This document shows, piece after piece, positions 1-64,000 of a stretch of 64,000 nt of DNA. Positions within the stretch are counted from its first letter, which is position 1; every line of letters starts with the position of its first letter. A model generated the notes under the pieces. The model was not told the DNA's origin. It was given only the letters and a program-made list of their open reading frames with translations, and searched no databases. Source of the stretch: Pelagomonas calceolata (taxonomy: Eukaryota); the NCBI GenBank assembly GCA_918797485.1, contig CAKKNE010000006.1, positions 1,488,001-1,552,000 of the forward strand, given 5' to 3'. A program made the position numbers and the translations under genes.

Positions 1-368
1 TTCTCGCTTAACAGGGCGCCCACTGAGGTAACAGCGCAAGCCTGGAGAGGTCTCTCGCTCACCGTATACTCCGAAAGGGTGTCATACTGGCGGTCAGGTC
101 GGCTTTAGTCACAGCTCTGGCTTAGTGGCAGTTTTTTTATTTAGCTAAAAAGACCAGGCCGCCCAGGCCGTTCCGCCGCCGCGAGGCGTCCGTGGGCGCT
201 GGAGCATGTCTCCGGGAGGCCGCTGACTCAGACCGCCGGCGTGCGGGGCATTTTTTTGGCTCGACAGAGGCATGCGAATTTTGCTATCACCGGCTCGCGC
301 GCAGCCGCCGAGGCAGCCCGCCAAGCGCAAATCATGATACGATCATAAGAAAAACAAGTACGGAAGCG

Positions 369-1838
369 ATGCGGCTCTACGCTGGCCTGTGGCTGGCGGC
401 AGCGTGTGCCTACGACCAACACAACGAGGTCGACGCGCGCATCCGCAAGGCCCTCAAAAAATCGCTGGAGCCCTATCCGAAAGGAGAATCGAAGGATGAC
501 GCCATCCACTACGTGAGAGATGTGCTCTCGTTTCCGGAGAGCGCGGTGCTCGTGTACGATCATCACGTCATTGTCGATAGACGCTTCCTGCGCCCGGAGA
601 AGAGCCGGAAACATGTTAATTTTCTCGCGTCGATCGTAGCGAAGCAGAAATCCATCAAGAACGCTGCTTACGCGTTTTCTGGCAACTCTACTGGGCTCTG
701 CGGGCGGGATATGGGCGCCAAACGGGCACCTTACCCTTGCGTGATCATCGCAAAAGCTTATGGTACGAAACAACCGGGGGTCTTGGTGCCGAACCCCTAC
801 CACCATGATTTGGATTATTGGAGCGCTCTCCGAGATCACATCAAAGCTCGAGCGTCGTCGAGGCCGTGGAAAACAAGATTACCTCTAGTCTTTTGGCGGG
901 GCAATGTCTTGGATCGGTGGCACGCGCCCGACGACCCCAGGTATGCTGGTGACAGTTGTGAAAATGAATTTGGCAATCATGCGAGGTTGGCGGCGATGGC
1001 GGAGTCGGTCTTACACCCAGACTTAGTAGACGTCAAGTGCTTCTCGAAGCACAAATGTCGGGCGCGCGACCCCGACGAAAGGCCGTGCCCCGACGAGCAG
1101 TATTTATATAGCGATACGATGCGCCGGGTGCAGCGGAACTCGAGCCTGATTACGGACCACGGCCACGTGGCGAAGGAGAACTACACGCGCTACAAGTACG
1201 TGCTGAATCTGCCGGGAAGTACGTCGGGAAGCTACTCGCGGAACCTGAACCACCTCTGGTTCCTGGGGAGCGTGGTCCTGTTCTGGAAGGCGCGGTTCAC
1301 GGAGTGGTATTTTCCCGCGCTGACCGAGGGCGCGACCCATTTAACTGTGGATTCTTCGACGCTCGCCCTCGCCGTGCGCATGCTGGAGGAGAATCCGAAA
1401 GATGCCAAAGTACTAAGGGAGAAAGCTTCAGATGTCGACCACCGGATCATGTGCCCGTCCTGTTTAGCTGCTTATGTGTCCGAAGTCATCGACGAGGTTC
1501 GCGCTCATTTCGCTCTGGGAAAGTTGTTGGATGACCCCTGTGCAACACATGCTTTCTTTGATGCCTTGAACTGTCAAAGGCGAGACTTGGTCATCATCCG
1601 GGCCACAGCTCGGCCGGCGGGCTCCTTCGACGTCAGCGAGTTCATGCAGCGGCGTTTGACCACGAACACGACCTTCGCGAAGACGACGTGCCACGAGATC
1701 GCGTCACGTGCGCACGCAGAGTGTCGCGCGCGGGACCGATCTATATTAGGATGGCTCCGCGCGAAGCTCGGGGGCTGGCACACTGCTCAAGTGTCGTCGC
1801 TGGACGAGCCGCCGGGGACGCGGAGGCTCCGGGGGTAA
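369..1838 (+). CDS. Glycosyltransferase family 90 (CAP10 / protein O-glucosyltransferase-like), secretory
   Basis: Likely ATG at 369 (MRLYAGLWLAAAC signal-like). GT90 motifs PW..R...VFWRG, YKYVLNLPG..SYSRNL..L..GSVVL, EWYFPAL..G.TH. Confidence 0.75.
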   Translation: MRLYAGLWLAAACAYDQHNEVDARIRKALKKSLEPYPKGESKDDAIHYVRDVLSFPESAVLVYDHHVIVDRRFLRPEKSRKHVNFLASIVAKQKSIKNAAYAFSGNSTGLCGRDMGAKRAPYPCVIIAKAYGTKQPGVLVPNPYHHDLDYWSALRDHIKARASSRPWKTRLPLVFWRGNVLDRWHAPDDPRYAGDSCENEFGNHARLAAMAESVLHPDLVDVKCFSKHKCRARDPDERPCPDEQYLYSDTMRRVQRNSSLITDHGHVAKENYTRYKYVLNLPGSTSGSYSRNLNHLWFLGSVVLFWKARFTEWYFPALTEGATHLTVDSSTLALAVRMLEENPKDAKVLREKASDVDHRIMCPSCLAAYVSEVIDEVRAHFALGKLLDDPCATHAFFDALNCQRRDLVIIRATARPAGSFDVSEFMQRRLTTNTTFAKTTCHEIASRAHAECRARDRSILGWLRAKLGGWHTAQVSSLDEPPGTRRLRG

Positions 1839-2043
1839 TTTTGATTTAACTGTACCGTGACTACTTCGAGACTGCCAGTGGTGGTTAGTAACTGTCGCGG
1901 CGATGGCGTGCTGGTGGGGTGGACGTCCGCCCGCCTCGACGCTATCGCCGCGACGGCGTGCTGGTGGAGCTCCGATCCACACTTCCGGGCGGGCGCGGCC
2001 TCCTGGGCCGAACTAGAAGACTTCATAAGTCACATAATAGTTA

Positions 2044-3885
2044 CTACAGGAACGTCGGCCCACCGCTCGACCGCCGTTCAGCAGGAGTCAGTGCGGACCG
2101 CGGGTCGCTGGAACTTCCAGAGGTCCGCGACGCCGCGAGGAAGTCACGAAGAGAACCGCCCGTCGGCGGCTGCGGCAGCGCGTTGTCGATGGACACGCGG
2201 CGCGACGGTTCTGATGAGGGCGCCGGCAGCGCGCGCGCGATAGTGACGATCTGCAGGACTAGGTCCGCGTGCGCGTCAACTAAAGGCGTCGGCGGCACGA
2301 CGAACCGTTGCGAGTTCCCGGACACGTCTTCGACGACTAGCGTGGAGGGCGCCTCCGTGGCCAAGACGGAGGCGCCCTTGGCCACGAGGCGCTCCGTGAA
2401 CCCCGAACCCGAAGTGACGTCGACGGCACGCATCGCCTTGTAGGGTAATACTTGCGCCACGGCCCCGAAGCCCGCTATGCCTTGTGAGGAGAAGTACAGC
2501 GCGTCGGACGTCACGGTCAGCGTCCCACCTTTCGGCGCGGTTTCCGTAATTATCATCGCCCTACACGCGTAGAGGAACGCGTCCTGGGAGGCGGTCCGGA
2601 ATTTCTCGGCCAAGGCCGTCTCGAGCGGCGACGGCGGCAGGTTCCGCCGCCGTCGCTGCACCAAGGCACCGACCACAGCTTTCGAGGATTGTAGAGCGTT
2701 CTCGACCCGCGCCTGAACCGACTTCTCCTTCCGGCCGACGCGCGCGACGTACTCTTTTCCGGCTCTTAACTCCAGTAAGGCGGTGACGTTGTTCCCCGCT
2801 TCACGCAAAGATGATACACCGCCACCAGGATAGGTGGACACGGGCTCCGTCTCCAGCTCCAGGGGATACGAAGCTAGCGGAGGCGCCCGCGACGGTGGCG
2901 GCGGCTTCACACCCGCAGAAGCGTAGGCCGGCTGCAAGGCAATGGCCACCCGAGCTGCGTCCACTTCCGCTTTCTTAGCTTTCGCATCCAGGGGCCTCGC
3001 GGCGTCCACGAGCCGTCGCTCTAGTTTCACCGCAGCTTCCCGCTGCAAATCCCTAAGAAACCCGTCGTCGAGCCCATCACTCTCAAAGGTCTCCTTTTGT
3101 AACGCGTCACGTACACTCATAAGAGCCTGGAAGACGCTGTCGTCGGCCTTCGCCTCCCATGACTGTTGGGCGAGGGCGCCGATCACAAGGCAACGCTTTC
3201 CATCAGACGCTCCAGAACCAGCGATTAATGAGCCGCCGCCGCCGCACCGATCCGCCAAGAATAAATCGGCGCCCAAGGCGCTCGCCGACGGCCAATCCTT
3301 CCTTCTGACAAAGCCGCGGCCCACGAGCACCGCCTCGATGATCGCCTCCGCCTTCGACCAGGGCGCACCCACGGGAAACGGCCGCGCGAACGCGCGGACG
3401 CCATCTAACGAACATTTGCGAGCGTCGACGGACGCGGCCCAGGAGAGGGGCTTTCTTACTGGTTCGCGCTTCTTCTTCTTCGGCTGTTGTTGGACAGGGG
3501 GACGCGACACAGCTAATGCAGCCGGCCTCACTCTTAATTTCTCGGCGAAGGCGGCCTCGGACACGTTCATCAATGCTTCGCCGTTGACGCTCTCGATGAT
3601 GTCATTCACACGGATGCCTTTGGCTTCAGCGGCGCCCTTGACGCCGACGACGCGGAGGCGGCCCTTTTCTAGCTTGACCCTCAAACCAATAGGACCGTCG
3701 CCGAACGTCATCGCTCCAGCATCGTCCAGAGACGCCTGGATCGCGCGCGCGAGCGCCTCGTCGCCGTCCGTGTCCTTCGTCGGCGTGAAGTCGAGCTCGT
3801 CCTCGTCGGCCTCCTCCTCCAGACCCAACGCCGCGGCCGTTTTTGGTGGCGTTTTGGGCTGCTCGGGCGAGTCGAAGGGGTTCGG

Positions 3886-3917
<32 letters not shown>

Positions 3918-4227
3918 CTACGGCGGGTTCGCTCGGCGCCTTCAGAAAGTCGAAGGCGGAGGAGGCGGGCGCCGGCGCGTCCGTCCGCAGCGCGTCCCGC
4001 GCCGTCGAGAGATCGAGGAGCGGCTTGTCCGTCCGCAGGCCGGCGGGTTCGCTAGCGGCGTTCATGAAGTCGAACGCCGATGCGTTCGCTGGCTCTGTTG
4101 GCGCGGGCGGCGCGGACTGCGCTGGCGCGGGCGCCGCTGGGACTGCTGGGGTCGCGTCCAGCTCGTCTTCGTCGCTGTCGCTGCCCAGCATCAACTGGCG
4201 CAGGCGCTCCTCGTCGGAGGCGTCCAT
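2044..4227 (-). CDS. Protein with Pro-rich N-terminus, UIM-like motif, PDZ domain and C-terminal GRAM/PH-like domain
   Basis: 727-aa ORF. DEALARAIQASL (UIM-like); GPIGLRV...GIRVNDIIESVNG (PDZ); YACRA...GGTLTVTSDALYFSS (GRAM-like). Confidence 0.6.
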
Positions 4228-4308
4228 GATTCACTGCGCCGTTCAAAACTCGAGAGCTTATTGGCGTTCAGCGTTTCACGGAGCTTTTTTTTGGGCTTTG
4301 CATCTTCA

Positions 4309-4330
4309 CTAGCGGCATGTAACACACTAG
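4309..4330 (+). promoter_or_regulatory. CTAG-N14-CTAG upstream motif copy
   Basis: ctagcggcatgtaacacactag between divergent starts 4227 and 4549. Confidence 0.6.
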
Positions 4331-4548
4331 CAAGCACTCAAGGGCCACCTCATCAGGCTCCCAGGCTGCAAAACGCATCGGCATCGGACGCTGGGCCACA
4401 CACGTTCTCTGGACAAGCCCTGCAATCGGCTTCAGGAGCACTTTTGCAGCCCTACGCCAGTCGACGCGCGGGAGGTGCTGCCCGAGACCTCAAGGCATTA
4501 CATACGACGCGTAGGTGCTGCCCGGGCCACTTCAGGGCATTACACCGC

Positions 4549-4908
4549 ATGTATGCGCTGCTTGGCGCCTGCCTCGTCCTCGCCGCGCAAGCATGCGAGG
4601 TCTGCCAGTACAAGCTCTTCGCGGGCGGCTGCCCGGTCGGGCGGCGCAAGGCCAGGGAGCGCTGGGGCGACTGGGTCGTCACCGAGGACGCCTTCGACGA
4701 CGGTGACTGCCGAAACACGTGCTGCGCCGCGAACGAAGACAGTTGCTGCGAGACGGATTTTCACTTTGTCGCCGGCGTCGCCGGGGGCTTGTTTGTGCTC
4801 ATCGCGATCTGCGTCGTGGTCTGCTGCGTCGAGTGTCGGCGGCGGCGCGCGCTCGGGCGCGTCGTGCGGAAGCGGGCGGCGCCTCCGCTCGAAGCCGCGC
4901 GTGTGTAA
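4549..4908 (+). CDS. Small Cys-rich single-pass membrane protein (Shisa/WBP1-like architecture)
   Basis: MYALLGACLVLAAQA signal, Cys-rich ectodomain, TM VAGVAGGLFVLIAICVVV, then CCVECRRRR. Confidence 0.55.
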   Translation: MYALLGACLVLAAQACEVCQYKLFAGGCPVGRRKARERWGDWVVTEDAFDDGDCRNTCCAANEDSCCETDFHFVAGVAGGLFVLIAICVVVCCVECRRRRALGRVVRKRAAPPLEAARV

Positions 4909-4945
4909 GACTTGTACTGTACGATCGACATCTCTTACACATTGA

Positions 4946-6109
4946 TCAGCGCCGCCCGCCGAGGCCCGGCGGCAGGTCTCCCCCGCGCTTCAGGCCCGGC
5001 GGCAGGCTCGGCCCGCTCGCGCGCGGCGGGGGCGGCGGAGGCGGCGGCCGCCTTCTCCTCGCCTGGGGCGGCATCATGCGCGCCGGCGGGCCGCGCGGCG
5101 CGCCGGGCCGCTGCGGGCCGATGCTCGAGCCCTCGCGCACGCCCGGGCCCCGCATCTTGAGGACCGATCCCGGCGCGGGGTAGGGCCGCTGCTGCCAGAG
5201 CGGCCCCGACGCCGTCGAGTCGGCCATGCGCTCGCCCTTGTGGTGGAGCCCGTCCGAGTAGCGGCCGCCGCTCAGGCCGAGCGGGTCGAGGGGGTCGATC
5301 TGGGACTTGTCCCTCTTCTTTTTCTGAGCGGCCGCCAAGGCAGGGTGCGGCTGGGGCCGCGGCTTCGGTCCCTCCGGCCGGCGCGTCGCGCCGTCGCCCG
5401 CATCATTTGCGTGTGTAGGCGGCTCCCACCGCCGTTCCCCGGTCGCGTCCTTGACGTAGTAGACCTGGTTCGACGAGGGATGGACGCGCGAGCTCCAGCC
5501 CGGCGGCAGCGCCACCGGAGCCGTCGGTGTTGCGGACGGCACCATGACCGCCGGCGCTTCCTGCCTCACCAACGACCCGGCCTTGCGTAGTTGCGCCTGC
5601 ACGCCTAGTAACTTGTGCTGCAGCTCCTTGTAGGCCTCGTCCCGTTCTCTACCAGCAACCTGCTTCAGCGTGTTGTCTCGAGTCCTCTCGAGCTGCGACA
5701 TCTTTTCTCGCTTGCGCTTCTCCGCGGCTCGGCCCCGTAAGCAGTCGTCGGGCACGCCGTCGTCGCCCTGCTCCAAGTACGCCAGGGCCTGCGCCCGCTT
5801 CCGCTGCGCGTCGAGCTCCGCCTTGTATTTTTCGTCGGACATGGTCTTGCGCTCGCCGCGCGGGCCGACCACGACATCCCGCTTCACCTTGGGAATGGTC
5901 ACTTGTTTAGGTTTTGGTTGGTTGGACGGCTCGTCCGCAAAACCGGGGTAGTGCTGGCCCGTGTTCTCGGACCAGAGCTTCGCTTGTTTGGTGGGGCGGT
6001 AGTCGCGCGCGTCGACCTCGTCCTGGACCTCCCAAAACTTCCTTCCGGTAGCTTTGGCGAGTCTATCAATGCGCTCGCGGTCCGCCTGGCGGCTCTGGCC
6101 GTTCATCAT
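4946..6109 (-). CDS. PQBP1: Polyglutamine-binding protein 1-like WW-domain splicing factor
   Basis: WW domain LPPGWSSRV...VYYVKDATGERRWEPP and the PQBP1-type C-terminal DPLDP...YSD...ADSTASGPLWQQRPYPAPGSVL. Confidence 0.75.
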   Translation of the reverse strand: MMNGQSRQADRERIDRLAKATGRKFWEVQDEVDARDYRPTKQAKLWSENTGQHYPGFADEPSNQPKPKQVTIPKVKRDVVVGPRGERKTMSDEKYKAELDAQRKRAQALAYLEQGDDGVPDDCLRGRAAEKRKREKMSQLERTRDNTLKQVAGRERDEAYKELQHKLLGVQAQLRKAGSLVRQEAPAVMVPSATPTAPVALPPGWSSRVHPSSNQVYYVKDATGERRWEPPTHANDAGDGATRRPEGPKPRPQPHPALAAAQKKKRDKSQIDPLDPLGLSGGRYSDGLHHKGERMADSTASGPLWQQRPYPAPGSVLKMRGPGVREGSSIGPQRPGAPRGPPARMMPPQARRRRPPPPPPPPRASGPSLPPGLKRGGDLPPGLGGRR

Positions 6110-6362
6110 GGTTTCTTGCTTGTGGCCGGCGCCCTAAAGGGCGCTCGGGCTTCGCGTTTTGTTGGTTGCGTCGCGCGCGCGGCGGCGTATGTGGCGCTCG
6201 AGAGGCGCTCCCTGGTTGTGGCTTTTCGGGAGCCGCGGCGGCGCCGTTGGACGGCGCGGCTGTACTGCGTTGGTTGGGCGCTTGGGCCGCGTCTCTCGAT
6301 CGCTTCGGGGCGGGCGTAACGTGCCACAGCCTTTTTAGTGTGTAAATGTCGGCTGCGTATTC

Positions 6363-6384
6363 CTAGTGTCTTACAGGACGCTAG
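6363..6384 (-). promoter_or_regulatory. CTAG-N14-CTAG upstream motif copy
   Basis: ctagtgtcttacaggacgctag between divergent starts 6109 and 6545. Confidence 0.65.
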
Positions 6385-6544
6385 CAAGCGTGCATGGCAA
6401 AGCTGCCGCAGTAGAGCACCCTGGTTGCTAAAATTGCGCAGGCGTCGCACCTTTCGACATCTCTGAGGCTTGCAAGCGGCGGGAGCACGCCTGAGTGGAC
6501 GTGCGCCAACGTGCAAGCAGTGACCGCGGTGCCGTGGCAGCGCC

Positions 6545-6904
6545 ATGCCGCCGCGCAAGAAAAAAGACGACCCCATGGCTGCTGTGGATGCGCTCCCGCT
6601 CGTCCAGGAGCTCGAAAAGGCCCTCGCGTGCCTCGACGCGGTCGAGAAGGACGTCGACGAGGGCAAGCGCCCGGGCAAGGACATGGACGCCTTCTTCCAG
6701 CAACTGGGCCGCGTCGACGACGCCGCCGCGGCGCTGCCGGAAATGCCCATCCCCCAGGGCGCCCTGGACGACGGCGCGGACCTGGACGTCGTCGCGAGAC
6801 AGGACCTCCGGCGGCAGCTCGACGACCTCGCGGCCGAGGGGCACCGGAAGAAGAACATGAAGACGCTCGCTGATTTGGTTGAGGCGGGCCTTGATAATAC
6901 TTAG
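6545..6904 (+). CDS. Small helical protein, possibly divergent Mediator subunit 10
   Basis: 119-aa ORF with GC3-rich codons. IP...LDDG.D pattern and size recall MED10 (VPLEV..YIDQGRNP); resemblance by eye only. Confidence 0.4.
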   Translation: MPPRKKKDDPMAAVDALPLVQELEKALACLDAVEKDVDEGKRPGKDMDAFFQQLGRVDDAAAALPEMPIPQGALDDGADLDVVARQDLRRQLDDLAAEGHRKKNMKTLADLVEAGLDNT

Positions 6905-8541
6905 AGTTTCCCCAGGGAGAGCGCGTACCACTTGTCGAGGCGCTTGACGAACGACGTCCCGAGCTTCCGCCAGCCCTTCCAGGTCAGGGGCACCTTCGCC
7001 ACGGTCGCCTCATACACGTTGTCCGCGACGGTCACCCAGCCCTTGCCCGTCGTGGGCACCCAGCCTAGCAGACGGTCGTAGGCAGTGTTGAAGCCCCTGA
7101 GCCAGCCGTCCGTCGACGTCGGCACCTTGGCCAGGGTCAGGTCGTAGGCCGCGTGGAGGCCCTCGTTCGCTAATGAGGTGACAGATCCGACGACTGCAGT
7201 CGTTTTCGCGTAGCACGCCCCGGCGGCGGCGGACGTCTTCGCGCACGCCGTGCTGACGGCGGGGCCGGCGTTGCTCGTGATATAGCAAGCACCGGACTTG
7301 ACGCCGCCGACGCAGGAGCTGAGCGCGGGTCCCGCGCCCGCCGCGGCCGCCTTGGCGCCGGCGGCGACGGCGCCGGCGCCGGCCTTGGCGCCGGCGGCGA
7401 CGGCACCGGCGCCGGCCTTGGCGCCACCAACGGCCGCGCCGAGGGCCGGGCCCGCGCCGCTCTTCACGCAAGCGGCGCCCGCGCACGCCTTCGTCGCCAC
7501 GAAGCCGGCACTCGCTTTGGCGCCGGAGGCCACGGCTCCCGCGCCCGCCGCGGTCTTCGCCGCCACAAAGCCGGCACCGGCCTTGACGCCGCCGACCGTC
7601 GCGCCGAGGGCCGGGCCCGCGCCCGCCGCCACCGCGGACACGCCCGCCTTGGCGCCGGAGGCGACGGCGCCGGCGCCCGCGCACGCCTTGGCCGCGACGT
7701 AGCTGCCGCCGGCCTTCGCGCCGCCGACGCAGGCGCCGAGGGCCGGGGCTACCGCGCCCGCACCCGCCTTGGCACCAGAGGCGACCGCGGCCGCGCCCTT
7801 CGTCACACCGGTGGCGACGGCGCCGGCGCCGGCCTTGGCGCCGCCCGCGACGGCCGCGGCGGCCGGGCCCGCCTTGGCGCCGACGGCCGCGACCGCCGGC
7901 CCGACCGCCGCGCGCACCGGCGGCGCCGCGAGCGACACCGCGACGGCGCCGACGGCGAGCGGCACGACGGGGAACGGCCGCTTCTCCGCCTCCTTCGCTT
8001 TGATAGCGGCGGCCTCGCGCGCCGGTTCCGCGTACTTGCCCGTGACGTCGCCTTTGCCGGCGGTCGCCTTCGCCGGCGCGGGGGCCGCCTTCGTCGCCGT
8101 CGGCGCCGCCGCGGCCTTTTCCGCCTTCTTCTCCGCCGCCTTGGCGACGTCCGCGAGCCGGGCGGCCTCGGCGTCGGCCACGCGCTGCGCCTCTTTTTCC
8201 TTCGCCGCCGCGACGTCCTCGAGGCGCTTCTTCTCGGCCGCGGCGACGTCCGCGTCCGTCTTCGCCGCCGGTGCCGATGCTGGCGCCGGTGCGGGCTCCG
8301 GCTTCGGCGCGGGCTTGGGCGCCGGTGCCGGCGCCGGCGCAGGAGTGGTCTTCGCCTTGTCGTCCTTCGTCAGACCCGCAATAAATTGGTCCTGCCAGGC
8401 GTAGATCTTGTCCTGGAGCGTCTCCTTGGCGAAGAGCGGGGCCGCGCGCAGCGGTGCCCGTTGCCGCGGCACGGGCGCGAAGGCCGCCGCGAGGCCTAGC
8501 AGCAGCGCGGCAGCTGTTCCCACTCTTGCCAGCCGTGCCAT
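6901..8541 (-). CDS. Putative plastid-targeted Ala/Gly/Lys-rich repeat protein
   Basis: Signal peptide ending AAA-FAP, basic transit region, TM-like segment, many 11-aa GAKAGAGAVA[A/S/T] repeats and three ~22-aa VP...GW repeats. Confidence 0.65.
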   Translation of the reverse strand: MARLARVGTAAALLLGLAAAFAPVPRQRAPLRAAPLFAKETLQDKIYAWQDQFIAGLTKDDKAKTTPAPAPAPAPKPAPKPEPAPAPASAPAAKTDADVAAAEKKRLEDVAAAKEKEAQRVADAEAARLADVAKAAEKKAEKAAAAPTATKAAPAPAKATAGKGDVTGKYAEPAREAAAIKAKEAEKRPFPVVPLAVGAVAVSLAAPPVRAAVGPAVAAVGAKAGPAAAAVAGGAKAGAGAVATGVTKGAAAVASGAKAGAGAVAPALGACVGGAKAGGSYVAAKACAGAGAVASGAKAGVSAVAAGAGPALGATVGGVKAGAGFVAAKTAAGAGAVASGAKASAGFVATKACAGAACVKSGAGPALGAAVGGAKAGAGAVAAGAKAGAGAVAAGAKAAAAGAGPALSSCVGGVKSGACYITSNAGPAVSTACAKTSAAAGACYAKTTAVVGSVTSLANEGLHAAYDLTLAKVPTSTDGWLRGFNTAYDRLLGWVPTTGKGWVTVADNVYEATVAKVPLTWKGWRKLGTSFVKRLDKWYALSLGKL

Positions 8542-8909
8542 GCTGCTCCTTTTACAAGAAAACTTCGGCAGGGCTTCACACGTGTAATGCGCGGTTACCG
8601 CGGCTGCGCTTGCCCGTACCAGACCGGAGTATGGCACCAGTGTGGGCCAAAAAGCTAGCTTGGCAAAGTCGATGCAAAAAGATAATCTCGCGTCAGGAGC
8701 CGTCGGAGCGCTCGCGAATACCTTTTTCAGGAGTCGCTTCGGCCTTGGTGGCCCAAGAGGCGGCCGCCGCGGTCAGATCGCGGTCACCGCCCGCGCGCCG
8801 TCGACGGAACCCCAAAGCGCTCCGAAGCGCGGCGCTCGGCCCTGCGCGTCGACGAACCCCCCAAAGCGCGGCGCCCCCGCACAGCGATCACGTAACACAA
8901 GACCTACTC

Positions 8910-9392
8910 TTACGGCACGCGGAACGTCTTCCCCTGCTTCCAGAGGTAGTCCAGGTTCCGCCGCTTGACGCGCTTCTTGCCCTTCGTCAGCCACGCCTTC
9001 TGCAACACCGTGATGGACTTCACCAAAGGTGAATACAAGGGCACGTGCCGGCGCATCGGCGTGCCCATCACTCGACAAAACAATTGGACCGACGAGTCCG
9101 CGCCCCGATTGCGCCTTCCTAACACCAGGCCCTTGACCTTTTGGGGTTTTGGCGCGTCCACGTCCACGAGGATCTCCATCTCGATCGCGTCTCCCGCTTT
9201 AAAATCGGGCCACGGCCTATGGACCTTCGCGAGCGCCTCCTTTTGGAGTTGGCCTAGCAATGCGGAGGCCTTGCGCGCGGGCGGCCGCGTGTCCATGGTC
9301 GACGCGCAGGCGCGCTGTGGCCGCGTGGCCGCGCGCGGCGTAGCCGTCGCGGCTGCGCGACGCAGCAGAGGTGCTGCGCGGCGCAGGAGCAT
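8910..9392 (-). CDS. MRPL19: Organellar (likely mitochondrial) ribosomal protein bL19
   Basis: Arg/Ala-rich presequence; PDFKAGDAI, GLVLGRRNRG, PLYSPLVKSITVL, KRVKRRNLDYL. Confidence 0.85.
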   Translation of the reverse strand: MLLRRAAPLLRRAAATATPRAATRPQRACASTMDTRPPARKASALLGQLQKEALAKVHRPWPDFKAGDAIEMEILVDVDAPKPQKVKGLVLGRRNRGADSSVQLFCRVMGTPMRRHVPLYSPLVKSITVLQKAWLTKGKKRVKRRNLDYLWKQGKTFRVP

Positions 9393-9510
9393 GGTGCGCA
9401 GCGATGTCTCAGCTTCCGTTGTTATGAATCGAACAAATGCTACACACACAGAGCTGCTAGCTCGCCGCGAGCTGCCGCGTACGATGCTCAAATGCGGCCA
9501 AAACAGCTCG

Positions 9511-9531
9511 CTAGCGGCAGTAAGACACTAG
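9511..9531 (+). promoter_or_regulatory. CTAG-N13-CTAG upstream motif copy
   Basis: ctagcggcagtaagacactag between divergent starts 9392 and 9676. Confidence 0.65.
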
Positions 9532-9675
9532 CAATTAAGCACGCCAGCTCTAAAACCGTCCAGCGCGGCCCCATTAATAGCTTCTGGTACCATTTTGTTG
9601 GCGCAATACATTACTACACATCGTGCGCCGCTAGCCACAAGGACAGAGACGCCGCCAAAGCGCCAAACACAAAAT

Positions 9676-10584
9676 ATGAGCCTAGGCCTCCTCAGTGCCG
9701 CAAGCAGAATCTGCGACGACGTCAACCTCCTGTGGTCCATCGCCGAGGTCTACAACGAGAGCACACAAAGACCCAGAGCCCACGAGCTGCTGGCCGGCGT
9801 GCTCTACGCGCTGGACAAGGACGCCGCGCCGCCGCCAAAGAAGCGAGTCCAACCACCACCAGTACTGGCGTATGTGGATGAGGACGACGACGAGGCGTTG
9901 TTCGCGAGCGCGCCTCCCCAACAAACCTACGACACGCCCGCACCATCGACCTGGCGCCGGACGCTCGCCGATTGGGCCGCGCGAGCCTGCGACGAACTCG
10001 CCTTGTTCCCGGCGTACCAGCGCGTCGCCTGGCGCACGTCCAGAAGATGCGGTTTGGGTCAAATGGTAGGCATCGTGCCGTACGGTTTGGCACGGTGCGC
10101 GCGCATCGTCATAACGGACGAGCACTGGCTCTCGTCAGCGATCCGGGCGGCCGCGGCCCACCCCTTCGAGCGCGCCGCAATAAAGCTGCTCCAAGGGCGA
10201 GTTTTACCGGTGGAGCCATACCGGGGCTGGCGCGTCTCCATCCTTTTCGCGTGCGTCGAGCGGCGGTCCTCGGTGTTCGCGCCGTGTGTGATGGCGGCGC
10301 GCCTCGCCTGGTTGTGTTCTGAAATTGATGACGGCGCCCCGTTCCGCGGCGAGGCGCTCGTCGCCGCGGCGTGTCAAGCCCTCGCGGGGTCGCTCGTCGA
10401 GCTGCCGCGGGCCGTGGCCTGCGTCTGCGCCGCGCGGCTCGTGCGGCGGGCGTTGTTTGGCGGGTCGCCGGCGCGGCGGGGGCGCGACCGGCGGTTCCGG
10501 AGGCGCCTGCGGCGCGCGCTGGACCGGTCGCGGCCGGCGGCGCCGCGGCCTTTGTCTCAGACGCGAAGGTTCGGCGAGGGCTAG
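9676..10584 (+). CDS. Hypothetical protein
   Basis: ATG at 9676 downstream of the upstream motif; open for about 302 aa; no recognisable domain. Confidence 0.45.
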   Translation: MSLGLLSAASRICDDVNLLWSIAEVYNESTQRPRAHELLAGVLYALDKDAAPPPKKRVQPPPVLAYVDEDDDEALFASAPPQQTYDTPAPSTWRRTLADWAARACDELALFPAYQRVAWRTSRRCGLGQMVGIVPYGLARCARIVITDEHWLSSAIRAAAAHPFERAAIKLLQGRVLPVEPYRGWRVSILFACVERRSSVFAPCVMAARLAWLCSEIDDGAPFRGEALVAAACQALAGSLVELPRAVACVCAARLVRRALFGGSPARRGRDRRFRRRLRRALDRSRPAAPRPLSQTRRFGEG

Positions 10585-10625
10585 TCCTGTTGGTTGTTTA
10601 TTTTATGTATATTATCTCGAAACCT

Positions 10626-11143
10626 CTAGCCGATGGGTGTCGCCACGGGGATGTCGTGTTTCTTCGCCTTGGCCTGCTGCTTCTTCTGCTTGGCCTCGGC
10701 GTTCCAGCACGAGTACGTCCAGGCGCACCACGTGATCGTCGCCGTCGGGATCCAGTCCAGGCCGGGGACACTTTCCTCGACCATGGCGACGGCTGCTCCG
10801 GCCTTCGAGTTGAACAGCTTCTTCATGAGCGCGGCGCTCGCCGGCCCGTAGATGCAGTCGAGCGCCGGCATCGACTGATCGAGAACGCCCAGAATATCAA
10901 TGAGTACGGCCGCGATGAAGAGCAGGAGGGCCTGCGCGACGGGGCGTCTGGTAGGCCGGCGGCCGCGTGTGACACTCAGAGACGATGCCTTGTGAGCGGC
11001 CGACAGCCCAACGCGTCGACTCGCCGCGGCGCGAAACGAATCTTGATGAAATTGATTGATGGCGCAGCAATATATACCTTCTTCTCCCATCCGGACAGGT
11101 CCTCCTTGCCCGTGGTGGGCACTTTAGCCGTCGCTTTGGCCAT
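10626..11143 (-). CDS. Small conserved-looking membrane protein, two exons (11143-11078, 10931-10626)
   Basis: Joining across a GT-AG intron gives MAKATAKVPTTGKEDLSGWEKK|ALLLFIAAVLIDILG...D.IYGPASA...EE.VPGLDWIPTATITW. Confidence 0.6.
10932..11077 (-). other. Spliceosomal intron, 146 nt, phase 0 (GTATAT...GCGCAG)
   Basis: Removal joins two ORF-track frames into one coherent protein. Confidence 0.6.
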
Positions 11144-11421
11144 GTCTTTTGCCTTTTCCAAATAGCCCTGGCTCTGTAAGACTGAAACTGTCCGGCACTG
11201 CTACTCCGTTACGCTATAGTGATGATCGTCCGCCGTGAGGCAGATTGACGATGCTGACTCGCCGGCGCGAGCGCTTAATCGACTGGTGGTTGCCCCGAAA
11301 ACCCGTACCAGCTGGCGGAGGGTTAGGGGGACCCTGCGACGTAATCCGCCTGAGCCTGACTTGATTAGTGAGTGCTCGTATTTACTTTTACGATTCTTAC
11401 TAAACGATCACAGATATACTA

Positions 11422-13032
11422 CTACGCGTGCGCGGCGGCCACGAAGTCGAGCCCTATCCGCAGCACCCACCAGCCGCCGAGGCCGCCTATAATTGCGGGC
11501 CGCGGCGCCGCGCGCCACGCCGACGGGACGAGCTCCAGGAGCGAGACGGCGATCATCGCGCCGGCGACGCCCAATAAAGCCAGCTCCAGCACCTCCGGCG
11601 ACAGGAACGGCGATAATACGGCGGCGGACAACCCGGCGGCCAGCGGCTCGACCAAGCCCGTCGCGGCGGCCACGACGAACGCCCGCTCGCGCGACCGCGT
11701 CGCCGCATACACCGACGAAGCCACCGCGACGCCCTCGGGGACGTTGTGCATGCCAATCGCGAAGGCCATCAATGCTGCTCTTCCGGTATCCTCGTGGGCC
11801 GCCGCGACGCCCACAGCTAACCCTTCAGGGGCATTATGCGCCGCCAAAGCCAGCGTGACGAGCCACGCGGTTCTAGCTGCTGTCGCGTCCTTGAGCTCCT
11901 CGTCTGATCTACTTCTACGCAGCGGCGCCTCATCTAGCAGTAGCGTGGCATCATCACACGAAGCTAACAACGACTTGAGGGCGTGGACGCAGAGAGCACC
12001 CCCGAGAAACGCCCCGACGGCTTTATATGATCCGCCCGCCTTCGCTCCTCGCTCATAATAGTGCGGCAGGGCAATATCCAATACGGCCAACGCCAACATG
12101 ACGCCCGCCGCGAACCCCAACGCCGCGCCGTCAAAGCGCCGCGCTTTCCGCGGCGCGCACGCGACGACGAGGCCACCGACCGCCGTAGCCCCGCCCGCCA
12201 CGACGGACCAGGCCAAGGCAGCTAAGACCCGTCCGGCGTGGTCCGGCTCGTGCGCCGCCCAGTCCAGCGTCATGCGAAACCCCTCGAATAAACCGCACGC
12301 TAGAGTCGTATATGACGCGACGTCGTCGGATGAAGCCGTCTCGAGGGCTTCCGGGATCATCTCGCCTATCACCACGGATATCATGCAGCCCGCGGCGAAG
12401 CCCAGGCAGAGAGGGTGGAGCGGCGCATAGAGGTTGCAGAAGAGGAATGCGGGTGCCGCCGCGAGGAGCTGCGGCGCTGAGGTCAACACGGCCCACCACG
12501 TCGCGCGGCCCGGCCCGACGCCTCTTGCAACCAAAGCAAGGGCAACGCCGAAGCCCTCGGGGATATTGTGCGCGCCGATGGCCGTGGCCACGAGAGCGCC
12601 CCTCCGGACCCCGGACGCCTCTCCAGCAGAACGTGCGTAGGCCACGCCGACGCCGGCGCCTTCACTGATCGAATGCAAAGCCATCGTCGCGAGAAACACG
12701 TGCAGGCCCCGCTTCTTCTCGCCGAGCAGATCGTGGCCTTCCTCCATAAACGAGCGCGACCACCGCACGAACAGCGCTCCTAGTAATAACCCGCAGACGC
12801 AGCCTCGCGGGCCATTATGCGCCTCGTAGACCATCGTATACGACGCCGACAGCATGACGCCGGCGGACAGGGCGTTCGCGAGGCCCGCCGCTCGCTTACT
12901 GAGTCCCTTGGGCACGAAGAAAAAGGGCAAACCGCCCAAGCCGCCAGCGAGGACCATGAGTAAAGATGCGCCGAGGACCGTGTAGACCGATGCGGGAGCG
13001 TCTCCCTCGACGTGGTGGGGGAAGGCGCCCAT
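11422..13032 (-). CDS. ZIP-family (GufA/ZupT-type) metal transporter with two tandem ZIP domains
   Basis: Two sets of TM4/TM5 motifs: LHSISEG/HNIPEG and HNAPEG/HNVPEG. Confidence 0.85.
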   Translation of the reverse strand: MGAFPHHVEGDAPASVYTVLGASLLMVLAGGLGGLPFFFVPKGLSKRAAGLANALSAGVMLSASYTMVYEAHNGPRGCVCGLLLGALFVRWSRSFMEEGHDLLGEKKRGLHVFLATMALHSISEGAGVGVAYARSAGEASGVRRGALVATAIGAHNIPEGFGVALALVARGVGPGRATWWAVLTSAPQLLAAAPAFLFCNLYAPLHPLCLGFAAGCMISVVIGEMIPEALETASSDDVASYTTLACGLFEGFRMTLDWAAHEPDHAGRVLAALAWSVVAGGATAVGGLVVACAPRKARRFDGAALGFAAGVMLALAVLDIALPHYYERGAKAGGSYKAVGAFLGGALCVHALKSLLASCDDATLLLDEAPLRRSRSDEELKDATAARTAWLVTLALAAHNAPEGLAVGVAAAHEDTGRAALMAFAIGMHNVPEGVAVASSVYAATRSRERAFVVAAATGLVEPLAAGLSAAVLSPFLSPEVLELALLGVAGAMIAVSLLELVPSAWRAAPRPAIIGGLGGWWVLRIGLDFVAAAHA

Positions 13033-13196
13033 GCCTATCCTGTTTAGCACTCCTCAGCACCGGTGTGTTATGCGCAGCGATTGCGGCAGCAGCCTGAACG
13101 ACTGTACACAGCGCACGGATGAGACTCCGTCAAGCGTGTGTACCGATATTATCGGTGCCCTGCCGCATACAATTTTGCCGAGATCACAATCGTGAG

Positions 13197-13218
13197 CTAG
13201 CGGCCTGTAAGACACTAG
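13197..13218 (+). promoter_or_regulatory. CTAG-N14-CTAG upstream motif copy (consensus-like)
   Basis: ctagcggcctgtaagacactag, 165 bp upstream of the ZIP start. Confidence 0.65.
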
Positions 13219-13281
13219 CAAAACGAGATTTCACGATGCGACAGCCTGACGCCATCGACGCGGGAATATAGACATCAAACT

Positions 13282-14028
13282 TTAAGACCCAGCCTCGCCG
13301 GGCGTCTCGCAAACCACCTCCACGCCGTCGGCGTCAGGACCAAGCACCGCATTCACAAGGGCCTGGCGCTTCTCCGGCGCGAGGCCCTCGAAGCAGGCCG
13401 CAACGACGCGCACGCCGGAACCGCTCGCCTCGACGGCCGTGGGCTGGAGCGCCGCTAATTTCGCCGATAGCGCGTCCACGTCGATGGCGCCGCCGACGGT
13501 CCCGCCGGACAGGGCAGCGACCTTCGCCTTCACGACCCCCAACATGTTCACGAAGCCGTTGTTCCGTCCGGGCGTTAATGATGCTGCCACACCACACTCC
13601 TTGATGAACGACGCGTCGACGCTCAGAATTTCCTCCGGCAAAGCGCCGCTCAAGCCCTTCACGAGCAACACTACTAAACCTTTGGTCAGCTGCGCGTCCG
13701 AGTCGCCTTGTAGTAGTACAGTACCGTCCTCGTCTAGGGACGCGACCACGTAGACCGTCGACAGGCACCCAGGGACCTTGTTGGATTCAATTTGATCCGA
13801 AGCAGGTAAGGAGGGCGCCTCCTGGGCCCAGTGCAACAGCTGCTTATACCTGTACTTGTCGTCGGGCAGGCCCGCCATGGCGGTGACCAACGTGTCGAGC
13901 TTCGCCGGGCGGGCCGCGGTGGCCGTGGCCCGCATTCTTATCCGGTGCCGCCGGCTCGTGTGTTTTGTTGGTGTGTAGTGCAGGGCCTGGCACGTTATGA
14001 AGAGCGCGGCGACGCGTTTCCAGGCCAT
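13282..14028 (-). CDS. sufE: Plastid SufE (Fe-S assembly sulfur acceptor) with C-terminal BolA-like domain
   Basis: RYKQLLHWA, NKVPGCLSTVY, GDSDAQLTKGL, SLTPGRNNGFVNML; BolA-like VVAACFEGL...KRQALVNAVL; bipartite-like presequence. Confidence 0.85.
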   Translation of the reverse strand: MAWKRVAALFITCQALHYTPTKHTSRRHRIRMRATATAARPAKLDTLVTAMAGLPDDKYRYKQLLHWAQEAPSLPASDQIESNKVPGCLSTVYVVASLDEDGTVLLQGDSDAQLTKGLVVLLVKGLSGALPEEILSVDASFIKECGVAASLTPGRNNGFVNMLGVVKAKVAALSGGTVGGAIDVDALSAKLAALQPTAVEASGSGVRVVAACFEGLAPEKRQALVNAVLGPDADGVEVVCETPGEAGS

Positions 14029-14384
14029 GATGTCAGATGCTGTAGGGAGAGCTTTTGTTGTGTGCTGGTTGTTAGCGCTGCTCGCTTAGGATACGGCTGC
14101 AGCGTGCGGACGCGGCGACGCTGACGCAGTCGTGTGGGTCAAATGTTATCTCTATGAGCCGAGCAGCGTGGTTTGCAGCCGCAGGCTCCACAGCCTGCAG
14201 CGGGTTTTACTCGAATCGATTTACCCGCAAAGCAAGAATAAACGGACCGAGGGCTCTTTAAAGTGGCGAAGACCGCTCCGGCCCCCTGGTTCGGAGGGGG
14301 GGTCAAGCGCACACTCAGAGGCTGGCTTGTCATCAGCTGGCATTGGTCCGGCGCGAACTCACGTTTCGTGACGATTCAGCAACC

Positions 14385-15248
14385 ATGGCGCGACGATTAG
14401 TTGTCCTCAGTGCTCTCACGGCCACGTCGGCGCTCGTCGCGCCGCGGAGCCTGAGCCCCGCCACGCCCCGCAGCACCACTCCCACCAATGCGCCGCGGGA
14501 GCTCGTCGTTTTGAATAATGACGGCGGCGGCAAGATCATGGGCGGCGGTTTTAATGCGGCGGGCGAGCCGCCCATCAAGATCCGGGGCTTCTCCCTGGCC
14601 ACGGCGGCGCTCGCCGCCGGCGCGCTCATCACTTTATCTAGTTTCGCCGCCTTCTTCACGTCGGGCGGCGGCGGCGGCACGGCGTCCGTGTCGTCGCTGG
14701 GCTTCATCTACGGCATCCCCACGCTGCTGGTGGGCGCTGCTTTAGCGTACGCCGAGCTGGAGCCGGTCCCCGTCACTTACGACGGTTCCGAATCTAAATT
14801 AGAAGCTCTATTCGAGCGCAAGGCGAACGAGGCCATGCGCAAGGTGAGGGAAGATGTCACTAGACATCGTTACGGCGACGACGCCCACTTGGACACCACC
14901 ACGAAAGCTTTAGGGTTGGTCGAGCCCGGGCGACCCTACCCGATCTTGCTCGAGGTCAAGTTGGGCGAGACGAGCAAGGGCGAGCTCTCGTACTCCATGA
15001 TCTTCAACGCGCCGGAGGCCCCTTTTTCGTTGTGGGCCGACGAGAAACGCGTGCGCAAGTACGAGACCTTCTTCGGGCCGGACATCGACGCCGAGGTTGT
15101 GAAAGTAGACGCCGAGAAGCGCGTCGTCGCCATCGTGCTGGCGACGAACAGCGGGACGCCGGGTGCCTCGGGTCTGAAGGACGAGGAGGTCGCAGTCGAG
15201 TTCACGGGCGCGGTGCCCGACGTGCTCCCGGCGCGGAACCGCTCCTAG
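14385..15248 (+). CDS. Thylakoid DUF2854 / APE1-like protein
   Basis: GFIYGIPTLLVGAALAYAELEPVP, VREDVTRHRYGDDAHLD, FFGPD.DA; plastid-type presequence. Confidence 0.8.
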   Translation: MARRLVVLSALTATSALVAPRSLSPATPRSTTPTNAPRELVVLNNDGGGKIMGGGFNAAGEPPIKIRGFSLATAALAAGALITLSSFAAFFTSGGGGGTASVSSLGFIYGIPTLLVGAALAYAELEPVPVTYDGSESKLEALFERKANEAMRKVREDVTRHRYGDDAHLDTTTKALGLVEPGRPYPILLEVKLGETSKGELSYSMIFNAPEAPFSLWADEKRVRKYETFFGPDIDAEVVKVDAEKRVVAIVLATNSGTPGASGLKDEEVAVEFTGAVPDVLPARNRS

Positions 15249-15345
15249 GCTTGTTGACCATGGGGGTGGCGCTAAGAGGTGTTGAATAACGAGTTTCTTT
15301 TACATTGCTACGGTGCTAGGGCTCGTGGGCGGAGCGGCTCGCTTG

Positions 15346-15367
15346 CTAGTGTCTTACGGGACGCTAG
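15346..15367 (-). promoter_or_regulatory. CTAG-N14-CTAG upstream motif copy
   Basis: ctagtgtcttacgggacgctag, about 140 bp upstream of ATG 15508. Confidence 0.65.
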
Positions 15368-15507
15368 CTCGATTTTCGAGCTTGGTTTTTTGCCGCGACC
15401 CACACGCATCGATTGATGTAAGGGCGGCGCTGGGTTCTTTACCATTCATTTTGAACGCTGCGACCCACGGCAGCGCGTGCTATTACGATTGTGAGCATTG
15501 GGGCAGC

Positions 15508-17055
15508 ATGCCTCCCAAGGAGAAGAGGGCACGCACCGAGCCGCCGCCGGAGCACACAACAGTCGCGCGCACCGGGCGGGTGCCCCTGGTCGCAACATTC
15601 CACATCGGTTCCCGTCATGGTGACGTCCGGCGCTGCAAAACGAAGGCCGAGCTTGTCAGCGCCATCGAGGATTATCAAGTAACGCGTCCATTGACGGACG
15701 AGCTGGTCCGCAACCCGGTCGCGGACTGGAAGGTCGTTTACCGGGACGCGCTGGACGACGCGACGTCATCACTAATCGCGGCCGACCCCACGGCAGAGGC
15801 ACTCATGGGTCCCGGCCCGGGCGGCGCGTGGGCGTTCTTCCTCGACCGGCCGAACCCGGACGACTACGCGCCGGACGACGGAGATTTCTGGGTGCTCGAA
15901 CTGAAGTTCGAGCGCGACGTCGTCATTACCGCGGTGAGCCTCGAGGGCTTCACGTTCGGGCACACGCGCCTCGAGCTGAAGGCGGTCGCAAACCAAGGCG
16001 AGACGCCGGGCTTTGACCGCTTGATCGACGAGTCGCGTTGTTTTTACGGACCCGACACCGTCGCTGAATTCGACCTGCCCTGTCGAAGCGCCGATGACAT
16101 GCCTGGCGCGGAGGTCCTCGACCAGCGCGACCCGGCGCAACGGGCAGCGTTCTGCCGGAGCGTCGCCCGCGGCCAGATGATCAAAGCGCTTTCGGCTAAT
16201 GACTCAGAGCCCTCGGTCGCCGGCCGCCACTTTCGCCTCAGAGAGCGCCGCGACATGGACCAGGACCGCGCCCTAGAAGCCAGGGTCCGGGGCGGTTTTC
16301 CGGAAAACCTGTCCCGCGTCCTCGTCCGGAGCCGGGTCAGCGTCGCGTACGAGGAGGTGTTTCCGGGCGCCCCGGGCGCGGCCTCGTTCCTGCGCGACCT
16401 CCACGCGCTCCAGGCCGACGAGGCGTTCCACGACTGCGTGCTGCGCGGTGCTACATCTGAAGGCTCCGTTGACGTGAGTTCCTGTCGCTTCCTGCTTGCG
16501 GCGCGCTCGGAGTATTTTCGCGCGCTGTTCTTCGGACCGATGGCCACGACGGAGCGCGTCGTGGACGTCGGGGAGATCCCGTCCGCGGAGGCACTGCGCG
16601 GCATCGTGAAGTTCCTGTCGACCGGCCAACCGGACCGCTGCGATAGTTTCGTGGCGGCCGTCGAGCTCTTCGCGTTGGCGCACCGCTTTTCCCTTTTCGA
16701 CCTCGCGGAGTCGATCCTCTACTGCCTGCAAGACATCGACGAAATGAACATGTGGGGCATCCAGAACTTGCTTCCCCGCGCGAGTCAGCATGAGGCCAAC
16801 GACCCAAAGTTCTCGGGCAGCGCCATCGTTGCAGCGCTGACTCGGGCGGGCGAGCTCCACGTCGAGGATTGCGCGACGCCGCTCTTCAGCGTCCTCGCGA
16901 CGACGGATCGGCGCGCGGTCGCGCACACGGACGAGTTCAAGGCGTTCGGGTTGCGATTTCCCGAGCTCGCCACGGCGTATTCCCGGATGCTCACGCAGTA
17001 CATCACGAACAAGGAGAAGCAGGAAGACCTTCGGCGCCGGCGGGGATGGGGATAA
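15508..17055 (+). CDS. BTB/POZ-domain protein
   Basis: FHDCVL...SCRFLLAARSEYFRALFFGPM...ALRGIVKFLSTG...LFALAHRF. Confidence 0.75.
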   Translation: MPPKEKRARTEPPPEHTTVARTGRVPLVATFHIGSRHGDVRRCKTKAELVSAIEDYQVTRPLTDELVRNPVADWKVVYRDALDDATSSLIAADPTAEALMGPGPGGAWAFFLDRPNPDDYAPDDGDFWVLELKFERDVVITAVSLEGFTFGHTRLELKAVANQGETPGFDRLIDESRCFYGPDTVAEFDLPCRSADDMPGAEVLDQRDPAQRAAFCRSVARGQMIKALSANDSEPSVAGRHFRLRERRDMDQDRALEARVRGGFPENLSRVLVRSRVSVAYEEVFPGAPGAASFLRDLHALQADEAFHDCVLRGATSEGSVDVSSCRFLLAARSEYFRALFFGPMATTERVVDVGEIPSAEALRGIVKFLSTGQPDRCDSFVAAVELFALAHRFSLFDLAESILYCLQDIDEMNMWGIQNLLPRASQHEANDPKFSGSAIVAALTRAGELHVEDCATPLFSVLATTDRRAVAHTDEFKAFGLRFPELATAYSRMLTQYITNKEKQEDLRRRRGWG

Positions 17056-17078
17056 AATAATACTAGTCACATCATAAC

Positions 17079-17948
17079 TCATGCTACGCCGAGGTCCTCG
17101 TACGTCCGCACGACCGCCGCCGCCGCGTCTGCTAACAGTGGCGCATGGAAGCCGCGGAGACCGTCGGCGAGCGGGTCCTCGGCGGCGCGCAGGCCTCTTA
17201 TTAAGTTCGCCGCGGCGCGCTCGCCGGAGATGGCCGGCGGCAGATGAGCGTCGGCGTATTTCACGCACCGTGCCGTCAAAAGGTGCGGCAGATCGACGTC
17301 TTGTCCCCCGGCGCGCAGGGCGTCCAAGGACTCCGAGAAGGCGTGGCGCTTGCTGCGATTGAGGCCGTCGTCGAGCAGGTGCAGGTTCTCGAGCGAATTT
17401 TGCACGGAGGCGACCGAGTCGCAGAGCTTCCGCAGGGCGCCGTGCCGGGAGACCTTTCCATCGATGAAGGCCTCCTCGCGGTAGAAGCGATGCCAGCTTT
17501 CGCACTGCGTCAGACTATGGCCCATGGCCTGACATTCGAAGGCGTGGTCGACGTCGGTGCGTGGCCGCCGTGACCTCAAATAGTAGCAGTGCTCGCCGTC
17601 ACGATCGACGATGTCGCTCCGCAGCCGCCTCACGTTCCTGTCCCTAACTGCGTCGCCGAGGCTCCTCCGGAGCTGGTAGAGCTCGACGGGGAGGCCTCTA
17701 ATATTGGTCACGACGCGGCGCGGCGGCGGCGGCGGCGGCGGCGGTCGTGGCTTGCGTTGCGGCAGGCAAACGAAGCGCCGCAGACTCCGGCGGCGCGGCT
17801 TCAGCCGCGGCGGCGGCGGCGGCATCAGCGGCGGGTTGGGATGCTTGGCCGCACCGCCTTTTAAGTTTGCGGCGACGTAGCGCCGCGCTCGGACGCACGA
17901 ACATTGGCGCACCGTGCGATTCGGCGCGCCGCAGTAGCCGCATGGCAT
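17079..17948 (-). CDS. Hypothetical protein with N-terminal Cys knuckle and possible HNH-like motif
   Basis: CGYCGAPNRTVRQC; DVDHAFECQ...NSLENLHLL...LNRSK. Confidence 0.5.
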   Translation of the reverse strand: MPCGYCGAPNRTVRQCSCVRARRYVAANLKGGAAKHPNPPLMPPPPPRLKPRRRSLRRFVCLPQRKPRPPPPPPPPRRVVTNIRGLPVELYQLRRSLGDAVRDRNVRRLRSDIVDRDGEHCYYLRSRRPRTDVDHAFECQAMGHSLTQCESWHRFYREEAFIDGKVSRHGALRKLCDSVASVQNSLENLHLLDDGLNRSKRHAFSESLDALRAGGQDVDLPHLLTARCVKYADAHLPPAISGERAAANLIRGLRAAEDPLADGLRGFHAPLLADAAAAVVRTYEDLGVA

Positions 17949-18214
17949 TGTCGCCTCCTCTACTGTTCTTCTCCGCGTCGTGCGCGCGTACGCGGAGTCC
18001 TCGGCGGTCGCGTGTCAGTGCGTTTCGCACCACGTCCGAAAAAACTGTTGCACACTGCAGCACGCTCTCCGGCTGTTTTGAGCAGTATTGTCCTCCGGAC
18101 CGCCGGGATCGCTGTCAGACCGTAGCCGCGGATCAGGAGGACTGCCCGCGCGTCGCTGATAACAGCTATGCGCAGCACGCTGCGTAGCAGACGCTTTGTT
18201 CGGCCGAGCGCTTG

Positions 18215-18235
18215 CTAGCGGCGGTAAGTCACTAG
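18215..18235 (+). promoter_or_regulatory. CTAG-N13-CTAG upstream motif copy
   Basis: ctagcggcggtaagtcactag between divergent starts 17948 and 18363. Confidence 0.6.
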
Positions 18236-18362
18236 CAAAAAGCGCTGTGGAAAGCGGAAATCACTCCCGCTGCGGCCTAAATCTCTGGTATCCAGTACCG
18301 TGGGCAGCCGCGACACACGCAACGCGCCGCCGCCGCGCCGGACAACAGATTAAGGCAGCCCA

Positions 18363-19214
18363 ATGGCACGCCTCGCAGCGCTCCTCGTCACGACCGCCTG
18401 GGCACGGAGCCCGCTCGAGATGCTGTGCGACGGCGACCGTCTCATAGTGGTCGCGGGCTACCACCACTCGGGCACCTCCATCCTGCAAGCCCAGCTCGCG
18501 CGGCGGCTCGGCCTGCCCGTGCCGACCACGACCGACGAAAGGTGGCCGACGGACCACCACGAGGAGGCGTGCTCGCCGGAGTGGTCCGTCTTCCGGACGC
18601 GTTTGAGTGGTCTCCGCGACGTGCACCGCTTCGCGCGGCTGCGGAACCGGTTCCCCGCGGCGAGGCTGGTCTTCTGCACGCGCGACGCCCCGAACCAGAT
18701 CTGGTCCCTGATGCGGCGCGCGTGCGCCGAGTCGCCTCGGTTGGCGACGTATTTGGCAAAACAAAGATGCCAGGTCCTGGAGAAAGAAGCGCGGTGGCGG
18801 CGGCCGGGCGCGCGCGACTGGACCGTGGACCTGGCGGATTTCGCCGTGGACTCGCGGAGCATCCTGCAGCAGGTCGTGCCCGGTCACCTGGCGTCGCCGG
18901 ACGCGCCGTCGTTGTTCATCGAGAGCGCCGCGGTGCGCGTGCCGTCCTTCAACAACAACGACGGGTTGCGACGGTGGCAGGTGCGGCAGCCCGTCTACGC
19001 GTACGAGCGGAGCCGCTTCGCGCGCGAGGGCGGCGCGTTGGTGCCGCTCCTGCGGTCGCTCGGCGACTGCGCGCGCGTCCGCGCGATGCCGCCCCTGAGC
19101 CTCGGCGAGCGCAAGGCGCTGTCGCGGAACAACTGCTCGGGGGGCGGTACTAGGGCGAAGTTCCCCGCGGACCTGCTGTTTCCCAGCGTGCGGCGGCCGC
19201 GCGGCGGGTACTAA
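18363..19214 (+). CDS. Secretory sulfotransferase-like P-loop protein
   Basis: Signal peptide; 5'-PSB-like IVVAGYHHSGTSIL; 3'-PB-like FPAARLVFCTRDA...IWSL. Confidence 0.6.
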   Translation: MARLAALLVTTAWARSPLEMLCDGDRLIVVAGYHHSGTSILQAQLARRLGLPVPTTTDERWPTDHHEEACSPEWSVFRTRLSGLRDVHRFARLRNRFPAARLVFCTRDAPNQIWSLMRRACAESPRLATYLAKQRCQVLEKEARWRRPGARDWTVDLADFAVDSRSILQQVVPGHLASPDAPSLFIESAAVRVPSFNNNDGLRRWQVRQPVYAYERSRFAREGGALVPLLRSLGDCARVRAMPPLSLGERKALSRNNCSGGGTRAKFPADLLFPSVRRPRGGY

Positions 19215-19620
19215 GTCTTGTTGTTGCGTTCCTCTTTGCGGGGCTGGGGCAAGTGGGGGGTGGTGTCGATTCGTCGGCGTCGGGCGGCCGCGTCTTTCAT
19301 AACAGCATACACCCGTCTAAGCAACGTCCGCACCCGAGCAATGTGGAACGTTCGCCCTTTCTATCACCCTATCGCGCGCGTCTCCCCGCATGGCGCGCGA
19401 TGGCTATACCTATAAAGCTAGTGCCTCTTCTAGCTCCAAAACATAATTCGTGGCCTCTCCAGGCATCCGCCTCGCGCACTGGCCACGCCTGCCGGGCGAC
19501 GCAGTTAGCGCTCTAGTTTCTTACTACTTTTCGCCGACAGCGTACGCTTACGCTGCGTCGCTGCCTGGAAAAGCCACACCGCTATAGCCTCCCTCCTCGC
19601 CAGCTGCACGCGCGGCACGC

Positions 19621-21390
19621 ATGGCTGAGCCCGAGCAACAAGCGCCGGCACCGGCAGCACCGACGCCGGCCGCACCGGCGCCGGCGTCGCCCGCCAAGCC
19701 CGAGAGCCTCGCCGCGCTGCCGCCGCCCGGCGGCCCCGCGCCCCCGAAAGGCATCCTCAAAAAGAAGAAGAAGAAGAAGATCCTCGACAAGCTCGCGCCG
19801 CCGGCGCCGGCGCCGGCGCCTCTACCTCAACAGTCGTCCGACGAGGACGACTTCGACGAGAAATTTCCGCAGAAGGCGAAGGCGCCGGCCGCCGCGCCGC
19901 CAGCACCGGCCGCCGCGCCCGCCGCGCCCGCCGCGCCGGCGCCGCAGCCCAAGAAGAAAAAGAAGAAGAAGCTGGCCAAGTTCGCGAGCCTCGGCGCGCC
20001 GCCGGCGCCGACGCCCACGGCCGCGCCGGCGCCGCCGCCGCCCGCGCCCACGGCGCCGCCGCCGAAGAAGAAGAAGCGGGTGGTCGTCGAAGAGGAAGAC
20101 GACGACGAGGACGCGCCGCCCGACGACCTCTTCGACCGCGAGGACGACGACGGCGCGGCGGCGGCCGCGTTCGCGGAGACCGAGGCGCCCGAGCTGCCGC
20201 CGGACGGCGTCGAGTATGACGAGCGCCACATCGCGCGGCTCAACGCCCAGTTGAAAGGCGTGGAGTTCGTCGACGACGGCGAGCGGTGGCGCGTCCTCAA
20301 GGTCTCGTTCGACGCGGAGCACGAGGAGCCCGTGTGCTTTTATTTTGATGCCAAATTAGGCGACAAGGGCACGGTCGACGACTGCGAGTACTCGGCCGTC
20401 GACGAGGTGCAGCAGTGGATCGCGAATCATAGGCGGCGCCTCAAGGCCAAGGCCGCGCGCGAGGCCTCCGGTTTGTCCGGCGCGCCGCCCAAGAAGCGCC
20501 GCGTGATTAGCGACGACGACTTCGCGTCCTTCGCCTCGTCGTTGGACACGGAAGAGGCGCCGCGGCGGAAACCCTCGCCGCCGCCCGCGGCGCCGCCGCC
20601 GGCGCCCGCGCCCGCGCCGCCGCCGCGGGTCAGGACGGTGCCCAAGAAGAAGAAGGACCCCCTCAAGGAGTCGCTCAAGAAGATTACCAAAGTTGGAGCA
20701 TCGGCAGCAATCCCGAAACGCGCGCCGGCGCCGCGGCCCCAACAAAGAGCCGTGCCGCGCTTCAAGAGCGACGCCCGAAAGCGGCCGTCGGCCATGGATC
20801 TGATGAGAGCGACGACGCCGGGGCAAGCTCCCCCACCACAAATGCGCGCGCCGCCGCCGCGGCCCGTGCAGCGCGCGGCCGAGCCGCCGCCGGGCTGGCG
20901 CCAGCGCGGCGCGCCTCAAAATGATAGGCCCTGGCTCGCGGCCGGCGCGCGCGGGCCGTCCCCCATGGGGGCGCCGCCCATGATGATGCCGCCGCCTCCG
21001 CAACAGTACGGCGGGCCGCCGCCGCAGTTCGGCGCGCCGCAGTTTGGGGGCGGCGGCGCGCCTCAATTTGGCGGGCCGCCGCCTCCGCAGTTCGGCGGCG
21101 GCGGCGCGCCTCAATATCAACGGCCGCCGCCCGCGGGCCTCTACGGCAGCGCGCCGCGGGCCGCGCCGTCGCTGGGCCCGCCGCCCTCCGTCGCGCCGAG
21201 CTTCGGCGGCGGCGGCGGCCCGCCGCCGGCCGCGCCGCCGCCGCGGCAGGCCGCCGACGAGAAGGCCGCGTTATTGGCGAAGCTGATGGACTCGAAGCCC
21301 GCGGACGCGCCTTCGGAAAGACCGCCGCCGCCCGCGGCGTGGGTCAACCCGCTTGCGCGCGAGCAGGCGTCGAAAGGGGGCCCCTTCTAA
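19621..21390 (+). CDS. Pro/Lys-rich low-complexity nuclear protein with a small central globular domain
   Basis: 589-aa ORF with poly-Lys NLS-like runs, central FVDDGERWRVLKV...FYFD...EYSAVDEVQQWI and GGPPPQF repeats. Confidence 0.6.
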   Translation: MAEPEQQAPAPAAPTPAAPAPASPAKPESLAALPPPGGPAPPKGILKKKKKKKILDKLAPPAPAPAPLPQQSSDEDDFDEKFPQKAKAPAAAPPAPAAAPAAPAAPAPQPKKKKKKKLAKFASLGAPPAPTPTAAPAPPPPAPTAPPPKKKKRVVVEEEDDDEDAPPDDLFDREDDDGAAAAAFAETEAPELPPDGVEYDERHIARLNAQLKGVEFVDDGERWRVLKVSFDAEHEEPVCFYFDAKLGDKGTVDDCEYSAVDEVQQWIANHRRRLKAKAAREASGLSGAPPKKRRVISDDDFASFASSLDTEEAPRRKPSPPPAAPPPAPAPAPPPRVRTVPKKKKDPLKESLKKITKVGASAAIPKRAPAPRPQQRAVPRFKSDARKRPSAMDLMRATTPGQAPPPQMRAPPPRPVQRAAEPPPGWRQRGAPQNDRPWLAAGARGPSPMGAPPMMMPPPPQQYGGPPPQFGAPQFGGGGAPQFGGPPPPQFGGGGAPQYQRPPPAGLYGSAPRAAPSLGPPPSVAPSFGGGGGPPPAAPPPRQAADEKAALLAKLMDSKPADAPSERPPPPAAWVNPLAREQASKGGPF

Positions 21391-21422
21391 GTTATCGGAT
21401 ATAGCTTAGTTACACAAGAGGC

Positions 21423-22481
21423 TCAGAGCGCCCACGCCACGAGGCGCCCGTCGCACGCCGTCGTCGAGAACCCGCCGCTTCCACTTTTTTTGAGGCAGGT
21501 CACGGGCCCCTGGTGCTTCTTCCAGGCCGTCGACCCCGCCGACGCGCCCTGGGCCGACCCCGTCTTGTCCTTGGCCTGCCACATGGCCATCTTCGCCGCC
21601 ACACCACTCGCGGCCTTCGTTTCCGCTTCTTTCTTCTCGTCTAAGAAGCGGGAGAAGGCCCAGGCGTTCGTCTTGGCGAAGAGGGCGGGATTCGCGTCGT
21701 GGCCCGCGCCGATGAGCTTCGCTTCGTCGAGGAATAGGAGCTGCGTCAAGGGCAAGCACGGCAGCTTGATCGTCTGCACTTGACCATTCGTCACGACTGA
21801 TATCGAAGCGTCGTGGCCGGCGAAGGCTAAGGAAGCACCGGAAGGACTATAGGCCACGGCGTGGACCCAGCCGCTGCACACGAACTCGGCCAGCACCTCG
21901 CCAAAGGGCTTGGCTTCGTAACCCGCGACAGCCGTCTGCGCCCCGTCGACACCGTCAATATGAGCGGAAAAGACTCTACAGCGAAAGTCCGAACTCCCAG
22001 TAGCCAACACCGTGGAGCAGGGGTGCCACGCCAGACTTAGTACAGAGGACTTGTGTTTTTTGATCATTTTACTGACCCACCAGTTGTTGTCTGACTCATA
22101 ATAGCATACTGGGACACATTTCGCGGAGGAGGCGACGGCGAACTTCTGGCCGTCGAGGGACCACCTGCAATCGAGCGCGGCCCGCTCGATGCGCAAAATC
22201 ACCAGGCTCGGTTTCCATTTCTTCTCTCCGTCGTCAAAGGACCAGACGAACGCGTTGCGGTCGTGGGCGCAGGTCACGATGTAGTTGGACTGGGGGTGCC
22301 AGTCGATCGCACTAATGAGCATGTCGTGCTCCTTTAAGCTGTGTTTGGTCTCCAAGGTCTTGGCGTCCGCGATCCTCAGTTCGTTCGAATTGGGCGCGAA
22401 GGCCACTTCGGAGCCGTCCGGGGACCAGGCGTGGGCGCTCACGCCTATTGTGGCGTCCGTGAGCTGCTGGAAGGTGGCCAT
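21423..22481 (-). CDS. ARPC1: Arp2/3 complex subunit 1 (p41, WD40)
   Basis: IVTCAHDRNAFVW, WKPSLVILRI.RAA, CYYESDNNWWVSKMIKKHKSSVL, GSSDFRCRVFSA. Confidence 0.95.
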   Translation of the reverse strand: MATFQQLTDATIGVSAHAWSPDGSEVAFAPNSNELRIADAKTLETKHSLKEHDMLISAIDWHPQSNYIVTCAHDRNAFVWSFDDGEKKWKPSLVILRIERAALDCRWSLDGQKFAVASSAKCVPVCYYESDNNWWVSKMIKKHKSSVLSLAWHPCSTVLATGSSDFRCRVFSAHIDGVDGAQTAVAGYEAKPFGEVLAEFVCSGWVHAVAYSPSGASLAFAGHDASISVVTNGQVQTIKLPCLPLTQLLFLDEAKLIGAGHDANPALFAKTNAWAFSRFLDEKKEAETKAASGVAAKMAMWQAKDKTGSAQGASAGSTAWKKHQGPVTCLKKSGSGGFSTTACDGRLVAWAL

Positions 22482-22657
22482 GGCGCGGCGCGCGGCGGCT
22501 GGGTCCTAGCCCTTGATCCACTCGCCTGTAAAAAGGCGCGGCGCTGGGTTACGCTGGCAGCGGCCTCGATCGGGTCACTGGCTGTGGCCTCGGTTGACTT
22601 GTAGCTTCAGTGATTCGCGCGCGGCTGGCGTGCGAGCAAAATGCCCGGCGGCGAGAC

Positions 22658-22677
22658 CTAGCGTACATCGACACTAG
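22658..22677 (+). promoter_or_regulatory. Diverged CTAG-N12-CTAG upstream motif copy
   Basis: ctagcgtacatcgacactag between divergent ARPC1 and FKBP. Confidence 0.45.
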
Positions 22678-22923
22678 CCAAGTCGCAGCCCAAAGCCCCA
22701 GTGCCGTGTACAGCTCATTCGAAGTGGCAGAGCGTCGCTTCTCGCGTTTCGTACCCTTCAGATCCGCTACCGGTGCTTAGTTGCATTGGTTGCGCATCTG
22801 GGGCAAGCTACAGCCCGTACTCAGGTGTGCCTCCCTTACGCGTCGTGTCGTGCACAGAGCGCACAAAATTCGCAGCCAGCAGACTGGTGGAGAGCATCGC
22901 CGCCTACTTGTCGCACGAAGTGC

Positions 22924-23556
22924 ATGCGCACGGCTCGCGTCGCACTTCTCGTCGTCAGCGTCATGGCCGCGCTCGAACCCGAAGACGTCCTCGGCGACGG
23001 TTCCGTGCTCAAGACCATCGTAAGGGCGGGCTCCGGCGGCAAGCCGCGACCGGGGCAAGTCGCGCGCCTGAAATACGCGCTGCGCCTCGCCGACGAGACC
23101 GTTATCGAGGAGGACGCCGCGCGGTCGATCACGGTCGGTAACGAGGGCGACGGCTTGGATTTGGGGGTGGCGGAGATGCGCGTCGGGGAGCGGAGCCGCC
23201 TCGAGGTGCGTTTTGATAGAGGTTTCGGCGAGGCGGGGCTGGGACGAAGGCGCGTGCCGCCGCGCGCGACGCTGTTCTACGACGTCGAGCTGCTGGCCGT
23301 CGCAGATGATGTGTCTTCATCGAACGACGACCCGCTCGCGCTGCCCGCCAGCGATGGTGCTCAAAGTGTGACCGTCGGCGGCGAAGCCGTCGCGATGGAG
23401 GAGCTGGGGCCCATCGTCATCAACACGGACGGGACGACGGCGCGCATCACGAACTGGCCGGAGATGACGCCGGCGGAGCAAGAAAAGACGCGCCGCGTCA
23501 TCGTCGCGCGCAACGCGAAGCGCCTCGCGAAGCTCGAGGCGGCCCGCGAGCTGTGA
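22924..23556 (+). CDS. FKBP-type peptidyl-prolyl isomerase with extra C-terminal domain
   Basis: DGSVLKTIVRAG.G, GLDLGVAEMRVGER...GFGEAG...VPPRATLFYDVELL; N-terminal signal-like segment. Confidence 0.8.
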   Translation: MRTARVALLVVSVMAALEPEDVLGDGSVLKTIVRAGSGGKPRPGQVARLKYALRLADETVIEEDAARSITVGNEGDGLDLGVAEMRVGERSRLEVRFDRGFGEAGLGRRRVPPRATLFYDVELLAVADDVSSSNDDPLALPASDGAQSVTVGGEAVAMEELGPIVINTDGTTARITNWPEMTPAEQEKTRRVIVARNAKRLAKLEAAREL

Positions 23557-23697
23557 CCTAAGTAGGATTTGGATGTCGAGCGCGTTGACGGCGTGGGCCC
23601 GGCGCGTTATGTCGGGCGAGAGAGAGGGCCACTTATTGAACCCACCCCCAGGTAGTACGGACCCCGAACGCTTCGCCACCGTGTCATAGCGCGCGCG

Positions 23698-23718
23698 CTA
23701 GCGCCTGTAAGACACTAG
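23698..23718 (+). promoter_or_regulatory. CTAG-N13-CTAG upstream motif copy
   Basis: ctagcgcctgtaagacactag, 67 bp upstream of ATG 23785. Confidence 0.65.
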
Positions 23719-23784
23719 CAAATTGACTGCTGGCAAATATAAATCGGCCCATCATCTCTGCTATCCATCGAAAGGCTGCCAAAG

Positions 23785-25305
23785 ATGGGACGCAAGACGG
23801 CCAAAAAGAAGCGGGGCGCCGCCAAGAACACTGTGCCCAAGGCCGCGCCGCTCGTCGACGCCACCGTGTTCGGGGGCAGCTATTCACTGCAAGTACCCCA
23901 GGGCTGGATGCACCCGGCAGAAGTCCTGGCGTCCGGCTTCGACGCCCGGCCGTCGGAGCAGTTCGTCAGCCGCCGCGCGTTAAGCGGTCCTGGCTTCGCG
24001 TCGCTCATAGTGGATGTGGTGCCGGCTCACATTCGTGATTTAGGGAGCCCTTCGGGCAAGCAGCGATTGTGTGAATTCGTGAATTACCATGAGGAGGAGA
24101 ACGACGCGACGTTCAAAGCCCCTGTCGAGGTCAAGAGCTGCCATGATTCGCCCTTTGAGAGCGTCTGGCTCATTGAGTATAAGTCGGTGGGAAAGCTGGA
24201 GGGGCGTACGACGAGGACGATGGCGGCGCTCCTCGAGAGTCCGGAGGCGGACGTGATCCTGCGCCTGAACAACGGCGACACCGAAAACGTCTGCTTCCCG
24301 TCGATTGTCGGGTCGCTGCGCCGCGTGCCGGGGGCTCCGCCGCCGCAACCGCACTACCCACGGGGCTCCGGCCTACCAGTCCCGCAGACAATTGAGCTCG
24401 ATTTCGACGAACTCGAAGCGGTCGCAAAAGACAGAGACGTAGATGTCGAGTTCCTCTGGATGACCGCCCAAGCGATGTGCTCCAGCGATGCCGAATTGAC
24501 ATCGATGGACGCGGCGGCGCGCGAGAAGGTCGACACGCTGCTCAGGTGCGAGAACTTTGCGCGATACCGGCATGCGGCGTTGGAATTGCCGATCGTCAGG
24601 CGGCGCATCGAGGATAGGCAGCGGGCACGCATTTCCCGCGAGCAGGCGTCTTATAAAGCAGCCTCGGAACCGGTCGACGACCCGCGGGCGCGTGCTATCT
24701 CGGTTGCCGTGGCGGTCGCCAAGGCCGCAGCCAAGGCTATCCCGCCTCACGAAAATATCACTGAGAATGCGAGATGGATAAGAGCAGTACAAACTCTACG
24801 GGATGCAATCACCACAGACGATTCTGACGAAGAAAACTTTTATGAGTATATGCAGAGCCGAAAGTATGACGGTCCCGAAAAGTACTGGCCGCATGAAAAG
24901 ATGTTGAAATTCATGTCGCGCTGGCCCCGTGTACGGAAGTACTGGCCACGGCTGCGGCGTAGAATCTGTACCTACTGTGGCAAGAGAAGTGACCTGTCCG
25001 AACCGCGGCTCTTGGTCTGCGGGGGGTGTGCCGCTGGCCGAGGCGTCGGGCGCTATTGTTCCGAGGCTTGTCAGCGAGCCGACTGGCCTGAACACCAGGA
25101 GGCTTGCACGCTCATTCATACTATGCCGGACGAGGGTCATCCGTGGATGAGGAAGGTGCCGCATACCATGCTTTTCGCCGGGGTGAAGGAAGCGAAATCC
25201 GCCGGCCTCTCGCCGGAGGGGATGTCGGAGGCTGATCTCGCGGACAGAATGTTGAGCCTCACACTTCAATATGCAAAACAATGGAAAAGCGAAGGAAAAA
25301 TGTAA
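23785..25305 (+). CDS. Mog1/PsbP-like N-terminal domain plus C-terminal MYND zinc finger
   Basis: VFGGSYSLQVPQGW...SLIVDVV (Mog1-like); CTYC...CGGC...YCSEACQRADWPEHQEAC (MYND). Confidence 0.65.
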   Translation: MGRKTAKKKRGAAKNTVPKAAPLVDATVFGGSYSLQVPQGWMHPAEVLASGFDARPSEQFVSRRALSGPGFASLIVDVVPAHIRDLGSPSGKQRLCEFVNYHEEENDATFKAPVEVKSCHDSPFESVWLIEYKSVGKLEGRTTRTMAALLESPEADVILRLNNGDTENVCFPSIVGSLRRVPGAPPPQPHYPRGSGLPVPQTIELDFDELEAVAKDRDVDVEFLWMTAQAMCSSDAELTSMDAAAREKVDTLLRCENFARYRHAALELPIVRRRIEDRQRARISREQASYKAASEPVDDPRARAISVAVAVAKAAAKAIPPHENITENARWIRAVQTLRDAITTDDSDEENFYEYMQSRKYDGPEKYWPHEKMLKFMSRWPRVRKYWPRLRRRICTYCGKRSDLSEPRLLVCGGCAAGRGVGRYCSEACQRADWPEHQEACTLIHTMPDEGHPWMRKVPHTMLFAGVKEAKSAGLSPEGMSEADLADRMLSLTLQYAKQWKSEGKM

Positions 25306-25314
25306 GGCCCGGGG

Positions 25315-25397
25315 CATTGTAAGGACATCTGTAAGGACATTGTAAGGACATTGTAAAGTAGCACGTCCGAGTCACGGTACTAGTAGTACTACTAGTA
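25315..25397. repeat. ~11-bp tandem repeat (cattgtaagga x ~4) followed by a perfect 20-bp palindrome
   Basis: Tandem copies at 25315-25358; tactagtagtactactagta at 25378-25397. Confidence 0.85.
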
Positions 25398-25434
25398 GTA
25401 GATAGATACCAGCCTTAGTACACCCGAAAAAAAA

Positions 25435-28400
25435 CTAGCCCGCCACGCTGCTACTCATCCGCACCGACCGCGGCCGCTCGCGGAACGGCGGCGGCGACGA
25501 CGCCAGCGACAGCCCGTCTTCATGCGAAGAGTCCGGCGAGACGACGTTCCGCCGCTCTACGTGAGGCAACTTGCGGGGACCAGAACCTTTCACAGCGAGC
25601 TCCTTGCGCCTTCGATAGACCCCGGCAGATAAATGGGCCTGCTGGGCCGGCGACAGGAACTGCGAACCTGTCGGACGTTTACCAATGGAAGCCAACCGCT
25701 CGTGCAGGGGTATCTCGCCAAAGGTAACTTCCACGTCCTTCTGCTCCCTTGCTCGAGTCAATGATGACTTCCGCTTCGGTGGAGAAAACGGACCGGGAAA
25801 CGGCGGCGGGTAGGGGTAGTCCCTTAGTACCGCTCGCGCGCTACTCCCCATCGCGTTGTGGCCGCCCGTCAGCGGCCTCTTTTTTAACATAGAAGGGTCC
25901 AGCTTGACTGGACTTCCGAGAGACGTCCTGCCGGTAGCACCGGTGACGACGGAGAACTCGTCTTCATCATACTCGGGCGCCGTCACCGGGCGGTTGCAAG
26001 ATAAGCACTTGGTCGAAGCCAGGCCCTCCCACTCCTCGGGCTCGGCCTCCTCGAGCTCCTTCAATCTTCTAAGAATGTCCTCGAGCTGGTCGCGGCCGGC
26101 CTTCGTCTCCAGGAGTCTCCTCAGGACGTCCATCTCCGACGACTCGATGAGTCGGGACTGGGCCCGTCGTAGCTCGGCCAGACCGTCCCGCAGATCATCC
26201 ACGGACGACTGCTGCGCTTTTGTGGGAACGAGCATCTCGAGCTTCTCCAACGCCTCGATGATCTCCGGGTCCGGACTTCTATCGACGATGACTTCCGGGG
26301 TCGGCGGTCTCTCATCCGCCGTGATGGTGATTTGCGGCGCTTCCCGGCCCGAAACCTCGGCCAAGGTAACAGCGAGGGCGTTCTGGGCCTCGGCGAGCGC
26401 CTCGTACTTCTTCCTCAATTCATTCGCATTGTCGTACTGGCGTCTTGCTAAATCCGCCTCCAGCACGTCGGCCACATGCCCGTGGACCTGCTTGACCTCG
26501 ACGTCGTCTATGGATGAGAGCGTCTCGGCCAGACTCCAAAGCCCCTCGACGGGCTCGCCTCGCGCGAGAGCGGCCGACGCCTCCGTGCACGCCCGACCGG
26601 CCCCTTCCAACGCATCGCCGGGGCGCTGGTGCCGCCTTCCAAAATTCTCCAGGGCGTCCTGCAGCGTCAGTGCATCGCTGGAACCGCTCAGAAGTTGTAA
26701 CGTGTCGCGGCCGGCCGCGTGGCGCCTCCATGCGATGCCCGCTTCGAGAGCTCTGAGAGCCTCGTCGGAGACGCCGCCCGTCGCCACAGGCACGGGAGCC
26801 GGCGTGCGCGGCCGGTCCCCGAGCATCGACGCCTCGAGCCGCTGGAGGCGCGCCGCGACGGTATTCTCGCTCGCGTGTTTGTGAGAGACCGCGCATCTTC
26901 CAGTAACTGGTTCGCTGTCTTCATCAATACGCCGCTCGAAGGTCTTCGCGCTGAAGTCCGCTAACTGAGGCAGGTCCGCGTGCGCCACGGGCGTATGATG
27001 CGGGTCCGACTCCAGTTCACTCGACCGCGGATCCCGGGGGTCGAACGACGCATGATGTAATTCGTCCCTCAGATGGAGCCGCTGCTCGTCGATCTCCCGC
27101 TCGAACGACTCCAATAAAGTAGCTACTTTATGCGAGGCCGGGTCGTCGTGCGTGACGTCCGCGTAGTGCGACGAGTCCGCGCCTTGTAAGATGGTGCCCG
27201 CTAGCTCGCGCCAGTCCTTCTTCTGGGACGCTTTCGATTTCGCGAGGAATAAGGACGCTAAGACAGTCGCCCGGCCCTTCTTGGCCTTGGCGAAGGCGTC
27301 GTCCAACCGTCTGAGAGACGCTTGTTCTAGCTTCGCTTGCTCCGTCTCGAGGTCGTCGCCGTCGACGTGCAACCTAGTTAACTCGGCGACGAACTCGGTT
27401 CGAGCACGCCTCGCTAATATGACTTCGGATTCCAGATAGCACCGCTGCAAATCGACGACGTGGCCGGGCACGTCCTCCGTGTGGCACCGCCGCGACGCTT
27501 CCAACCGCCGCGTGAGCGCGATCTCGACGCAGTCCTCCTCCTCGCCTAGTTCGACGGGCGCGAAGTGGTCTGCCATCGCTAGATTGCTATCTAAACCGGA
27601 GACGTTGTAGCCCAGCGTTTTCACGGCCTCCATCGCTCGCTTCGAACTCTGCAGCGCGTGGTCCGCGCGCCTTCTTAGGTCTCGCTCACCTTGATGGACG
27701 CGATCAAACAACGCGTGCTTGAGCTCTGTCAATTCGCCGTCGTTCGACAAGGACGCGAGCTTCTCCCTCAGTTCAGCCAGAGACTTATCTGTTGAAGCGA
27801 ACGACTCGTCGCACTGGCCAAACCCTCGGTCGGTCTTCGACTTGTGCTCCGTCTGCGCGCTTTCGAGCTGGGCCATCTTCGACTTGAAGGACGCCTGCAT
27901 CTTGCGCACCATCTCCGAGATCTGTTGGGCCCACTCGGCGCTCACGGGCTCGCCGTCCGCGGGCGCCGCCATCACTTCCACGTCCGCGTCCGCACTCAAC
28001 GCTTCGAGCTGGTCTTTCAGTTGCTGCTCCAGAGCGGTGATGCGGTCATTTTGTTCCTGGAGCTTCCCATCAGTAGTAGTCTGGAAGCCGCCCACGTCAC
28101 TATTCAACTTCTCGAGCTGGCCCGTCAAGGCGTCCTGGCGCTTGGTCCTTGACTGGGTTTCTTGCTCTATATTTTGACGTAGTTCGGACGCCGCTTCCGA
28201 CACCGAGTCCTTGGTCGCCTTCGTTCTCCGCAGCTCGTCGACGGCCCGCCCCAACTGGTCGCATCGCTTACCGACGGACCCAAGACTTCCCTCCAGCTCC
28301 CGCGACGCCCGCCGCGCTTCCGCGGCCTTCGCCTCTTTAACTAACGACAGCCAGTGCGACCACGAGGTCCACATGACCATGTTCGCCATGCGGTTCATGA

Positions 28401-29178
28401 TCTTGAGCATGAGGCGCCGTTGCCGTTCCAGCTCCTCCTCGGGGTCCAGAGGTTCGGGCTCCGGTGGCGGTGCTTCCACCGGTTGTATGGAAGAGACGGC
28501 CTTGTCGATCATCGATCGCATTTGATCAGTGAGGTCCGCTCGCATCGACGCCTCGAGGTTTGCGAGTTTAGCGTCCACGGCGTTGCGGATCAACAGATCA
28601 AAGTCCGGCGCGTCGCCACTTTGAGCCGCCTTGGCCAAAGCCTCGCGCGCCGCGGCTTCTCTCGCCTCGCGCTCGGCCCGTTCTTTCTCAGCTCGTTCGC
28701 GCTCGGCCTTCTCCGCCGCTCCTCGCTCGAGTCTATCTTTCTCGGCCTGCTCTTTACTCAACCGGTCGCGCTCGGCTTGAGCCTTCGCTTCGCGTTCTGC
28801 GGCCTCGCGGGCCGCGGCCTCACTCTTAGCCAAAGCCTTTTCCGCGCGCTCGCGCTCGGCGGCCATCGCGGCCTCGGCCCGCCGGCGTTCGTCGGCGAGC
28901 GCTTTCTCGAGCGCTTGCTTCGACGCCGCCGCCGCCTCGGCCGCGAGCCGCTCGGCCTCCAACCGTTGCGCGCGCTCGTCGCCCAATTCCGTTTCCATCG
29001 TAGAACAACGCTGCTCTAGCGTCCCGAAGGCGTCGACCATGAGATTTAAAGCGCTCCCGACCATCGTGGGGACAGGGCTCGTGTCGAGCTGCAGGATGCG
29101 CACGAGCTCCTGCTGCCGCGCGGCCTCCATCTGCGCGTCGAGCTGCGCCTTGAGGCCCGCGGCCATGGCGCTGGCCAT
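25435..29178 (-). CDS. Large coiled-coil protein with C-terminal KCLSCNRPV motif (DUF4795/QRICH2-like tail)
   Basis: 1247-aa ORF with extensive heptad/EAAR runs; LASTKCLSCNRPV near the C-terminus. Confidence 0.65.
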   Translation of the reverse strand: MASAMAAGLKAQLDAQMEAARQQELVRILQLDTSPVPTMVGSALNLMVDAFGTLEQRCSTMETELGDERAQRLEAERLAAEAAAASKQALEKALADERRRAEAAMAAERERAEKALAKSEAAAREAAEREAKAQAERDRLSKEQAEKDRLERGAAEKAERERAEKERAEREAREAAAREALAKAAQSGDAPDFDLLIRNAVDAKLANLEASMRADLTDQMRSMIDKAVSSIQPVEAPPPEPEPLDPEEELERQRRLMLKIMNRMANMVMWTSWSHWLSLVKEAKAAEARRASRELEGSLGSVGKRCDQLGRAVDELRRTKATKDSVSEAASELRQNIEQETQSRTKRQDALTGQLEKLNSDVGGFQTTTDGKLQEQNDRITALEQQLKDQLEALSADADVEVMAAPADGEPVSAEWAQQISEMVRKMQASFKSKMAQLESAQTEHKSKTDRGFGQCDESFASTDKSLAELREKLASLSNDGELTELKHALFDRVHQGERDLRRRADHALQSSKRAMEAVKTLGYNVSGLDSNLAMADHFAPVELGEEEDCVEIALTRRLEASRRCHTEDVPGHVVDLQRCYLESEVILARRARTEFVAELTRLHVDGDDLETEQAKLEQASLRRLDDAFAKAKKGRATVLASLFLAKSKASQKKDWRELAGTILQGADSSHYADVTHDDPASHKVATLLESFEREIDEQRLHLRDELHHASFDPRDPRSSELESDPHHTPVAHADLPQLADFSAKTFERRIDEDSEPVTGRCAVSHKHASENTVAARLQRLEASMLGDRPRTPAPVPVATGGVSDEALRALEAGIAWRRHAAGRDTLQLLSGSSDALTLQDALENFGRRHQRPGDALEGAGRACTEASAALARGEPVEGLWSLAETLSSIDDVEVKQVHGHVADVLEADLARRQYDNANELRKKYEALAEAQNALAVTLAEVSGREAPQITITADERPPTPEVIVDRSPDPEIIEALEKLEMLVPTKAQQSSVDDLRDGLAELRRAQSRLIESSEMDVLRRLLETKAGRDQLEDILRRLKELEEAEPEEWEGLASTKCLSCNRPVTAPEYDEDEFSVVTGATGRTSLGSPVKLDPSMLKKRPLTGGHNAMGSSARAVLRDYPYPPPFPGPFSPPKRKSSLTRAREQKDVEVTFGEIPLHERLASIGKRPTGSQFLSPAQQAHLSAGVYRRRKELAVKGSGPRKLPHVERRNVVSPDSSHEDGLSLASSPPPFRERPRSVRMSSSVAG

Positions 29179-29484
29179 GTTAGTTTCGCGCGCCGGCCCG
29201 CTGAGCTCCCGCTGCTGCTCCCTGCTGCCGGGTCCGTGCAGCTAGCGCCGCCGCCGGGGCTGCCTGCGCTCGCGCCTGCTACGGCCCTTGGGTTTCCGAG
29301 TTACCTCGCACGGCGGGGCTGCTTATGGGTTGCTCCCGGCGCCTCGCGGGGCCATTTTTCTAGCCTGGCGCTCTCCCGGATGGGGCCCGTGTATCTTGCT
29401 TTTTTTATTTTTTTGGACCCGTGCGGAGCGCTGCGGGCCCGGGGCTAGGGCTCGGGACCCCGGCCCAGGCCTGGCTGCTGCTTT

Positions 29485-29506
29485 CTAGTGTCTTACAGGC
29501 CGCTAG
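29485..29506 (-). promoter_or_regulatory. CTAG-N14-CTAG upstream motif copy (exact reverse complement of 13197-13218)
   Basis: ctagtgtcttacaggccgctag between divergent starts 29178 and 29662. Confidence 0.65.
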
Positions 29507-29661
29507 CTAATTCACTTCTCGGCATCCTCTGCACGGCCGTACAGCTGCGTTGCGAACGCTGCGCGACGCATCCAGCCGCTCAGGGCCTCTGCGTCGACGG
29601 CGAAGCGCCGCGTGAGCCAGCGATCGTGTAAGTGCTCGCTGCTGCCGAGAAGACGCTTAAC

Positions 29662-30285
29662 ATGGGGTCGGCCATGGGCAAGAAGAAGAAAAAAAGCAAG
29701 AAAAACAAGGGAGGCATCACGGCCCAGGACCGCGCCGTCCTCGACCTCAAGAACGCGCGTGATAAACTCAGAAGGTTCCAGGCGAAACTCGACGCGGAGT
29801 CCGAGCAATTAACAACAAGAGCAGCACAATTGTTGCGGGACGGGAAGAAGGACCGCGCTTTACTAACTTTAAAGTTCCGGCGATTCCGCCAAGACAAAGC
29901 CAATCAGGTGGACGGCCAGTTATTACGTCTAGAAGACATGGTCAGCGCGATCCGGTGGGAGGAGCGCCAGTCAGAAGTTATAAGTGCTTTACGAGAAGGC
30001 ACGGACGCCCTCAAAAGGTTACACGAGGACATGGGCGACGTCGCGGCGCTGATGGACGAGACACAAGATCAGCTCGAGATGGAGCGCGAGGTGTCCGCGC
30101 TGCTGAGTGGGGAGACAACGGATGATTCGGACTTGCTGGCGGAGCTGGATGCCATGGCGGCGCCTGTCTTAGATCTGCCGGCGGCGCCGTCGTCGTTGCC
30201 GGCGGCGCCCGTCGGCCTGCCGGCGGCGCCTTCATCAGTGCCGGCGGCGCCGCGGCGGCCGGAGCGCGTCGCCGTGCCCGCGTGA
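29662..30285 (+). CDS. VPS20: ESCRT-III subunit VPS20/CHMP6
   Basis: MG myristoylation start; ITAQDRAVLDLKNARDKL, GKKDRALLTLK, V..LMDETQD. Confidence 0.9.
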   Translation: MGSAMGKKKKKSKKNKGGITAQDRAVLDLKNARDKLRRFQAKLDAESEQLTTRAAQLLRDGKKDRALLTLKFRRFRQDKANQVDGQLLRLEDMVSAIRWEERQSEVISALREGTDALKRLHEDMGDVAALMDETQDQLEMEREVSALLSGETTDDSDLLAELDAMAAPVLDLPAAPSSLPAAPVGLPAAPSSVPAAPRRPERVAVPA

Positions 30286-30365
30286 TCAAATCAAATTCCA
30301 CTATGCCTCCGTGCCTGTGCGCCATTCGACGCGACCGTCTAAATTCTGTGATACACAAACACTAC

Positions 30366-31484
30366 TTATAAATCATCAGAATAGAACGCCTCGAGGTCGC
30401 GGACGTCCTCGGACGACCCCAGGAACACGGGCACGCGCTGGTGCACCGAGGAAGGGACGACGTCCATGATCGGCCTTCTGCCATCTGAACACCGCCCGCC
30501 GGCCTGCTCTACCAAAAACGACATCGGCGCGGCCTCATACAGCAGTCGCAATTTGCCATTCTTGTTTTTCGTATCGGCCGGATACCCATAGATGCCGCCA
30601 TACAATAATGTTCGATGGACGTCGGCGACCATGGAACCGACATATCTCGAACCTTTAACGCCCTGGAGCGAATCTAAATACCCTCGCACGTGCGCATCCC
30701 ACTCCTTCGCATTGCCCTCGTTGAACGAGTAGTAGGGCCCCCGCTCCGGTATTCGGACGTCGTCATGGGACAACACAAATTCTTGGGAACGCGGGTCCAG
30801 CGTGAAGCCGTGGACACCATCACCCAAGCTAAAAACAAGTACCGTGGACGAAGAATACATGCAGTAGCCCGCGGCCACCAGCGACCGCCCCGGCTGCAGC
30901 GCGTTCAGCAGACACCGCGTCTGATCGTCGTCCATGTTTTCGTCGTCGTCGTCCACCAAACACTCGACGTTTTGCTTGAAGATCCCGAAGATCGTCCCCG
31001 TCGCGACCGCCGCTTGCACATTACTACTACCATCGAGCGGGTCGAAGACCGCCACATATTTACTCCCGAAGGCCTCCTCGACGAGCATGGGGTCGGCTTC
31101 TTCTTCCGAGGCCGCTAAACCTACTTTTCCAGTATATCGTAAAGCGTCCTTAAGCACCTCGTTGGCGATGATGTCCAGCTGCTTCTGCTGTTCATCTTGC
31201 ACATTAATGGTGTCCGCGGCGCCGTCCAAGCCATCTACTCCTGCTCTCTGGACGATGCCACTTATGGTCTTACATCCCATCGCGATCGACGAAAGTAGAG
31301 CTTCCAGATCTTCTTGGCTCGGGTTTTGGCGCGTGTGGTCGAGGAGCCACCTCGTTAATGTCGGCGTTGTCATGGGTTCGGCGGTGGCGCGGAGGCGCGT
31401 GCGCCGCCTCCGGAAGGGCGGGCGCGGTGCGAGGGCGGCTGCCGTCGCCAGCAGCGCTGCGAGGCGTGCGCGCCGGTGCCGCAT
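30366..31484 (-). CDS. FBP: Plastid fructose-1,6-bisphosphatase class I (redox-loop type)
   Basis: FDPLDGSSN, GTIFGIF, Cys-containing insertion ECLV...TRCL, RYVGSMVADVHRTLLYGG, GKLRLLYEAAPM. Confidence 0.95.
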   Translation of the reverse strand: MRHRRARLAALLATAAALAPRPPFRRRRTRLRATAEPMTTPTLTRWLLDHTRQNPSQEDLEALLSSIAMGCKTISGIVQRAGVDGLDGAADTINVQDEQQKQLDIIANEVLKDALRYTGKVGLAASEEEADPMLVEEAFGSKYVAVFDPLDGSSNVQAAVATGTIFGIFKQNVECLVDDDDENMDDDQTRCLLNALQPGRSLVAAGYCMYSSSTVLVFSLGDGVHGFTLDPRSQEFVLSHDDVRIPERGPYYSFNEGNAKEWDAHVRGYLDSLQGVKGSRYVGSMVADVHRTLLYGGIYGYPADTKNKNGKLRLLYEAAPMSFLVEQAGGRCSDGRRPIMDVVPSSVHQRVPVFLGSSEDVRDLEAFYSDDL

Positions 31485-31574
31485 CGTTGCGCGCGAAGAA
31501 ATGTGCAGTCCTTTGATAACGCGGCCTCGATTTGCGACGTTCTCCAGCGATTTCAAGCCTTGTGGAGCTGCTTG

Positions 31575-31595
31575 CTAGCGCCTTACAGCCGCTAG
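31575..31595 (-). promoter_or_regulatory. CTAG-N13-CTAG upstream motif copy (second degenerate copy at 31684-31701)
   Basis: ctagcgccttacagccgctag between divergent FBPase and metallophosphoesterase. Confidence 0.55.
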
Positions 31596-31802
31596 CTTCG
31601 ACGTGTTAGAGTGCTGCTGGCGTGCACCGCGTCGGACGGAGGGCTTTCGATTCCATCGCAGACGCAGACGGCTCGTAAATTGCCTAGTGACTTTTAGCTA
31701 GCTTTTGTGACATCAGCTTCACGCGAGCTTGACGAATTGGGCTGCAACGGGGCGCCCAGCAGCATTGCTTGAAGAAGGGTTGCATTCTCCGGGAGCGGCA
31801 AC

Positions 31803-33593
31803 ATGAGGACGGTCACCGCGCTCTGCCTCGGCACGGCGTCTGCCTTCATGGCGACGAGCGCCCACAAGCCCAAGCTCGCGGCGCGCAAGGCGACGGAGAC
31901 CCTGCCCGAGGGCGAGTTCGAGTACCGCGTGGCTATTCTTGGTGATCTCCACGTGCACAGCGGCGTTGTTATTCATACGTTGTTTATTACCGAAAGATGC
32001 GACGCGGGAGAGCGTTTCCGAACAGCCCAAAGAGACGGCGCCGCCGCGCGCGACGCGAGCCGCACCGACGCCGGAACACGCGTCATAACCGCGCAGGTCG
32101 ACCCGAGAGACCTGGACCACACCATGGAAGGAAGGGAACACATGAAGGCGCACAACCCCGACTTCGTCGTCTCTCTAGGTGATTTGGGAGAGTCCAAGGA
32201 CTGCACGGAGTCGAAGCAGTTGTACGCGGGCACGACGCCGTGCTTCAAATTAGTCAGGGACTACTTCGACGGCTTCGGCGTCCCGTTCGACGTCGTCGGC
32301 GGCAACCACGACCTCGAGGGCATCGACGAGTTCAACACCGACGCCGAGAACCTGGAGGCCTACCTCCATCACTTGGGCAAGGACACGCCGCAGTTCTGCC
32401 ACGAGATCGCCCCCAAGACGCTGCTAGTCGGTCTCGGGTCGACCAAATTCCGCGACGCGACCTACACGTCCCACGAGGTCTTCGTCGACGCCGAGCAGGT
32501 CAAGTGGTTCGAGGAGCTCGTGGCCTCGAAGCCGGCCGAGGAGGGCTGGTCCATTTTTTGCTTCTCCCACGCGCCGATCATCGGCAGCGGCGTCCGCGTC
32601 CTGCAGGAGAACCACGTGGTCAACGGCTGCTGCTGGCTGAACCACAACGGCGGGCCCGGCGCGGCCCCGCAGAACTTCATCGACATCGTGCGCAGAAGCC
32701 CGCAGATCAAGGGCTGGTTCAACGGCCACTTCCACCTGTCGCACGACTACGAGGACTCGATCACGTTCCCGGGCGGCAACAACCGCGGGTCGTGCGTCTT
32801 CGCCCAGACGGGCTGCATGACGGCTCGCTCGTCCCGAGACGGGCGGCGCCACTCGCGCTTCATCCGGGGCAACGAGCACGGCTTCGAGATCTGCACCGTC
32901 GACCACTCGAAGGGCGGCGTGTTGCGACTCGACGCGACCGTGACCTACGCGGACGAGTGCGCCGCGGACGGCGAAGCGTGCTCGACCCTCGTCTTCGCGC
33001 ACGACCACGAGGACTACGACCACGACCTCTGGTTCCAGGCCTACGTGCCCCAGGAGGGCGACGGCTGCTACATCGAGAACCCCGACGGCGTTATTAACAT
33101 GCCCGGTTCGGAGCTCGACGATTTGTCGGACCCCAACGCCGTGTGCTGGTGGCACATGAAGGACGGCGCCGTGCTCGGCGTGCACAACGGCATGATCATC
33201 GAGTACGACGAGTCGACGCTCGCGCCGCTGGGCATGGTCGTGTCGCGCGACGAGCTGCAGGGGCGCCGCGTCGCCGTCGTCGACAACGGCTACGGCGGCT
33301 CGACCTGCCTCCTGTATGATGACGAGAACAACTCGGAAGTCACCGTCGTGCAGCCGAACGAGGACGGCACGTACTGGCGCAAGGTCGTGCGGAACAAGAT
33401 GTACCGCACGCGCGAAAAACGCAACGTCGACGCGGCGAAGAAGTTCATCCAGAAGGTGCTGCCCGACCAGGACCACGACGTCATGTCGTCCTACGGTCCC
33501 TACATCTCCACCGTGGGCCAGGTCATGGGCGTGTCCACGAAGGCGTTACCGTTCAAGGCCGAGGACACGACGAAGCTTACCAAGAGCCGCTAG
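31803..33593 (+). CDS. Plastid-targeted calcineurin-like metallophosphoesterase (probable intron 31953-32096)
   Basis: ASA-F cleavage motif; GDLH, LGDLG, GGNHD, FSHAP, NGHFH. Confidence 0.8.
   Translation: MRTVTALCLGTASAFMATSAHKPKLAARKATETLPEGEFEYRVAILGDLHVHSGVVIHTLFITERCDAGERFRTAQRDGAAARDASRTDAGTRVITAQVDPRDLDHTMEGREHMKAHNPDFVVSLGDLGESKDCTESKQLYAGTTPCFKLVRDYFDGFGVPFDVVGGNHDLEGIDEFNTDAENLEAYLHHLGKDTPQFCHEIAPKTLLVGLGSTKFRDATYTSHEVFVDAEQVKWFEELVASKPAEEGWSIFCFSHAPIIGSGVRVLQENHVVNGCCWLNHNGGPGAAPQNFIDIVRRSPQIKGWFNGHFHLSHDYEDSITFPGGNNRGSCVFAQTGCMTARSSRDGRRHSRFIRGNEHGFEICTVDHSKGGVLRLDATVTYADECAADGEACSTLVFAHDHEDYDHDLWFQAYVPQEGDGCYIENPDGVINMPGSELDDLSDPNAVCWWHMKDGAVLGVHNGMIIEYDESTLAPLGMVVSRDELQGRRVAVVDNGYGGSTCLLYDDENNSEVTVVQPNEDGTYWRKVVRNKMYRTREKRNVDAAKKFIQKVLPDQDHDVMSSYGPYISTVGQVMGVSTKALPFKAEDTTKLTKSR
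31953..32096 (+). other. Probable 144-nt in-frame, stop-free intron (GTGCAC...GCGCAG)
   Basis: Compositionally distinct insert; removal gives GDLH|VDPRDL; the GCGCAG acceptor matches other introns in the window. Confidence 0.6.
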
Positions 33594-33859
33594 GTCGCTA
33601 CCCCTGCTTATACTATCGTTGGAAGTGTAGTTTACTCACTCGTCCGTCGTCCGTCGCGTCGATGGCGTGGAGGTGGACTCGGACGCGACCGTGACATTTG
33701 ATACACTCGGTAGTGTAGTTATGACCCAGACTCTGCAACCCCGCAGCGAGGGAAGCGCGCCGCCCGCAGACGACAGCATGGGCCGAGAACCGCGAGGCGC
33801 TAGCAAGGGCTGCATCCCCGGAGGGTCTTGCGTGGAGCGCGCCGCGCGGTCCTCTCCGT

Positions 33860-36247
33860 TCAAAGCATCCTCCGGCGCCAGTCGTCGTCGTCCGCGGCGG
33901 GCGCGGCGGGTGCCGGTGCCGTCGCGAGCGGGTCGAACGGCGGCAGCGGCGGCAGCGCCGCTGCGGGCGCGGGCGCGGGCGCCGGGGCGCGGCGCGGGCC
34001 GGTGGGCGCCGTGAAGATGGACTTCGGCCCCTCGACGCCCGGGCGGCAGGGCCCCAGGGTCTGCGCGCGAGGACTCCGCGCGCGCGCCGGCGCGGGCGCG
34101 GGCGGCGCCGCGTCGTCCTGGGTCAGATCCACTACCGCTGCCGCGGGCGGAGGTGCTCGCGGGCGCGGCGGCACCGGCGCCGGCGCCGGCGTAGGCGCTG
34201 TCGCGCCGACCAGCAGCGCGTGGTTCGGCACCGCGGCGGGCGCCGGCGCCGCGGCCCGGACGCGCACGTCCTCCTTCGGGACGTGCGACACCGTGCGGCT
34301 GCCGCGGTGCTTCCACTGCACCTGCCAAGCTCCCCGCGTCACCTTGCCCGCCGAGTCGCGCAGCTCGAAGTCGGGCAGCCAGCGGCACCAGACGACGGTC
34401 GCGTGGTACGGGCTACTCTTCGAGGAGTTCCACCGGCCGCCCGCGTCACGCACCTCGCGGTCGAAGACGACGCCCGGCGGCAGCCAGGCGAGGCCATCCG
34501 GCACGTCCTCCTCGCGGACGACGCGGAAGTAGTCGTTCTTCAGGTCGTACAGGAGGTCCTGCTTCCTGCCGCCGCGGTCGACGTACTCGCGCGCCGTCGT
34601 CGCCCGCTCGATCGCCGCGGCGCGCTGCGTCGTCCGCGGCTTCCCGGTGCGCTTGACGCGCACGCCGCGGTCGACCAGCCCGTCGACGATCGACGACGCT
34701 CGGGGCGAGCTGGGGCGCGCGCGCGCGCGCGCCGGTGGCCGCGGCGCGGCGACCGCCGGCGGCCGCGGCGCGCGCGCGGGCGCGGGCGCGGGCGCCGCGC
34801 GCGCCGAGATCACAAAGTCGTCGACCTCGTCGACCTCGGCGTCGTCGCCGCCGTCTGTCGGCGCAGCAGCCTCAGCGGGCGCGGCGGCGTCGACCTCCGC
34901 GTCGTCGTCGGGAGCGCCCGGCCATCCTCCTGCCGGCATCGGGAGCGGCCCGGCGCCCTCCTCGGCGCCCTCCTGCCGGCTCAGCTCCGCCTCGGCCTCG
35001 GCCACGGCCTGGGGCAGCAGCCGCCCGTACTTGCCGCCCCGGGGCGCGCCGTGGCCGGCGCGCAGGCCCTCGGCCCAGCCCACCAAATTACCGGGCGCCG
35101 CGAAGCTGAACTGCTCGGCCGAGTCCACCCCGAAGTTGTAGACGGCGTAGCGCTGCCCTTGCTCGCGCCGCGCGCGCGCCGCCGCGGCCCCGGCGATCGC
35201 CGCCGGGTCCATGACGACGCCGGGCCACCAGACGTCGCCCTCGCGCGCCCAGCAGACCTCGTCGTAGCGCGCGGCCCAGCGCTCGTCGCGCAGCCGCGCC
35301 GCGCCGGCGCCCTCCTCGGCTTCATCGTCCTTGGCCTCCTCCGCCACCGCCGCCGCCCACCGCGCGTCCGTGACCTCGCAGTAGCCGCGCTCGACGTCGT
35401 AGCACAGGTCGGCGGGCCGCCCGCCGCACGAGAGGAACTCGCCGACCGTCGTCGCGCCCATGTAGGCGTCGTAGCGTCTTTTCGATTTTTTGCCGTGCTC
35501 CGACGCGAGGCTCTGCTTCGGGTTTGGCGTCGCGAACTTGATGCGCGCGCCGCGGTAGGGCAGAATCTTGGAGCGGACGCGGGCCTCGATGCGCCGGTGG
35601 CGCTCGTCGGCGCCGCTGCTCCGCCGGCGGCTCGGGAGCGCCGCCGCCGGCACGTCCCACACGGCCATCGAGACCGCGCCGCTCGCACTCCGCACGGGCA
35701 GGCCCAGCGACAGGCGCCGCGCCAGCTCCGCGTCGCCGGCCGTGGCGTCGTCGTCCGGTTGTGCGGGCGGCTTTGCCTTCTTCTTCGGCCTGGGCGCGGG
35801 CTTTGCCGCCGGCCGCTTCTTCTTCGGCGGCTGCGCGCGCCGCGGGCTCTCGGCCGCGGCGAGCTGCCGCGCGAGCGCGGCGTCGCCGGACGTGTCCGCC
35901 TTCCTCTGCTTCTTGGGCGGCCGCCCGCGCGGGATCGGCCGCTGCGGGGGCGGCGACGGCGCCGGCGTGATCTCCGCGGTGGGTGCTGCTGGTGCCGGCG
36001 CCGGCGCCGCGGCCGCGAGCTTGCACTCCCAGCCGCGCTCCGCGCAGAGCTTTGCCACGCAGCGCCGGAGCTTGCTCCGCGCGAGGGAGCTCCAGCCCGC
36101 CGTGATCGCCGGGATGTCCTCGTCCACCGCTTCGCTGAAGTCGCTCAGCGCATCGACTTGTTGTAATAAGTGCGCGCGCTGCGGCTCCGTGAAGTTGTTG
36201 CGGACGAGCCAGGCCTCGACCTCGGCCGTGCACTGGGCCTGGCTCAT
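33860..36247 (-). CDS. Chromatin-type protein: PWWP domain, AT-hook-like motif, two copies of a ~45-aa unknown domain
   Basis: EVCWAREGDVWWPGVV...YAVYNFG (PWWP); PRGRPPKK; repeated ...ATT..E....GGR..DL.YD....Y. Confidence 0.7.
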   Translation of the reverse strand: MSQAQCTAEVEAWLVRNNFTEPQRAHLLQQVDALSDFSEAVDEDIPAITAGWSSLARSKLRRCVAKLCAERGWECKLAAAAPAPAPAAPTAEITPAPSPPPQRPIPRGRPPKKQRKADTSGDAALARQLAAAESPRRAQPPKKKRPAAKPAPRPKKKAKPPAQPDDDATAGDAELARRLSLGLPVRSASGAVSMAVWDVPAAALPSRRRSSGADERHRRIEARVRSKILPYRGARIKFATPNPKQSLASEHGKKSKRRYDAYMGATTVGEFLSCGGRPADLCYDVERGYCEVTDARWAAAVAEEAKDDEAEEGAGAARLRDERWAARYDEVCWAREGDVWWPGVVMDPAAIAGAAAARARREQGQRYAVYNFGVDSAEQFSFAAPGNLVGWAEGLRAGHGAPRGGKYGRLLPQAVAEAEAELSRQEGAEEGAGPLPMPAGGWPGAPDDDAEVDAAAPAEAAAPTDGGDDAEVDEVDDFVISARAAPAPAPARAPRPPAVAAPRPPARARARPSSPRASSIVDGLVDRGVRVKRTGKPRTTQRAAAIERATTAREYVDRGGRKQDLLYDLKNDYFRVVREEDVPDGLAWLPPGVVFDREVRDAGGRWNSSKSSPYHATVVWCRWLPDFELRDSAGKVTRGAWQVQWKHRGSRTVSHVPKEDVRVRAAAPAPAAVPNHALLVGATAPTPAPAPVPPRPRAPPPAAAVVDLTQDDAAPPAPAPARARSPRAQTLGPCRPGVEGPKSIFTAPTGPRRAPAPAPAPAAALPPLPPFDPLATAPAPAAPAADDDDWRRRML

Positions 36248-36986
36248 GGCTCTACGCCCTGGCCTTCGAGTTTTGGGGCTGGCACCCTTGCTGGGCCGCG
36301 CGGACGGCAGCTACGACGTTAAAACAGCCCGACCCGCTCCTGAGAGCGGTTTGCGCTAGGCACTCTCTGAACCACAGAGATGCCTTGCTGGCTTCGAGAG
36401 CGCCTCGGCTGGCGCGCACCTATCCGGTGGCTTGCCTAACGCGTGAATTAGGTCCCCGCATGAACGGCGCGGTCGTTTTTTTGGCTCTTGACAGCGCAAA
36501 GCTGGGTATGTATTATACCCGCACGTAAGACCAGACGCGCGACCCGACGCCTCCGCCCGGGGAGCCCTCCACGCTTCCCGGGGTCCTTCTTTGTCGTTTC
36601 GGCTGGCTGCGACCGAGCCGGAGGTGAGACGAGCTGGATCTGCTCTGACTTTTGTTGCTGTACGCAGTCGCACTCGGACGCTGAACGCGTTCGTACAGCT
36701 CATTCGAAAGGCCTTCCGACGACCCTGCGGCTGAACGCACCCGTTCCCCCACCAGACGACGCATCCGAAGCTGAAACTCTAACAGTGCCATGCCCCGCCT
36801 GCCGAAGGTCAATGCGACAGCCATCAAGGCCCGCCTGCCGACGCGGCTGCCGAAGAATCTATCGCGGAGCCTGTACGAAGCGGTGTCTAATTTGACGTCC
36901 GCGCCGTCGACGCGACGCGCTCTCACACCGGTCGATTGCCACGCAGGGGGCTCCGCGTCCCGAAGAACCCGTTCCGACGGAGCGTT

Positions 36987-37835
36987 ATGACCGGCGAGGA
37001 GCATATTATAGAGGAGGACTGCTGGCTCCTCGTCTTCCTGATGCGGCCGCTCGTCATGCTGTTGCTCGTGATAGGCTACCTGAAGAGCGAGCCCTACGTC
37101 GCGAAGCTCCGAACCAAGCTAAAACTCCGCAAAAAGGCCAACAAGCGCCTCTTCACGTTAACCGTAGTGGCCCACAACGTCGCCTTGGCCGTCTTCTCGC
37201 TCTGGATGGCGTTGAGATCGTGGCCGCTCTTCCTGGGCACGTGGTCCAGTGATGGGTTGCGAGAAGTACACTGCTCACCAGCCTTCTGGGACAACGAGTT
37301 TGGCTACCTCGCCAAGGTCTTCTACGCGTCGAAATTCTACGAGTTCGCGGACACCTGGCTCTTAGTACTAAAAAACAAGCAGCCGTCCTTCCTCCAGAAG
37401 TACCACCACGCCGGCATCGTGATCACGATGTGGGCCGGAGTCGCCACGTCGAGCAACTGGCTCGTCTGGCCCACGGTCTTGAATAGCGCGATCCACACGG
37501 CCATGTACTCGTACTACGCGGCCGCTACACTAGGCTACAAGAGCCCCTACGCCAAGTACCTTACCAGAGCTCAAATGACCCAATTCGTCGTCGGTATCTT
37601 AGGTGCTACTTCGACTTACTTTTTTGGGTGCGAGGCCGCTCAGTATAGTAAGCGGGCGCTCTTCCTCATGCAGTGTTATGCGGCTGGATTACTAGTGTTG
37701 TTTGGCGAGATGGCTCGGGCCAAGTACGGGGGCGGCAAGCGGCCGAAACGGGGCGCCTCGCCCGCGCGCTCTCGGAGCGCGTCGCCGGCGCCGGGCCGCG
37801 CGTCGCCGCGCCTCGCCGCGCGGAAGCGCCGCTAG
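36987..37835 (+). CDS. ELO/GNS1-SUR4 fatty-acid elongase
   Basis: FYASKFYEFADTWLLVLK, SFLQKYHHAG, NSAIHTAMYSYY, YLTRAQMTQF. Confidence 0.9.
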   Translation: MTGEEHIIEEDCWLLVFLMRPLVMLLLVIGYLKSEPYVAKLRTKLKLRKKANKRLFTLTVVAHNVALAVFSLWMALRSWPLFLGTWSSDGLREVHCSPAFWDNEFGYLAKVFYASKFYEFADTWLLVLKNKQPSFLQKYHHAGIVITMWAGVATSSNWLVWPTVLNSAIHTAMYSYYAAATLGYKSPYAKYLTRAQMTQFVVGILGATSTYFFGCEAAQYSKRALFLMQCYAAGLLVLFGEMARAKYGGGKRPKRGASPARSRSASPAPGRASPRLAARKRR

Positions 37836-37953
37836 GCCCCGAGAAAAGTTTTGAAGAGCACGTGCACACGCCGCGCCGCAGTAACCCTCGTAGTTCAAGG
37901 GACTATCGTGTGCACCTCTAGTAGTAGAAGTAATCTCTTAGGCGGGAAACCAG

Positions 37954-39975
37954 CTACTCGTCGTCCTCGTCGGGGCCGGCGACCTCGTCGGGCAGCGGCC
38001 AGAGCATGACGCCGCCCTCGGAGCCCGCCGTGACGCAGACGCGCTGGTTCGGGGCCATCGCGACCTTGTTGATCGCGCCACTGTGCGCCGCGCCCTCGGC
38101 GACGTAGATGCCGCCGTCGTAGTCCCACAGCCGCAGTCGCGAGTCGCGGGATCCGCTCACGAAGTGGTTTCCTGATGTGGAGCAGGCCAAGGCCGTCATC
38201 TCCACGGGCCCGCCGCGCACCTCCCGAATGGCATCGCAGCCCACCGCCTCCCAGAAGGTGACCTTGCAGTTGCTCCCGGTCGTGACGATCTGCGACGCGT
38301 CCGGCAGGTAGAAGCACGACCGGTAGCAGGTGGCCTCGAACAAGTTCGCGACGCGCGTGTATCTTCTCAGGTCCCAGACGAGGCAGTTGCCATCTGTTGA
38401 TGCCGATATAAATTGCCTTAAATCAGACGTCACCTTGAGGCACGTCACCGCTCCTCGGTGCTCCTTCGTCGACGAGAGCATGGCTCTATGTTGGCGAGTG
38501 ACGCGCCACACTCGGACGCGGCCATCAACACCACCCGACAGCAACCGCCAGGGCTCATCTGATGAAGGGTCCTCGGCCATGCCTTCCGGGACGACCTCGA
38601 GCGCCGTGCAGTCCATGGGCCCTCCATTGTTGTTGAGGTCGTGGGCGTCGGCCATGACCCAGGTTAATTTGCCTGTTTCTGGTCCAAAAGCCCTTACTTT
38701 CCCGTCGGACCAGCCGCTGACGAGTGTCGCGCCGGAAGCGGTAATAGCGATGGCTCGGCACTCCAGGTTGGGCACGCGAATCCTTACCAACTCGGACTTG
38801 CTTCGCGCGTCCCACACGCGAATGTCTTCGACGGCACACGTCGCGAAGACTCTGGAGGAGTAAGCCGGGTAGCACACGTCGAAGACGGCTCCTACATGAG
38901 AGGTACCTCTCAGCTTCGGCGTGCCGCCGATGGCTAACGTGTACCGGTTGCCCGTCGATGTCCCGACCGCATAACCACTCAGTTTGCCTTCTCGCGAGGT
39001 CGCCGATAATGACGTGACCGGACCGTCCACATCACACGCCCACCTTTTGAACTGTCTCAAATCCGGCGAGTAGAAGGTCAGCGAGCCATCGCCCCCACCC
39101 GCACACACCACATCAACGTTGTCCTTCGAAGCGCCCGGTAAGCAACAAATAGCCTTGACGCCTCCCGAGTGCCGTCCTCGAGACACTTGTACTAATTTGG
39201 GTACGATCGCGTCGGGCTCGTTGTAGTCCTTGATGGGGTCGCGGTTAATATTGACCTGGATCACTTCGCCGGACTGGGTACCGCATAACGCGTAGTTGTC
39301 GTCGCCGCTAATCGTGACACAATCGACCACTCTGATCAATTTACCTACTTTGACGTCCATGTCGTGCACTTTATAAGTGCCTGGTTCGATCCTCCACACT
39401 TTCACGTGCGCCTTGCCTCCCGTGACGAGTCTGAACGGGTCATTCCTCAGGAACGCGCCGCATCTAGCCGTATCTAGAGCGGCTCGCACGCAAACCTTCG
39501 GTTCGGCAGTAGGCATCTCCCACAGACATATCTTGTTGTCGTCCCGCGCGCCCATCGTGAAGAGGATCGAGTCGTCGCAGTTGAATCCGACGGCCCGCAC
39601 GCCACTGACGTGCTGGTTGAGGATCTTGAGGGGCTTCGGCGGTTCCGCGTCCTCCCGGGGTCGCAGGATGCGGTCGCAGGCGTCCTCGAGGTCCCACAAC
39701 ACGGCAGGTGAGGCGACACCGAGCGGCGCGTCCTGCCCCGTGCACAACACTCTTCCGTCATTCGACGCCGCCACGCACGTGACGTCCTCGGTATGTCCTC
39801 TCAAGAAACAAACGCCGTCTCGTCTCGTAGCGTGCTGGACGACGACCATGCCCCCCAAGGGATACGCCACGAAGGCCTCGTCGTCGACCTCGACGGCGAC
39901 CAGGCCGTTCGGCACCGTGCCATTAAATCCTAAACAGGCCGTCGGCTCCAGCGTTGTTATGTTGTCCTGGGGCAT
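37954..39975 (-). CDS. CFAP52: WD40 cilia/flagella-associated protein 52 (WDR16)-like
   Basis: LGFNGTVPNGL...YPLG, FLRGHT, DIRVW..ELVRI.VPNLEC, LVSGWSDGKVRAFGPETGKL, QIVTTGSNCKVTFWE. Confidence 0.85.
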   Translation of the reverse strand: MPQDNITTLEPTACLGFNGTVPNGLVAVEVDDEAFVAYPLGGMVVVQHATRRDGVCFLRGHTEDVTCVAASNDGRVLCTGQDAPLGVASPAVLWDLEDACDRILRPREDAEPPKPLKILNQHVSGVRAVGFNCDDSILFTMGARDDNKICLWEMPTAEPKVCVRAALDTARCGAFLRNDPFRLVTGGKAHVKVWRIEPGTYKVHDMDVKVGKLIRVVDCVTISGDDNYALCGTQSGEVIQVNINRDPIKDYNEPDAIVPKLVQVSRGRHSGGVKAICCLPGASKDNVDVVCAGGGDGSLTFYSPDLRQFKRWACDVDGPVTSLSATSREGKLSGYAVGTSTGNRYTLAIGGTPKLRGTSHVGAVFDVCYPAYSSRVFATCAVEDIRVWDARSKSELVRIRVPNLECRAIAITASGATLVSGWSDGKVRAFGPETGKLTWVMADAHDLNNNGGPMDCTALEVVPEGMAEDPSSDEPWRLLSGGVDGRVRVWRVTRQHRAMLSSTKEHRGAVTCLKVTSDLRQFISASTDGNCLVWDLRRYTRVANLFEATCYRSCFYLPDASQIVTTGSNCKVTFWEAVGCDAIREVRGGPVEMTALACSTSGNHFVSGSRDSRLRLWDYDGGIYVAEGAAHSGAINKVAMAPNQRVCVTAGSEGGVMLWPLPDEVAGPDEDDE

Positions 39976-40469
39976 CTTGTGTGTCTTCGCTTGCTCGTGT
40001 GTCTATAGGCTGCCTGTCTAGGCTGCCCTTGGCTGCGCGACGCGCTTGGCTGGCCTCGGGTTGGCGTTCGGCTGATCCCGCAGACGTCGCGTCGAGCGAC
40101 GCTGCGTTCGCGGCTGTCCTCGGCTACGCCCTTCGCGGCCGCTAACCTTGTCTCGGCCGCTAACTCTAGGGGGTAACAAGCTACTAGAAGACGGCCCGCC
40201 GTAGACGCGTGCGACGGGCGAGATGCAGGCTTCCAAAGCACCCTTCAACGCCGTCGGTCGGCAATTGAGACCGCTCCGATTTTTTGAAAGCGAATTCACA
40301 GCGCTCGGCAATGCGTTGAGGCCGCCGCGCACGACGCTAAGCGACGGCAGCGTGATTCGAGGGCCGGAGACACCCGTCCGAGCCGCGCGTACGCGCGCGC
40401 ATCGAAGGGCGGCCTTCTCCTCGCATTCCGAGCGGCTCGTGAAGCTGCTGCTGCTCTGGGAGGCCCAAA

Positions 40470-40871
40470 ATGGACATCGCGCCGCCGGCGCAAGCCCTCA
40501 CGCCCGAGTTCAAGCGCAACCTGCGCAAGGCGGCCGCGCACGAGCAGAAGAAGCTCCTGCAGGAACGGTACGCGGCGGCCGTAGCAAAGGGACAGCCCGT
40601 CGACGCCGTCGAGGCGGCCTGGTTCGAGCTCTACGAGGAACCCATGGTGCTCGGGAGCTTCGCGGCCTTCGTCGAGTTCGGCCGACTGGGAGAACTGGTG
40701 GGAAGGACGCCGCGCGACGACGTCTGCCTCCACACGCTGCGCGACGACGAGCGCGTCTCCACGCCGCCGCTCGGGCCCTCGAACGTCCGACCGACGCCGC
40801 CGCCGGGCTCGGCCAAGAAATCGCGCGACTTCGCGGGCCGCCGAGCGCGGGCGACTCCTCCCCGCGCCTGA
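40470..40871 (+). CDS. Hypothetical protein
   Basis: 133-aa ATG ORF with GC3-rich codons, divergent from CFAP52; a degenerate motif lies at 40166-40187. Confidence 0.4.
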   Translation: MDIAPPAQALTPEFKRNLRKAAAHEQKKLLQERYAAAVAKGQPVDAVEAAWFELYEEPMVLGSFAAFVEFGRLGELVGRTPRDDVCLHTLRDDERVSTPPLGPSNVRPTPPPGSAKKSRDFAGRRARATPPRA

Positions 40872-40908
40872 AGACCAAAGAAGACCAAAGCCTAGTAATG
40901 TTTCAAGT

Positions 40909-41619
40909 TTACGCCGCGGCCTTCGCCGCCGTGGGAGACGCCTCGGCGTTGCGCTCGGCGCCGGCATCCGCCAACTTCGCGCGCATCTTCTGGATGGACG
41001 CCTCCAACCGACGGTTCTGGTCCTCGGCGTCGCGCCTTCTCAACTCCTCGCGCAGCGCCTCGACCTCCACACTTTGGGGCGACCGCTCCCTCCCTAAAAT
41101 CTGGCGGAACCCGGACCAGAGCCGCTGGAGCTCGGAGACGCGGTGCAGGGCCACGGTCCAGTCGCGCAGGGCGTCGGCCAGGGCGATGCCTCTGTAGACC
41201 GCAACGCGCGACGGACTCTTGTCCTTCGAGAACTTGCCGCCGAACGGCCGCCATTTCAGCGACCCATGGGCAATAAAAGATATCGTGGGGAACTGGCGCA
41301 CGCCCGCCGCCTGGCAGAGCCGTCGATGCTCCGTGCTCATCTCGCAGGAAAACTTGACCACGGATAATCGTTTCGTCTTCTTCGTGGCGTGCCATTTCGA
41401 CACGGCGTCCCACAGCGGCAGCACGCGCTGGCAGTAGGCGCCGGCCTCGCCGTAGGGCGAGTAGAAGAAGACGGCGTAGTCTTGTTTAGGTCTGTAGCCG
41501 CCCAGGGCTTGCGTTAAGTTAGTCAAAGGTATGACCGGCGTGAGGGCGCCGGGCGCGCGCGGCGCCTGGGTCGCTTGCTTGGCGGCGTAGGTTGTCGTGG
41601 CGAGGAGCAGGAGCCTCAT
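40909..41619 (-). CDS. Secretory thioredoxin-fold protein (atypical active site) with C-terminal coiled coil
   Basis: Signal peptide; VFFYSPY...YCQRVLPLWD, LCQAAGVRQFPTISF. Confidence 0.7.
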   Translation of the reverse strand: MRLLLLATTTYAAKQATQAPRAPGALTPVIPLTNLTQALGGYRPKQDYAVFFYSPYGEAGAYCQRVLPLWDAVSKWHATKKTKRLSVVKFSCEMSTEHRRLCQAAGVRQFPTISFIAHGSLKWRPFGGKFSKDKSPSRVAVYRGIALADALRDWTVALHRVSELQRLWSGFRQILGRERSPQSVEVEALREELRRRDAEDQNRRLEASIQKMRAKLADAGAERNAEASPTAAKAAA

Positions 41620-42124
41620 GTTATTTCTTCTTTCTCAGAATGTTCGGCGCTAAAGTAGATGTCTTGGAATCGGACCGGCAGTCGTCGGAGCGTGGGCGGC
41701 TGCGGCGTAGGTTGTATGTGTAACCTCAGCTCAGCGATGCAGCAGTACGTAGCACAGGCGCAGCGAGGCGCAGCGCTGGTCAGCACAGCAAGCGAGGGTC
41801 ACAAGTACCTTATTGGCCTTGGTGCAAGCCGAGACGAGTTAGCTAGCTCATAGGCCTACTAGGCGCAAGCACTCGTCGTCAAAGCGCAACCCAGGACTCC
41901 ACCCGAGAGCCGTAGACCCGCGGCAGAGATCGCTCGCTCGAGACCAGCATCGACGAGAGGAATCGAAAGCTTCCCAACACAAACTGTGCACCGTGCCAGT
42001 GGATATATAACACGCCGCCCGCCCGCGCGTACACAAAAACCACAGCGCGCGCGCGACGAGCCACGCCACCGCCACAAAAAGCGGGCAGCGCAGGACGCAG
42101 CCCCAACCCAACCAACACCAAAAG

Positions 42125-45100
42125 ATGGCCACCAAGGCCGCCGCGCGGCGGCGCCTCCGGGCCCTGCGAGCTTTACTGAATAAGGACTTAAGTGGAGACG
42201 CGCCGGGCGCGCTCTTGTTCGTCTGCGGCGTCGACGGGAAAGACAATTGGGCCTCGTCGTCGGTCGTGCGGTGGCTTTGCTTGGGAGAGAGCGGGTCGTC
42301 GTTGATCGATGAACGACCGAGGCCCTTCAACCACGACCAGTGGGCCGCGCTCGAGGAGACCGCTCTACTCATGACGCGGGATTCGTTAAGGGTGCTGTAC
42401 GACGCGGCGGCGGGTGACGTGTTGGCACCTTTGCTGACGTGTGGCGCGGGAGGCATTTCAGAGTACGTGCTACCATCCACGGACGATCCCGAACAACGAG
42501 AAAAAGATAAGGTCGCGAAGTTCGAAAGGATGTTAGATGCTGGACTAGGTCCTGAATCAAGGACATTGGGAGTAGCCATCCCGTCCGCCGCCTCGTCAGC
42601 GCGAGAGGAGTGCGAGTACTGGCCGTTAGTGCAAGCCTTAGCGGCTGGTGGTGAAAAAACGTTCTTGTCGCGGAGGCACGACGTCGTCGACGCGTCGCAA
42701 ATACTGAGACAAGTGTTGGTAGCGCCGGACGCCGACTTACTCCGGGAAGCTTTACGGAGAGCCACACCGGCATTAAGACGGCACGTCGAGGAGGCCTTCA
42801 AGAACTGCCGAGGGCCGATGGGCGTGAAAGGCGACGTCGCAGCCGAGTCCATAAGGCAGCCGCTGGAGACCTTCGACGAGTACGACGGTGCCGTTCAGGG
42901 GGAGGGCGGGCCCCTCGCGTCCATCGGATGTGCGTCGCTAGACCTGAAAGAGGGTGACGGCGACGCTCACGTCGTCTTCCAGGCGCGCGAGCCGTCGACG
43001 GGGCTGCGCGTTTGTAGAACCTACTTCCTGCGGAGCGGCGCGTTCGCGACGTTAGATGGGTCGAAGATAGAGGAGGACGAGGCCCTTCTCACACTGTCGT
43101 CGACCTACGCCGACCTATGTTCTAAGTTCAGGGGGGCGGCGCCCTCTCTAGATAGACTGAAGAAGGCCTTTCCTTCGGCCGCTTTCTATGCGCAGACGAC
43201 GGACTGCCTCGGGAACGTCCTGCAAGAGGAGGCCGAAGGGTCGTTAACGTTCGTCCGCGTTTCTGTAAAAACGAAGTTTGGCGTCGTGGCCGTCGGCGAC
43301 ACCTTTTTGGAGGGCGGTGGGCTCTTAACCGGAGACCGCTGCGCGCCCTACTGCAAAGTGGTCGGCGCGTCCAGTGGTCGAGAACGAGAGGCCGCGGAGG
43401 CCATCAAAAGAAGGCTAAGAGATGCCCACGGCCCGCGGTCGGAGGAACTGCAACTGGGGAAGCGGCTAGAATCCTACTCCCACGCCACGCTGGTCCTCGG
43501 CTTTGTTGACAGAGACCCCGTCCCGCACGTCGGGCGGTTGGAGCTCTACGAAGACGGATTCGTCCTCGCGGACGGTGGCCTGGCGCCTCTCGTCGTGTCG
43601 TTTGCGAGACAAGACTGCTCTAAAATAGCCGTCGTGCAGGTGTCGAAGGACGCCCACGGCGTGGCCATGGAGCTTAAGGATCCTTCTCACTTACGAGCGG
43701 GGTCTATCGTTGATGCCTCATATGCCGTGCTTGTGGTGCGGAAGCATGCGCCCGCCAGAAGAGCCGTGGACGGTTCGATAGAGCGGTGGCGCCGCCACTG
43801 TTCGCGCGAGGACGCTCGCGAGTTAGTGAAGCAAGCTCAGGACGCGGCAGCGAGGTGCTGGACCGAAGAAGCCCTGGGCTTGTCTCGCGGCTTATCTGAC
43901 GTGCAGGATGCGAAAGTAGAAGCGTTAATCGACGCCTATGCGGAGCGGAGCGGGTCCCGTACTATAGATCGCCTCTTCGGCGCTTCGAGTAATGAGGCCC
44001 CTGCCAAGAAGGGGCCGCCCGCCTATCTGATTATCGGCGAACCCGGTTCTGGCGTGGCCGACGTCGCCTGCGCTGTTCTCAGGAGAATCGCGGAAGTCGA
44101 TCAAGTAAAGTGGCACCACTGCGAGGCGTTACGAGTGGATGACCGCGTCGATTTGTCGGTCGAGGGCGTGGCGCATTTGGCGCGGGCGGCGGCAGCAGCA
44201 AACAAGTCCAGACTGTTAATAAGCTTCTGCGTGAACGACTCGTCGTTAGCTTGCGCCACGGCCTGCGCGAGAGCAGGGATCACCGTGGCCGGCATCGCGT
44301 CGGTGCACTCGGCGGCGTTACTCGCGGAGGCGTATCCTGATTTGTGTGCGGGTGTCTCGGACCGGAACGCCGTCGCTACGACTCTAGTGGTGCAGGACTC
44401 GCGAGCGGGTCCGAATATCGGTGAAGCGGAGAAGCTGCTCCAGAAGCGGTTAAGGGCGGAAGGTTTGCAATTAAAAGCTTGTCGACGGTCGCGCTTCGCG
44501 ACGGCGTCGAATGTCGTGGACGCGTTGCTACCCGCAAGTGGCGCGGCGTACGAGCACGAGGCAACGTGGTCGAAACCCGCGGACCACCAGTTTTTGGGTC
44601 GAGACAATTCGAGGTTGTTCTCGGCGTTGTACGCGCCGCCTCGCACGCCCCGAGACTTTATGTCGACCTACGTCAAGTGTAGTGTAGGATCCTTAGATCG
44701 GGAACTGCTCAAGGTCGTCCTCAAAGAGTTGTTACCATCAGCGACGTTCGACGACGGCGTCGTGGCCTTCGCCGCTCAGAGTAACAGCACCACCTCGAGA
44801 CCCCCGCTCAAGGCGCTGTTCGACATTGCTCGTAATAAAGTCCGGGCCAAGAGGGACGGCGAGCAGCGCCTCAAGGAATTACCGAGAGATATCGAGCACT
44901 GGAAGGCGTTGTACAAGGACAGCGTTTCACTTCTACAAGGTGGTGTGGACGCGCTGGACGGTTTTGTGGATTTGTCCGTCGATGGCCGGCCCTTACTCCG
45001 ACCGGCGGCGCTCGACGGGAACCGCAGGGTCGTGGGCTGCACGCCGTTGCCCGAGACGCACGGCGCCTGCTCTGGGCAACGCTTCGTCGGCCTCAAGGTA

Positions 45101-45400
45101 CGACGAGGCGTCGCCGGTAAAGCATTAGATCACCTGCTGGGTCTGGCCGCGACCACCCCAAGAATCGCGCGGCCGCGGCGCGAGGAGAAATCACTCACGA
45201 GGGACGAGCGCGTCAGGATCTGCAAGCTCGCCGAGGACCGGCCCCTGCCGCCGGGCTGGGCTTTTGATGGGGCTTGTTATGTGGATGGGTTCGGGCGGCG
45301 GAGCCGGCTCCGGCCGGACGCGACGGAGCTGTGTTTGGAGTGGCTGGAAGGCGTCAATGCTGGTGTCGACGCGTGGAACAAAGCCATCGCGCAACAGTAA
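42125..45400 (+). CDS. DNAAF9: Dynein axonemal assembly factor 9 (C20orf194/Shulin)-like
   Basis: N-terminal LLFVCGVDGKDN, central RTYFL, degenerate P-loop IIGEPGSG, C-terminal PLPPGWAFDG..YVDGFG; 1091 aa. Confidence 0.65.
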   Translation: MATKAAARRRLRALRALLNKDLSGDAPGALLFVCGVDGKDNWASSSVVRWLCLGESGSSLIDERPRPFNHDQWAALEETALLMTRDSLRVLYDAAAGDVLAPLLTCGAGGISEYVLPSTDDPEQREKDKVAKFERMLDAGLGPESRTLGVAIPSAASSAREECEYWPLVQALAAGGEKTFLSRRHDVVDASQILRQVLVAPDADLLREALRRATPALRRHVEEAFKNCRGPMGVKGDVAAESIRQPLETFDEYDGAVQGEGGPLASIGCASLDLKEGDGDAHVVFQAREPSTGLRVCRTYFLRSGAFATLDGSKIEEDEALLTLSSTYADLCSKFRGAAPSLDRLKKAFPSAAFYAQTTDCLGNVLQEEAEGSLTFVRVSVKTKFGVVAVGDTFLEGGGLLTGDRCAPYCKVVGASSGREREAAEAIKRRLRDAHGPRSEELQLGKRLESYSHATLVLGFVDRDPVPHVGRLELYEDGFVLADGGLAPLVVSFARQDCSKIAVVQVSKDAHGVAMELKDPSHLRAGSIVDASYAVLVVRKHAPARRAVDGSIERWRRHCSREDARELVKQAQDAAARCWTEEALGLSRGLSDVQDAKVEALIDAYAERSGSRTIDRLFGASSNEAPAKKGPPAYLIIGEPGSGVADVACAVLRRIAEVDQVKWHHCEALRVDDRVDLSVEGVAHLARAAAAANKSRLLISFCVNDSSLACATACARAGITVAGIASVHSAALLAEAYPDLCAGVSDRNAVATTLVVQDSRAGPNIGEAEKLLQKRLRAEGLQLKACRRSRFATASNVVDALLPASGAAYEHEATWSKPADHQFLGRDNSRLFSALYAPPRTPRDFMSTYVKCSVGSLDRELLKVVLKELLPSATFDDGVVAFAAQSNSTTSRPPLKALFDIARNKVRAKRDGEQRLKELPRDIEHWKALYKDSVSLLQGGVDALDGFVDLSVDGRPLLRPAALDGNRRVVGCTPLPETHGACSGQRFVGLKVRRGVAGKALDHLLGLAATTPRIARPRREEKSLTRDERVRICKLAEDRPLPPGWAFDGACYVDGFGRRSRLRPDATELCLEWLEGVNAGVDAWNKAIAQQ

Positions 45401-45402
45401 TA

Positions 45403-46744
45403 CTAGAAATCCCTCTTTATAGGTGGTGTCCGTTGCCGCCCGGATAGCGGCGGCACCGAAGCGACGTCGTCCGCCGCCCCCAGGACAATGTCGACGGGCA
45501 CGCGCGCCGTCACGACGTCGTCGGGCGCGCCGTCGGCGGACACGCGCTGGCCCCGCGCGACCGTCACCTTCACGCTGTCGCCCGGCCGCTTCCGATCTAA
45601 TGCTTTGAATAGGTCCGCCTCGCCGTTAATACTCCTCCCGTCGACGTCCACAATAACGTCTCCTAGTGTGAGCGCGCCGTCTGGCGACCGAGAAGTGCCC
45701 CGGACGCCCGCCAGAGCTGCGGGGCCGTCCGCTGGCGCGGCTAGTACCTGTGTGGAAATCAACCAGTGACCGCGGCCATGTTTTCGGCTCAAACTGGGAC
45801 ACTCGACCGCGTAGAGCGAGCAGCACCTCACGCAGACCACGAGAGACCCCAAATTGTTGAAGTTTGATTTCCTCACCGGCGAGCACCAACACGCCCGCGT
45901 CGATGCCCAGCGCCTTGGCCTGCTGGCCGCCCAGAAAGGTAATACCCAACACGGGCCTCCTCACTCTACCATCATCAACTAAGGCCTTGACGACCGTAGA
46001 TAAAGTGTCCACCGGAATCGCGAAGCCGACACCCGAGGACGCCCCAGAAGGACTATATATAGCCGTGTTCATGCCTATGAGTCGGCCGGACGAGTCCAAG
46101 AGAGGCCCACCGGAATTCCCGGGGTTGATCGCGGCGTCCGTCTGGATGACATTTGTAATTGGTCTTCCGGTAGGACTGCGTACTTCCCGTCCTAGGCCCG
46201 AGATGACGCCCTGCGTCAGCGTGTGGTCCAGGCCGAAGGGGTTGCCCACGGCAAACACGGAAGCCCCCACTCGTAAGTTAGAAGACGTACCGACGGCGAT
46301 CTTCCTTAGTTTGTCTCGAGGTATATCGTCTACGGTAAGTACAGCGATGTCCTTGTCCGGGTCGACGCCTCGCAGCTGCGCTTTCCGCGACAGCTTCGTC
46401 CCGCCGTCCACTAACAATGTAACATCAGCGGCGGCGGCGTTTCTTATAACATGATAGTTCGTGACGATGTGCCCTCGATCATCCCAGACGAATCCAGACC
46501 CCGTGCCCTGGGGCACGTCCATGTTCATGGACACGGCTTCCCGTTGCTCCGCGAAGGTGTCGATGAATACTACGCTCTTCGTGGCCTTCTCGAAGAGTTG
46601 TATGGTTTCTAACTCGGCTTGGCGCAAAGCCGCGGCGTTCGCGGGGAGTGAGGCTAATGAGGCGTAGGCGCCTAAGATTGATCGCCGGTCTAGCGCCGGT
46701 TTGAGCGCATGTGACGTTGCGAGCAGGCACCACGCGCCGCGCAT
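45403..46744 (-). CDS. Deg/HtrA serine protease (Deg1/Deg8 type, probably thylakoid lumen), two exons (46744-45887, 45747-45403)
   Basis: GTGSGFVWD..GHIVTNYHVI, DKDIAVL, IQTDAAINPGNSGGPLL. PDZ GVL|VLAAPADGPA...LGDVIVDVDG is restored after splicing. Confidence 0.9.
45748..45886 (-). mobile_element. Introner element intron (139 nt)
   Basis: TSD GTGCTCGC/GTACTAGC; TIR CGGTGAGGAAATCAA...TTGATTTCCACACAG; splicing from the TSD GT to the TIR AG restores frame. Confidence 0.85.
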
Positions 46745-46899
46745 TGTTCTAGCAGGCACTGCTGCTAAAGCTCGTGCAATGCTAGCGCACGCCTGGTGCT
46801 TAGTCCTGAGCAACGCTTAGCCACCTGGCAAACTTTTGTTCGCGATTTAGTCAGTGCGGGGGCTTTTGCTCGTGCTGGAAAAGTGTGCTGAAATAGTAG

Positions 46900-46921
46900 C
46901 TAGCGGCACGTAAGACACTAG
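46900..46921 (+). promoter_or_regulatory. CTAG-N14-CTAG upstream motif copy
   Basis: ctagcggcacgtaagacactag, 156 bp upstream of the Deg start. Confidence 0.65.
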
Positions 46922-47000
46922 CAGGATTCTAGGATCTTCTTAACTCGCGCACGACTCCGGGACTTCGTTGGAGGTGCGGCGAGGAGGTAGGGGAAGGCAC

Positions 47001-48733
47001 CTAGTGGAGGAAGACAGCGGCGAGCAGGGCCGCGGCGCCGGCGGCGAAAGCGTTCGTGGCGCCGGCGCCGTCCGTGCTCAGGCAGCCGCGGTGCGCGACC
47101 GGCGCCGGGACCGGCACCGTCGTGAGGAACATCTCGGCGTGGATGATGTAGTAGTCGGCGCCGTAGGCCGTGTAGCCCTCGGTCACCATGCGGTCGCTCA
47201 GGGAGTAGTGCCAGTAGGGCGTCACCAGGTGGCTCACAGGCTGCTCCGCCAGGATGGCCGCGTGGGCCTCGGCCGTCGCCGCGACGCGCGCCGTGTGCCC
47301 CTCCGCCACGTTCAGGGCGTCGAGCTTCACGTCGACGTTTGTGGACGAGAAGCCGCCGTTGTACTTGGTGCTGCCCCCGTCGGTGTGAAAAAAATTGTTG
47401 AGGAACGCTGCGGGGTCGCCCGTGGCCAGCACGTTCTGCGACCACATGAGGATGTCGAAGTCCCCGGCGGCGACGCGGTCCGTGAGTTCGACCCAGTCGT
47501 CGGCGTAGAGTCCCCCCGTCGCGTTAAGGTAAGTCCCGTCTGTGGTCATGCGGTCGTTCACAGTGATCCCCAGAGCTTCTAGATTCGATTTGATCTCCGG
47601 TTGCATGAGCCCCAAGTCCGGGCGGAACTCGTAGGCACAGAGCTCGATCGTGAGCTCCTGGCCGTCCTTCGTGCGCTTGTTGGATGAATCGAGCGTCCAG
47701 CCGGCATCGTCGAGGAGTGCCCCGGCCTCGGTCGCTTTGGCCAAGGAACTGCCTAGGTTGTCCTGGTAGTAGGGCGTGTTTTGAGGGAAGAGGCTCCGCG
47801 TGCCATGGCCTCCCTTCAATAAATCCATGGCATCTTCGCGGTCGATAGCTAGATCGATCGCCTGGCGCACCTTGAGGTCCGCAACGGGGCTGGGGGCTGT
47901 TTTTGCCATGTTGTAGAACATCCTGCGCGGGAGACCGTCGGGAGCCGTTCTCTCGTTCGAACGAGTGATCGAGACGCGGGGGCGCGCATGTAGGTCTGGC
48001 TCACCCCGAAGGACCGGACGTTGACGCCGGTCGTGTTTCTTAAAGTATCAAGGGTGTCGACCGGCACCTTAAAAGCGATGTCCAGGTTCGCTGCGTCAGC
48101 GGCCAGCGCGGCCCCGTTTTCGTACTTGGTCATCTTGATCGGGCGGCGCTCGGTGTGCTGCGGGTAATACGTGTTGGGCACCAGGTCGACGTGGTCGTTG
48201 GCGACGAACTCGGTGATCTTGTAGGGGCCCGTGTAGACGAAGTCCGTGCCAACCTTCTTGTACACTACGAAGACATAGTCGGCGAGCACCGCGTCCATGA
48301 TGGGCGTGGCTTTCGTGCTCTTGATCCGCACCGTCCCGTCGCACGGCACCGTTGCCTCGATGTCGCCGAGCGACGACTGCGTATTGTCGTTCATCGTGTG
48401 CAGTTCGTTCAGGCAGTTCGCGACGTCTTGCGCCGTGACCGGGGTCCCGTCGCTGAACTTGTAGTCCGGCTTCAGGTCAATATCCCACTCGAACTCGCTC
48501 ACTTTCCCCGCCGACTGGGCCACCTCCGGGACGATCTCGCCGTCCGCATTCAGCGTAAAGAGCTTCTCCGCGACGCCGTGCATCACGAGCGCCCACCCAT
48601 TCGAATCAAGCCGGGGATCCTGTGATGCCGTCGGCACGAGATGGCCCACCAGCAACGTGTCGTCGGCGGAGGAGAACGTGTCGCCCGCAGCCGCCGCGGC
48701 GCCAAACGACGCCAGGGCAACGAGGACGCGCAT
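47001..48733 (-). CDS. Bacterial-type ABC solute-binding protein family 5 (NikA/DppA/OppA-like) with signal peptide and GPI-like tail; exons 48733-47988 and 47922-47001
   Basis: GVAEKLF...GEIVPEVA, LKPDYKFSDGTPVTAQDV, TGPYKI, DLKVRQAIDLAIDRE, A.ALLDDAGW, L.ALGI.V. Confidence 0.85.
47923..47987 (-). other. 65-nt GC-AG intron (phase 2)
   Basis: TAC AT|GCGCGC...CCCGCGCAG|G ATG TTC joins the two SBP ORFs in frame (SQTYMMFYN). Confidence 0.7.
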
Positions 48734-49097
48734 GAGGCCTGCGCGGGACGGGCGCGGTCTCGCGCTGGTTTGCAACGGCGATTGTTCCTCGCGCGCGCGC
48801 GCGCGAGGGCAGCCCTCGGGCAGCCTCCCAGCAACAAGGGCAGCCGTGCACGCGCGGCGTCGCAATGCCGCCGCAACCGCCCGGCGCAGCACCTACGATG
48901 GCTCGCATGGACGCCGCGCACGCGCTGTTGGATAACGCCATATCGACGCGCAATCGGATGGCAACGAGCCGGAAAGTCTCAAAGAGTCTTGATAATGATT
49001 CTCCTCGCCAGGTGGCCGCGCCTCAACTTCGACTTCGCGCGGCGCCACGCGTGGAGCGGGGAGCGAGCACAACAGCACATTACTCAGCAGCGAGGGC

Positions 49098-49619
49098 CTA
49101 AGAGTCGTCCGAGTCACTATCCGACGAGCCGTACGCGACCAGCCCAGACAAGGGCGCCGGAGCAGGCGCCGGCGCCGGTGCGTCCACCCGCCGCCGCTTC
49201 AGGACCGGCGCGGGACCCTCGTCCACCTTATTCTTCACACGAGGCGCCACGACGACCGAGGGCGCCGGCGCCTTCGCCGCGTCCGCCCGGAACGCCCGCA
49301 CGGCGCTGTCCTCCGCCGCCTTCGCTTTCGCTCGCCGCTCGTTGTCGGCCTGCTGCTGGCCCTTCGTGTACATCATGTCGCTGTGGTCGAAGGCCCCGCA
49401 CTTATCGAGCCAGTGCGGCACCTTGACGGCGGCCTCGCCGTCGGCCTCGAACTCGGGCGCGTCCTGGCTCCCGGCCATGTTCTCGTGCACCGTGCGCATG
49501 GACTGGCGCTCCTCCTCCTCTTCCTTGGTGAACTTGTAGCCGACCTTTTCGAGCTCCGCTTCTTGCTTCTTCGCGGCCCGGTCCCAGAAGGACTGGGCGG
49601 CGTTCGTGTGGCCGGCCAT
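49098..49619 (-). CDS. Hypothetical charged nuclear protein
   Basis: ATG 49619; C-terminal LKRRR...LSGLVAYGSSDSDSDD, a tail type common in small nuclear proteins. Confidence 0.55.
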   Translation of the reverse strand: MAGHTNAAQSFWDRAAKKQEAELEKVGYKFTKEEEEERQSMRTVHENMAGSQDAPEFEADGEAAVKVPHWLDKCGAFDHSDMMYTKGQQQADNERRAKAKAAEDSAVRAFRADAAKAPAPSVVVAPRVKNKVDEGPAPVLKRRRVDAPAPAPAPAPLSGLVAYGSSDSDSDDS

Positions 49620-49835
49620 GGTTTTTTTATGATGCCAAGCAAGAGGACCCCCGGCCCGCGGCACGAGGCCTTGTTTTGAGGGGCGGCTGCGGGTGCGGTC
49701 GGATGCGGTGCTGGGCGCTAGCGGTCGCGCAGCGCGGCAGCAATGCGACGAAGATTACGTTGTGTGAATCCAAGGAGCCAGTCACCGCTTAGCTCGGGCG
49801 ATGGCCTGTCCAACACTTTTGTCAGCGGGAGGAAC

Positions 49836-49856
49836 CTAGCGTGTCAGACACACTAG
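49836..49856 (+). promoter_or_regulatory. Diverged CTAG-N13-CTAG upstream motif copy
   Basis: ctagcgtgtcagacacactag between divergent starts 49619 and 50586, 24 bp from the MITE. Confidence 0.45.
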
Positions 49857-49880
49857 AAACAACAGCGCTCGAGCGCCCTG

Positions 49881-50370
49881 TAGGGCCAGGGACGGACAAA
49901 AAGTTCGGGTCTGAACCGTGTCCGAGTCCGGGCTGGTCTGAGTCCGTCCCAACCTTGGTCTGAGTCCTAGTCCGAGTCTGACTTTTGTCCGAGTCCGAGC
50001 CTGGTCTGAGTCTGAGTCTGAGTCCGAGTCTGAGCCCGAGCCCGGGTCTGAGTCCTAGTCTGAACTTTAGTCTGAGATTTCCGACCAAAAGGGCGATTTT
50101 GGTCCGTTGGGGGATAAAGTTTCCCTCTAGTCCGCTCTCCGTCTGAAGTTTAGTCTGCTCTCCGGTCTGAGTCCTAGTCCGAATCTGAGTCCTAGTCTGA
50201 AGGCTGGTCTGAGTCCTAGTCCGGTCTGAGTCCTAGCCGAGTCTGAGTCCTAGTCCGGTCCGAGTCTGAGCCGGGTCTGAGTCCGTCTCAGTCCGAGTCC
50301 GTCCGAGTCCGAGTCCGAGCCAAGTCCGCCTCGGACTCGGACAAAAGGTTCGGGTCCGTCCCTGGCCCTA
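49881..50370. mobile_element. Non-autonomous DNA transposon (MITE), 490 bp
   Basis: Perfect 17-bp TIR tagggccagggacggac / gtccgtccctggcccta; flanking direct repeat gccctg (49875-49880, 50371-50376); interior of ctgagt/ccgagt/cctagt hexamers. Confidence 0.85.
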
Positions 50371-50443
50371 GCCCTGTGAGACGCCGCTGCTGAGCCTTAC
50401 CGCATCGAGGCGAGGCTGACCCTCGGCGGCCCGGAAGCGGCGG

Positions 50444-50517
50444 ACCACCACAGAGGCAGCCCCGGGGCGACAGACCTCCCACCACCACAGAGGCAGCCCC
50501 GGGGCGACAGACCTCCC
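50444..50517. repeat. Perfect 37-bp tandem duplication
   Basis: accaccacagaggcagccccggggcgacagacctccc x2. Confidence 0.9.
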
Positions 50518-50585
50518 ACCGGACACCAAGGCAAGCCAGGAGCCAACAACAATCTCGACGCCGCCGCGGCGCCCCCACCCCAACG

Positions 50586-52748
50586 ATGTCGAGGCCCGCC
50601 TCGCGCCAGGCCTCCGAGGCCTCCGTGCCCTCGCGGCCCGGCTCGCGCGACATGTTACGGGAGGCGTCGCTGTCCCGACCGTCGACGAGCCACTCGGCGT
50701 ATTCTATTGGGGCGGCGACGCGGGGCGCGCTGTCTCCGATTGTGAGCGAGGGCGCCCTGAGTCCTGATAGAGTCGACGTGAACGACCGCGGCGGGGTCTT
50801 CAAGCTCACCCGGCCCGCGCTGCCTCCGTCACTGCCTCAGATCCCGAAGCCAAAACGAAAGAAGAGCGCGCGCAGCTCCCGAAGTTCGGGCAGCTCGCGG
50901 AGTTCCCGGAGGAGTAGTCGAGGGCCGGCGCCGGCGCCGCGCATTTTGGAGCGGCAGGCGGCGTTCGCCGACGGCGAGTGGGAGAACGAGCTCGCGCGAT
51001 CGATCTTAATCCTCTACGGGAGCGCGATGGGCTGCGGCAAGGAGATCGCGGGCCAGGAGAACGACTTCGCCGTCGACAATGACGCCGTGAAAGCTCTGGG
51101 CTCGAAGGTCACCCAGGACGAGATCGATAGTGGTAAGGCTCGCGAAGCTGCATCTAGGGAACGCAGAGAAAAGAAGAAAAAAAGACCTAAGAGGTTGAGG
51201 AAGCCGCCCTGGGAGTCACCTCCCGATTCTGTCGTCGAGTTCGAGAAGTCGCAGGCGTCCAAGGCTGCTAGTTCGAAACCCTCCATATCGGCGGACCCGA
51301 ACGCCAAGCCTCTACGGCCCGTCTGGTATTTGGGCACGGGCCCCGTCCAGAGCGAGTGGGACTGCCTGCCCGAGGGCGACGACATGCGCTTGGATCTGCA
51401 AGCCTTAGATGAAGCGGGCAAGTACGTCGAATACTTATCTTGTGTGGAGGCGTCGCTCAATGCCTACGTAAGGCGGCGCTGCGACGGCGAGGGCGAGCAG
51501 GGGCGCTTGTTCGGGCGGCTGTGGCGGCAGCTCTGCGTCACGGCTTGTGTGTTTGTCTCGCGGGCCGTCGACCAGAGGCGACCGGCTCTGGCCATGAAGT
51601 TGCTGGACCGCGCGAAGCAGTACTCCGTCTCGAGTGCCGCACACGTCCAAGTCAAGGCGGACGCGCGGGAATTGCAAGCGTTCGTCGAGGACGCGTATGC
51701 GTATTACTACTATTGTCGGGGCAAGTACCACGCGGCCTTACACTGCGTCGTCAAGGCGATGAAGATCCACGTGAAACAAGAAGAACACGCGCACGTCGCC
51801 AAGTGCCACGTGCACAGCGCCTGCATTCTGTCGAGACTTAGGAGGCGGCCGGAGGCCGTGCGGTGCCTGGGGCAAGTTTTGTTCTTAGTGGAGTCGGAGA
51901 AGCTGGACATGTGCGGCGACCAGCCCCACCTGATTTGTTTGGTCGCCATCGCGCACCACAACATGGCCGTGGTACACTGTGTGGAAATCAACCAGTGCGT
52001 CGGGTGCACCCGACAATTCTTCACTAAGTCATTTCTCAGCGATGGCGCGGCCGTCCTGGCTCGGTCGAGCGGTGAGGAACCGGCCTCGCCACGCCATCGA
52101 GCAGGCGTCGCGTCGATGGCGTGGAGGACGAGGCGACGATTCAACACGAACGCTCCGTAAAATTTTGATTTCCACACAGGTGGAACAGCAGGGCCTGGGG
52201 CACTTCGAGGAGGCCGTCGTCTCGGCCCAGAACGCGCGTCGATTGGCGCGGCTCTGCCTGTCCTACTCGAATCGGTGGTTGGAGGCCTTCGAGAACACGC
52301 ACCGGACATGTGCGGAGAGCCTGACGCTGTGTGGAAATCATCCGTAGCTGCGTCTGCTCGATGGCGTGGAGTTTCCAGGCCGTCGACGCGACGTTGTCCC
52401 CGTGACCGCGTCGGCTCGATGGCGTGGATTGTCACGAAGGTCCACGCACTATGATAACCTAACTCACTGGTTGATTTCCACACAGGTCTGACGCAAAAGG
52501 GCGACGTCAATGAAATGGCGAAACAGGGCAGCGACGTGCTAGCCGCGCTCAACGTATCGCGCGGCAGCGACCGGACATCCCTGAACGGGTCCCGGGCATC
52601 GAGTAGGGCGCTGCGGCGCGCGAGCCGCGCGAGCCGCAGCGGCGTGTCGCGCCTGACGCCCGAGCCGGCCGCGCCTGCGTCGCGCCTCGCTCGAACGGGG
52701 GTGTCGCAGGAGTCGAGCCTCGCTACGGGGTCTGTCGTCACGGGGTAA
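50586..52748 (+). CDS. TPR-like helical repeat protein, three exons (50586-51968, 52180-52318, 52486-52748)
   Basis: AYYYYCRGKYHAALHCVVKAM, ACILSRLRRRPEAVRCL, AIAHHNMA|VEQQGLGHFEEA...ES|LTQKG; frame restored by removing two introners. Confidence 0.75.
51969..52179 (+). mobile_element. Introner element intron (211 nt, GT-AG)
   Basis: TSD GTGGTACA/GTGGAACA; perfect 15-bp TIR CTGTGTGGAAATCAA...TTGATTTCCACACAG. Confidence 0.9.
52319..52485 (+). mobile_element. Introner element intron (167 nt, GC-AG)
   Basis: TSD GCCTGACG/GTCTGACG; TIR CTGTGTGGAAATCA...TGATTTCCACACAG. Confidence 0.9.
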
Positions 52749-53418
52749 GGAAATGTGCATCATACCTCTCGTATACTCAAAGCAAGTGTGATTGAGGAGC
52801 GAATTATTTTCGTGGAATTCCCGGCCAGACCAGGCGGACGCTGCGCGCTATCGGCCACAGCGTCGAGAACATGTGATCATCGATATAGTCACAGCTCGGC
52901 AGGATGCACGCGGTGCGCGAGATGCCCTAGACGTCCAGCGACGCGAAGCCGGAGGCCTGCGACAGCTTCTCGTAGCTGAGGGGCCAGGGCAGACCCGGGA
53001 ACTTATCGCATCGTCGCAGCTGAGCAGGCCTGCACTCGCCAGCGCCCCGCCGGCGGCGCCGGAAGATCTCGCCGCCATCCAAGCCGCCACGCAAGGGGCG
53101 CGCAATCTAGCAAATGCGCCCGATGCGCCGCCCGAAATACTGGCGCTGATCGCGGCGATGGCGGCCGGCGCGCCCGCGCCCGCGCGGGCCCCTGGGTCGC
53201 CGCCGCCGCGCACGCGCGCGCGGCCCGCCTCGACGCCGACCCCTGGTCGCCAGCGGCGGCGAACGGGGTCACGGTCGCCCAGTCCCGGTGGTTAGTCCCG
53301 GTGGTTCGGTCGAGATAACGCCTCTCTAAGAGTTCTCCTAGGAATATGGACTATGTTACAATTGAGCAGAGGCATGCGTGGGCCGCCCCATCCCCGACGT
53401 CTCTCAAAGGCCACGACC

Positions 53419-54636
53419 TTACACAGCCGCCCCAAAAAGCTCGTCGCTCGTCGCCACGCAGCTCCGCACGTCCGCGCGCGACCCGCGCGGCAGCGCCGAC
53501 GCCGCCGTGTAGAGGCACTCCGCGTCGGGATTCACCAGGACGACGGGCGTCTCCCGTTGTACGACGGCCGCCACGTCCCTCAAATATTCGCACGACGCCG
53601 ACTGCTCGAACGAGATCCCGAGAAATAAAACGAGGTCCGCTCCCCCACAATCGTCCTTCAGACGTTGTAGAGCCTGCGGCCCATCTAATATTCGAGCGTG
53701 CTCGCGGTCGCCGTAGAGCAGCACGCGGAACCGTGTTCGCAGCGGCGGCTCATGATCGAGCGGTCTTTTTTTGGAACCGTTCACTCGCAACGCGTCGCGC
53801 GGCGCGTCCTTGCCGTCGACGGCGTCCCTCCCTCCCCTTATTCGTCTTAACATCTCATCATCTAAAGCGTAGACGTTCCCATTCTCACAATCGACGACCT
53901 CTCGCAACGCGCCGTGCAGCTCGACGGTCGTGCCGTCCGACCCGTCCCATAAAGACGCCCCGGCCTGGGCATGCAAACCGTCGATGTTCAACGTGATATG
54001 CCTCATCAACACCCCGCTTCGCTCGAGATCCACGAGCGCGCGGTGCGTCGGCGTCGGTGTGGCTTTCTGCACCGCGACGGCCAATTCGGCCAGAAACTTC
54101 TGGGCGTCGCGCGGCCGTTCGGAATAGAAGCGCCATCCAAAAAGATCGATGCCTTTTTCCAGTTTATACCTTTTCCGCGCCTTCTCGTAGAGGCCGTCCT
54201 TGCCGCCCACGTACGTCGAGAGGCCGGCGGCGGCCGAGATGCCGCTGCCGCTGACGACGACGACTTTTTTGGCGTTCTTTATCAAATCGGCGGCGGCCGC
54301 GAGCGGCATCGCGTCGTCGAGGCCGCTATCCGTGATGTTCGAGCGGCTGCGGCAGGCCCTCGGCGGACGGCGCGGCGGGGGCGGCGACGGCTTCGGCGGT
54401 GGCGGCGGTGGCGGCGCGGCGACGGGCGGCCGTGCGGTTACGGGCGGAGATACGGTGACGGACGGCGGCTCGGCGACGGGCGCCGGCGGCTCCGGCTTCG
54501 GCGCCGCCTCGGCCGCCTCGGCGACGAGGCGCTCGGCCGTGGCGCGCATCGGCGCGTCGAGGCCGGGCGTCGGCGGGGCCACGGGCGCGGGCTCAGCCGC
54601 GTCTTGCACTAGTTTGGGGGTGTTTTGCTCGGCCAT
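53419..54636 (-). CDS. Sir2-family (sirtuin) NAD-dependent deacylase
   Basis: VVVVSGSGISAAAGL, PTPTHRAL, HITLNIDGLH, VELHG, VLLYGD, LFLGIS. Confidence 0.85.
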   Translation of the reverse strand: MAEQNTPKLVQDAAEPAPVAPPTPGLDAPMRATAERLVAEAAEAAPKPEPPAPVAEPPSVTVSPPVTARPPVAAPPPPPPPKPSPPPPRRPPRACRSRSNITDSGLDDAMPLAAAADLIKNAKKVVVVSGSGISAAAGLSTYVGGKDGLYEKARKRYKLEKGIDLFGWRFYSERPRDAQKFLAELAVAVQKATPTPTHRALVDLERSGVLMRHITLNIDGLHAQAGASLWDGSDGTTVELHGALREVVDCENGNVYALDDEMLRRIRGGRDAVDGKDAPRDALRVNGSKKRPLDHEPPLRTRFRVLLYGDREHARILDGPQALQRLKDDCGGADLVLFLGISFEQSASCEYLRDVAAVVQRETPVVLVNPDAECLYTAASALPRGSRADVRSCVATSDELFGAAV

Positions 54637-54826
54637 TTTGCAGCCGTACGCCTATGCGCAGCAAGGTGCCCTTGCCTGTTTCGGCTCGTGCAGTGCGGTG
54701 CGGCGCCCGTTGACACTTCGCAGCTGTGACAGCGCAAGAGGACGGTAAGGGAATATCGCAGGCTGCTGGTAGCTGACCTCACAAGTGTGGGCTTATCAGT
54801 GCACTGCAAAACTCCCATTTTCCAGC

Positions 54827-54847
54827 CTAGCGGCAGTAAGACACTAG
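54827..54847 (+). promoter_or_regulatory. CTAG-N13-CTAG upstream motif copy (identical to 9511-9531)
   Basis: ctagcggcagtaagacactag between divergent starts 54636 and 55026. Confidence 0.65.
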
Positions 54848-55025
54848 CGCTCGAGCAGCCACGAAGCGCCGAGCTAAACTCGCACCAGGGCAAATCGTCA
54901 CGATCAAGTCCTAAATTCCACCGCCGGCGCGAGCCGATCACGTCTCCTGAGTCGGCGAGCGTTTTATCGAAAAATCTGACCTTCAAAGCTGAGCTCTGCA
55001 CGCGACGACGACGCGCGACACCAGT

Positions 55026-56276
55026 ATGGATCGCCCGACGATGCCCCCGGCCCACCGCGACCTCCCGGACGACGTCACGCCGCCGGGCCACGAGCCCGTC
55101 AAATACGTCGTCGGCCCCGGCGACCTCACGCGCGGCGAGCTGCGGCGATTACTAGCGGACGCCGGCGCCAAGGCCGCGGAGCTGTCGAATTTGAGTAGAG
55201 ATGATTTAGTGTCCGTCGCCAAGGCGCGCAAATTAGAAGGTCTGGAAGTGTCGGGGACGGGCGCCGTCGAAGCCAGAGCCAGGGACTTCCTCGCCGTGTT
55301 CTCGCGCTTAGATAGGACGGTAGCGCTCCCGCCGGGCGCTGAATTAGGATTGGTGCTCGAGCGCGTCGGCGACTGGGCCGTCGTGGCCGAGACGCCCCAA
55401 ACGACGGCTGTTAGAGTAGGTGATGTTTTGAGCGAGGTCGACGGCGTGCCTTGTTTGTTAGAAGCCTATGATGACACGTTTAAGCTCTGTGCGGCCGCGC
55501 GACGGTCTCGAGTCCCGTACACGCTCACGTTCCGGCGCGCCCCGTTCCACAAGGGCTGGCTGCGGAAGAAGTCTCGCGGCCGGTCTGCATCTAGATTCAG
55601 CGGCCTGACGGGCTGGAAGCGGCGCTTTTTTGTATTAAGGAGCGGCAAGCTCACATATTACGAGGCCGAGCCGCCGTCGGCCTCGCCCGGACGGAACGCC
55701 TCGAAACCGAAAGGTTCCTTCTCATTGGCGCGCCAGTGCACGGTGCGCATCCGCGAGACGGACGGCGTGCTCGAACTGGCCTTAACTGCGGCGAACGATA
55801 GGTTAATTGTGCGCGGCGCCGACGCGGGCGACGTGCGGAACTGGGCGGCGCTCTGCACCGTGGCGACGGCCCACGCGACGGGCGGGACGGCCCTGTTGCG
55901 GGACTACGAGCGCGAGCGGCTGGGCGTCGAGCGCAGGGAAGCGGAGCGGCGCGAGCGGCGGCGCCGCGCGAATTTGGAAAGGAGGGAGATGTTCAAGCGC
56001 CAGGCGTCGGAGCGGGCGTCCCTGGTCGCGGCGCAAGCTCGAAGGGACGCGCTGCACTCGTCGACGTCGTCCGAACTGCTCCCGGAGTACAAGTCGGACT
56101 CGCGAGCGATCCCGCCGCCGCCGCTGGACACGCCGCCGTCGCGCGGCTCCTCCTATAGACTCCCCGAGTGCTCGCCGGCGTACGCGGAGCCGCCGCCGCG
56201 TCCGACCCGCGCGACGTCCGCCGAGGAGCTGCGGGAGCGGTTCCGGAACGTGGGCCTCTCGGACCTCTCACCGTAA
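55026..56276 (+). CDS. PDZ-like plus PH-domain protein
   Basis: LGLVLE...VRVGDVLSEVDG; HKGWLRKKS...WKRRFFVLRSGKLTYYE...PKGSFSL...VRNWAA. Confidence 0.75.
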   Translation: MDRPTMPPAHRDLPDDVTPPGHEPVKYVVGPGDLTRGELRRLLADAGAKAAELSNLSRDDLVSVAKARKLEGLEVSGTGAVEARARDFLAVFSRLDRTVALPPGAELGLVLERVGDWAVVAETPQTTAVRVGDVLSEVDGVPCLLEAYDDTFKLCAAARRSRVPYTLTFRRAPFHKGWLRKKSRGRSASRFSGLTGWKRRFFVLRSGKLTYYEAEPPSASPGRNASKPKGSFSLARQCTVRIRETDGVLELALTAANDRLIVRGADAGDVRNWAALCTVATAHATGGTALLRDYERERLGVERREAERRERRRRANLERREMFKRQASERASLVAAQARRDALHSSTSSELLPEYKSDSRAIPPPPLDTPPSRGSSYRLPECSPAYAEPPPRPTRATSAEELRERFRNVGLSDLSP

Positions 56277-56317
56277 GATCACTACAAACACCGATCTATC
56301 ACCGTAAAATTACAAAA

Positions 56318-56662
56318 CTAGGGCGCGGGCGCGTAGTCCCGGTTGCACGGGCAGCACCGCTTCGCCCACGACCCCGACCAGGCGCAGCACTTCGCGAGCC
56401 AGCTCCGGTCGCACTTCTCGCAGCCGCAGCAGTCGACGACGTACGGCCAGTCGTCGCCCTCCCACCAGCAGCCCTCTCCTCGAATAACGTCCGCGCGGAA
56501 GGCTTCATCAATGTTGCGCTCGTCGTATTTGGAGACGGAATTCGGCGCGCGGTCCCGGCCGGTCGTGAATCCATTGTTGTCCGGGTAGGGCCGCCGGGGC
56601 AGCGGCACGGACCAGTCCGCGTTGACGGAGGCGAGCGTCGCGAGGAGCGCGAGGCCTCGCAT
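56318..56662 (-). CDS. Small secreted Cys/Trp-rich peptide precursor
   Basis: Signal MRGLALLATLASVNA; 10 Cys in the last ~50 aa. Confidence 0.6.
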   Translation of the reverse strand: MRGLALLATLASVNADWSVPLPRRPYPDNNGFTTGRDRAPNSVSKYDERNIDEAFRADVIRGEGCWWEGDDWPYVVDCCGCEKCDRSWLAKCCAWSGSWAKRCCPCNRDYAPAP

Positions 56663-56872
56663 GATCTAGCGTTGTCGCGGCTTGCCTCGCGTCGACAGCG
56701 TCGCCGCGGCGCTCACAAAAAGATAAAGCTGGGAGCACTCAGAGCTCTCTACCGCACAGATCGTTGTCTAACTAAAGCGAGCTGTCGTGCTACCAAGTGA
56801 TAGTCAACTGCACGCTTTCAGAGCCTTCATTAATCCGTAGATGGCTGCTACGCTTGCTTGCCGGGGCTGCTG

Positions 56873-56893
56873 CTAGTGCCTTACTACGCTAAG
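56873..56893 (-). promoter_or_regulatory. Diverged upstream motif copy
   Basis: ctagtgccttactacgctaag between divergent starts 56662 and 56972. Confidence 0.45.
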
Positions 56894-56971
56894 CAGGGCT
56901 GGGTCAACGCATCAGAGCAACGGCGCGGGGGGCAGCCTACGAATTGGTCGAGGCAGCCACCAGAAACAAAC

Positions 56972-58630
56972 ATGACCGAGCCGCACGAAGACGACGACCG
57001 CGAACGGACGGCGGCGCTGCTCGCGTCGGTCCGCGCGTCGATTCAGGCCGAGCGCGCCGCTCGCGAGGAGGCGACGGCGGAGCCGCCGGCGGGCCTCGCG
57101 GAGCTGCTGCGGCCGCCGGGCACGCCGCGGCGGCGAAGGGCCCAGCTGCAGCGCGAGTGGGAGGCGCGCGGCGCGGCGCGGCAGGCGGCGTCGACGCGCA
57201 CGGCCCGCGCCGCGGCCGAGGCGCAGCAGGCCTGGGGCGCCTCCTCCTTCGCCGACGTGCTGGCGGACCGCGGCTACCGCGCGCCGCGGCCGACGCGCGC
57301 CGTGTCGCCCGTCGCGTCGCCGCCGCGCGTCCGCCGGCCCGCGCCGGCCGACGCGTTCGCCGGCGAGTCCCTCGAGGCGACGCTGGCGTCGGGCCGCGGC
57401 CGGAGCCGGCGGCGGCCCGGCAGCAACGAAACGAGGCCGCAGCCGGCGCCGTCGCCCGTGCGCCACAGCCACGAGCTGTCTGAGGGCCTCGCGCACCGCC
57501 CCGCGGCGTCGTACGACTGGGGCGGCGGGCTCGCGGACGTCCTGCGGCCAGTTGGTCCGGCGCCCCGGCGGCTCGCACCGACGGAGCCACTTCCACCACG
57601 GCGCCGCGCGCCGGCGTCGCCGGTGGAATCGAGCGATGCCGCGTGGGGCGGCGGTCTGGCGGACGTCTTGCGGCCCGGCGGGTCGGCGCCACGGCGCACG
57701 ACGGCGACTGAGCCACTGCCACGGCGCCGCGCGCCGGCGTCGCCGGTGGAAGTCGTTGACACCTGGGGCGGCGGTCTGGCGGACGTGCTCCCCGCGCGGG
57801 GCCGCGCCACGACACGGCGGCGCCCACCGCCGCAGCGGCAGTCGCCGCCGCCGCCGCCCTGCCGCCGGTCGCCCTCGCCGCCGCCGCCGCAACCGGAACC
57901 ACCCTCACCATCGGGCAACGCCGACGCCATGCTCGCCGCGCAGCTCGGCATGGAGGAGGCCGCCCGCGCGGAGCCGCGCCCGGCGCCGCGCCGCGCGACG
58001 GAGCGCGCGCGCGCCGAGGCCGCGTTCGCCGGCGGCCTCGCGGACGCGCTCCCGCCGCGGCAGGAGCGGCGCCGCGCGGGGCCCGACCCCGCCTACGCGC
58101 CCGTGCGCCGGCCGCGCAACGTCGTCGCGGCGGGATCGCTCGGCGACGCCTTCCCGGCGCGCGCGGCGCCGGCGCCGCAGCCGCGCTACCCGCCGCCGCC
58201 GCGGCCGAGCGAGCGCGCCGTCGCGCAATCCGCGCGGCCCCGCCCCGAGCCCCGGTCTGTGCTCGCGGGGCTCGCGCTCCTGGGCGGCGCGCTCCCGGCC
58301 AACTTCTCCCAGGCCGACGCGCTGCCCGACAGCGCCCTCACGTACGACGCGCTCCTGGCGTTGGATCGGCCGCCGGAGCCGTCGCAGGCCCAGCGCCGCG
58401 CCAAGAAGGCCGCGGCCGCGCGGGCGGTCGAAACGACGGTCCATCGGAAGGGCGCCGAGCCGTGCGAGTGCTGCATCTGCCTCGACGAGTTTCATGATAG
58501 GGAGCGCCTCTCCAAACTTCGGTGCGGCCACGTGTTCCACAGCGCCTGCATCAAGAAGTGGCTCGTCCACGACCTGCGCTGCCCGACGTGCCGGACCGAC
58601 GCGCTGGGGGACGATGCGCCCGGAGGCTAA
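56972..58630 (+). CDS. RING-H2 E3 ubiquitin ligase with repeated WGGGLADVL motifs
   Basis: LTYDALLALD; CCICLDEF...LRCGHVFHSACIKKWL...CPTCR. Confidence 0.85.
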   Translation: MTEPHEDDDRERTAALLASVRASIQAERAAREEATAEPPAGLAELLRPPGTPRRRRAQLQREWEARGAARQAASTRTARAAAEAQQAWGASSFADVLADRGYRAPRPTRAVSPVASPPRVRRPAPADAFAGESLEATLASGRGRSRRRPGSNETRPQPAPSPVRHSHELSEGLAHRPAASYDWGGGLADVLRPVGPAPRRLAPTEPLPPRRRAPASPVESSDAAWGGGLADVLRPGGSAPRRTTATEPLPRRRAPASPVEVVDTWGGGLADVLPARGRATTRRRPPPQRQSPPPPPCRRSPSPPPPQPEPPSPSGNADAMLAAQLGMEEAARAEPRPAPRRATERARAEAAFAGGLADALPPRQERRRAGPDPAYAPVRRPRNVVAAGSLGDAFPARAAPAPQPRYPPPPRPSERAVAQSARPRPEPRSVLAGLALLGGALPANFSQADALPDSALTYDALLALDRPPEPSQAQRRAKKAAAARAVETTVHRKGAEPCECCICLDEFHDRERLSKLRCGHVFHSACIKKWLVHDLRCPTCRTDALGDDAPGG

Positions 58631-58646
58631 CCATGCTTTGTTTTAC

Positions 58647-59711
58647 TTACTGGCTCGGCGGCCGTCGAGGGCGCGCGGACCAGGATACTGGGCCCTGCTG
58701 GCCAGGCGACGGCACGATTTCTCTGGCATACGCGGCCACTCGACTTGGGTCGAGGGCCGCGGAGGCGCCGACGACGCCGCAGCACGCCGCGCCGTACGCG
58801 CAGCCCATCTTTAGTCCGATCGAAAGGTTGACCACTCCGGGCGGGTCTCTCGCGAAGGCCGTGAGGAAACCGGCGGCGAACGCGTCACCAGCGCCCGTGG
58901 CGTCGAGAAGAGCGCCCGGCGCTAGTGTTGGCGCGTTCGACTTGACCTGCTCGTTTTCGAGCCCCCAGACAATTGCTCCCCGCGCGCCATGCGTGGTGAC
59001 GACGCAGCGCGTGTTGCCGGCATCCAAAAGATCCAGAGGAGCCTGCGAAAGTCCCGTCCCGGCGAGATTCTCCACCTCGGCTTCCGAACAAATCAGCACG
59101 CCCGGCGCGGTGCCGGCGGCGACCGAGAGCTCGCAGATGCCGTCCCAGCGCTCGTCGGCGTCCCATTGCGGGTTCAAGGACGACGAGCCGCCGGCCTCGC
59201 GCACGGCCCGGAACAATTCTCCGACGCGCGCGCGCACGGCCGGCATGTTGTAGTACCCCGCGACGTGGACGTGGCCACCGCGCGCGCCGACCTCGCGCGC
59301 GCGCTCGATGTCCGCGTCGGATAATCCAGCGACGGCCACCGCGCCCCGATGCGTGGCGAAGGCTCTGTCCGACTGGCCAGATAAGACAATACAAACGCCC
59401 GTCGCCGCGCCCGCCGGCGCCGCGAGCGGCACAACCGCCACACCCGCGTGCGCCGCCGCGGACCGCAGCTTCGCACCCGCGTCGTCGTCGCCGAGGGCGC
59501 AGCGCAGCTCGACGCGCCGGCCCGCGCGCGCGAGGTGGCACGCCGTGTTCAGGCCGCCGCCGCCCGCGAGGAATTCGATCGGCCGCGGCACGAGCTCGTC
59601 CGCGTCCCAGCGCGGCAGCTGCGCGAGGCCGCCGCACTGCACGTCCAGGAACGCGTCTCCGATGACGAGGAACTCGGGCACGGGCAGCGTGATGGCCGTC
59701 TGGGCGGCCAT
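58647..59711 (-). CDS. PfkB/ribokinase-family carbohydrate kinase
   Basis: AGGGGLNTACHLARAG, LGDDDAG, VVTTHGARGA, LDATGAGDAFAAGF. Confidence 0.9.
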   Translation of the reverse strand: MAAQTAITLPVPEFLVIGDAFLDVQCGGLAQLPRWDADELVPRPIEFLAGGGGLNTACHLARAGRRVELRCALGDDDAGAKLRSAAAHAGVAVVPLAAPAGAATGVCIVLSGQSDRAFATHRGAVAVAGLSDADIERAREVGARGGHVHVAGYYNMPAVRARVGELFRAVREAGGSSSLNPQWDADERWDGICELSVAAGTAPGVLICSEAEVENLAGTGLSQAPLDLLDAGNTRCVVTTHGARGAIVWGLENEQVKSNAPTLAPGALLDATGAGDAFAAGFLTAFARDPPGVVNLSIGLKMGCAYGAACCGVVGASAALDPSRVAAYAREIVPSPGQQGPVSWSARPRRPPSQ

Positions 59712-60080
59712 GCTCTCCGGGCCGCGGGAGAGCACGACCTGTAGAGCTGCTTTCTGAGGATGCAGCGGTCTCGGCTGTGCGAGACAGTAAAGGAGAAGTT
59801 GTAAACACGAGCAGTGCGGTCCACAGTGGCTCCCACGGGACCTGGCACGGGTGTTTGAGCTTGGCTTGTGACGGGTTTTTCTGTCTTGGAGCAAAGCTCC
59901 GTTCTGCCGAGGCGTGGCGCGCGGAGGACTCGGCCACCGCTCCCGACGACGCCTCTATTTTTCCGGGCCTCTCAGCGCCCTCAACGCAGAGGAGCTGCTC
60001 CGCAAGCAGCCAAGCCGACGCGACCGGCAGCCAGTCACTCGGGCAGCCTCAACGCCGCCGCCGCGTGACCACAGACAACC

Positions 60081-60797
60081 ATGGGCGCCGAGGGGGAGCA
60101 AGCCCCCGAGGAGGAGCAAGCTCTGGTGACAGGCAGACCCACGACCATCGTCTACAGTGGAGACTGGCCGCCCGAACAGGCGCCGCGAGGCTTATTTAAG
60201 AGGTACGAGGTCCGGGGACGCGTCTGCGAGGTGATACCGCATATCCTGTTCCTGCGAAAGGACGACGCGTCGGCCGAGTTCATACATGGCCACTACAAGC
60301 GAGCACATGCCACGCGCGACCGCTTCCAAAGGGTTGTGGCGGCGATTCGGATCGAGTTCGATCCGCCGGGGGAAGGGGACAACCTCAAGGACCAGGAGCG
60401 CGAGGAGCTGCGGTCCTTGGAGCGGTTGGGGGGCGCCCAATCTAGAATAGAGGGCCACGGCGAAGACGGCGAGCTGTGGTTGTATATCCCACAAAAGAGA
60501 TTGGATGCCCACGATCCGTTTGGGGACACGGTCGCCGACGCGCTGGTCGAGGGCGTGATTGTTAATTGCACGTGCGTCATCTCGACAGCGCCGTTCATCA
60601 ACACGATCGACATCAAACGAGAAACGGAGGAGCCGGACGCCCTCGGCATCGTCGAGGCGCCGGCGCCGGCGCCGGCCGAGGACGAGAGCGACGCGTCGTC
60701 GGATTCGGCGTCGTACATCCAGCCGAGCCCGCGCGACCTGGCGCTGCCGTCGTACATGTCCGGCACGGTGACGAAGAACGGCGTCGACATGTACTAA
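60081..60797 (+). CDS. Hypothetical protein
   Basis: 238-aa ATG ORF with ordinary globular composition, divergent from PfkB. Confidence 0.55.
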   Translation: MGAEGEQAPEEEQALVTGRPTTIVYSGDWPPEQAPRGLFKRYEVRGRVCEVIPHILFLRKDDASAEFIHGHYKRAHATRDRFQRVVAAIRIEFDPPGEGDNLKDQEREELRSLERLGGAQSRIEGHGEDGELWLYIPQKRLDAHDPFGDTVADALVEGVIVNCTCVISTAPFINTIDIKRETEEPDALGIVEAPAPAPAEDESDASSDSASYIQPSPRDLALPSYMSGTVTKNGVDMY

Positions 60798-60817
60798 GTA
60801 TATATAGGAAAGGTGCG

Positions 60818-60839
60818 CTAGCGGCTTGCAAGACACTAG
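60818..60839 (+). promoter_or_regulatory. CTAG-N14-CTAG upstream motif copy
   Basis: ctagcggcttgcaagacactag, 177 bp upstream of ATG 61016. Confidence 0.6.
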
Positions 60840-61015
60840 CAAGCGGCCCGGGTGGGCCCAGCTGGCAAACTCTGCCACGCTGGTGCAGCCGTGCCATAAA
60901 TCATCGATATCCTTAGTTATCAATTGTAGTTGTTGCGAGTTCCAAATTGCATTGGTCATTTAGCCACCAATTGCATCGATCACTGCGTCATAGCTGGCAG
61001 GACAACACAGAGAGC

Positions 61016-61486
61016 ATGCTTGGGTGCACTATAGCTCTCTGCGTCGTCACGCTGGCGTCGTCGTTCCGATGCAGCACTCGTCCGAGGACGCCGCGCACGA
61101 TGAGGCACTACACGCCGACGCCCGTGGACCCGTCGGTGATCGCCCAGCAGCTCGCGGTCATCGGCGTCTCGGGCGCCGCGGCCTTCGTATGGTGGACGCA
61201 GACAGTACCTGCAAAACGCCTCGAGGTGTCGCGGTCGAAGAAGAGCGGCGAGATTGCCGAGCTGCTGGACGAGCTCGACGAGGCGGAGGCCACAGGCGAC
61301 CGAAAGCTCGAGCGCTGGGTCCTCACGGACTGGCGCGAGCCGTCGCGGCGCAAAGAACCGGCGCTGCCCATGCTGCCGAAGTCGAAGTTCAACTCGGGAG
61401 ATAACCCGATCCTCGCGGCCGCCGCGCTCATCCTGAGCTTCGGCGTCGCGAACGCGCTGGCCGAGCGCGCGTCTTCGCTGTTGTGA
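61016..61486 (+). CDS. Small plastid-targeted two-TM membrane protein
   Basis: Signal ending ASS-F, transit peptide, two hydrophobic segments. Confidence 0.6.
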   Translation: MLGCTIALCVVTLASSFRCSTRPRTPRTMRHYTPTPVDPSVIAQQLAVIGVSGAAAFVWWTQTVPAKRLEVSRSKKSGEIAELLDELDEAEATGDRKLERWVLTDWREPSRRKEPALPMLPKSKFNSGDNPILAAAALILSFGVANALAERASSLL

Positions 61487-61879
61487 GTAATCGTTGTTGT
61501 AGATCTCCTCGCCGATTGATCGCGCGCGCCCCGCACGCAGCTCCAAGAGGGAAGTGGCCTCCCTGACTTTTTGAGCGCGTGGGCAGTCAAATAAGGTGCG
61601 TAATGTCATGCAATGCAGTGCGCGCGCGTCCTGGCCCCATGATCTTGCAATGCAGCGCAAAAAACGGCAGCCCGCGCCGCGCAGGCAGCCGCAAACCACT
61701 GCAGCAGGGGGCTGCACAGCACCTCCCGAGCGGCGTCGAACTCTCTGCACCGCACAGCACCAACAGAGGTGCGCACCAGCGCCAGAAAGCATCCGCCAGT
61801 CCCGCCGCGCGCCGCGCGAAAATTCGCCGCCGCGCCGCGGCGGCGCACGATCGCACCGTCGAACGCAGGTCCGGAAAAC

Positions 61880-64000
61880 ATGGCCGCCCCCGACTACTAC
61901 GCCCTGCTCGGCGTGCCCCGCAACGCCACGACCGCCGAGGTGCGCAAGGCCTTCCGCGGCAAGGCCCTCGAGCAGCACCCCGACCGCGGCGGCGACGAGG
62001 AAAGTTTTCGTTTGTTGTCCAAGGCCTACGACGTCCTCAGCGATCAGGAGCGGCGTAAGTACTACGACCGCACGGGCCGCCCGGAACGCACGGCGGAGGA
62101 CGACTTCCTCGACTGCTTCGGCAAGAAGACCACGGAGACCCCGAAGCGCGACGAGAGCGCCGCGCTCGCGCAGCGCCTCGACGCGTCGCACGAAGAGTCG
62201 CACGCCACGTCCTTCGAGGCGTGGATGCGGAGCCGTCGCCCGCGGTGTCCTGATCTGGTGGAGGCGATGGCGCCTTCGCGAGACCACGTCGCCGTCGGCG
62301 TGCCGTCAGAGAGTCAACGTGAACCTGACGTGGTCGCGTCGATGGCGTCGACGCGGTGCCGCGTCGCCGCGACGCCGTCGACGCGGCCACACGAGAGTCC
62401 CCGCGCCTCGCGAACGAACACGACGGTATCAAATCAAACGCAGGCAACGGCGAGAGCATGGTCGTCACGACGGAAAGCCTCCTCAACGACAAGAAGAACA
62501 TCGCCGCGGACTCCTACGAGAAGGTCCTGCTGCCGCGGGTGCGTTCCACCACGATCCGCGTCACTCCGTCCATCGCGAAGGGCGACCTACTAAAACGAGC
62601 GGCGCAGCGCACCGAGGTCCACTACCGCAAGCTCCCCAAGCATTTGGACTGGAAGGAGTGCCTCGTCAACGTCCGGAGTGCGCCGCTCACCTTACCGGAT
62701 CTGCGGAACGCCGCGGACTCTTCATTGGAATTGGGCTGCTCTTGTGTCGGTGTTGTGGAGACCGTGGGGCCCGGCACGTCGTTATTGAAGGAGAGCGACT
62801 GGGTCGTGCCCCTATCTGACACGATGGGCACCTTTTCTTCCTTACGCGTTTGGGACGAGAAAGATTTATTGAAGATAGAGAGAGACGTCATGCCCGTCGA
62901 GTACGCGGCTTTATGGAGAGAGTTAGCGTTGGCCTACCATCTCCTGGAGACGGAGGCTTCCGAGCTCAAAGCGGGCGACGCTGTCCTGATAAGTGCGGCG
63001 AACGGGGCCGTCGGCCAGATCTTGATTCAATTATGCAGACTCGTGAAGCTCCGAACGTTATGTATTGTACGAAAGTCCGACGCCTTCGAGGACACGAAGG
63101 CGTGGCTCGAGTTCCTGGGCGCGGCGCGCGTGTTCTGTTACGAGGACGTTATTGCCGACGAACTGAAGCGGGAACATTCGTCACTGCCGAAGCTGGCCTT
63201 CGACGGTGTTGGTGGTTCTTCTAGTTTGGTATTGGCGGAGGCGTTGGCTCCGGGTGGAAGCGTCGTGACCTACGGCTCGTTGGCTCCGGTGCGCGGCGAC
63301 TGGAGCGTATTAGCGCGGAACCGTATTACGGTGAGCGGCTTTTCTCTGCTCAGTTGGCTGAAGGAGGATCGTAAAAACAGAGACAAGCTGAAGACGATAC
63401 TGACACAAGTGGCGAAGCTCGTCAACGCCCAGAAGCTGCGCGTCTCGACGACGGACGCGCCGTTGCACGCGTTCCACCGGGCGCTGTCGTCCCTGGAGCC
63501 GAACACGAAGGTCGTCTTCGCGATGCCGTCGCTCCAGGAGGAATTGACGCGCGAGGCCGCGCGGAAGCAATCCATGCGGCGCGAGAAGGAGCTCCAGAGG
63601 GAGCGCGCCCTCGCGTTGGACGCGGCGGCCTCGAGGCTCTTCGCTTCGCCTAGCTCGTCGTCAAAAGTAGACCAAGCTTTGGTCATCGACTGCCCTTCAC
63701 CGACGTCGACGCTGATCTGGTGCCACGGCAACGGCGAGCTCGCCCAGGAGTACGCGCCCATGTTCCGCAAGGTCTTTTCTCCAATGAACGTCAAGGTCGT
63801 CATGCCGGCGCCGCCCACTTCCTCCGATTCGCAGAAGTGGTTCGATCTTGAGGATTTGAGTTGGTCCAAGGTCATCGGAGGGTCGTGCGCGACGGAGGCG
63901 GATTTGAGCGTACTAGAACAGATCGACGCGGGCGCGGCGAAAGTAGCGGCGCTCGTGGAACAAGAAGCGAATGGTGTCTACGTGAGCGGCTTCGCGCAGG
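61880..64000 (+). CDS. J-domain / MDR enoyl-reductase (MECR-like) / alpha-beta hydrolase fusion, partial at the window end; intron ~62235-62443
   Basis: DYYALLGV...HPDRGGD...AYDVLSD. Manual translation from 62446 stays open to 64000: LKAGDAVLISAANGAVGQ, LPKLAFDGVGG, GGSVVTYG, then TLIWCHGNG, VVMPAPP, WFDL, VYVSGFAQG. Confidence 0.75.
62235..62443 (+). other. Phase-1 intron of ~209 nt (alternative GC donor at 62232)
   Basis: The AAACGCAG acceptor restores frame into the long downstream exon; contains gcgtcgatggcgt, shared with introner interiors. Confidence 0.6.

What the first reader, a model, noticed from the sequence alone, without database searches (positions are those of the whole stretch)
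4309..60839. Recurrent bipartite CTAG-N(12-14)-CTAG element upstream of many genes
Seen: consensus (G)CTAGCGGCCTGTAAGACACTAG(CAA). Close copies are at 4309, 6363, 9511, 13197, 15346, 18215, 23698, 29485, 31575, 46900, 54827 and 60818; diverged copies at 22658, 49836 and 56873; spacing-only copies at 31684, 40166 and 41843. 13197 and 29485 are exact reverse complements, and 9511 and 54827 are identical. Every copy is intergenic and about 65-300 bp from a start codon, in either orientation, often one copy per head-to-head pair. I saw none in CDS or in convergent gaps. The adjacent genes are functionally unrelated (ribosome, ESCRT, FBPase, protease, sirtuin), so this looks like a general rather than pathway-specific signal. 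Inference: a long core/bidirectional promoter or nucleosome-organising site bound by a dedicated factor, with two palindromic CTAG half-sites around an asymmetric GTAAGACA core. An alternative is a domesticated micro-transposon with a CTAG duplication. I do not recognise it as a described promoter element.
Basis: partly seen in the sequence, partly recalled or inferred. Interest (0 to 1): 0.92.

Follow-up and report, generated by a model that had tools for sequence, protein, structure and literature searches.

The report
Genome-wide promoter anchor in pelagophyte alga
A 27-letter DNA signal sits just upstream of transcript starts in about half of the promoter gaps of this stretch of a marine alga's genome, recurs at over a hundred unrelated places in related ocean DNA, and likely marks the landing site of an unidentified general protein that organises promoters.

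Summary
The element is real. The window holds 17 CTAG-N13/14-CTAG pairs against 0.7 expected; 14 are copies of the element, 3 belong to a MITE. Consensus: aG-CTAGCG-N3/4-GTAAGACACTAG-CAAgc. A metagenome scan gave 123 further sites with unrelated flanks. None lay in predicted coding DNA; of 59 with both neighbours called, 57 were in divergent or tandem gaps. Eighteen held-out copies avoided coding DNA and convergent gaps. Stranded RNA reads from one sample show 5' ends 11-44 bp outside the element at 7 of 14 copies covered, on both sides at 6363. Orientation relative to the gene is free, and the spacer tolerates indels between orthologous loci. It is not an obligate bidirectional promoter: several sides are silent. 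A transposon relic is unlikely. Best reading (0.6): the site of a yeast-GRF-like general factor that holds promoters open; binding and chromatin are untested, and a nucleosome-phasing test was inconclusive. The host is a pelagophyte, likely Pelagomonas calceolata (inferred). Ten paper searches found no description. New variant of a known kind.

The parts
4309..4330 (+). Element, strong, N14, divergent gap (PDZ protein | unknown)
   Evidence: 36 bits; 5' end pile at 4374, 44 bp to the right
6363..6384 (-). Element, strong, N14, divergent gap (WW protein | unknown)
   Evidence: 37.5 bits; 5' end piles on both sides: 6326-6351 (12-37 bp left) and 6395-6409 (11-25 bp right)
9511..9531 (+). Element, strong, N13, divergent gap (ribosomal L19 | unknown)
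   Evidence: 42 bits; no 5' pile among the rows shown
13197..13218 (+). Element, strong, N14, tandem gap (upstream of ZIP transporter, downstream of SufE)
   Evidence: 42 bits; no antisense depth into SufE; no 5' pile among the rows shown
15346..15367 (-). Element, strong, N14, tandem gap (DUF2854 then BTB protein)
   Evidence: 40.5 bits; upstream 3' ends at 15281-15292, 5' pile at 15405, 38 bp to the right
18215..18235 (+). Element, strong, N13, divergent gap
   Evidence: 39 bits; 5' pile at 18276, 41 bp to the right
23698..23718 (+). Element, strong, N13, tandem gap (FKBP then MYND protein)
   Evidence: 39 bits; 5' piles at 23750-23753, 32-35 bp to the right
29485..29506 (-). Element, strong, N14, divergent gap (unknown | Snf7/CHMP6)
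   Evidence: 39 bits; not covered by the read lays
31575..31595 (-). Element, strong, N13, divergent gap (FBPase | metallophosphoesterase)
   Evidence: 35 bits; not covered by the read lays
46900..46921 (+). Element, strong, N14, tandem gap (upstream of DegP-like protease, downstream of SBP_bac_5 gene)
   Evidence: 39 bits; 3' ends of the upstream gene at 46990-47075; same-strand depth falls from about 5000 to about 30 between neighbouring 667-bp bins
54827..54847 (+). Element, strong, N13, divergent gap (sirtuin | PH protein)
   Evidence: 32 bits; no sense reads over the 5' part of the PH gene
60818..60839 (+). Element, strong, N14, tandem gap, 21 bp after a stop codon
   Evidence: 39 bits; no antisense depth
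56873..56892 (-). Element, degenerate, N12, divergent gap (unknown | RING protein)
   Evidence: 22 bits; 5' pile at 56847, 26 bp to the left; RING side depth under 1
49836..49856 (+). Element, degenerate, N13, divergent gap, followed by a MITE
   Evidence: 15 bits; 5' pile at 50398, beyond the MITE
41843..41862 (.). Spacing-only CTAG-N12-CTAG, doubtful copy
   Evidence: Gap scores -10 bits, yet a 5' pile lies at 41808-41809, 34-35 bp to the left
22658..22677 (+). Weak CTAG-N12-CTAG, doubtful copy
   Evidence: Gap scores 6 bits
40166..40187 (+). Weak CTAG-N14-CTAG, doubtful copy
   Evidence: Gap scores 6 bits
31684..31701 (-). Spacing-only CTAG-N10-CTAG beside the strong copy at 31575, doubtful copy
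   Evidence: Sequence; not among the hits above 8 bits
49881..50370 (.). MITE-like insertion with 17-bp terminal inverted repeats, a 6-bp flanking direct repeat and internal 17-bp tandem units; not part of the element
   Evidence: Sequence; accounts for 3 of the 17 CTAG pairs

Best explanation
The element is a 21-22 bp CTAG-to-CTAG core (about 27 bp with flanks) that lies in promoter-side gaps in either orientation, just outside transcript 5' ends, and is likely the binding site of an abundant sequence-specific general regulatory factor that would hold the promoter open and let initiation occur 10-45 bp beyond it. Shown: position, breadth over unrelated genes, free orientation, a spacer of 12-15 bases, and 5' ends beside it at 7 of 14 copies covered by reads. 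Inferred: a protein with two separately anchored contacts, one on GCTAGCG and one on TAAGACACTAGCA, joined flexibly enough to accept a one-base change in spacing. Also inferred: that it excludes nucleosomes, as Reb1, Abf1 and Rap1 do in yeast, and serves one or both neighbours depending on local initiator sequence and other regulators. It is permissive rather than a sufficient activator, since some sides are silent.
For: Enrichment 17 vs 0.7. 123 unique exact-pattern sites in 119 metagenome loci; information is confined to -2..+5 around the core, and the middle 4-5 bases take dozens of forms. A gene HMM, checked on the second half of the window, placed 0 of 123 in coding DNA. Of 59 with both neighbours called, 30 were divergent, 27 tandem and 2 convergent (p 0.002 against the window's 16.5% convergent length); median distance to the coding start was 185 and 181 bp on the two sides. 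Held-out test: a matrix trained only on the window found 18 non-seed copies in 75 loci, 0 in 179 kb coding and 0 in 53 convergent gaps; strong copies were in 8 of 43 promoter gaps (Fisher p 0.001); 0 hits in 4 shuffles. 5' piles lie 11-44 bp outside the outer CTAG on 8 sides of 7 copies (p 3e-5 against uniform placement between element and ATG, computed on those 8 sides only). No orientation bias in tandem gaps (17 vs 10, p 0.25). In three homologous locus pairs the element is 86-95% identical while five of the six 50-bp flanks are 44-60% (sixth 72%; random 44%), two with a spacer indel; a fourth pair has it at the same place in opposite orientation. Neighbouring genes are unrelated. Element-less promoter gaps are enriched in another motif, AAACCCG (8 of 39 vs 2 of 77, p 0.002, found post hoc). 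GRF functions: 10.1101/331793 and PMC5052057 (abstracts).
Against: No binding or chromatin data. Nucleosome-scale periodicity aligned on the element is weak: best period 175-190 bp for CG, GC and SS dinucleotides, p 0.02-0.27 over three ranges and four dinucleotide classes, not reproduced in random halves. The RNA is ordinary poly(A) sequencing from one sample. Only 44 of 72 and 35 of 71 pile rows were shown, 7 of 14 covered copies showed no adjacent pile, and six piles (7269, 9190, 16153, 23538, 55664, 55984) lie inside genes, so a pile is not always a start. One of the 7 copies with a pile (41843) does not match the matrix. At 49836 a MITE separates the element from the 5' pile by 542 bp and the gene is still expressed. 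11 of 25 promoter gaps in the window score under 12 bits, including that of the most highly expressed gene laid. Reads with loose ends show the element inside poly(A) RNA from other loci, so it is no strict boundary. Homologous pairs were both retrieved by the pattern, so losses cannot be seen.
Confidence: 0.6

Rival explanations
1. A true core-promoter element that directly recruits the pre-initiation complex at a set distance, like a PSE/USE bound by SNAPc or a TATA substitute.
For: Six of 8 sides have their furthest or only 5' pile 32-44 bp from the outer CTAG, the reach expected of a factor just upstream of TBP (own knowledge). No fixed TATA-like word was found on start sides.
Against: Orientation is free. 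Distances spread over 11-44 bp. Starts occur on both sides at 6363 and on neither visible side at other copies. The start at 50398 stays with its local sequence 542 bp away. PMC8287931 (passages) reports conserved USEs in Blastocystis and Proteromonas but not in the other stramenopiles analysed; pelagophytes are not named in its main text.
Confidence: 0.2
2. A site for replication or chromosome architecture (origin licensing, cohesin or condensin loading, insulator) that lies in promoter gaps because they are open.
For: Long, orientation-free, intergenic and not needed for expression of every gene. At 46900 depth falls about 150-fold just before it.
Against: One copy per 4.6 kb in the window is much denser than typical origins (own knowledge). 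Near-absence from convergent gaps and closeness to 5' ends tie it to starts, not to intergenic DNA as such.
Confidence: 0.1
3. A relic of a tiny transposon with a duplicated CTAG target, or an excision footprint.
For: Two CTAGs in direct repeat. The joined flanks would read GCTAGC, a palindromic target. The genome has MITEs and introner-like introns.
Against: The 13-14 bases between the CTAGs have no inverted termini. Homology stops at -2/+5 in 123 sites. Variation is concentrated in the middle rather than spread evenly (the latter partly circular, as the matrix chose the copies). Copies avoid convergent gaps and persist at homologous places while flanks decay.
Confidence: 0.05
4. A DNA hairpin or cruciform, or an RNA element, acting through structure.
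For: The arms GCTAGYG and CRCTAGC are an imperfect inverted repeat; one homologous pair has the element inverted.
Against: Predicted DNA hairpins are weak, -1.2 to -5.0 kcal/mol. The unpaired TAAGA is conserved. Where 5' ends were seen they exclude the element from the mRNA. No Rfam match in the window or in 20 loci.
Confidence: 0.05

Closest known systems
Yeast general regulatory factor sites (Reb1, Abf1, Rap1)
   Same: Sequence-specific sites at promoters of many unrelated genes that control start-site fidelity and pervasive transcription (10.1101/331793 abstract; PMC9481977 short abstract; PMC5052057 abstract). Abf1 sites are bipartite (recalled).
   Different: No sequence likeness to their motifs (recalled, not compared by tool). 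Longer, pseudo-palindromic, with a variable spacer. One motif covers 14 of 25 promoter gaps in the window. Factor unknown and nucleosome depletion not shown.
Vertebrate M4 / SBS element (THAP11, ZNF143)
   Same: Bipartite core-promoter-associated element conserved across species (PMC5006282 abstract).
   Different: Different sequence; 520 copies in human promoters against an estimated several thousand here; two unrelated modules rather than two CTAG-centred halves.
Apicomplexan AP2 sites (TgAP2XI-5 GCTAGC, AP2-O TAGCTA)
   Same: The left half reads GCTAGC in 82% of 123 sites; TgAP2XI-5 binds palindromic GCTAGC (PMC6631176 passages). P. calceolata has at least 17 AP2-domain genes (PMC9481584 supplement 4, cut when stored).
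   Different: Those are 6-bp, stage- or regulon-linked motifs; this is a 27-bp composite at unrelated genes. The match is a lead only.
Oomycete promoter motifs (Phytophthora Inr and stage-specific motifs)
   Same: Stramenopile with compact intergenic regions and many head-to-head pairs (PMC3597505 passages).
   Different: The Inr spans the start site; the main text has no CTAG or AGACAC string. Its motif table in the supplement was not read.

Membership tests
GRF-type promoter site | One sequence-specific site at promoters of many unrelated genes | tested here: met
   14 of 25 promoter gaps in the window; 123 seed and 18 held-out sites elsewhere; unrelated Pfam families
GRF-type promoter site | Lies a short way upstream of transcript starts, in either orientation | tested here: met
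   5' piles 11-44 bp outside at 7 of 14 covered copies, one sample; 17 vs 10 orientation, p 0.25
GRF-type promoter site | Centres a nucleosome-depleted region and phases flanking nucleosomes | tested here: inconclusive
   Sequence periodicity of 175-190 bp, p 0.02-0.27, not reproduced in halves; no chromatin data
GRF-type promoter site | Limits divergent transcription and read-through | tested here: inconclusive
   No antisense at 4 of 5 strong tandem copies, minus-strand RNA near 23698; element found inside poly(A) reads from other loci
GRF-type promoter site | Bound by an abundant sequence-specific protein | not testable with these tools
   Needs EMSA or pull-down
Reb1, Abf1 or Rap1 site proper | Matches their motifs | not tested
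   No motif library on hand; by recall there is no likeness
Directional core-promoter element (TATA, PSE/USE) | Fixed orientation to the start | tested here: not met
   Both orientations upstream of genes; starts on both sides at 6363
Directional core-promoter element (TATA, PSE/USE) | Fixed distance to the start | tested here: inconclusive
   11-44 bp from RNA-seq piles, not cap-selected
Directional core-promoter element (TATA, PSE/USE) | Present at snRNA promoters (PSE/USE) | not testable with these tools
   No snRNA gene found in the window or in the 20 loci scanned
MITE or DNA transposon with CTAG target duplication | Terminal inverted repeats inside the duplication | tested here: not met
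   Inner ends are CG and CA with no inverted match
MITE or DNA transposon with CTAG target duplication | Homology extending into a longer family | tested here: not met
   Information ends at -2/+5 over 123 sites; all-against-all blastn shows no shared flanks apart from homologous genes and intron repeats
MITE or DNA transposon with CTAG target duplication | Empty orthologous sites with one CTAG | not testable with these tools
   Pairs were selected by the pattern; no whole genome held
Helitron 3' end | Shared upstream body ending in CTRR before a T (recalled) | tested here: not met
   Base after the last CTAG is C in 78% and T in 1%; no upstream homology
ApiAP2 GCTAGC site | GCTAGC core | tested here: met
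   Left half in 82% of sites; right half is ACTAGC
ApiAP2 GCTAGC site | Bound by an AP2 domain | not testable with these tools
   AP2 genes exist in P. calceolata; binding untested

The most novel reading that the evidence does not exclude
Probability: 0.3. Interest if true: 0.85.

Novelty: new variant of a known kind. Interest (0 to 1): 0.68.

Why it matters
[quoted passage not shown] At the window's density (14 in 64 kb) a 32.4-Mb genome (PMC9481584 section 6) would hold up to about 7,000 copies; the lower share in held-out gaps (8 of 43 strong) points to 3,000-4,000. A single long, information-rich site at that many promoters gives a direct bait to purify the factor and a clean test of whether yeast-style promoter organisers arose independently in stramenopiles. 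It is also a short promoter part for building expression tools, a start-site prior for gene annotation, and a likely marker for pelagophyte contigs in ocean metagenomes.

Tried and rejected
No whole genome is held, so no genome-wide count was possible. Viral collection: 1 match, inside an apparent coding region, read as chance. Prokaryote genomes: 47 matches, most of them one homologous Caulobacteraceae site with a different middle and flanks, treated as coincidence; three metagenome loci of that type (L027, L062, L090) were dropped, and duplicates L012 and L073 were removed. Five marine MAGs with typical copies each hold only one match, so they are contaminating fragments and gave no larger sample. 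A first gene caller was over-fitted and left most neighbours uncalled; it was replaced by the HMM. A 195-bp CG periodicity came from the step between UTR and coding DNA and an unfair null; with a proper null the signal is inconclusive. Rfam: nothing in the window or in 20 of the loci. The two apparent convergent sites were inspected: L031 lies in a 740-bp gap beside telomere-like repeats, L075 may hide a short gene start; both were kept in the counts. No tool named the species. The paper on periodic CG methylation in Aureococcus is not held and is recalled only. Earlier findings of this scan: none. JASPAR and CIS-BP could not be compared. Aureococcus and other named pelagophyte genomes could not be scanned.


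Full report
Host. The window is gene-dense eukaryotic DNA of 65% G+C. I annotated 41 genes from ORFs and Pfam. Its FBPase is 65% identical to a cluster containing Aureococcus proteins, 59% to Pelagophyceae CCMP2097 and 58% to Chrysophaeum, and 93-96% to unnamed marine clusters. A 211-base intron fits the intron peak near 210 bp reported for Pelagomonas calceolata (PMC9481584 section 6). The host is a pelagophyte, likely that species; no tool named it. No whole genome is held.

Observation. All listed copies are present. CTAG-N13/14-CTAG occurs 17 times against 0.7 expected, maximum 3 in 30 simulations; three pairs belong to a MITE at 49881-50370. A two-block matrix from the 12 close copies scores them 32-42 bits, adds 56873 and 49836, and does not support 22658, 31684, 40166 or 41843. 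The strong copies sit in 7 divergent and 5 tandem gaps and none in 52 kb of genes. The lack of copies in 1.9 kb of convergent gaps is not significant by itself (p 0.12). Fourteen of the 25 promoter gaps score above 12 bits.

Breadth. After dropping three bacterial look-alikes and four duplicate sites, 123 unique sites remained, in DNA of about 51-74% G+C. One locus, L072, was confirmed as pelagophyte by protein homology (67% to Chrysophaeum). The others are assigned only by composition and by the fit of a window-trained gene model. Around the core, information extends two bases left and five right and then vanishes, giving aG-CTAGCG-N3/4-GTAAGACACTAG-CAAgc. The viral scan gave 1 match and the prokaryote scan 47, mostly one homologous Caulobacteraceae site plus single matches in marine MAGs.

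Position. A seven-state gene HMM recovered the gene layout of the second half of the window when trained on the first. It put 0 of 123 sites in coding DNA. Of 59 with both neighbours called, 30 were divergent, 27 tandem and 2 convergent (p 0.002); 64 lacked a call on at least one side. Median distance to the coding start was 185 bp on one side and 181 on the other. As a held-out test, the window-trained matrix found 18 copies that do not match the search pattern in 75 loci: none in 179 kb of coding DNA, none in 53 convergent gaps, strong ones in 8 of 43 promoter gaps (p 0.001), and none in four shuffles. Spacers among 32 matrix-chosen copies were 12 (5), 13 (7), 14 (17) and 15 (3). In tandem gaps orientation was 17 to 10 (p 0.25).

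Conservation. Three homologous pairs (L018/L042, L017/L108, L053/L089) keep the element at 86-95% identity, while five of six 50-bp flanks are 44-60% identical and the sixth 72% (random pairs 44%); two differ by a one-base spacer indel. L039/L077 carry it about the same distance from an orthologous start in opposite orientation, though the gene on the far side is not clearly orthologous. All pairs were retrieved by the pattern, so this shows persistence, not rate of loss.

RNA. Four raw poly(A) runs of one sample were laid on 4001-24000 and three on 41601-61600; depth by mate shows a stranded library. Piles of 5' ends lie at 4374, 6326-6351, 6395-6409, 15405, 18276, 23750-23753, 41808-41809 and 56847, all 11-44 bp outside the nearest outer CTAG, on 8 sides of 7 of the 14 listed copies covered. 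At 6363 divergent starts flank the element 44-83 bp apart. Limits: 44 of 72 and 35 of 71 rows were shown, six piles lie inside genes, and 41843 is not a matrix match. Against a simple bidirectional promoter: the PH side of 54827 has no sense reads over its 5' part, the RING side of 56873 has depth under 1 while its partner has 84-129, and tandem copies 13197, 15346, 46900 and 60818 show no antisense depth. Element-less promoters start at 14177, 48959-48976 (depth about 5000) and 60004-60014. At 49836 the start lies 542 bp away, beyond the MITE, or 46 bp if the MITE and one duplication are subtracted. Loose-ended reads at 13191-13221 and 15341-15372 show the element inside transcripts of other loci.

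Chromatin proxy. Dinucleotide periodicity in genes aligned on the element peaked at 175-190 bp for CG, GC and SS, with p 0.02-0.27, was absent for CG aligned on coding starts, and did not reproduce in halves. I treat it as inconclusive; an earlier 195-bp peak was an artefact.

Context motifs. T-tracts are enriched 5-25 bp outward on start sides (19 vs 4.6). GGCAGCC is common in promoter gaps with or without the element and absent from convergent gaps. AAACCCG marks 8 of 39 element-less against 2 of 77 element-bearing promoter gaps (p 0.002, post hoc); its likeness to the Reb1 site is recalled.

Mechanism. The data fit a long site for an abundant factor with two separately anchored contacts, standing between or behind transcription units and leaving the choice of direction to other sequence. 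That is how yeast general regulatory factors work (abstracts), so it works like a GRF site, with membership unproven: binding and nucleosome depletion are untested. Confidence 0.6. A direct core-promoter element (0.2) fails the fixed-orientation test. A replication or architecture site (0.1) does not explain the tie to starts. A transposon relic (0.05) fails on termini and extended homology. A structural element (0.05) has only weak hairpins. The GCTAGC half-site matches that of TgAP2XI-5 (passages) and P. calceolata has at least 17 AP2-domain genes; this is a lead only.

Novelty. Ten paper searches were made. The search for the motif strings listed 30 of 159 papers, none on algae by title. 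The main text of the P. calceolata genome paper has no occurrence of motif, promoter or intergenic. Its supplements have no CTAG, though one PDF was unreadable and one table was cut. PMC13284251 has no occurrence of motif, promoter or upstream. The library lacks most subscription papers, and motif databases could not be compared, so 'undescribed' is bounded by that. Verdict: a real, likely genome-wide promoter-proximal element; new variant of a known kind; interest 0.68.

Noticed in passing
window 11299, 14201 and 14221, 36515, 59872; loci L011, L023, L028, L038, L058: Second promoter motif AAAACCCG / WWACCCG, enriched where the CTAG element is absent (8 of 39 vs 2 of 77 gaps); an inverted pair at 14201/14221 lies 24 bp from the 5' pile at 14177.
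   Followed up: partly
window 49881-50370: MITE-like element with 17-bp terminal inverted repeats, a 6-bp flanking duplication and internal 17-bp tandem units that also space CTAGs 13-14 bases apart; inserted between the element at 49836 and the start at 50398.
   Followed up: partly
window 22677-24000: Minus-strand poly(A) RNA of depth 24-68 over the plus-strand FKBP gene and the start of the MYND gene, exceeding sense depth in most bins; antisense transcript or long ARPC1 leader, unresolved.
   Followed up: no
window 47001-48976: SBP_bac_5 (bacterial-type solute-binding) gene with spliced joints 47921-47987 and 48736-48924, depth about 5000, no CTAG element upstream.
   Followed up: no
window 45745-45885, 51968-52180, 52318-52486: Introner-like introns with repeated inverted ends, one starting with GC; many reads from other copies map here.
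   Followed up: no
window 23615-23660 and L031:4160-4209: A short shared repeat of about 45 bp lies just upstream of the element at both places (40 bp and 6 bp away); in L031 it follows telomere-like TTAGGG repeats in a convergent gap.
   Followed up: partly
L053:790-940 and L089: About 150 bp of apparently non-coding sequence beside the element is 87% identical between two loci; no Rfam match at gathering score.
   Followed up: partly
promoter gaps in window and loci: GGGCAGCC / GGCTGCCC enriched near starts (19 vs 2.4), absent from convergent gaps, no fixed distance to the element.
   Followed up: partly
window 54941-56274: The PH-domain gene is covered by minus-strand RNA, apparently read-through from 56318-56662, with sense starts only internally at 55664 and 55984.
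   Followed up: no
L126-L170, L027, L062, L090: About 30 Caulobacteraceae-type records share one conserved site that matches the search pattern by coincidence, with its own conserved flanks; its nature was not examined.
   Followed up: no
L124, L125, L129, L139, L142, L161: Marine prokaryote MAGs carry short pieces of pelagophyte-like DNA with the element; five were searched whole and hold one match each: likely contamination or chimeric contig ends.
   Followed up: partly

Follow-up and report, generated by a model that had tools for sequence, protein, structure and literature searches.

The introner elements of Aureococcus anophagefferens were reportedly described by Huff, Zilberman and Roy in 2016. 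As far as the available text of a later report goes, the introners of this alga carry one splice site, recruit the other from the target duplication, occur in either orientation and have repeats and duplications of constant length (Roy et al., 2020, bioRxiv 10.1101/2020.10.14.339549; PMC7789003). For Pelagomonas calceolata, the available parts of the report give 956 putative introners with an intron length peak at ≈210 bp, GT or GC donors, an AG acceptor and conserved terminal inverted repeats (Guerin et al., 2022; PMC9481584), and contain no duplication length, orientation, subfamilies or polymorphism. The families of both algae are tabulated in the accessible part of Gozashti et al. (2022; PMC9860276), where insertion in nucleosome linkers is cited as a feature of Aureococcus-type introners. 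The portion of Gozashti et al. (2025) at hand has no mention of Aureococcus or Pelagomonas. In the literature we found no paper that gives the length of the duplication for Pelagomonas introners, their orientation or their polymorphism; such data may exist in supplements (Figure S3 and file 5 of PMC9481584, the SI Appendix of PMC9860276, bioRxiv) and in the 2016 work on Aureococcus.

Two further groups of introners can be compared with the locus described here. In the text available, the introners of Polarella glacialis (classes 6, 8, and 10) and Symbiodinium share an 8-nt duplication, insertion in either orientation, a carried acceptor and a co-opted donor with our introns, a likeness judged by these features, whereas their hosts are dinoflagellates in which GA donors are also allowed (Roy et al., 2020; PMC9860276). 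The introners of Micromonas differ in that, according to the accessible parts of the reports, they have a 3-nt duplication, carry the donor, co-opt the acceptor and lie on the coding strand (PMC4540971; PMC11282704).

The window, by which we mean the whole stretch of 64,000 nucleotides that was analysed, contains three introns (E1, E2, and E3) in two host genes. All three are spliced exactly: an 8-bp duplication supplies the donor, GT or GC, with its first two bases, and the AG acceptor coincides with the terminus of a 15-bp inverted repeat. We are close to certain of this description, in which the introns are probably introner elements, DNA transposons that are not autonomous and depend on a transposase which the searches did not find. 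Such a mechanism is already published for Aureococcus, and introners that are very likely of this family have been reported for Pelagomonas. The features are given below, together with the empty target site of a fourth element (E4) that is carried by other alleles.

45403–46744, minus strand: host gene 1, a DegP/HtrA-type serine protease with Trypsin_2 and PDZ domains; exons 46744–45887 and 45747–45403.
45748–45886, minus strand: E1 intron, 139 nt, GT-AG, phase 0.
45879–45886 and 45748–45878, minus strand: the two parts of E1, i.e., the upstream duplication copy and the 131-nt element; marked (CCAGTG) end on the 3′ side, 5′ repeat with 2 mismatches.
45740–45747, minus strand: exonic duplication copy of E1, 6/8 match.
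50586–52749, plus strand: host gene 2, a 594-aa protein after splicing; exons 50586–51968, 52180–52318, and 52486–52749.
51969–52179, plus strand: E2 intron, 211 nt, GT-AG, phase 0; duplication copy 51969–51976 plus a full-length 203-nt element of family 1; marked end on the 5′ side, perfect 15-bp inverted repeats.
52180–52187, plus strand: exonic duplication copy of E2, 7/8 match.
52219–52226, plus strand: empty target site of E4, a single copy of the predicted 8-bp target.
52319–52485, plus strand: E3 intron, 167 nt, GC-AG, phase 1; duplication copy 52319–52326 plus a 159-nt element of family 2, shortened beside the 5′ repeat; marked end on the 3′ side.
52486–52493, plus strand: exonic duplication copy of E3, 7/8 match.

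The coordinates, lengths, donors, AG acceptors at the repeat end and orientation marker agree with an earlier description of the locus made from the DNA alone (the sequence-only reading). This reading had also stated that the three introns share terminal repeats and target duplications. When the window was searched for the 15-mer with up to 2 mismatches, 6 matches were found against 0.06 expected, and these are exactly the six element ends. The shared repeat is perfect at both ends in E2 alone (identity 15/15 for E2, 14/15 for E3 with 1 mismatch at its 5′ end, and 13/15 for E1), a point that the sequence-only reading had omitted. The duplication is imperfect in all three introns, and both mismatches of E1 fall at third codon positions. 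A general scan of the window for repeat and duplication pairs gave 409 loose candidates, mostly GC-rich chance pairs; among the 38 of these that were listed, only the three introners and one intergenic element stood out.

Splicing was confirmed with raw poly-A reads from X21 and X24, two runs of one sample of which 6% and 12%, respectively, were read. Reads that skip exactly the intron numbered 58 for E1 (44 in X21 and 14 in X24), 178 for E2 (92 and 86), and 191 for E3 (139 and 52), and these junctions were found among the 15 of 178 joints listed, a sample in which rare alternative junctions could have been missed. The same three joints are present in contigs of X10 and X13. Removal of E1, E2, and E3 gives open frames, as had been proposed, while retention gives a frameshift or stops. 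The spliced DegP junction is identical to the junction of the relatives P0002, P0005, and P0007–P0010, and since the spliced junctions match those of read-through relatives the mRNA length is unchanged by splicing. The locus is an RNA-confirmed example of DNA transposons making spliceosomal introns without harm to the gene. Retention in transcripts had been named as the observation that would count against the sequence-only reading. Exact junctions were seen for all three introns, but inside E1 there are also 8 sense-strand reads per run without differences, so some E1 transcripts are unspliced and the splicing of E1 is incomplete. Over the interiors of E2 and E3 there is a pile-up of reads from other copies, which would mask any retention of these two introns. 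At window position 51977, 5080 and 3616 poly-A reads enter a family-1 element from one other flank, which suggests a highly expressed gene elsewhere with a family-1 copy that either stays in the transcript or belongs to an untranslated region.

Related elements are common in marine metagenomes. An exact scan of metagenome contigs found at least 121 repeat loci, and pairing of the ends gave 79 elements, of which 73 were kept after 6 long or low-GC pairs had been dropped. A duplication length of 8 was perfect in 31/73, while any other length from 2 to 12 gave at most 6 perfect duplications; 19/73 have three or more mismatches in the duplication. In all of the 54 elements with up to 2 mismatches the target begins with GT or GC or ends with the complement, a fit that has a chance of 0.34 in flanking 8-mers (p = 2e-26). 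Relative to the inferred donor, 24 of these elements lie in one orientation and 15 in the other, with 15 ambiguous. Since the marked end is on the 5′ side in one window intron (E2) and on the 3′ side in two (E1 and E3), both orientations occur in the window as well as in the metagenomes, as the sequence-only reading had it. The commonest element length is 203 nt (17/73), which corresponds to a 211-nt intron.

The interiors fall into clusters of 38 (family 1, with E2), 17 (family 2, with E3) and 13 (family 3, from high-GC loci), with 8 singletons that include E1. E2 is 85–94% identical to the 14 best metagenome matches listed, all at unrelated sites, and E3 is 83% identical to the 203-nt element of locus L030, a member of family 2. 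The interiors of E2 and E3 are thus repeated at unrelated sites. The interior of E1 had no match among the 73 elements, and E1 is a putative member assigned by its ends alone; a kinship with family 3 was considered (best z 2.2) and rejected as unproven. Families 1 and 2 have part of their interior in common (z 9.3). The alleles P0178 and P0203 have ∼12 extra residues beside the 5′ repeat of E3, and these peptides, together with the identity to a 203-nt copy, suggest that the E3 of the window was shortened by deletion. Several subfamilies had been proposed from differences in length and interior. E2 and E3 do belong to different clusters and E1 to none, but length is no argument, as E3 appears to be a deletion derivative of a 203-nt master.

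In X2 the summed contig depth is 267,126 over E2 against about 165–205 elsewhere, which suggests roughly a thousand copies as an order of magnitude, although depth is no copy number as such. Full-length members of 203 nt are present in all three large families, one of which has an unrelated interior. A nucleosome-sized constraint may explain this common length. Changes in the repeat number 17 in the 5′ repeat and 8 in the 3′ repeat, with 6 to 1 at position 2; this difference gives no significant sign of a bias towards the 5′ repeat or of selection on the 3′ one (p = 0.11).

The mechanism is that of Aureococcus in every respect claimed by the sequence-only reading, as inverted repeats, an 8-bp duplication, a carried acceptor, a co-opted donor and both orientations were all found. 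The 13 members of family 3 have the identical 15-bp repeat and an 8-bp duplication and are mostly 203 nt long. Of 10 proteins that were looked up, 3 were in the collection, one of them with a species-named cluster member: a protein of locus L031 (family 3, identical repeat) clusters at 90% with the A. anophagefferens protein KAK7233363.1. This indicates that the same ends are used in Aureococcus and ties the window copies to the published introners. In contrast, the interiors of families 1 and 2 are unlike that of this Aureococcus-type family, with no significant similarity in either comparison (z 1.6 and −1.1). The host is another species, since identity between its DegP and that of Aureococcus is only 70–74%; among DegP proteins with a named source, the most similar are from pelagophytes (70–76% identity). 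Host gene 2 had no Pfam match when its first two exons were scanned. The GC content of the window is about 59–77% per 2 kb, and the values published are 62.9% for P. calceolata and 69.9% for Aureococcus, according to the text available (bioRxiv 10.1101/2024.10.30.620910). By GC content and DegP relatives, P. calceolata or a near relative of it is the likely host. With the Pelagomonas introners the likeness lies in the GT and GC donors, the AG acceptor and the terminal inverted repeats, and in the 211-nt length of E2 and its very high copy number, as compared with the description in the available parts of PMC9481584.

In the mechanism we favour, a cut-and-paste transposase would bind the common ends, make a cut staggered by 8 bp and insert a 203-nt element there. 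On the transcribed strand each end of the element reads ...CAG, which provides an acceptor in either orientation. The intron is the element plus exactly one duplication copy, and for this reason the mRNA and protein equal those of the empty allele. Among insertions in exons, only those at targets beginning with GT or GC would persist, and such selection would be why all observed targets start in this way. Decay by point changes and deletion would have followed while the copies were still introns, leaving E3 shortened and E1 strongly diverged. The GT or GC start might instead be a target preference of the transposase, with the same transposon origin and no selection for splicing. The 54 fitting targets were taken irrespective of exon location, and 11 of them fit at both ends, somewhat above the ∼10% expected (an estimate from the 0.34 null), so this reading has something in its favour. 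A symmetric transposase would, however, favour palindromic targets, yet 42/54 fit at one end only, and for each of E1, E2, and E3 splicing uses the end that fits; we therefore consider a target preference unlikely.

Spread through RNA has been proposed for some green-algal and fungal introner-like elements. Here it would mean reverse splicing of the excised intron, with the inverted repeats only forming a hairpin. The ends of E2 do pair in a strong closed fold (z −5.6) and no transposase was found, but the strict 8-bp duplication, the occurrence of both orientations and a donor that comes from each target and is not part of the repeated unit make this route very improbable. It is harder still to believe that these are ordinary old introns whose ends are alike by chance or through a common splice signal. 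The unique interior and decayed ends of E1 would fit such an origin, but there are 6 repeat matches against 0.06 expected, E2 is closely similar to copies at unrelated sites, the sites are empty in close relatives, and other introns in the region lack the repeat. For E2 and E3 an old-intron origin is refuted by family membership and empty alleles. A transposon origin with co-option of a splice site from the duplication, as the sequence-only reading had proposed, is borne out by the junction reads, the 73-element family and the alleles.

The sequence-only reading had also suggested that several subfamilies use one transposase. The common ends are consistent with this, but no autonomous copy was found in the matches from metagenomes, viruses or the genome collection. 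The 31 metagenome loci covered (25 of the 45 unpaired loci and others that were re-examined) contained no long element with a duplication, and none of the 30 window proteins has a transposase domain. In viral contigs a 21-mer search gave 0 matches. The 15-mer gave 53 single matches and 5 loose mates, and the latter are chance pairs as they have mismatches at 5–8 of the 8 duplication positions. The single match in the genome collection is located at a contig end (64% GC) and resembles contamination from an alga. The 8-bp duplication and short repeats agree with the hAT superfamily. Duplications of 8 bp also fit P elements and other superfamilies, and hAT consensus ends start with CA or TA, unlike the element ends here, which start with CTG. 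A RAG-like mobiliser was rejected since AanRAGL, the RAG-like transposon of Aureococcus, has in the available text a 5-bp duplication and bipartite ends starting with CAC (PMC9435367).

Presence or absence of the elements among alleles was read at the protein level from predicted proteins, which are a proxy for the DNA state because gene callers without splicing read into introns; some of the proteins that lack an element could, however, derive from transcripts already spliced in full or in part. The near-identical DegP clusters provided 46 proteins, of which 26 continue into E1, 12 read through and 8 do not cover the site. The 12 read-through proteins are 97–99% identical, and P0153, whose start is within another intron, is uninterrupted at the E1 site. 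The site is also read through in a DegP relative of 85–89% identity (contigs up to 65 kb) and in the Aureococcus cluster. Four DNA runs gave 192 joints; the 15 of these that were listed, swamped by repeat copies, include no empty-site joint for E1–E3, and E1 is present in the wild run X11.

For host gene 2, 11 proteins were compared. P0178 and P0203 lack E2 and keep E3. In P0195 neither E2 nor E3 is present, but there is an insert of 70 residues, E4, that matches family 1 and is flanked by three repeated residues. E4, which is known from peptides alone and would lie in the orientation opposite to E2, is also present in P0196, P0197, P0200, and P0202; the remaining 4/11 proteins are uninformative or have only the E3 site empty. 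Near-identical alleles without each of the three elements are thus predicted, in line with the presence/absence polymorphism expected by the sequence-only reading, and both these alleles and the haplotype with a fourth copy are additions of the present analysis.

At the E1 site (45879–45886) the peptides of two further proteins point to a family-2 element inserted the other way round. The end of P0155 agrees with family 2 at 11/12 residues, and P0003 begins with the marked end and has the rare repeat change of E1 (2/152 ends). Both are single predicted peptides and could reflect a second insertion, a swap between repeats or an assembly chimera.

These allele differences raise the possibility, which we put forward tentatively and at rather less than an even chance, that intron gain is still segregating in wild populations. 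A 140-nt stretch of host gene 2 would then have three independent insertion sites, with haplotypes carrying E2 and E3, E3 only, or E4 only, and the E1 site would have been refilled, or its interior swapped, by a family-2 element in the opposite orientation. If true, ocean metagenomes would offer a population-scale system in which the birth of introns, their hot spots and their replacement could be measured. Insertion differences among near-identical wild alleles would let intron gain be tracked in metagenomes of a very abundant alga. Presence-absence polymorphism of introners in wild populations has already been shown for Micromonas, with possible insertion hot spots, in the accessible parts of the reports (Simmons et al., 2015; PMC4540971; PMC11282704).

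Some other features of the region were also noted. In DegP exon 1, at about 46285, the near-identical alleles P0106, P0151, P0153, and P0204–P0211 appear to carry another intron after IAVG, which has no counterpart in the window and whose peptides are unlike introner ends. Between two genes, 46900–46923 is a short stretch common to many X2 contigs, with 16 loose ends at 46923 of which some are joined to introner sequence; a promoter motif or the end of a further repeat could account for it. The intergenic element at 49881–50370 is MITE-like and 490 bp long; its 17-bp inverted repeat is perfect, its flank is nearly duplicated and its interior consists of hexamer repeats. It is unrelated to the introners and barely transcribed, and one X11 contig that covers both flanks at the same depth appears to skip it. 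RNA joints also define two GC-AG introns without the repeat, at 47923–47987 (65 nt) and 48739–48925 (187 nt), both on the minus strand. They are situated within and upstream of a strongly expressed gene that encodes a bacterial-type family-5 solute-binding protein, a possible case of lateral transfer.

What the first reader, a model, noticed from the sequence alone, without database searches (positions are those of the whole stretch)
47001..48733. Bacterial ABC substrate-binding protein (family 5) apparently converted into a eukaryotic surface-anchored protein
Seen: full SBP_bac_5 motifs, an ER-type signal peptide (MRVLVALASFGAAAAAG), a GC-AG spliceosomal intron and a C-terminus with Pro spacer, small residues and hydrophobic tail (STDGAGATNAFAAGAAALLAAVFLH). 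No permease or ATPase lies nearby. Established: family 5 SBPs bind nickel, metallophores, haem or peptides in prokaryotes. Inference: a horizontally acquired, GPI-anchored scavenging receptor for Ni, other metals or organic N, working without its ABC partner. The intron and eukaryotic neighbours argue against contamination.
Basis: partly seen in the sequence, partly recalled or inferred. Interest (0 to 1): 0.75.

Follow-up and report, generated by a model that had tools for sequence, protein, structure and literature searches.

The report
Algal surface receptor, likely for cobalt
This spliced, very highly expressed gene of the ocean picoalga Pelagomonas calceolata encodes a bacterial-type binding protein that is predicted to be lipid-anchored on the cell surface, and because most of its bacterial relatives sit behind vitamin-B12 riboswitches it likely captures chelated cobalt or B12-like molecules rather than nickel.

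Summary
Real gene. The 562-aa product equals Pelagomonas calceolata CAH0379224.1 and takes about 0.3-0.5% of reads in four runs of one sample. It has a family-5 SBP fold, a signal peptide and a GPI-type tail. It belongs to one algal clade (pelagophytes, diatoms, Chloropicon, Picozoa; 100/100 support) nested in proteobacterial SBPs; 38 of 46 algal and 0 of 32 bacterial members carry the tail. New here: 59 of 80 bacterial loci carry a cobalamin riboswitch, 59 of 80 a CbiX-like or DUF1636 gene, and one algal branch is fused to a CBA1/BtuF-like domain. So the likely cargo is chelated cobalt or a corrinoid. Nickel or zinc remain possible: the two closest bacterial sisters lack the riboswitch, and this copy's pocket motifs have drifted. 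The kind is known (ZCRP-B, CBA1, FBP1), but by similarity profile this is not ZCRP-B, and ten literature searches did not find this family. The scan noted analogous Naegleria family-3 SBPs, not this family. Ligand and anchor are untested.

The parts
48926..48976 (-).
   Evidence: read ends and joint 48736/48924; translation equals CAH0379224.1
48739..48925 (-). Intron 1, 187 nt, GC-AG
   Evidence: 427, 2695, 534, 340 spliced reads; ends GCGCGTGC...CCCGCGCAG
47988..48738 (-). Exon 2: signal-peptide core (second ATG 48733, hydrophobic residues ~9-23) and N-terminal half of the family-5 SBP
   Evidence: Pfam PF00496; hydropathy; model
47923..47987 (-). Intron 2, 65 nt, GC-AG
   Evidence: 1726, 4054, 1593, 1375 spliced reads; contigs of four further runs
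47001..47922 (-). Exon 3 coding part: C-terminal half of the SBP, Pro-rich linker, GPI-type signal and TAG stop
   Evidence: Pfam; alignment A1
47004..47078 (-). Predicted GPI signal: candidate omega site D540 or G541 in S-T-D-G-A-G, spacer, hydrophobic end without cytoplasmic tail
   Evidence: sequence; home-made tail rule, 38 of 46 algal vs 0 of 32 bacterial; no GPI predictor was available
46925..47000 (-). 3' UTR and poly(A) site
   Evidence: poly-T loose ends at 46925-46927

Best explanation
The gene is spliced and very highly transcribed and encodes a secreted family-5 'Venus flytrap' binding protein that is predicted to be GPI-anchored on the outer cell surface, where it likely binds a chelated divalent metal, most likely cobalt as an organic chelate or corrinoid, and would hand it to an algal uptake route instead of an ABC permease. 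Shown: gene structure, expression, fold class, one algal clade inside proteobacterial SBPs, B12-linked context of most bacterial relatives. Inferred: ER entry and GPI attachment (sequence pattern), ligand class (nearest structures bind metal chelates), metal identity (gene context), delivery by endocytosis or by release next to ZIP/NiCoT-type carriers (analogy with ZCRP-B, CBA1, FBP1). Rough odds: surface binder of a metal chelate 0.8; given that, cobalt or corrinoid 0.6.
For: Splicing and 3,335-5,252 reads per million on the 4.4-kb stretch, nearly all on this gene (depth ~500-10,000 against 15-115 beside it). Model pLDDT 86; best folds S. aureus NikA (3rqt, 4xkr with Ni-His chelate) and B. 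halodurans 3t66; profile E 1e-84 and 3e-70 for these, 1e-39 or weaker for peptide binders. 24 of 24 algal rows form one clade, 100/100, within proteobacteria. Cobalamin riboswitch upstream, same strand: 8 of 8 and 9 of 14 loci by Rfam, 50 of 65 loci with enough upstream DNA by nhmmer, 59 of 80 combined. DUF1636 in 33 and a CbiX/2Fe-2S gene in 26 of 80 loci. 42 of 50 carrier genomes have the corrin-ring gene cobM, so they make B12 and need cobalt. Riboswitch-less loci often carry zinc-starvation-type genes (CobW 5, ZnuA 3, Fur/Zur 4, DUF1826 2 of 21). Algal protein P0203 fuses this domain to an N-domain whose two best bacterial hits are Peripla_BP_2 proteins behind cobalamin riboswitches; P0207 keeps a piece of the same domain. 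Four algal members have His-rich linkers.
Against: No binding or localisation data. The two closest bacterial sisters lack a riboswitch and lack cobM in their (incomplete) genomes and have urease: L001 follows a Fur-family regulator, L016 a TonB receptor. Urease is in 40 of 50 carrier genomes, so genome co-occurrence does not separate cobalt from nickel. The nearest solved structures are nickel binders. This copy departs at 14 of 91 columns conserved in both algae and bacteria, where most algal members depart at 0-3, so its ligand may have changed. Only 2 of the 7 bacterial hits of the fused N-domain had a riboswitch, the hits are weak (E 3.5e-8 at best), and the fusion lacks the W-F-E residues placed near B12 in CBA1. 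High expression in culture runs of unknown medium does not look like a tightly starvation-induced gene. 8 of 46 algal members, among them the Chloropicon group, lack the tail.
Confidence: 0.5

Rival explanations
1. Surface nickel-chelate receptor serving urease and Ni-SOD.
For: Best structural and HMM matches are NikA/Opp5A nickel binders. The two closest bacterial sisters have urease, no riboswitch and no cobM found. P. calceolata has urease and a Ni-type SOD (PMC12054182, PMC9481584 passages).
Against: Scores are far below the NikA cut-offs (186 of 600; 87 of 393). No urease or hydrogenase cluster among the 40 commonest neighbour groups. No solute-binding gene, and no Pca_6p0824x/0826x/0827x row, in the nitrogen DEG tables that include urea (the gene's own ID is inferred from its neighbour Pca_6p08250). 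A NiCoT gene exists separately.
Confidence: 0.17
2. Zinc (or mixed Zn/Co) scavenger, a functional twin of diatom ZCRP-B.
For: Same Pfam family and same proposed role as ZCRP-B (PMC9010474). Riboswitch-less bacterial loci often lie among ZnuA, CobW, Fur/Zur, DUF1826 genes; L001 follows a Fur-family gene. His-rich linkers in 4 algal members.
Against: Only a minority of the 80 loci have zinc-type context; similarity profile differs from ZCRP-B.
Confidence: 0.15
3. The Pelagomonas copy has drifted to a non-metal organic ligand (peptide, amino-acid derivative, B12 lower ligand) or to a surface role such as sensing or adhesion.
For: 14 of 91 conserved columns changed, several in loops that line the pocket in NikA (pocket positions partly recalled). 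Wild near-relatives are block mosaics with shared signal and tail. Very high basal expression.
Against: Peptide binders score far lower than metal-chelate binders; H59, W54, R356, Q418, W493, D512-Y513 are kept; no nitrogen regulation seen.
Confidence: 0.13
4. Bacterial contamination or a mis-assembled contig.
For: None beyond the bacterial Pfam family.
Against: Two spliced introns, poly(A) tail, eukaryotic neighbours, GC3 0.86 against 0.68-0.71 for two neighbours, presence in 19 runs at half the words or more.
Confidence: 0.005

Closest known systems
ZCRP-B of diatoms (Kellogg et al. 2022, PMC9010474; XP_002183815.1)
   Same: Family-5 SBP in algae, membrane-tethered, no NikB/C partner found, proposed to concentrate Zn/Co at the surface.
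   Different: ZCRP-B is E. coli NikA/CntA-like (30.5%, E 7e-49; CntA 3e-28; S. aureus NikA 2e-7) with a predicted N-terminal anchor. This family ranks S. aureus NikA first, E. coli NikA weakly (26%, E 6e-21; diatom members E 1e-9 to 1e-13), CntA last, and has a C-terminal GPI-type tail. Its sequence could not be fetched for a direct comparison.
S. aureus NikA (Opp5A; PDB 4ofj, 4xkr, 3rqt) and B. halodurans 3t66
   Same: Best sequence and fold matches; cluster that binds metal as a small chelate.
   Different: 21-22% identity, 186 bits against a cut-off of 600; these are parts of complete ABC importers.
Unnamed proteobacterial operon: cobalamin riboswitch - CbiX-like or DUF1636 - SBP - two permeases
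   Same: Direct sister group, 30-38% identity, shares the GYxY, AQ[HN]T.P.GDP and WGSDY motifs.
   Different: No tail, has permeases, riboswitch control; uncharacterised itself. Predicted B12-regulated NikABCDE-like systems are mentioned for two clostridia in PMC2667541; whether they are this family was not tested.
CBA1 (Sayer et al., PMC10828217) and FBP1/FeABC (Coale et al., cited in PMC13284251)
   Same: Bacterial-type SBPs used by algae at membranes for B12 or siderophore uptake without a known ABC partner; one branch of the present family is fused to a CBA1-like domain.
   Different: They are BtuF/FepB-type (Peripla_BP_2) folds, unrelated to family 5.

Membership tests
SBP family 5 (PF00496) | Profile match above gathering score and three-domain periplasmic-binding fold | tested here: met
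   85.3 and 85.5 bits vs 32.4; Foldseek E 8e-38, TM 0.69/0.82
Bacterial ABC importer component | Cognate BPD_transp_1 permeases and ATPase encoded | tested here: not met
   None in window; 0 PF00528/IPR000515 rows in the stored annotation table, which is cut in chromosome 5, so the test is incomplete
NikA / Opp5A / CntA equivalogs | NCBIfam cut-off | tested here: not met
   186/600, 87/393, 57/800 bits
NikA / Opp5A | Binds nickel chelate | not testable with these tools
   needs binding assay
ZCRP-B | About 30% identity and E ~1e-49 to E. coli NikA, CntA closer than S. aureus NikA | tested here: not met
   26%, E 6e-21 over 382 aa; reverse ranking
ZCRP-B | Orthology to XP_002183815.1 / XP_002297477.1 | not testable with these tools
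   sequences not retrieved; alignment figure is a picture; neither accession appeared among named hits
ZCRP-B | Induced by low Zn/Co | not testable with these tools
   run conditions are not given
GPI-anchored proteins | N-terminal signal, small-residue omega site, spacer, terminal hydrophobic stretch, no cytoplasmic tail | tested here: met
   by inspection and a home-made hydropathy rule; no trained predictor
GPI-anchored proteins | Anchor attached; PI-PLC release | not testable with these tools
   experiment needed
Horizontally acquired gene | Eukaryotic rows nest inside a bacterial clade with support | tested here: met
   24 rows 100/100, sister L001 97/96, inside proteobacteria; no AU test run, donor and timing not fixed
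CBA1 (for the fused domain of P0203 only) | Conserved residues listed by Sayer et al. | tested here: inconclusive
   8 of 12 matched with consistent spacing, anchors picked by eye; W255 and W394-F395-E396 equivalents missing; bacterial hits are Peripla_BP_2; fold model unusable

The most novel reading that the evidence does not exclude
Several groups of marine algae share one bacteria-derived, GPI-anchored receptor that captures organically bound cobalt or B12 fragments from seawater: a dedicated cobalt/corrinoid uptake receptor, parallel to CBA1 and once fused to it, which Pelagomonas makes in bulk and diversifies by shuffling pocket segments.
Probability: 0.35. Interest if true: 0.82.

Novelty: new variant of a known kind. 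Interest (0 to 1): 0.6.

Why it matters
[quoted passage not shown] This family gives a soluble, purifiable candidate in one of the most numerous ocean eukaryotes, with a clear ligand list to test and a possible field marker. It also shows a second family-5 SBP recruitment beside ZCRP-B, so metaproteomic 'ZCRP-B' calls based on Pfam or loose BLAST may mix two families. The bacterial operon is itself an uncharacterised B12-regulated importer that mostly lacks its own ATPase gene.

Tried and rejected
No whole genome was held, so paralogue number and a genome-wide permease search rest on a cut annotation table. Site 47663 (C>G and C>T in 9-17% of reads) was first read as paralogue reads; rejected as likely sequencing error, since it is a lone three-allele site after a GGC run. 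Search for long fusions found one unrelated protein. ESM Atlas gave only generic bacterial family-5 clusters; the query for the P0203 N-domain did not complete. Single-sequence fold of P0203 failed (pLDDT 35) and was not searched. Pfam and NCBIfam found nothing on that N-domain. No further close relative of L001 in 300 genomes of its class. Urease as a discriminator failed (40 of 50). Supplements of PMC13284251: 11 of 17 files searched, no hit for family-5 terms; file 10 unreadable, files 13-17 not searched, four more too large, so an iron or light response cannot be excluded. B12-limitation papers on Phaeocystis and Tisochrysis do not mention such a protein in the main text; their supplements were not read. 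Bertrand 2012 was not held. FastTree gave low support (0.55) to the algal clade; IQ-TREE gave 100/100 and a larger FastTree 0.998. No complex was folded.

Full report
1. Observation. The minus-strand gene is real and spliced. Both halves hit SBP_bac_5. Raw poly(A) reads skip the 65-nt GC-AG intron 47987-47923 in 1726, 4054, 1593 and 1375 reads (X21, X24, X22, X23), and contigs of X2, X3 and two marine runs (X17, X18) do too. The three-exon product is letter for letter P0060, which the collection names CAH0379224.1, Pelagomonas calceolata, 562 aa. The 4.4-kb stretch takes 3,335-5,252 reads per million, almost all on this gene; depth is ~500-10,000 against 15-115 for neighbours. All four raw runs carry one sample label and their growth conditions are not given. 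Contamination is excluded.

2. Anatomy. One hydrophobic stretch at the N-terminus and one at the very end; between them an SBP modelled at pLDDT 86. Best folds are S. aureus NikA and B. halodurans 3t66; the family profile ranks them far above E. coli NikA, CntA and peptide binders. The tail reads Pro-rich linker, S538-T-D540-G-A-G, spacer, 14 hydrophobic residues, stop: a GPI-signal pattern by established rules, not by a trained predictor. A simple rule finds such a tail in 38 of 46 eukaryote-type and 0 of 32 bacterial members; 2 and 7 rows were dropped because the C-terminal reference motif was not matched. No permease lies in the window or in the stored annotation table of the genome paper, which is cut in chromosome 5.

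3. Family. Searches return an algal group at 39-57% identity (78-94% for Pelagomonas-like sequences) and a bacterial group at 30-38%. Named algal members: Fistulifera solaris, Thalassiosira exigua, Chloropicon primus, a Picozoa SAG; most others are unnamed and called eukaryotic from their features and tree position. In a 49-row IQ-TREE the 24 algal rows are one clade (100/100) inside proteobacteria, sister to a Brachymonas MAG (97/96); 49 of 97 rows were used and no AU test was run. So one old acquisition, then spread by descent, endosymbiosis or further transfer; the donor is not fixed.

4. Ligand clue from bacteria. Of 129 relatives found in GTDB genomes the best 80 loci were kept. The layout is SBP then permease (78 of 80) then a second permease (72 of 80). 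A cobalamin riboswitch lies upstream on the same strand in 8 of 8 loci I picked, 9 of 14 more varied ones, 50 of 65 with at least 1.8 kb upstream by an nhmmer profile built from the hits, and 59 of 80 combined. Between switch and SBP sits DUF1636 (33 of 80) or a CbiX/2Fe-2S gene (26 of 80); DUF1636 is described as possibly involved in cobalt insertion (10.64898/2025.12.19.695462, passages). 42 of 50 carrier genomes tested (50 of the 80 loci) have cobM. A B12-repressed importer with a chelatase-like gene in B12 makers is most simply a cobalt importer (inference). Against: urease is in 40 of 50, and the two closest sisters have no riboswitch, no cobM found, and follow a Fur-family gene (L001) or a TonB receptor (L016). 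Some riboswitch-less loci sit among zinc-starvation-type genes.

5. Ligand clue from algae. P0203 carries a ~300-aa N-domain before this SBP; P0207 (12 cluster members) keeps a short piece of it. They and P0206 form the deepest algal branch. The N-domain's hits in 7 of 201 Bacillota genomes are weak; the two best are Peripla_BP_2 proteins behind cobalamin riboswitches and before FecCD-type permeases; 2 of 7 loci had a switch. It matches 8 of 12 CBA1 residues of Sayer et al. by eye and lacks those placed near B12. This is a Rosetta-stone hint, resting on one full sequence.

6. This copy is atypical. It departs at 14 of 91 columns conserved at 85% or more in both 44 algal and 37 bacterial rows, e.g. 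E159D, W160Y, Y253Q, A417S, T420V, P422A; several align to NikA loops that line the pocket (R137 is named in PMC2667541; the W398 loop is recalled). Environmental near-relatives share signal and tail but are mosaics of 100% and 65-85% blocks; these may be recombinants or assembly chimeras. The Pelagomonas-like types P0007 and P0010 are closer to consensus (4 and 5 departures).

7. Regulation. The nitrogen DEG tables of PMC12054182 (low nitrate, urea, cyanate, ammonium, field nitrate) hold no solute-binding gene and no row for the IDs next to the neighbour Pca_6p08250; this weakens the urea/nickel and organic-nitrogen ideas but does not test metal withdrawal.

8. Mechanism. Signal peptide to ER, GPI attachment, display outside the cell, capture of a chelated metal between the lobes, hand-over by endocytosis or release near a carrier. 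The last three steps are inferred by analogy with ZCRP-B, CBA1 and FBP1. Odds: cobalt chelate or corrinoid 0.5, nickel 0.17, zinc 0.15, non-metal or other role 0.13.

9. Known versus new. Orphan bacterial SBPs on algal membranes are published: ZCRP-B (PMC9010474: outline, parts 2-4 of 8, section 6, supplement 1 text; figures not seen), CBA1 (PMC10828217, PMC11439496: passages), FBP1/FeABC (PMC13284251: outline, passages, 11 of 17 supplements searched). By similarity profile this is not ZCRP-B, though the direct comparison could not be made. Also seen as passages: 10.1101/2023.11.05.565706, PMC9481584 (plus supplements, one cut), PMC2667541, PMC10861871, PMC6557843. Ten library searches gave no description of this family or of the bacterial operon; subscription papers and unread supplements may hold one, and MMETSP 'ZCRP-B homologues' in Kellogg's Supplementary Fig. 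9 (picture) may include members. The scan has no look-alike by sequence; two notes on Naegleria family-3 SBPs are analogous.

10. Verdict. Observation confirmed and extended; interpretation partly supported, with the ligand moved from nickel to cobalt/corrinoid. New variant of a known kind; interest 0.6.

Noticed in passing
L002-L080 (bacterial loci): Only 5 of 62 loci with 4.5 kb downstream carry an ABC ATPase (motif search); the alphaproteobacterial B12-riboswitch operons are mostly SBP plus two permeases with no ATPase gene, so they would borrow one.
   Followed up: partly
P0203, P0207, P0206: Deepest algal branch: fusion of a CBA1/BtuF-like domain to this SBP; P0206 and P0207 end in a transmembrane helix with a cytoplasmic tail instead of a GPI-type end.
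   Followed up: partly
P0195, P0120, P0016, P0022: Other algal fusions: a tandem double SBP with tail (P0195), extra partial family-5 lobes (P0120, P0016), and a tail that looks like the start of a Peripla_BP_2 domain (P0022; recalled motif, no Pfam hit).
   Followed up: no
P0001-P0010, P0085, P0098: Pelagomonas-like sequences from seawater share signal peptide and tail but are block mosaics in between; real recombination or assembly chimeras.
   Followed up: partly
window 45626-46744 (-): Chloroplast DegP-like protease with a 139-nt GT-AG intron (45746-45884 region); matches Pca_6p08250, which is higher in low-nitrate ocean samples.
   Followed up: partly
window 42128-45400 (+): Long gene with a DAAF9 N-terminal domain (dynein axonemal assembly factor 9-like).
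   Followed up: no
window 49900-50370: Hexamer-type repeat tract (GAGTCC/GAGTCT units) bounded by what look like inverted ends (GGCCCAGGGACGGAC... / ...GTCCGTCCCCTGGCCC); possibly a small non-autonomous element.
   Followed up: no
window 49101-49619 (-): Expressed 173-aa gene without Pfam hit, ending in a GLVAYGSSDSD-type acidic motif.
   Followed up: no
Pca_5p13250 (PMC9481584 supplement): A second PF00496 gene in P. calceolata, best match Thalassiosira oceanica THAOC_34563; family (this one or ZCRP-B) not determined.
   Followed up: no
P0059 and many ENA entries: Prokaryote-style gene calls split this gene at the intron into ~294-aa and ~302-aa pieces, seen on 125 contigs; counts of homologues in such collections are inflated.
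   Followed up: yes
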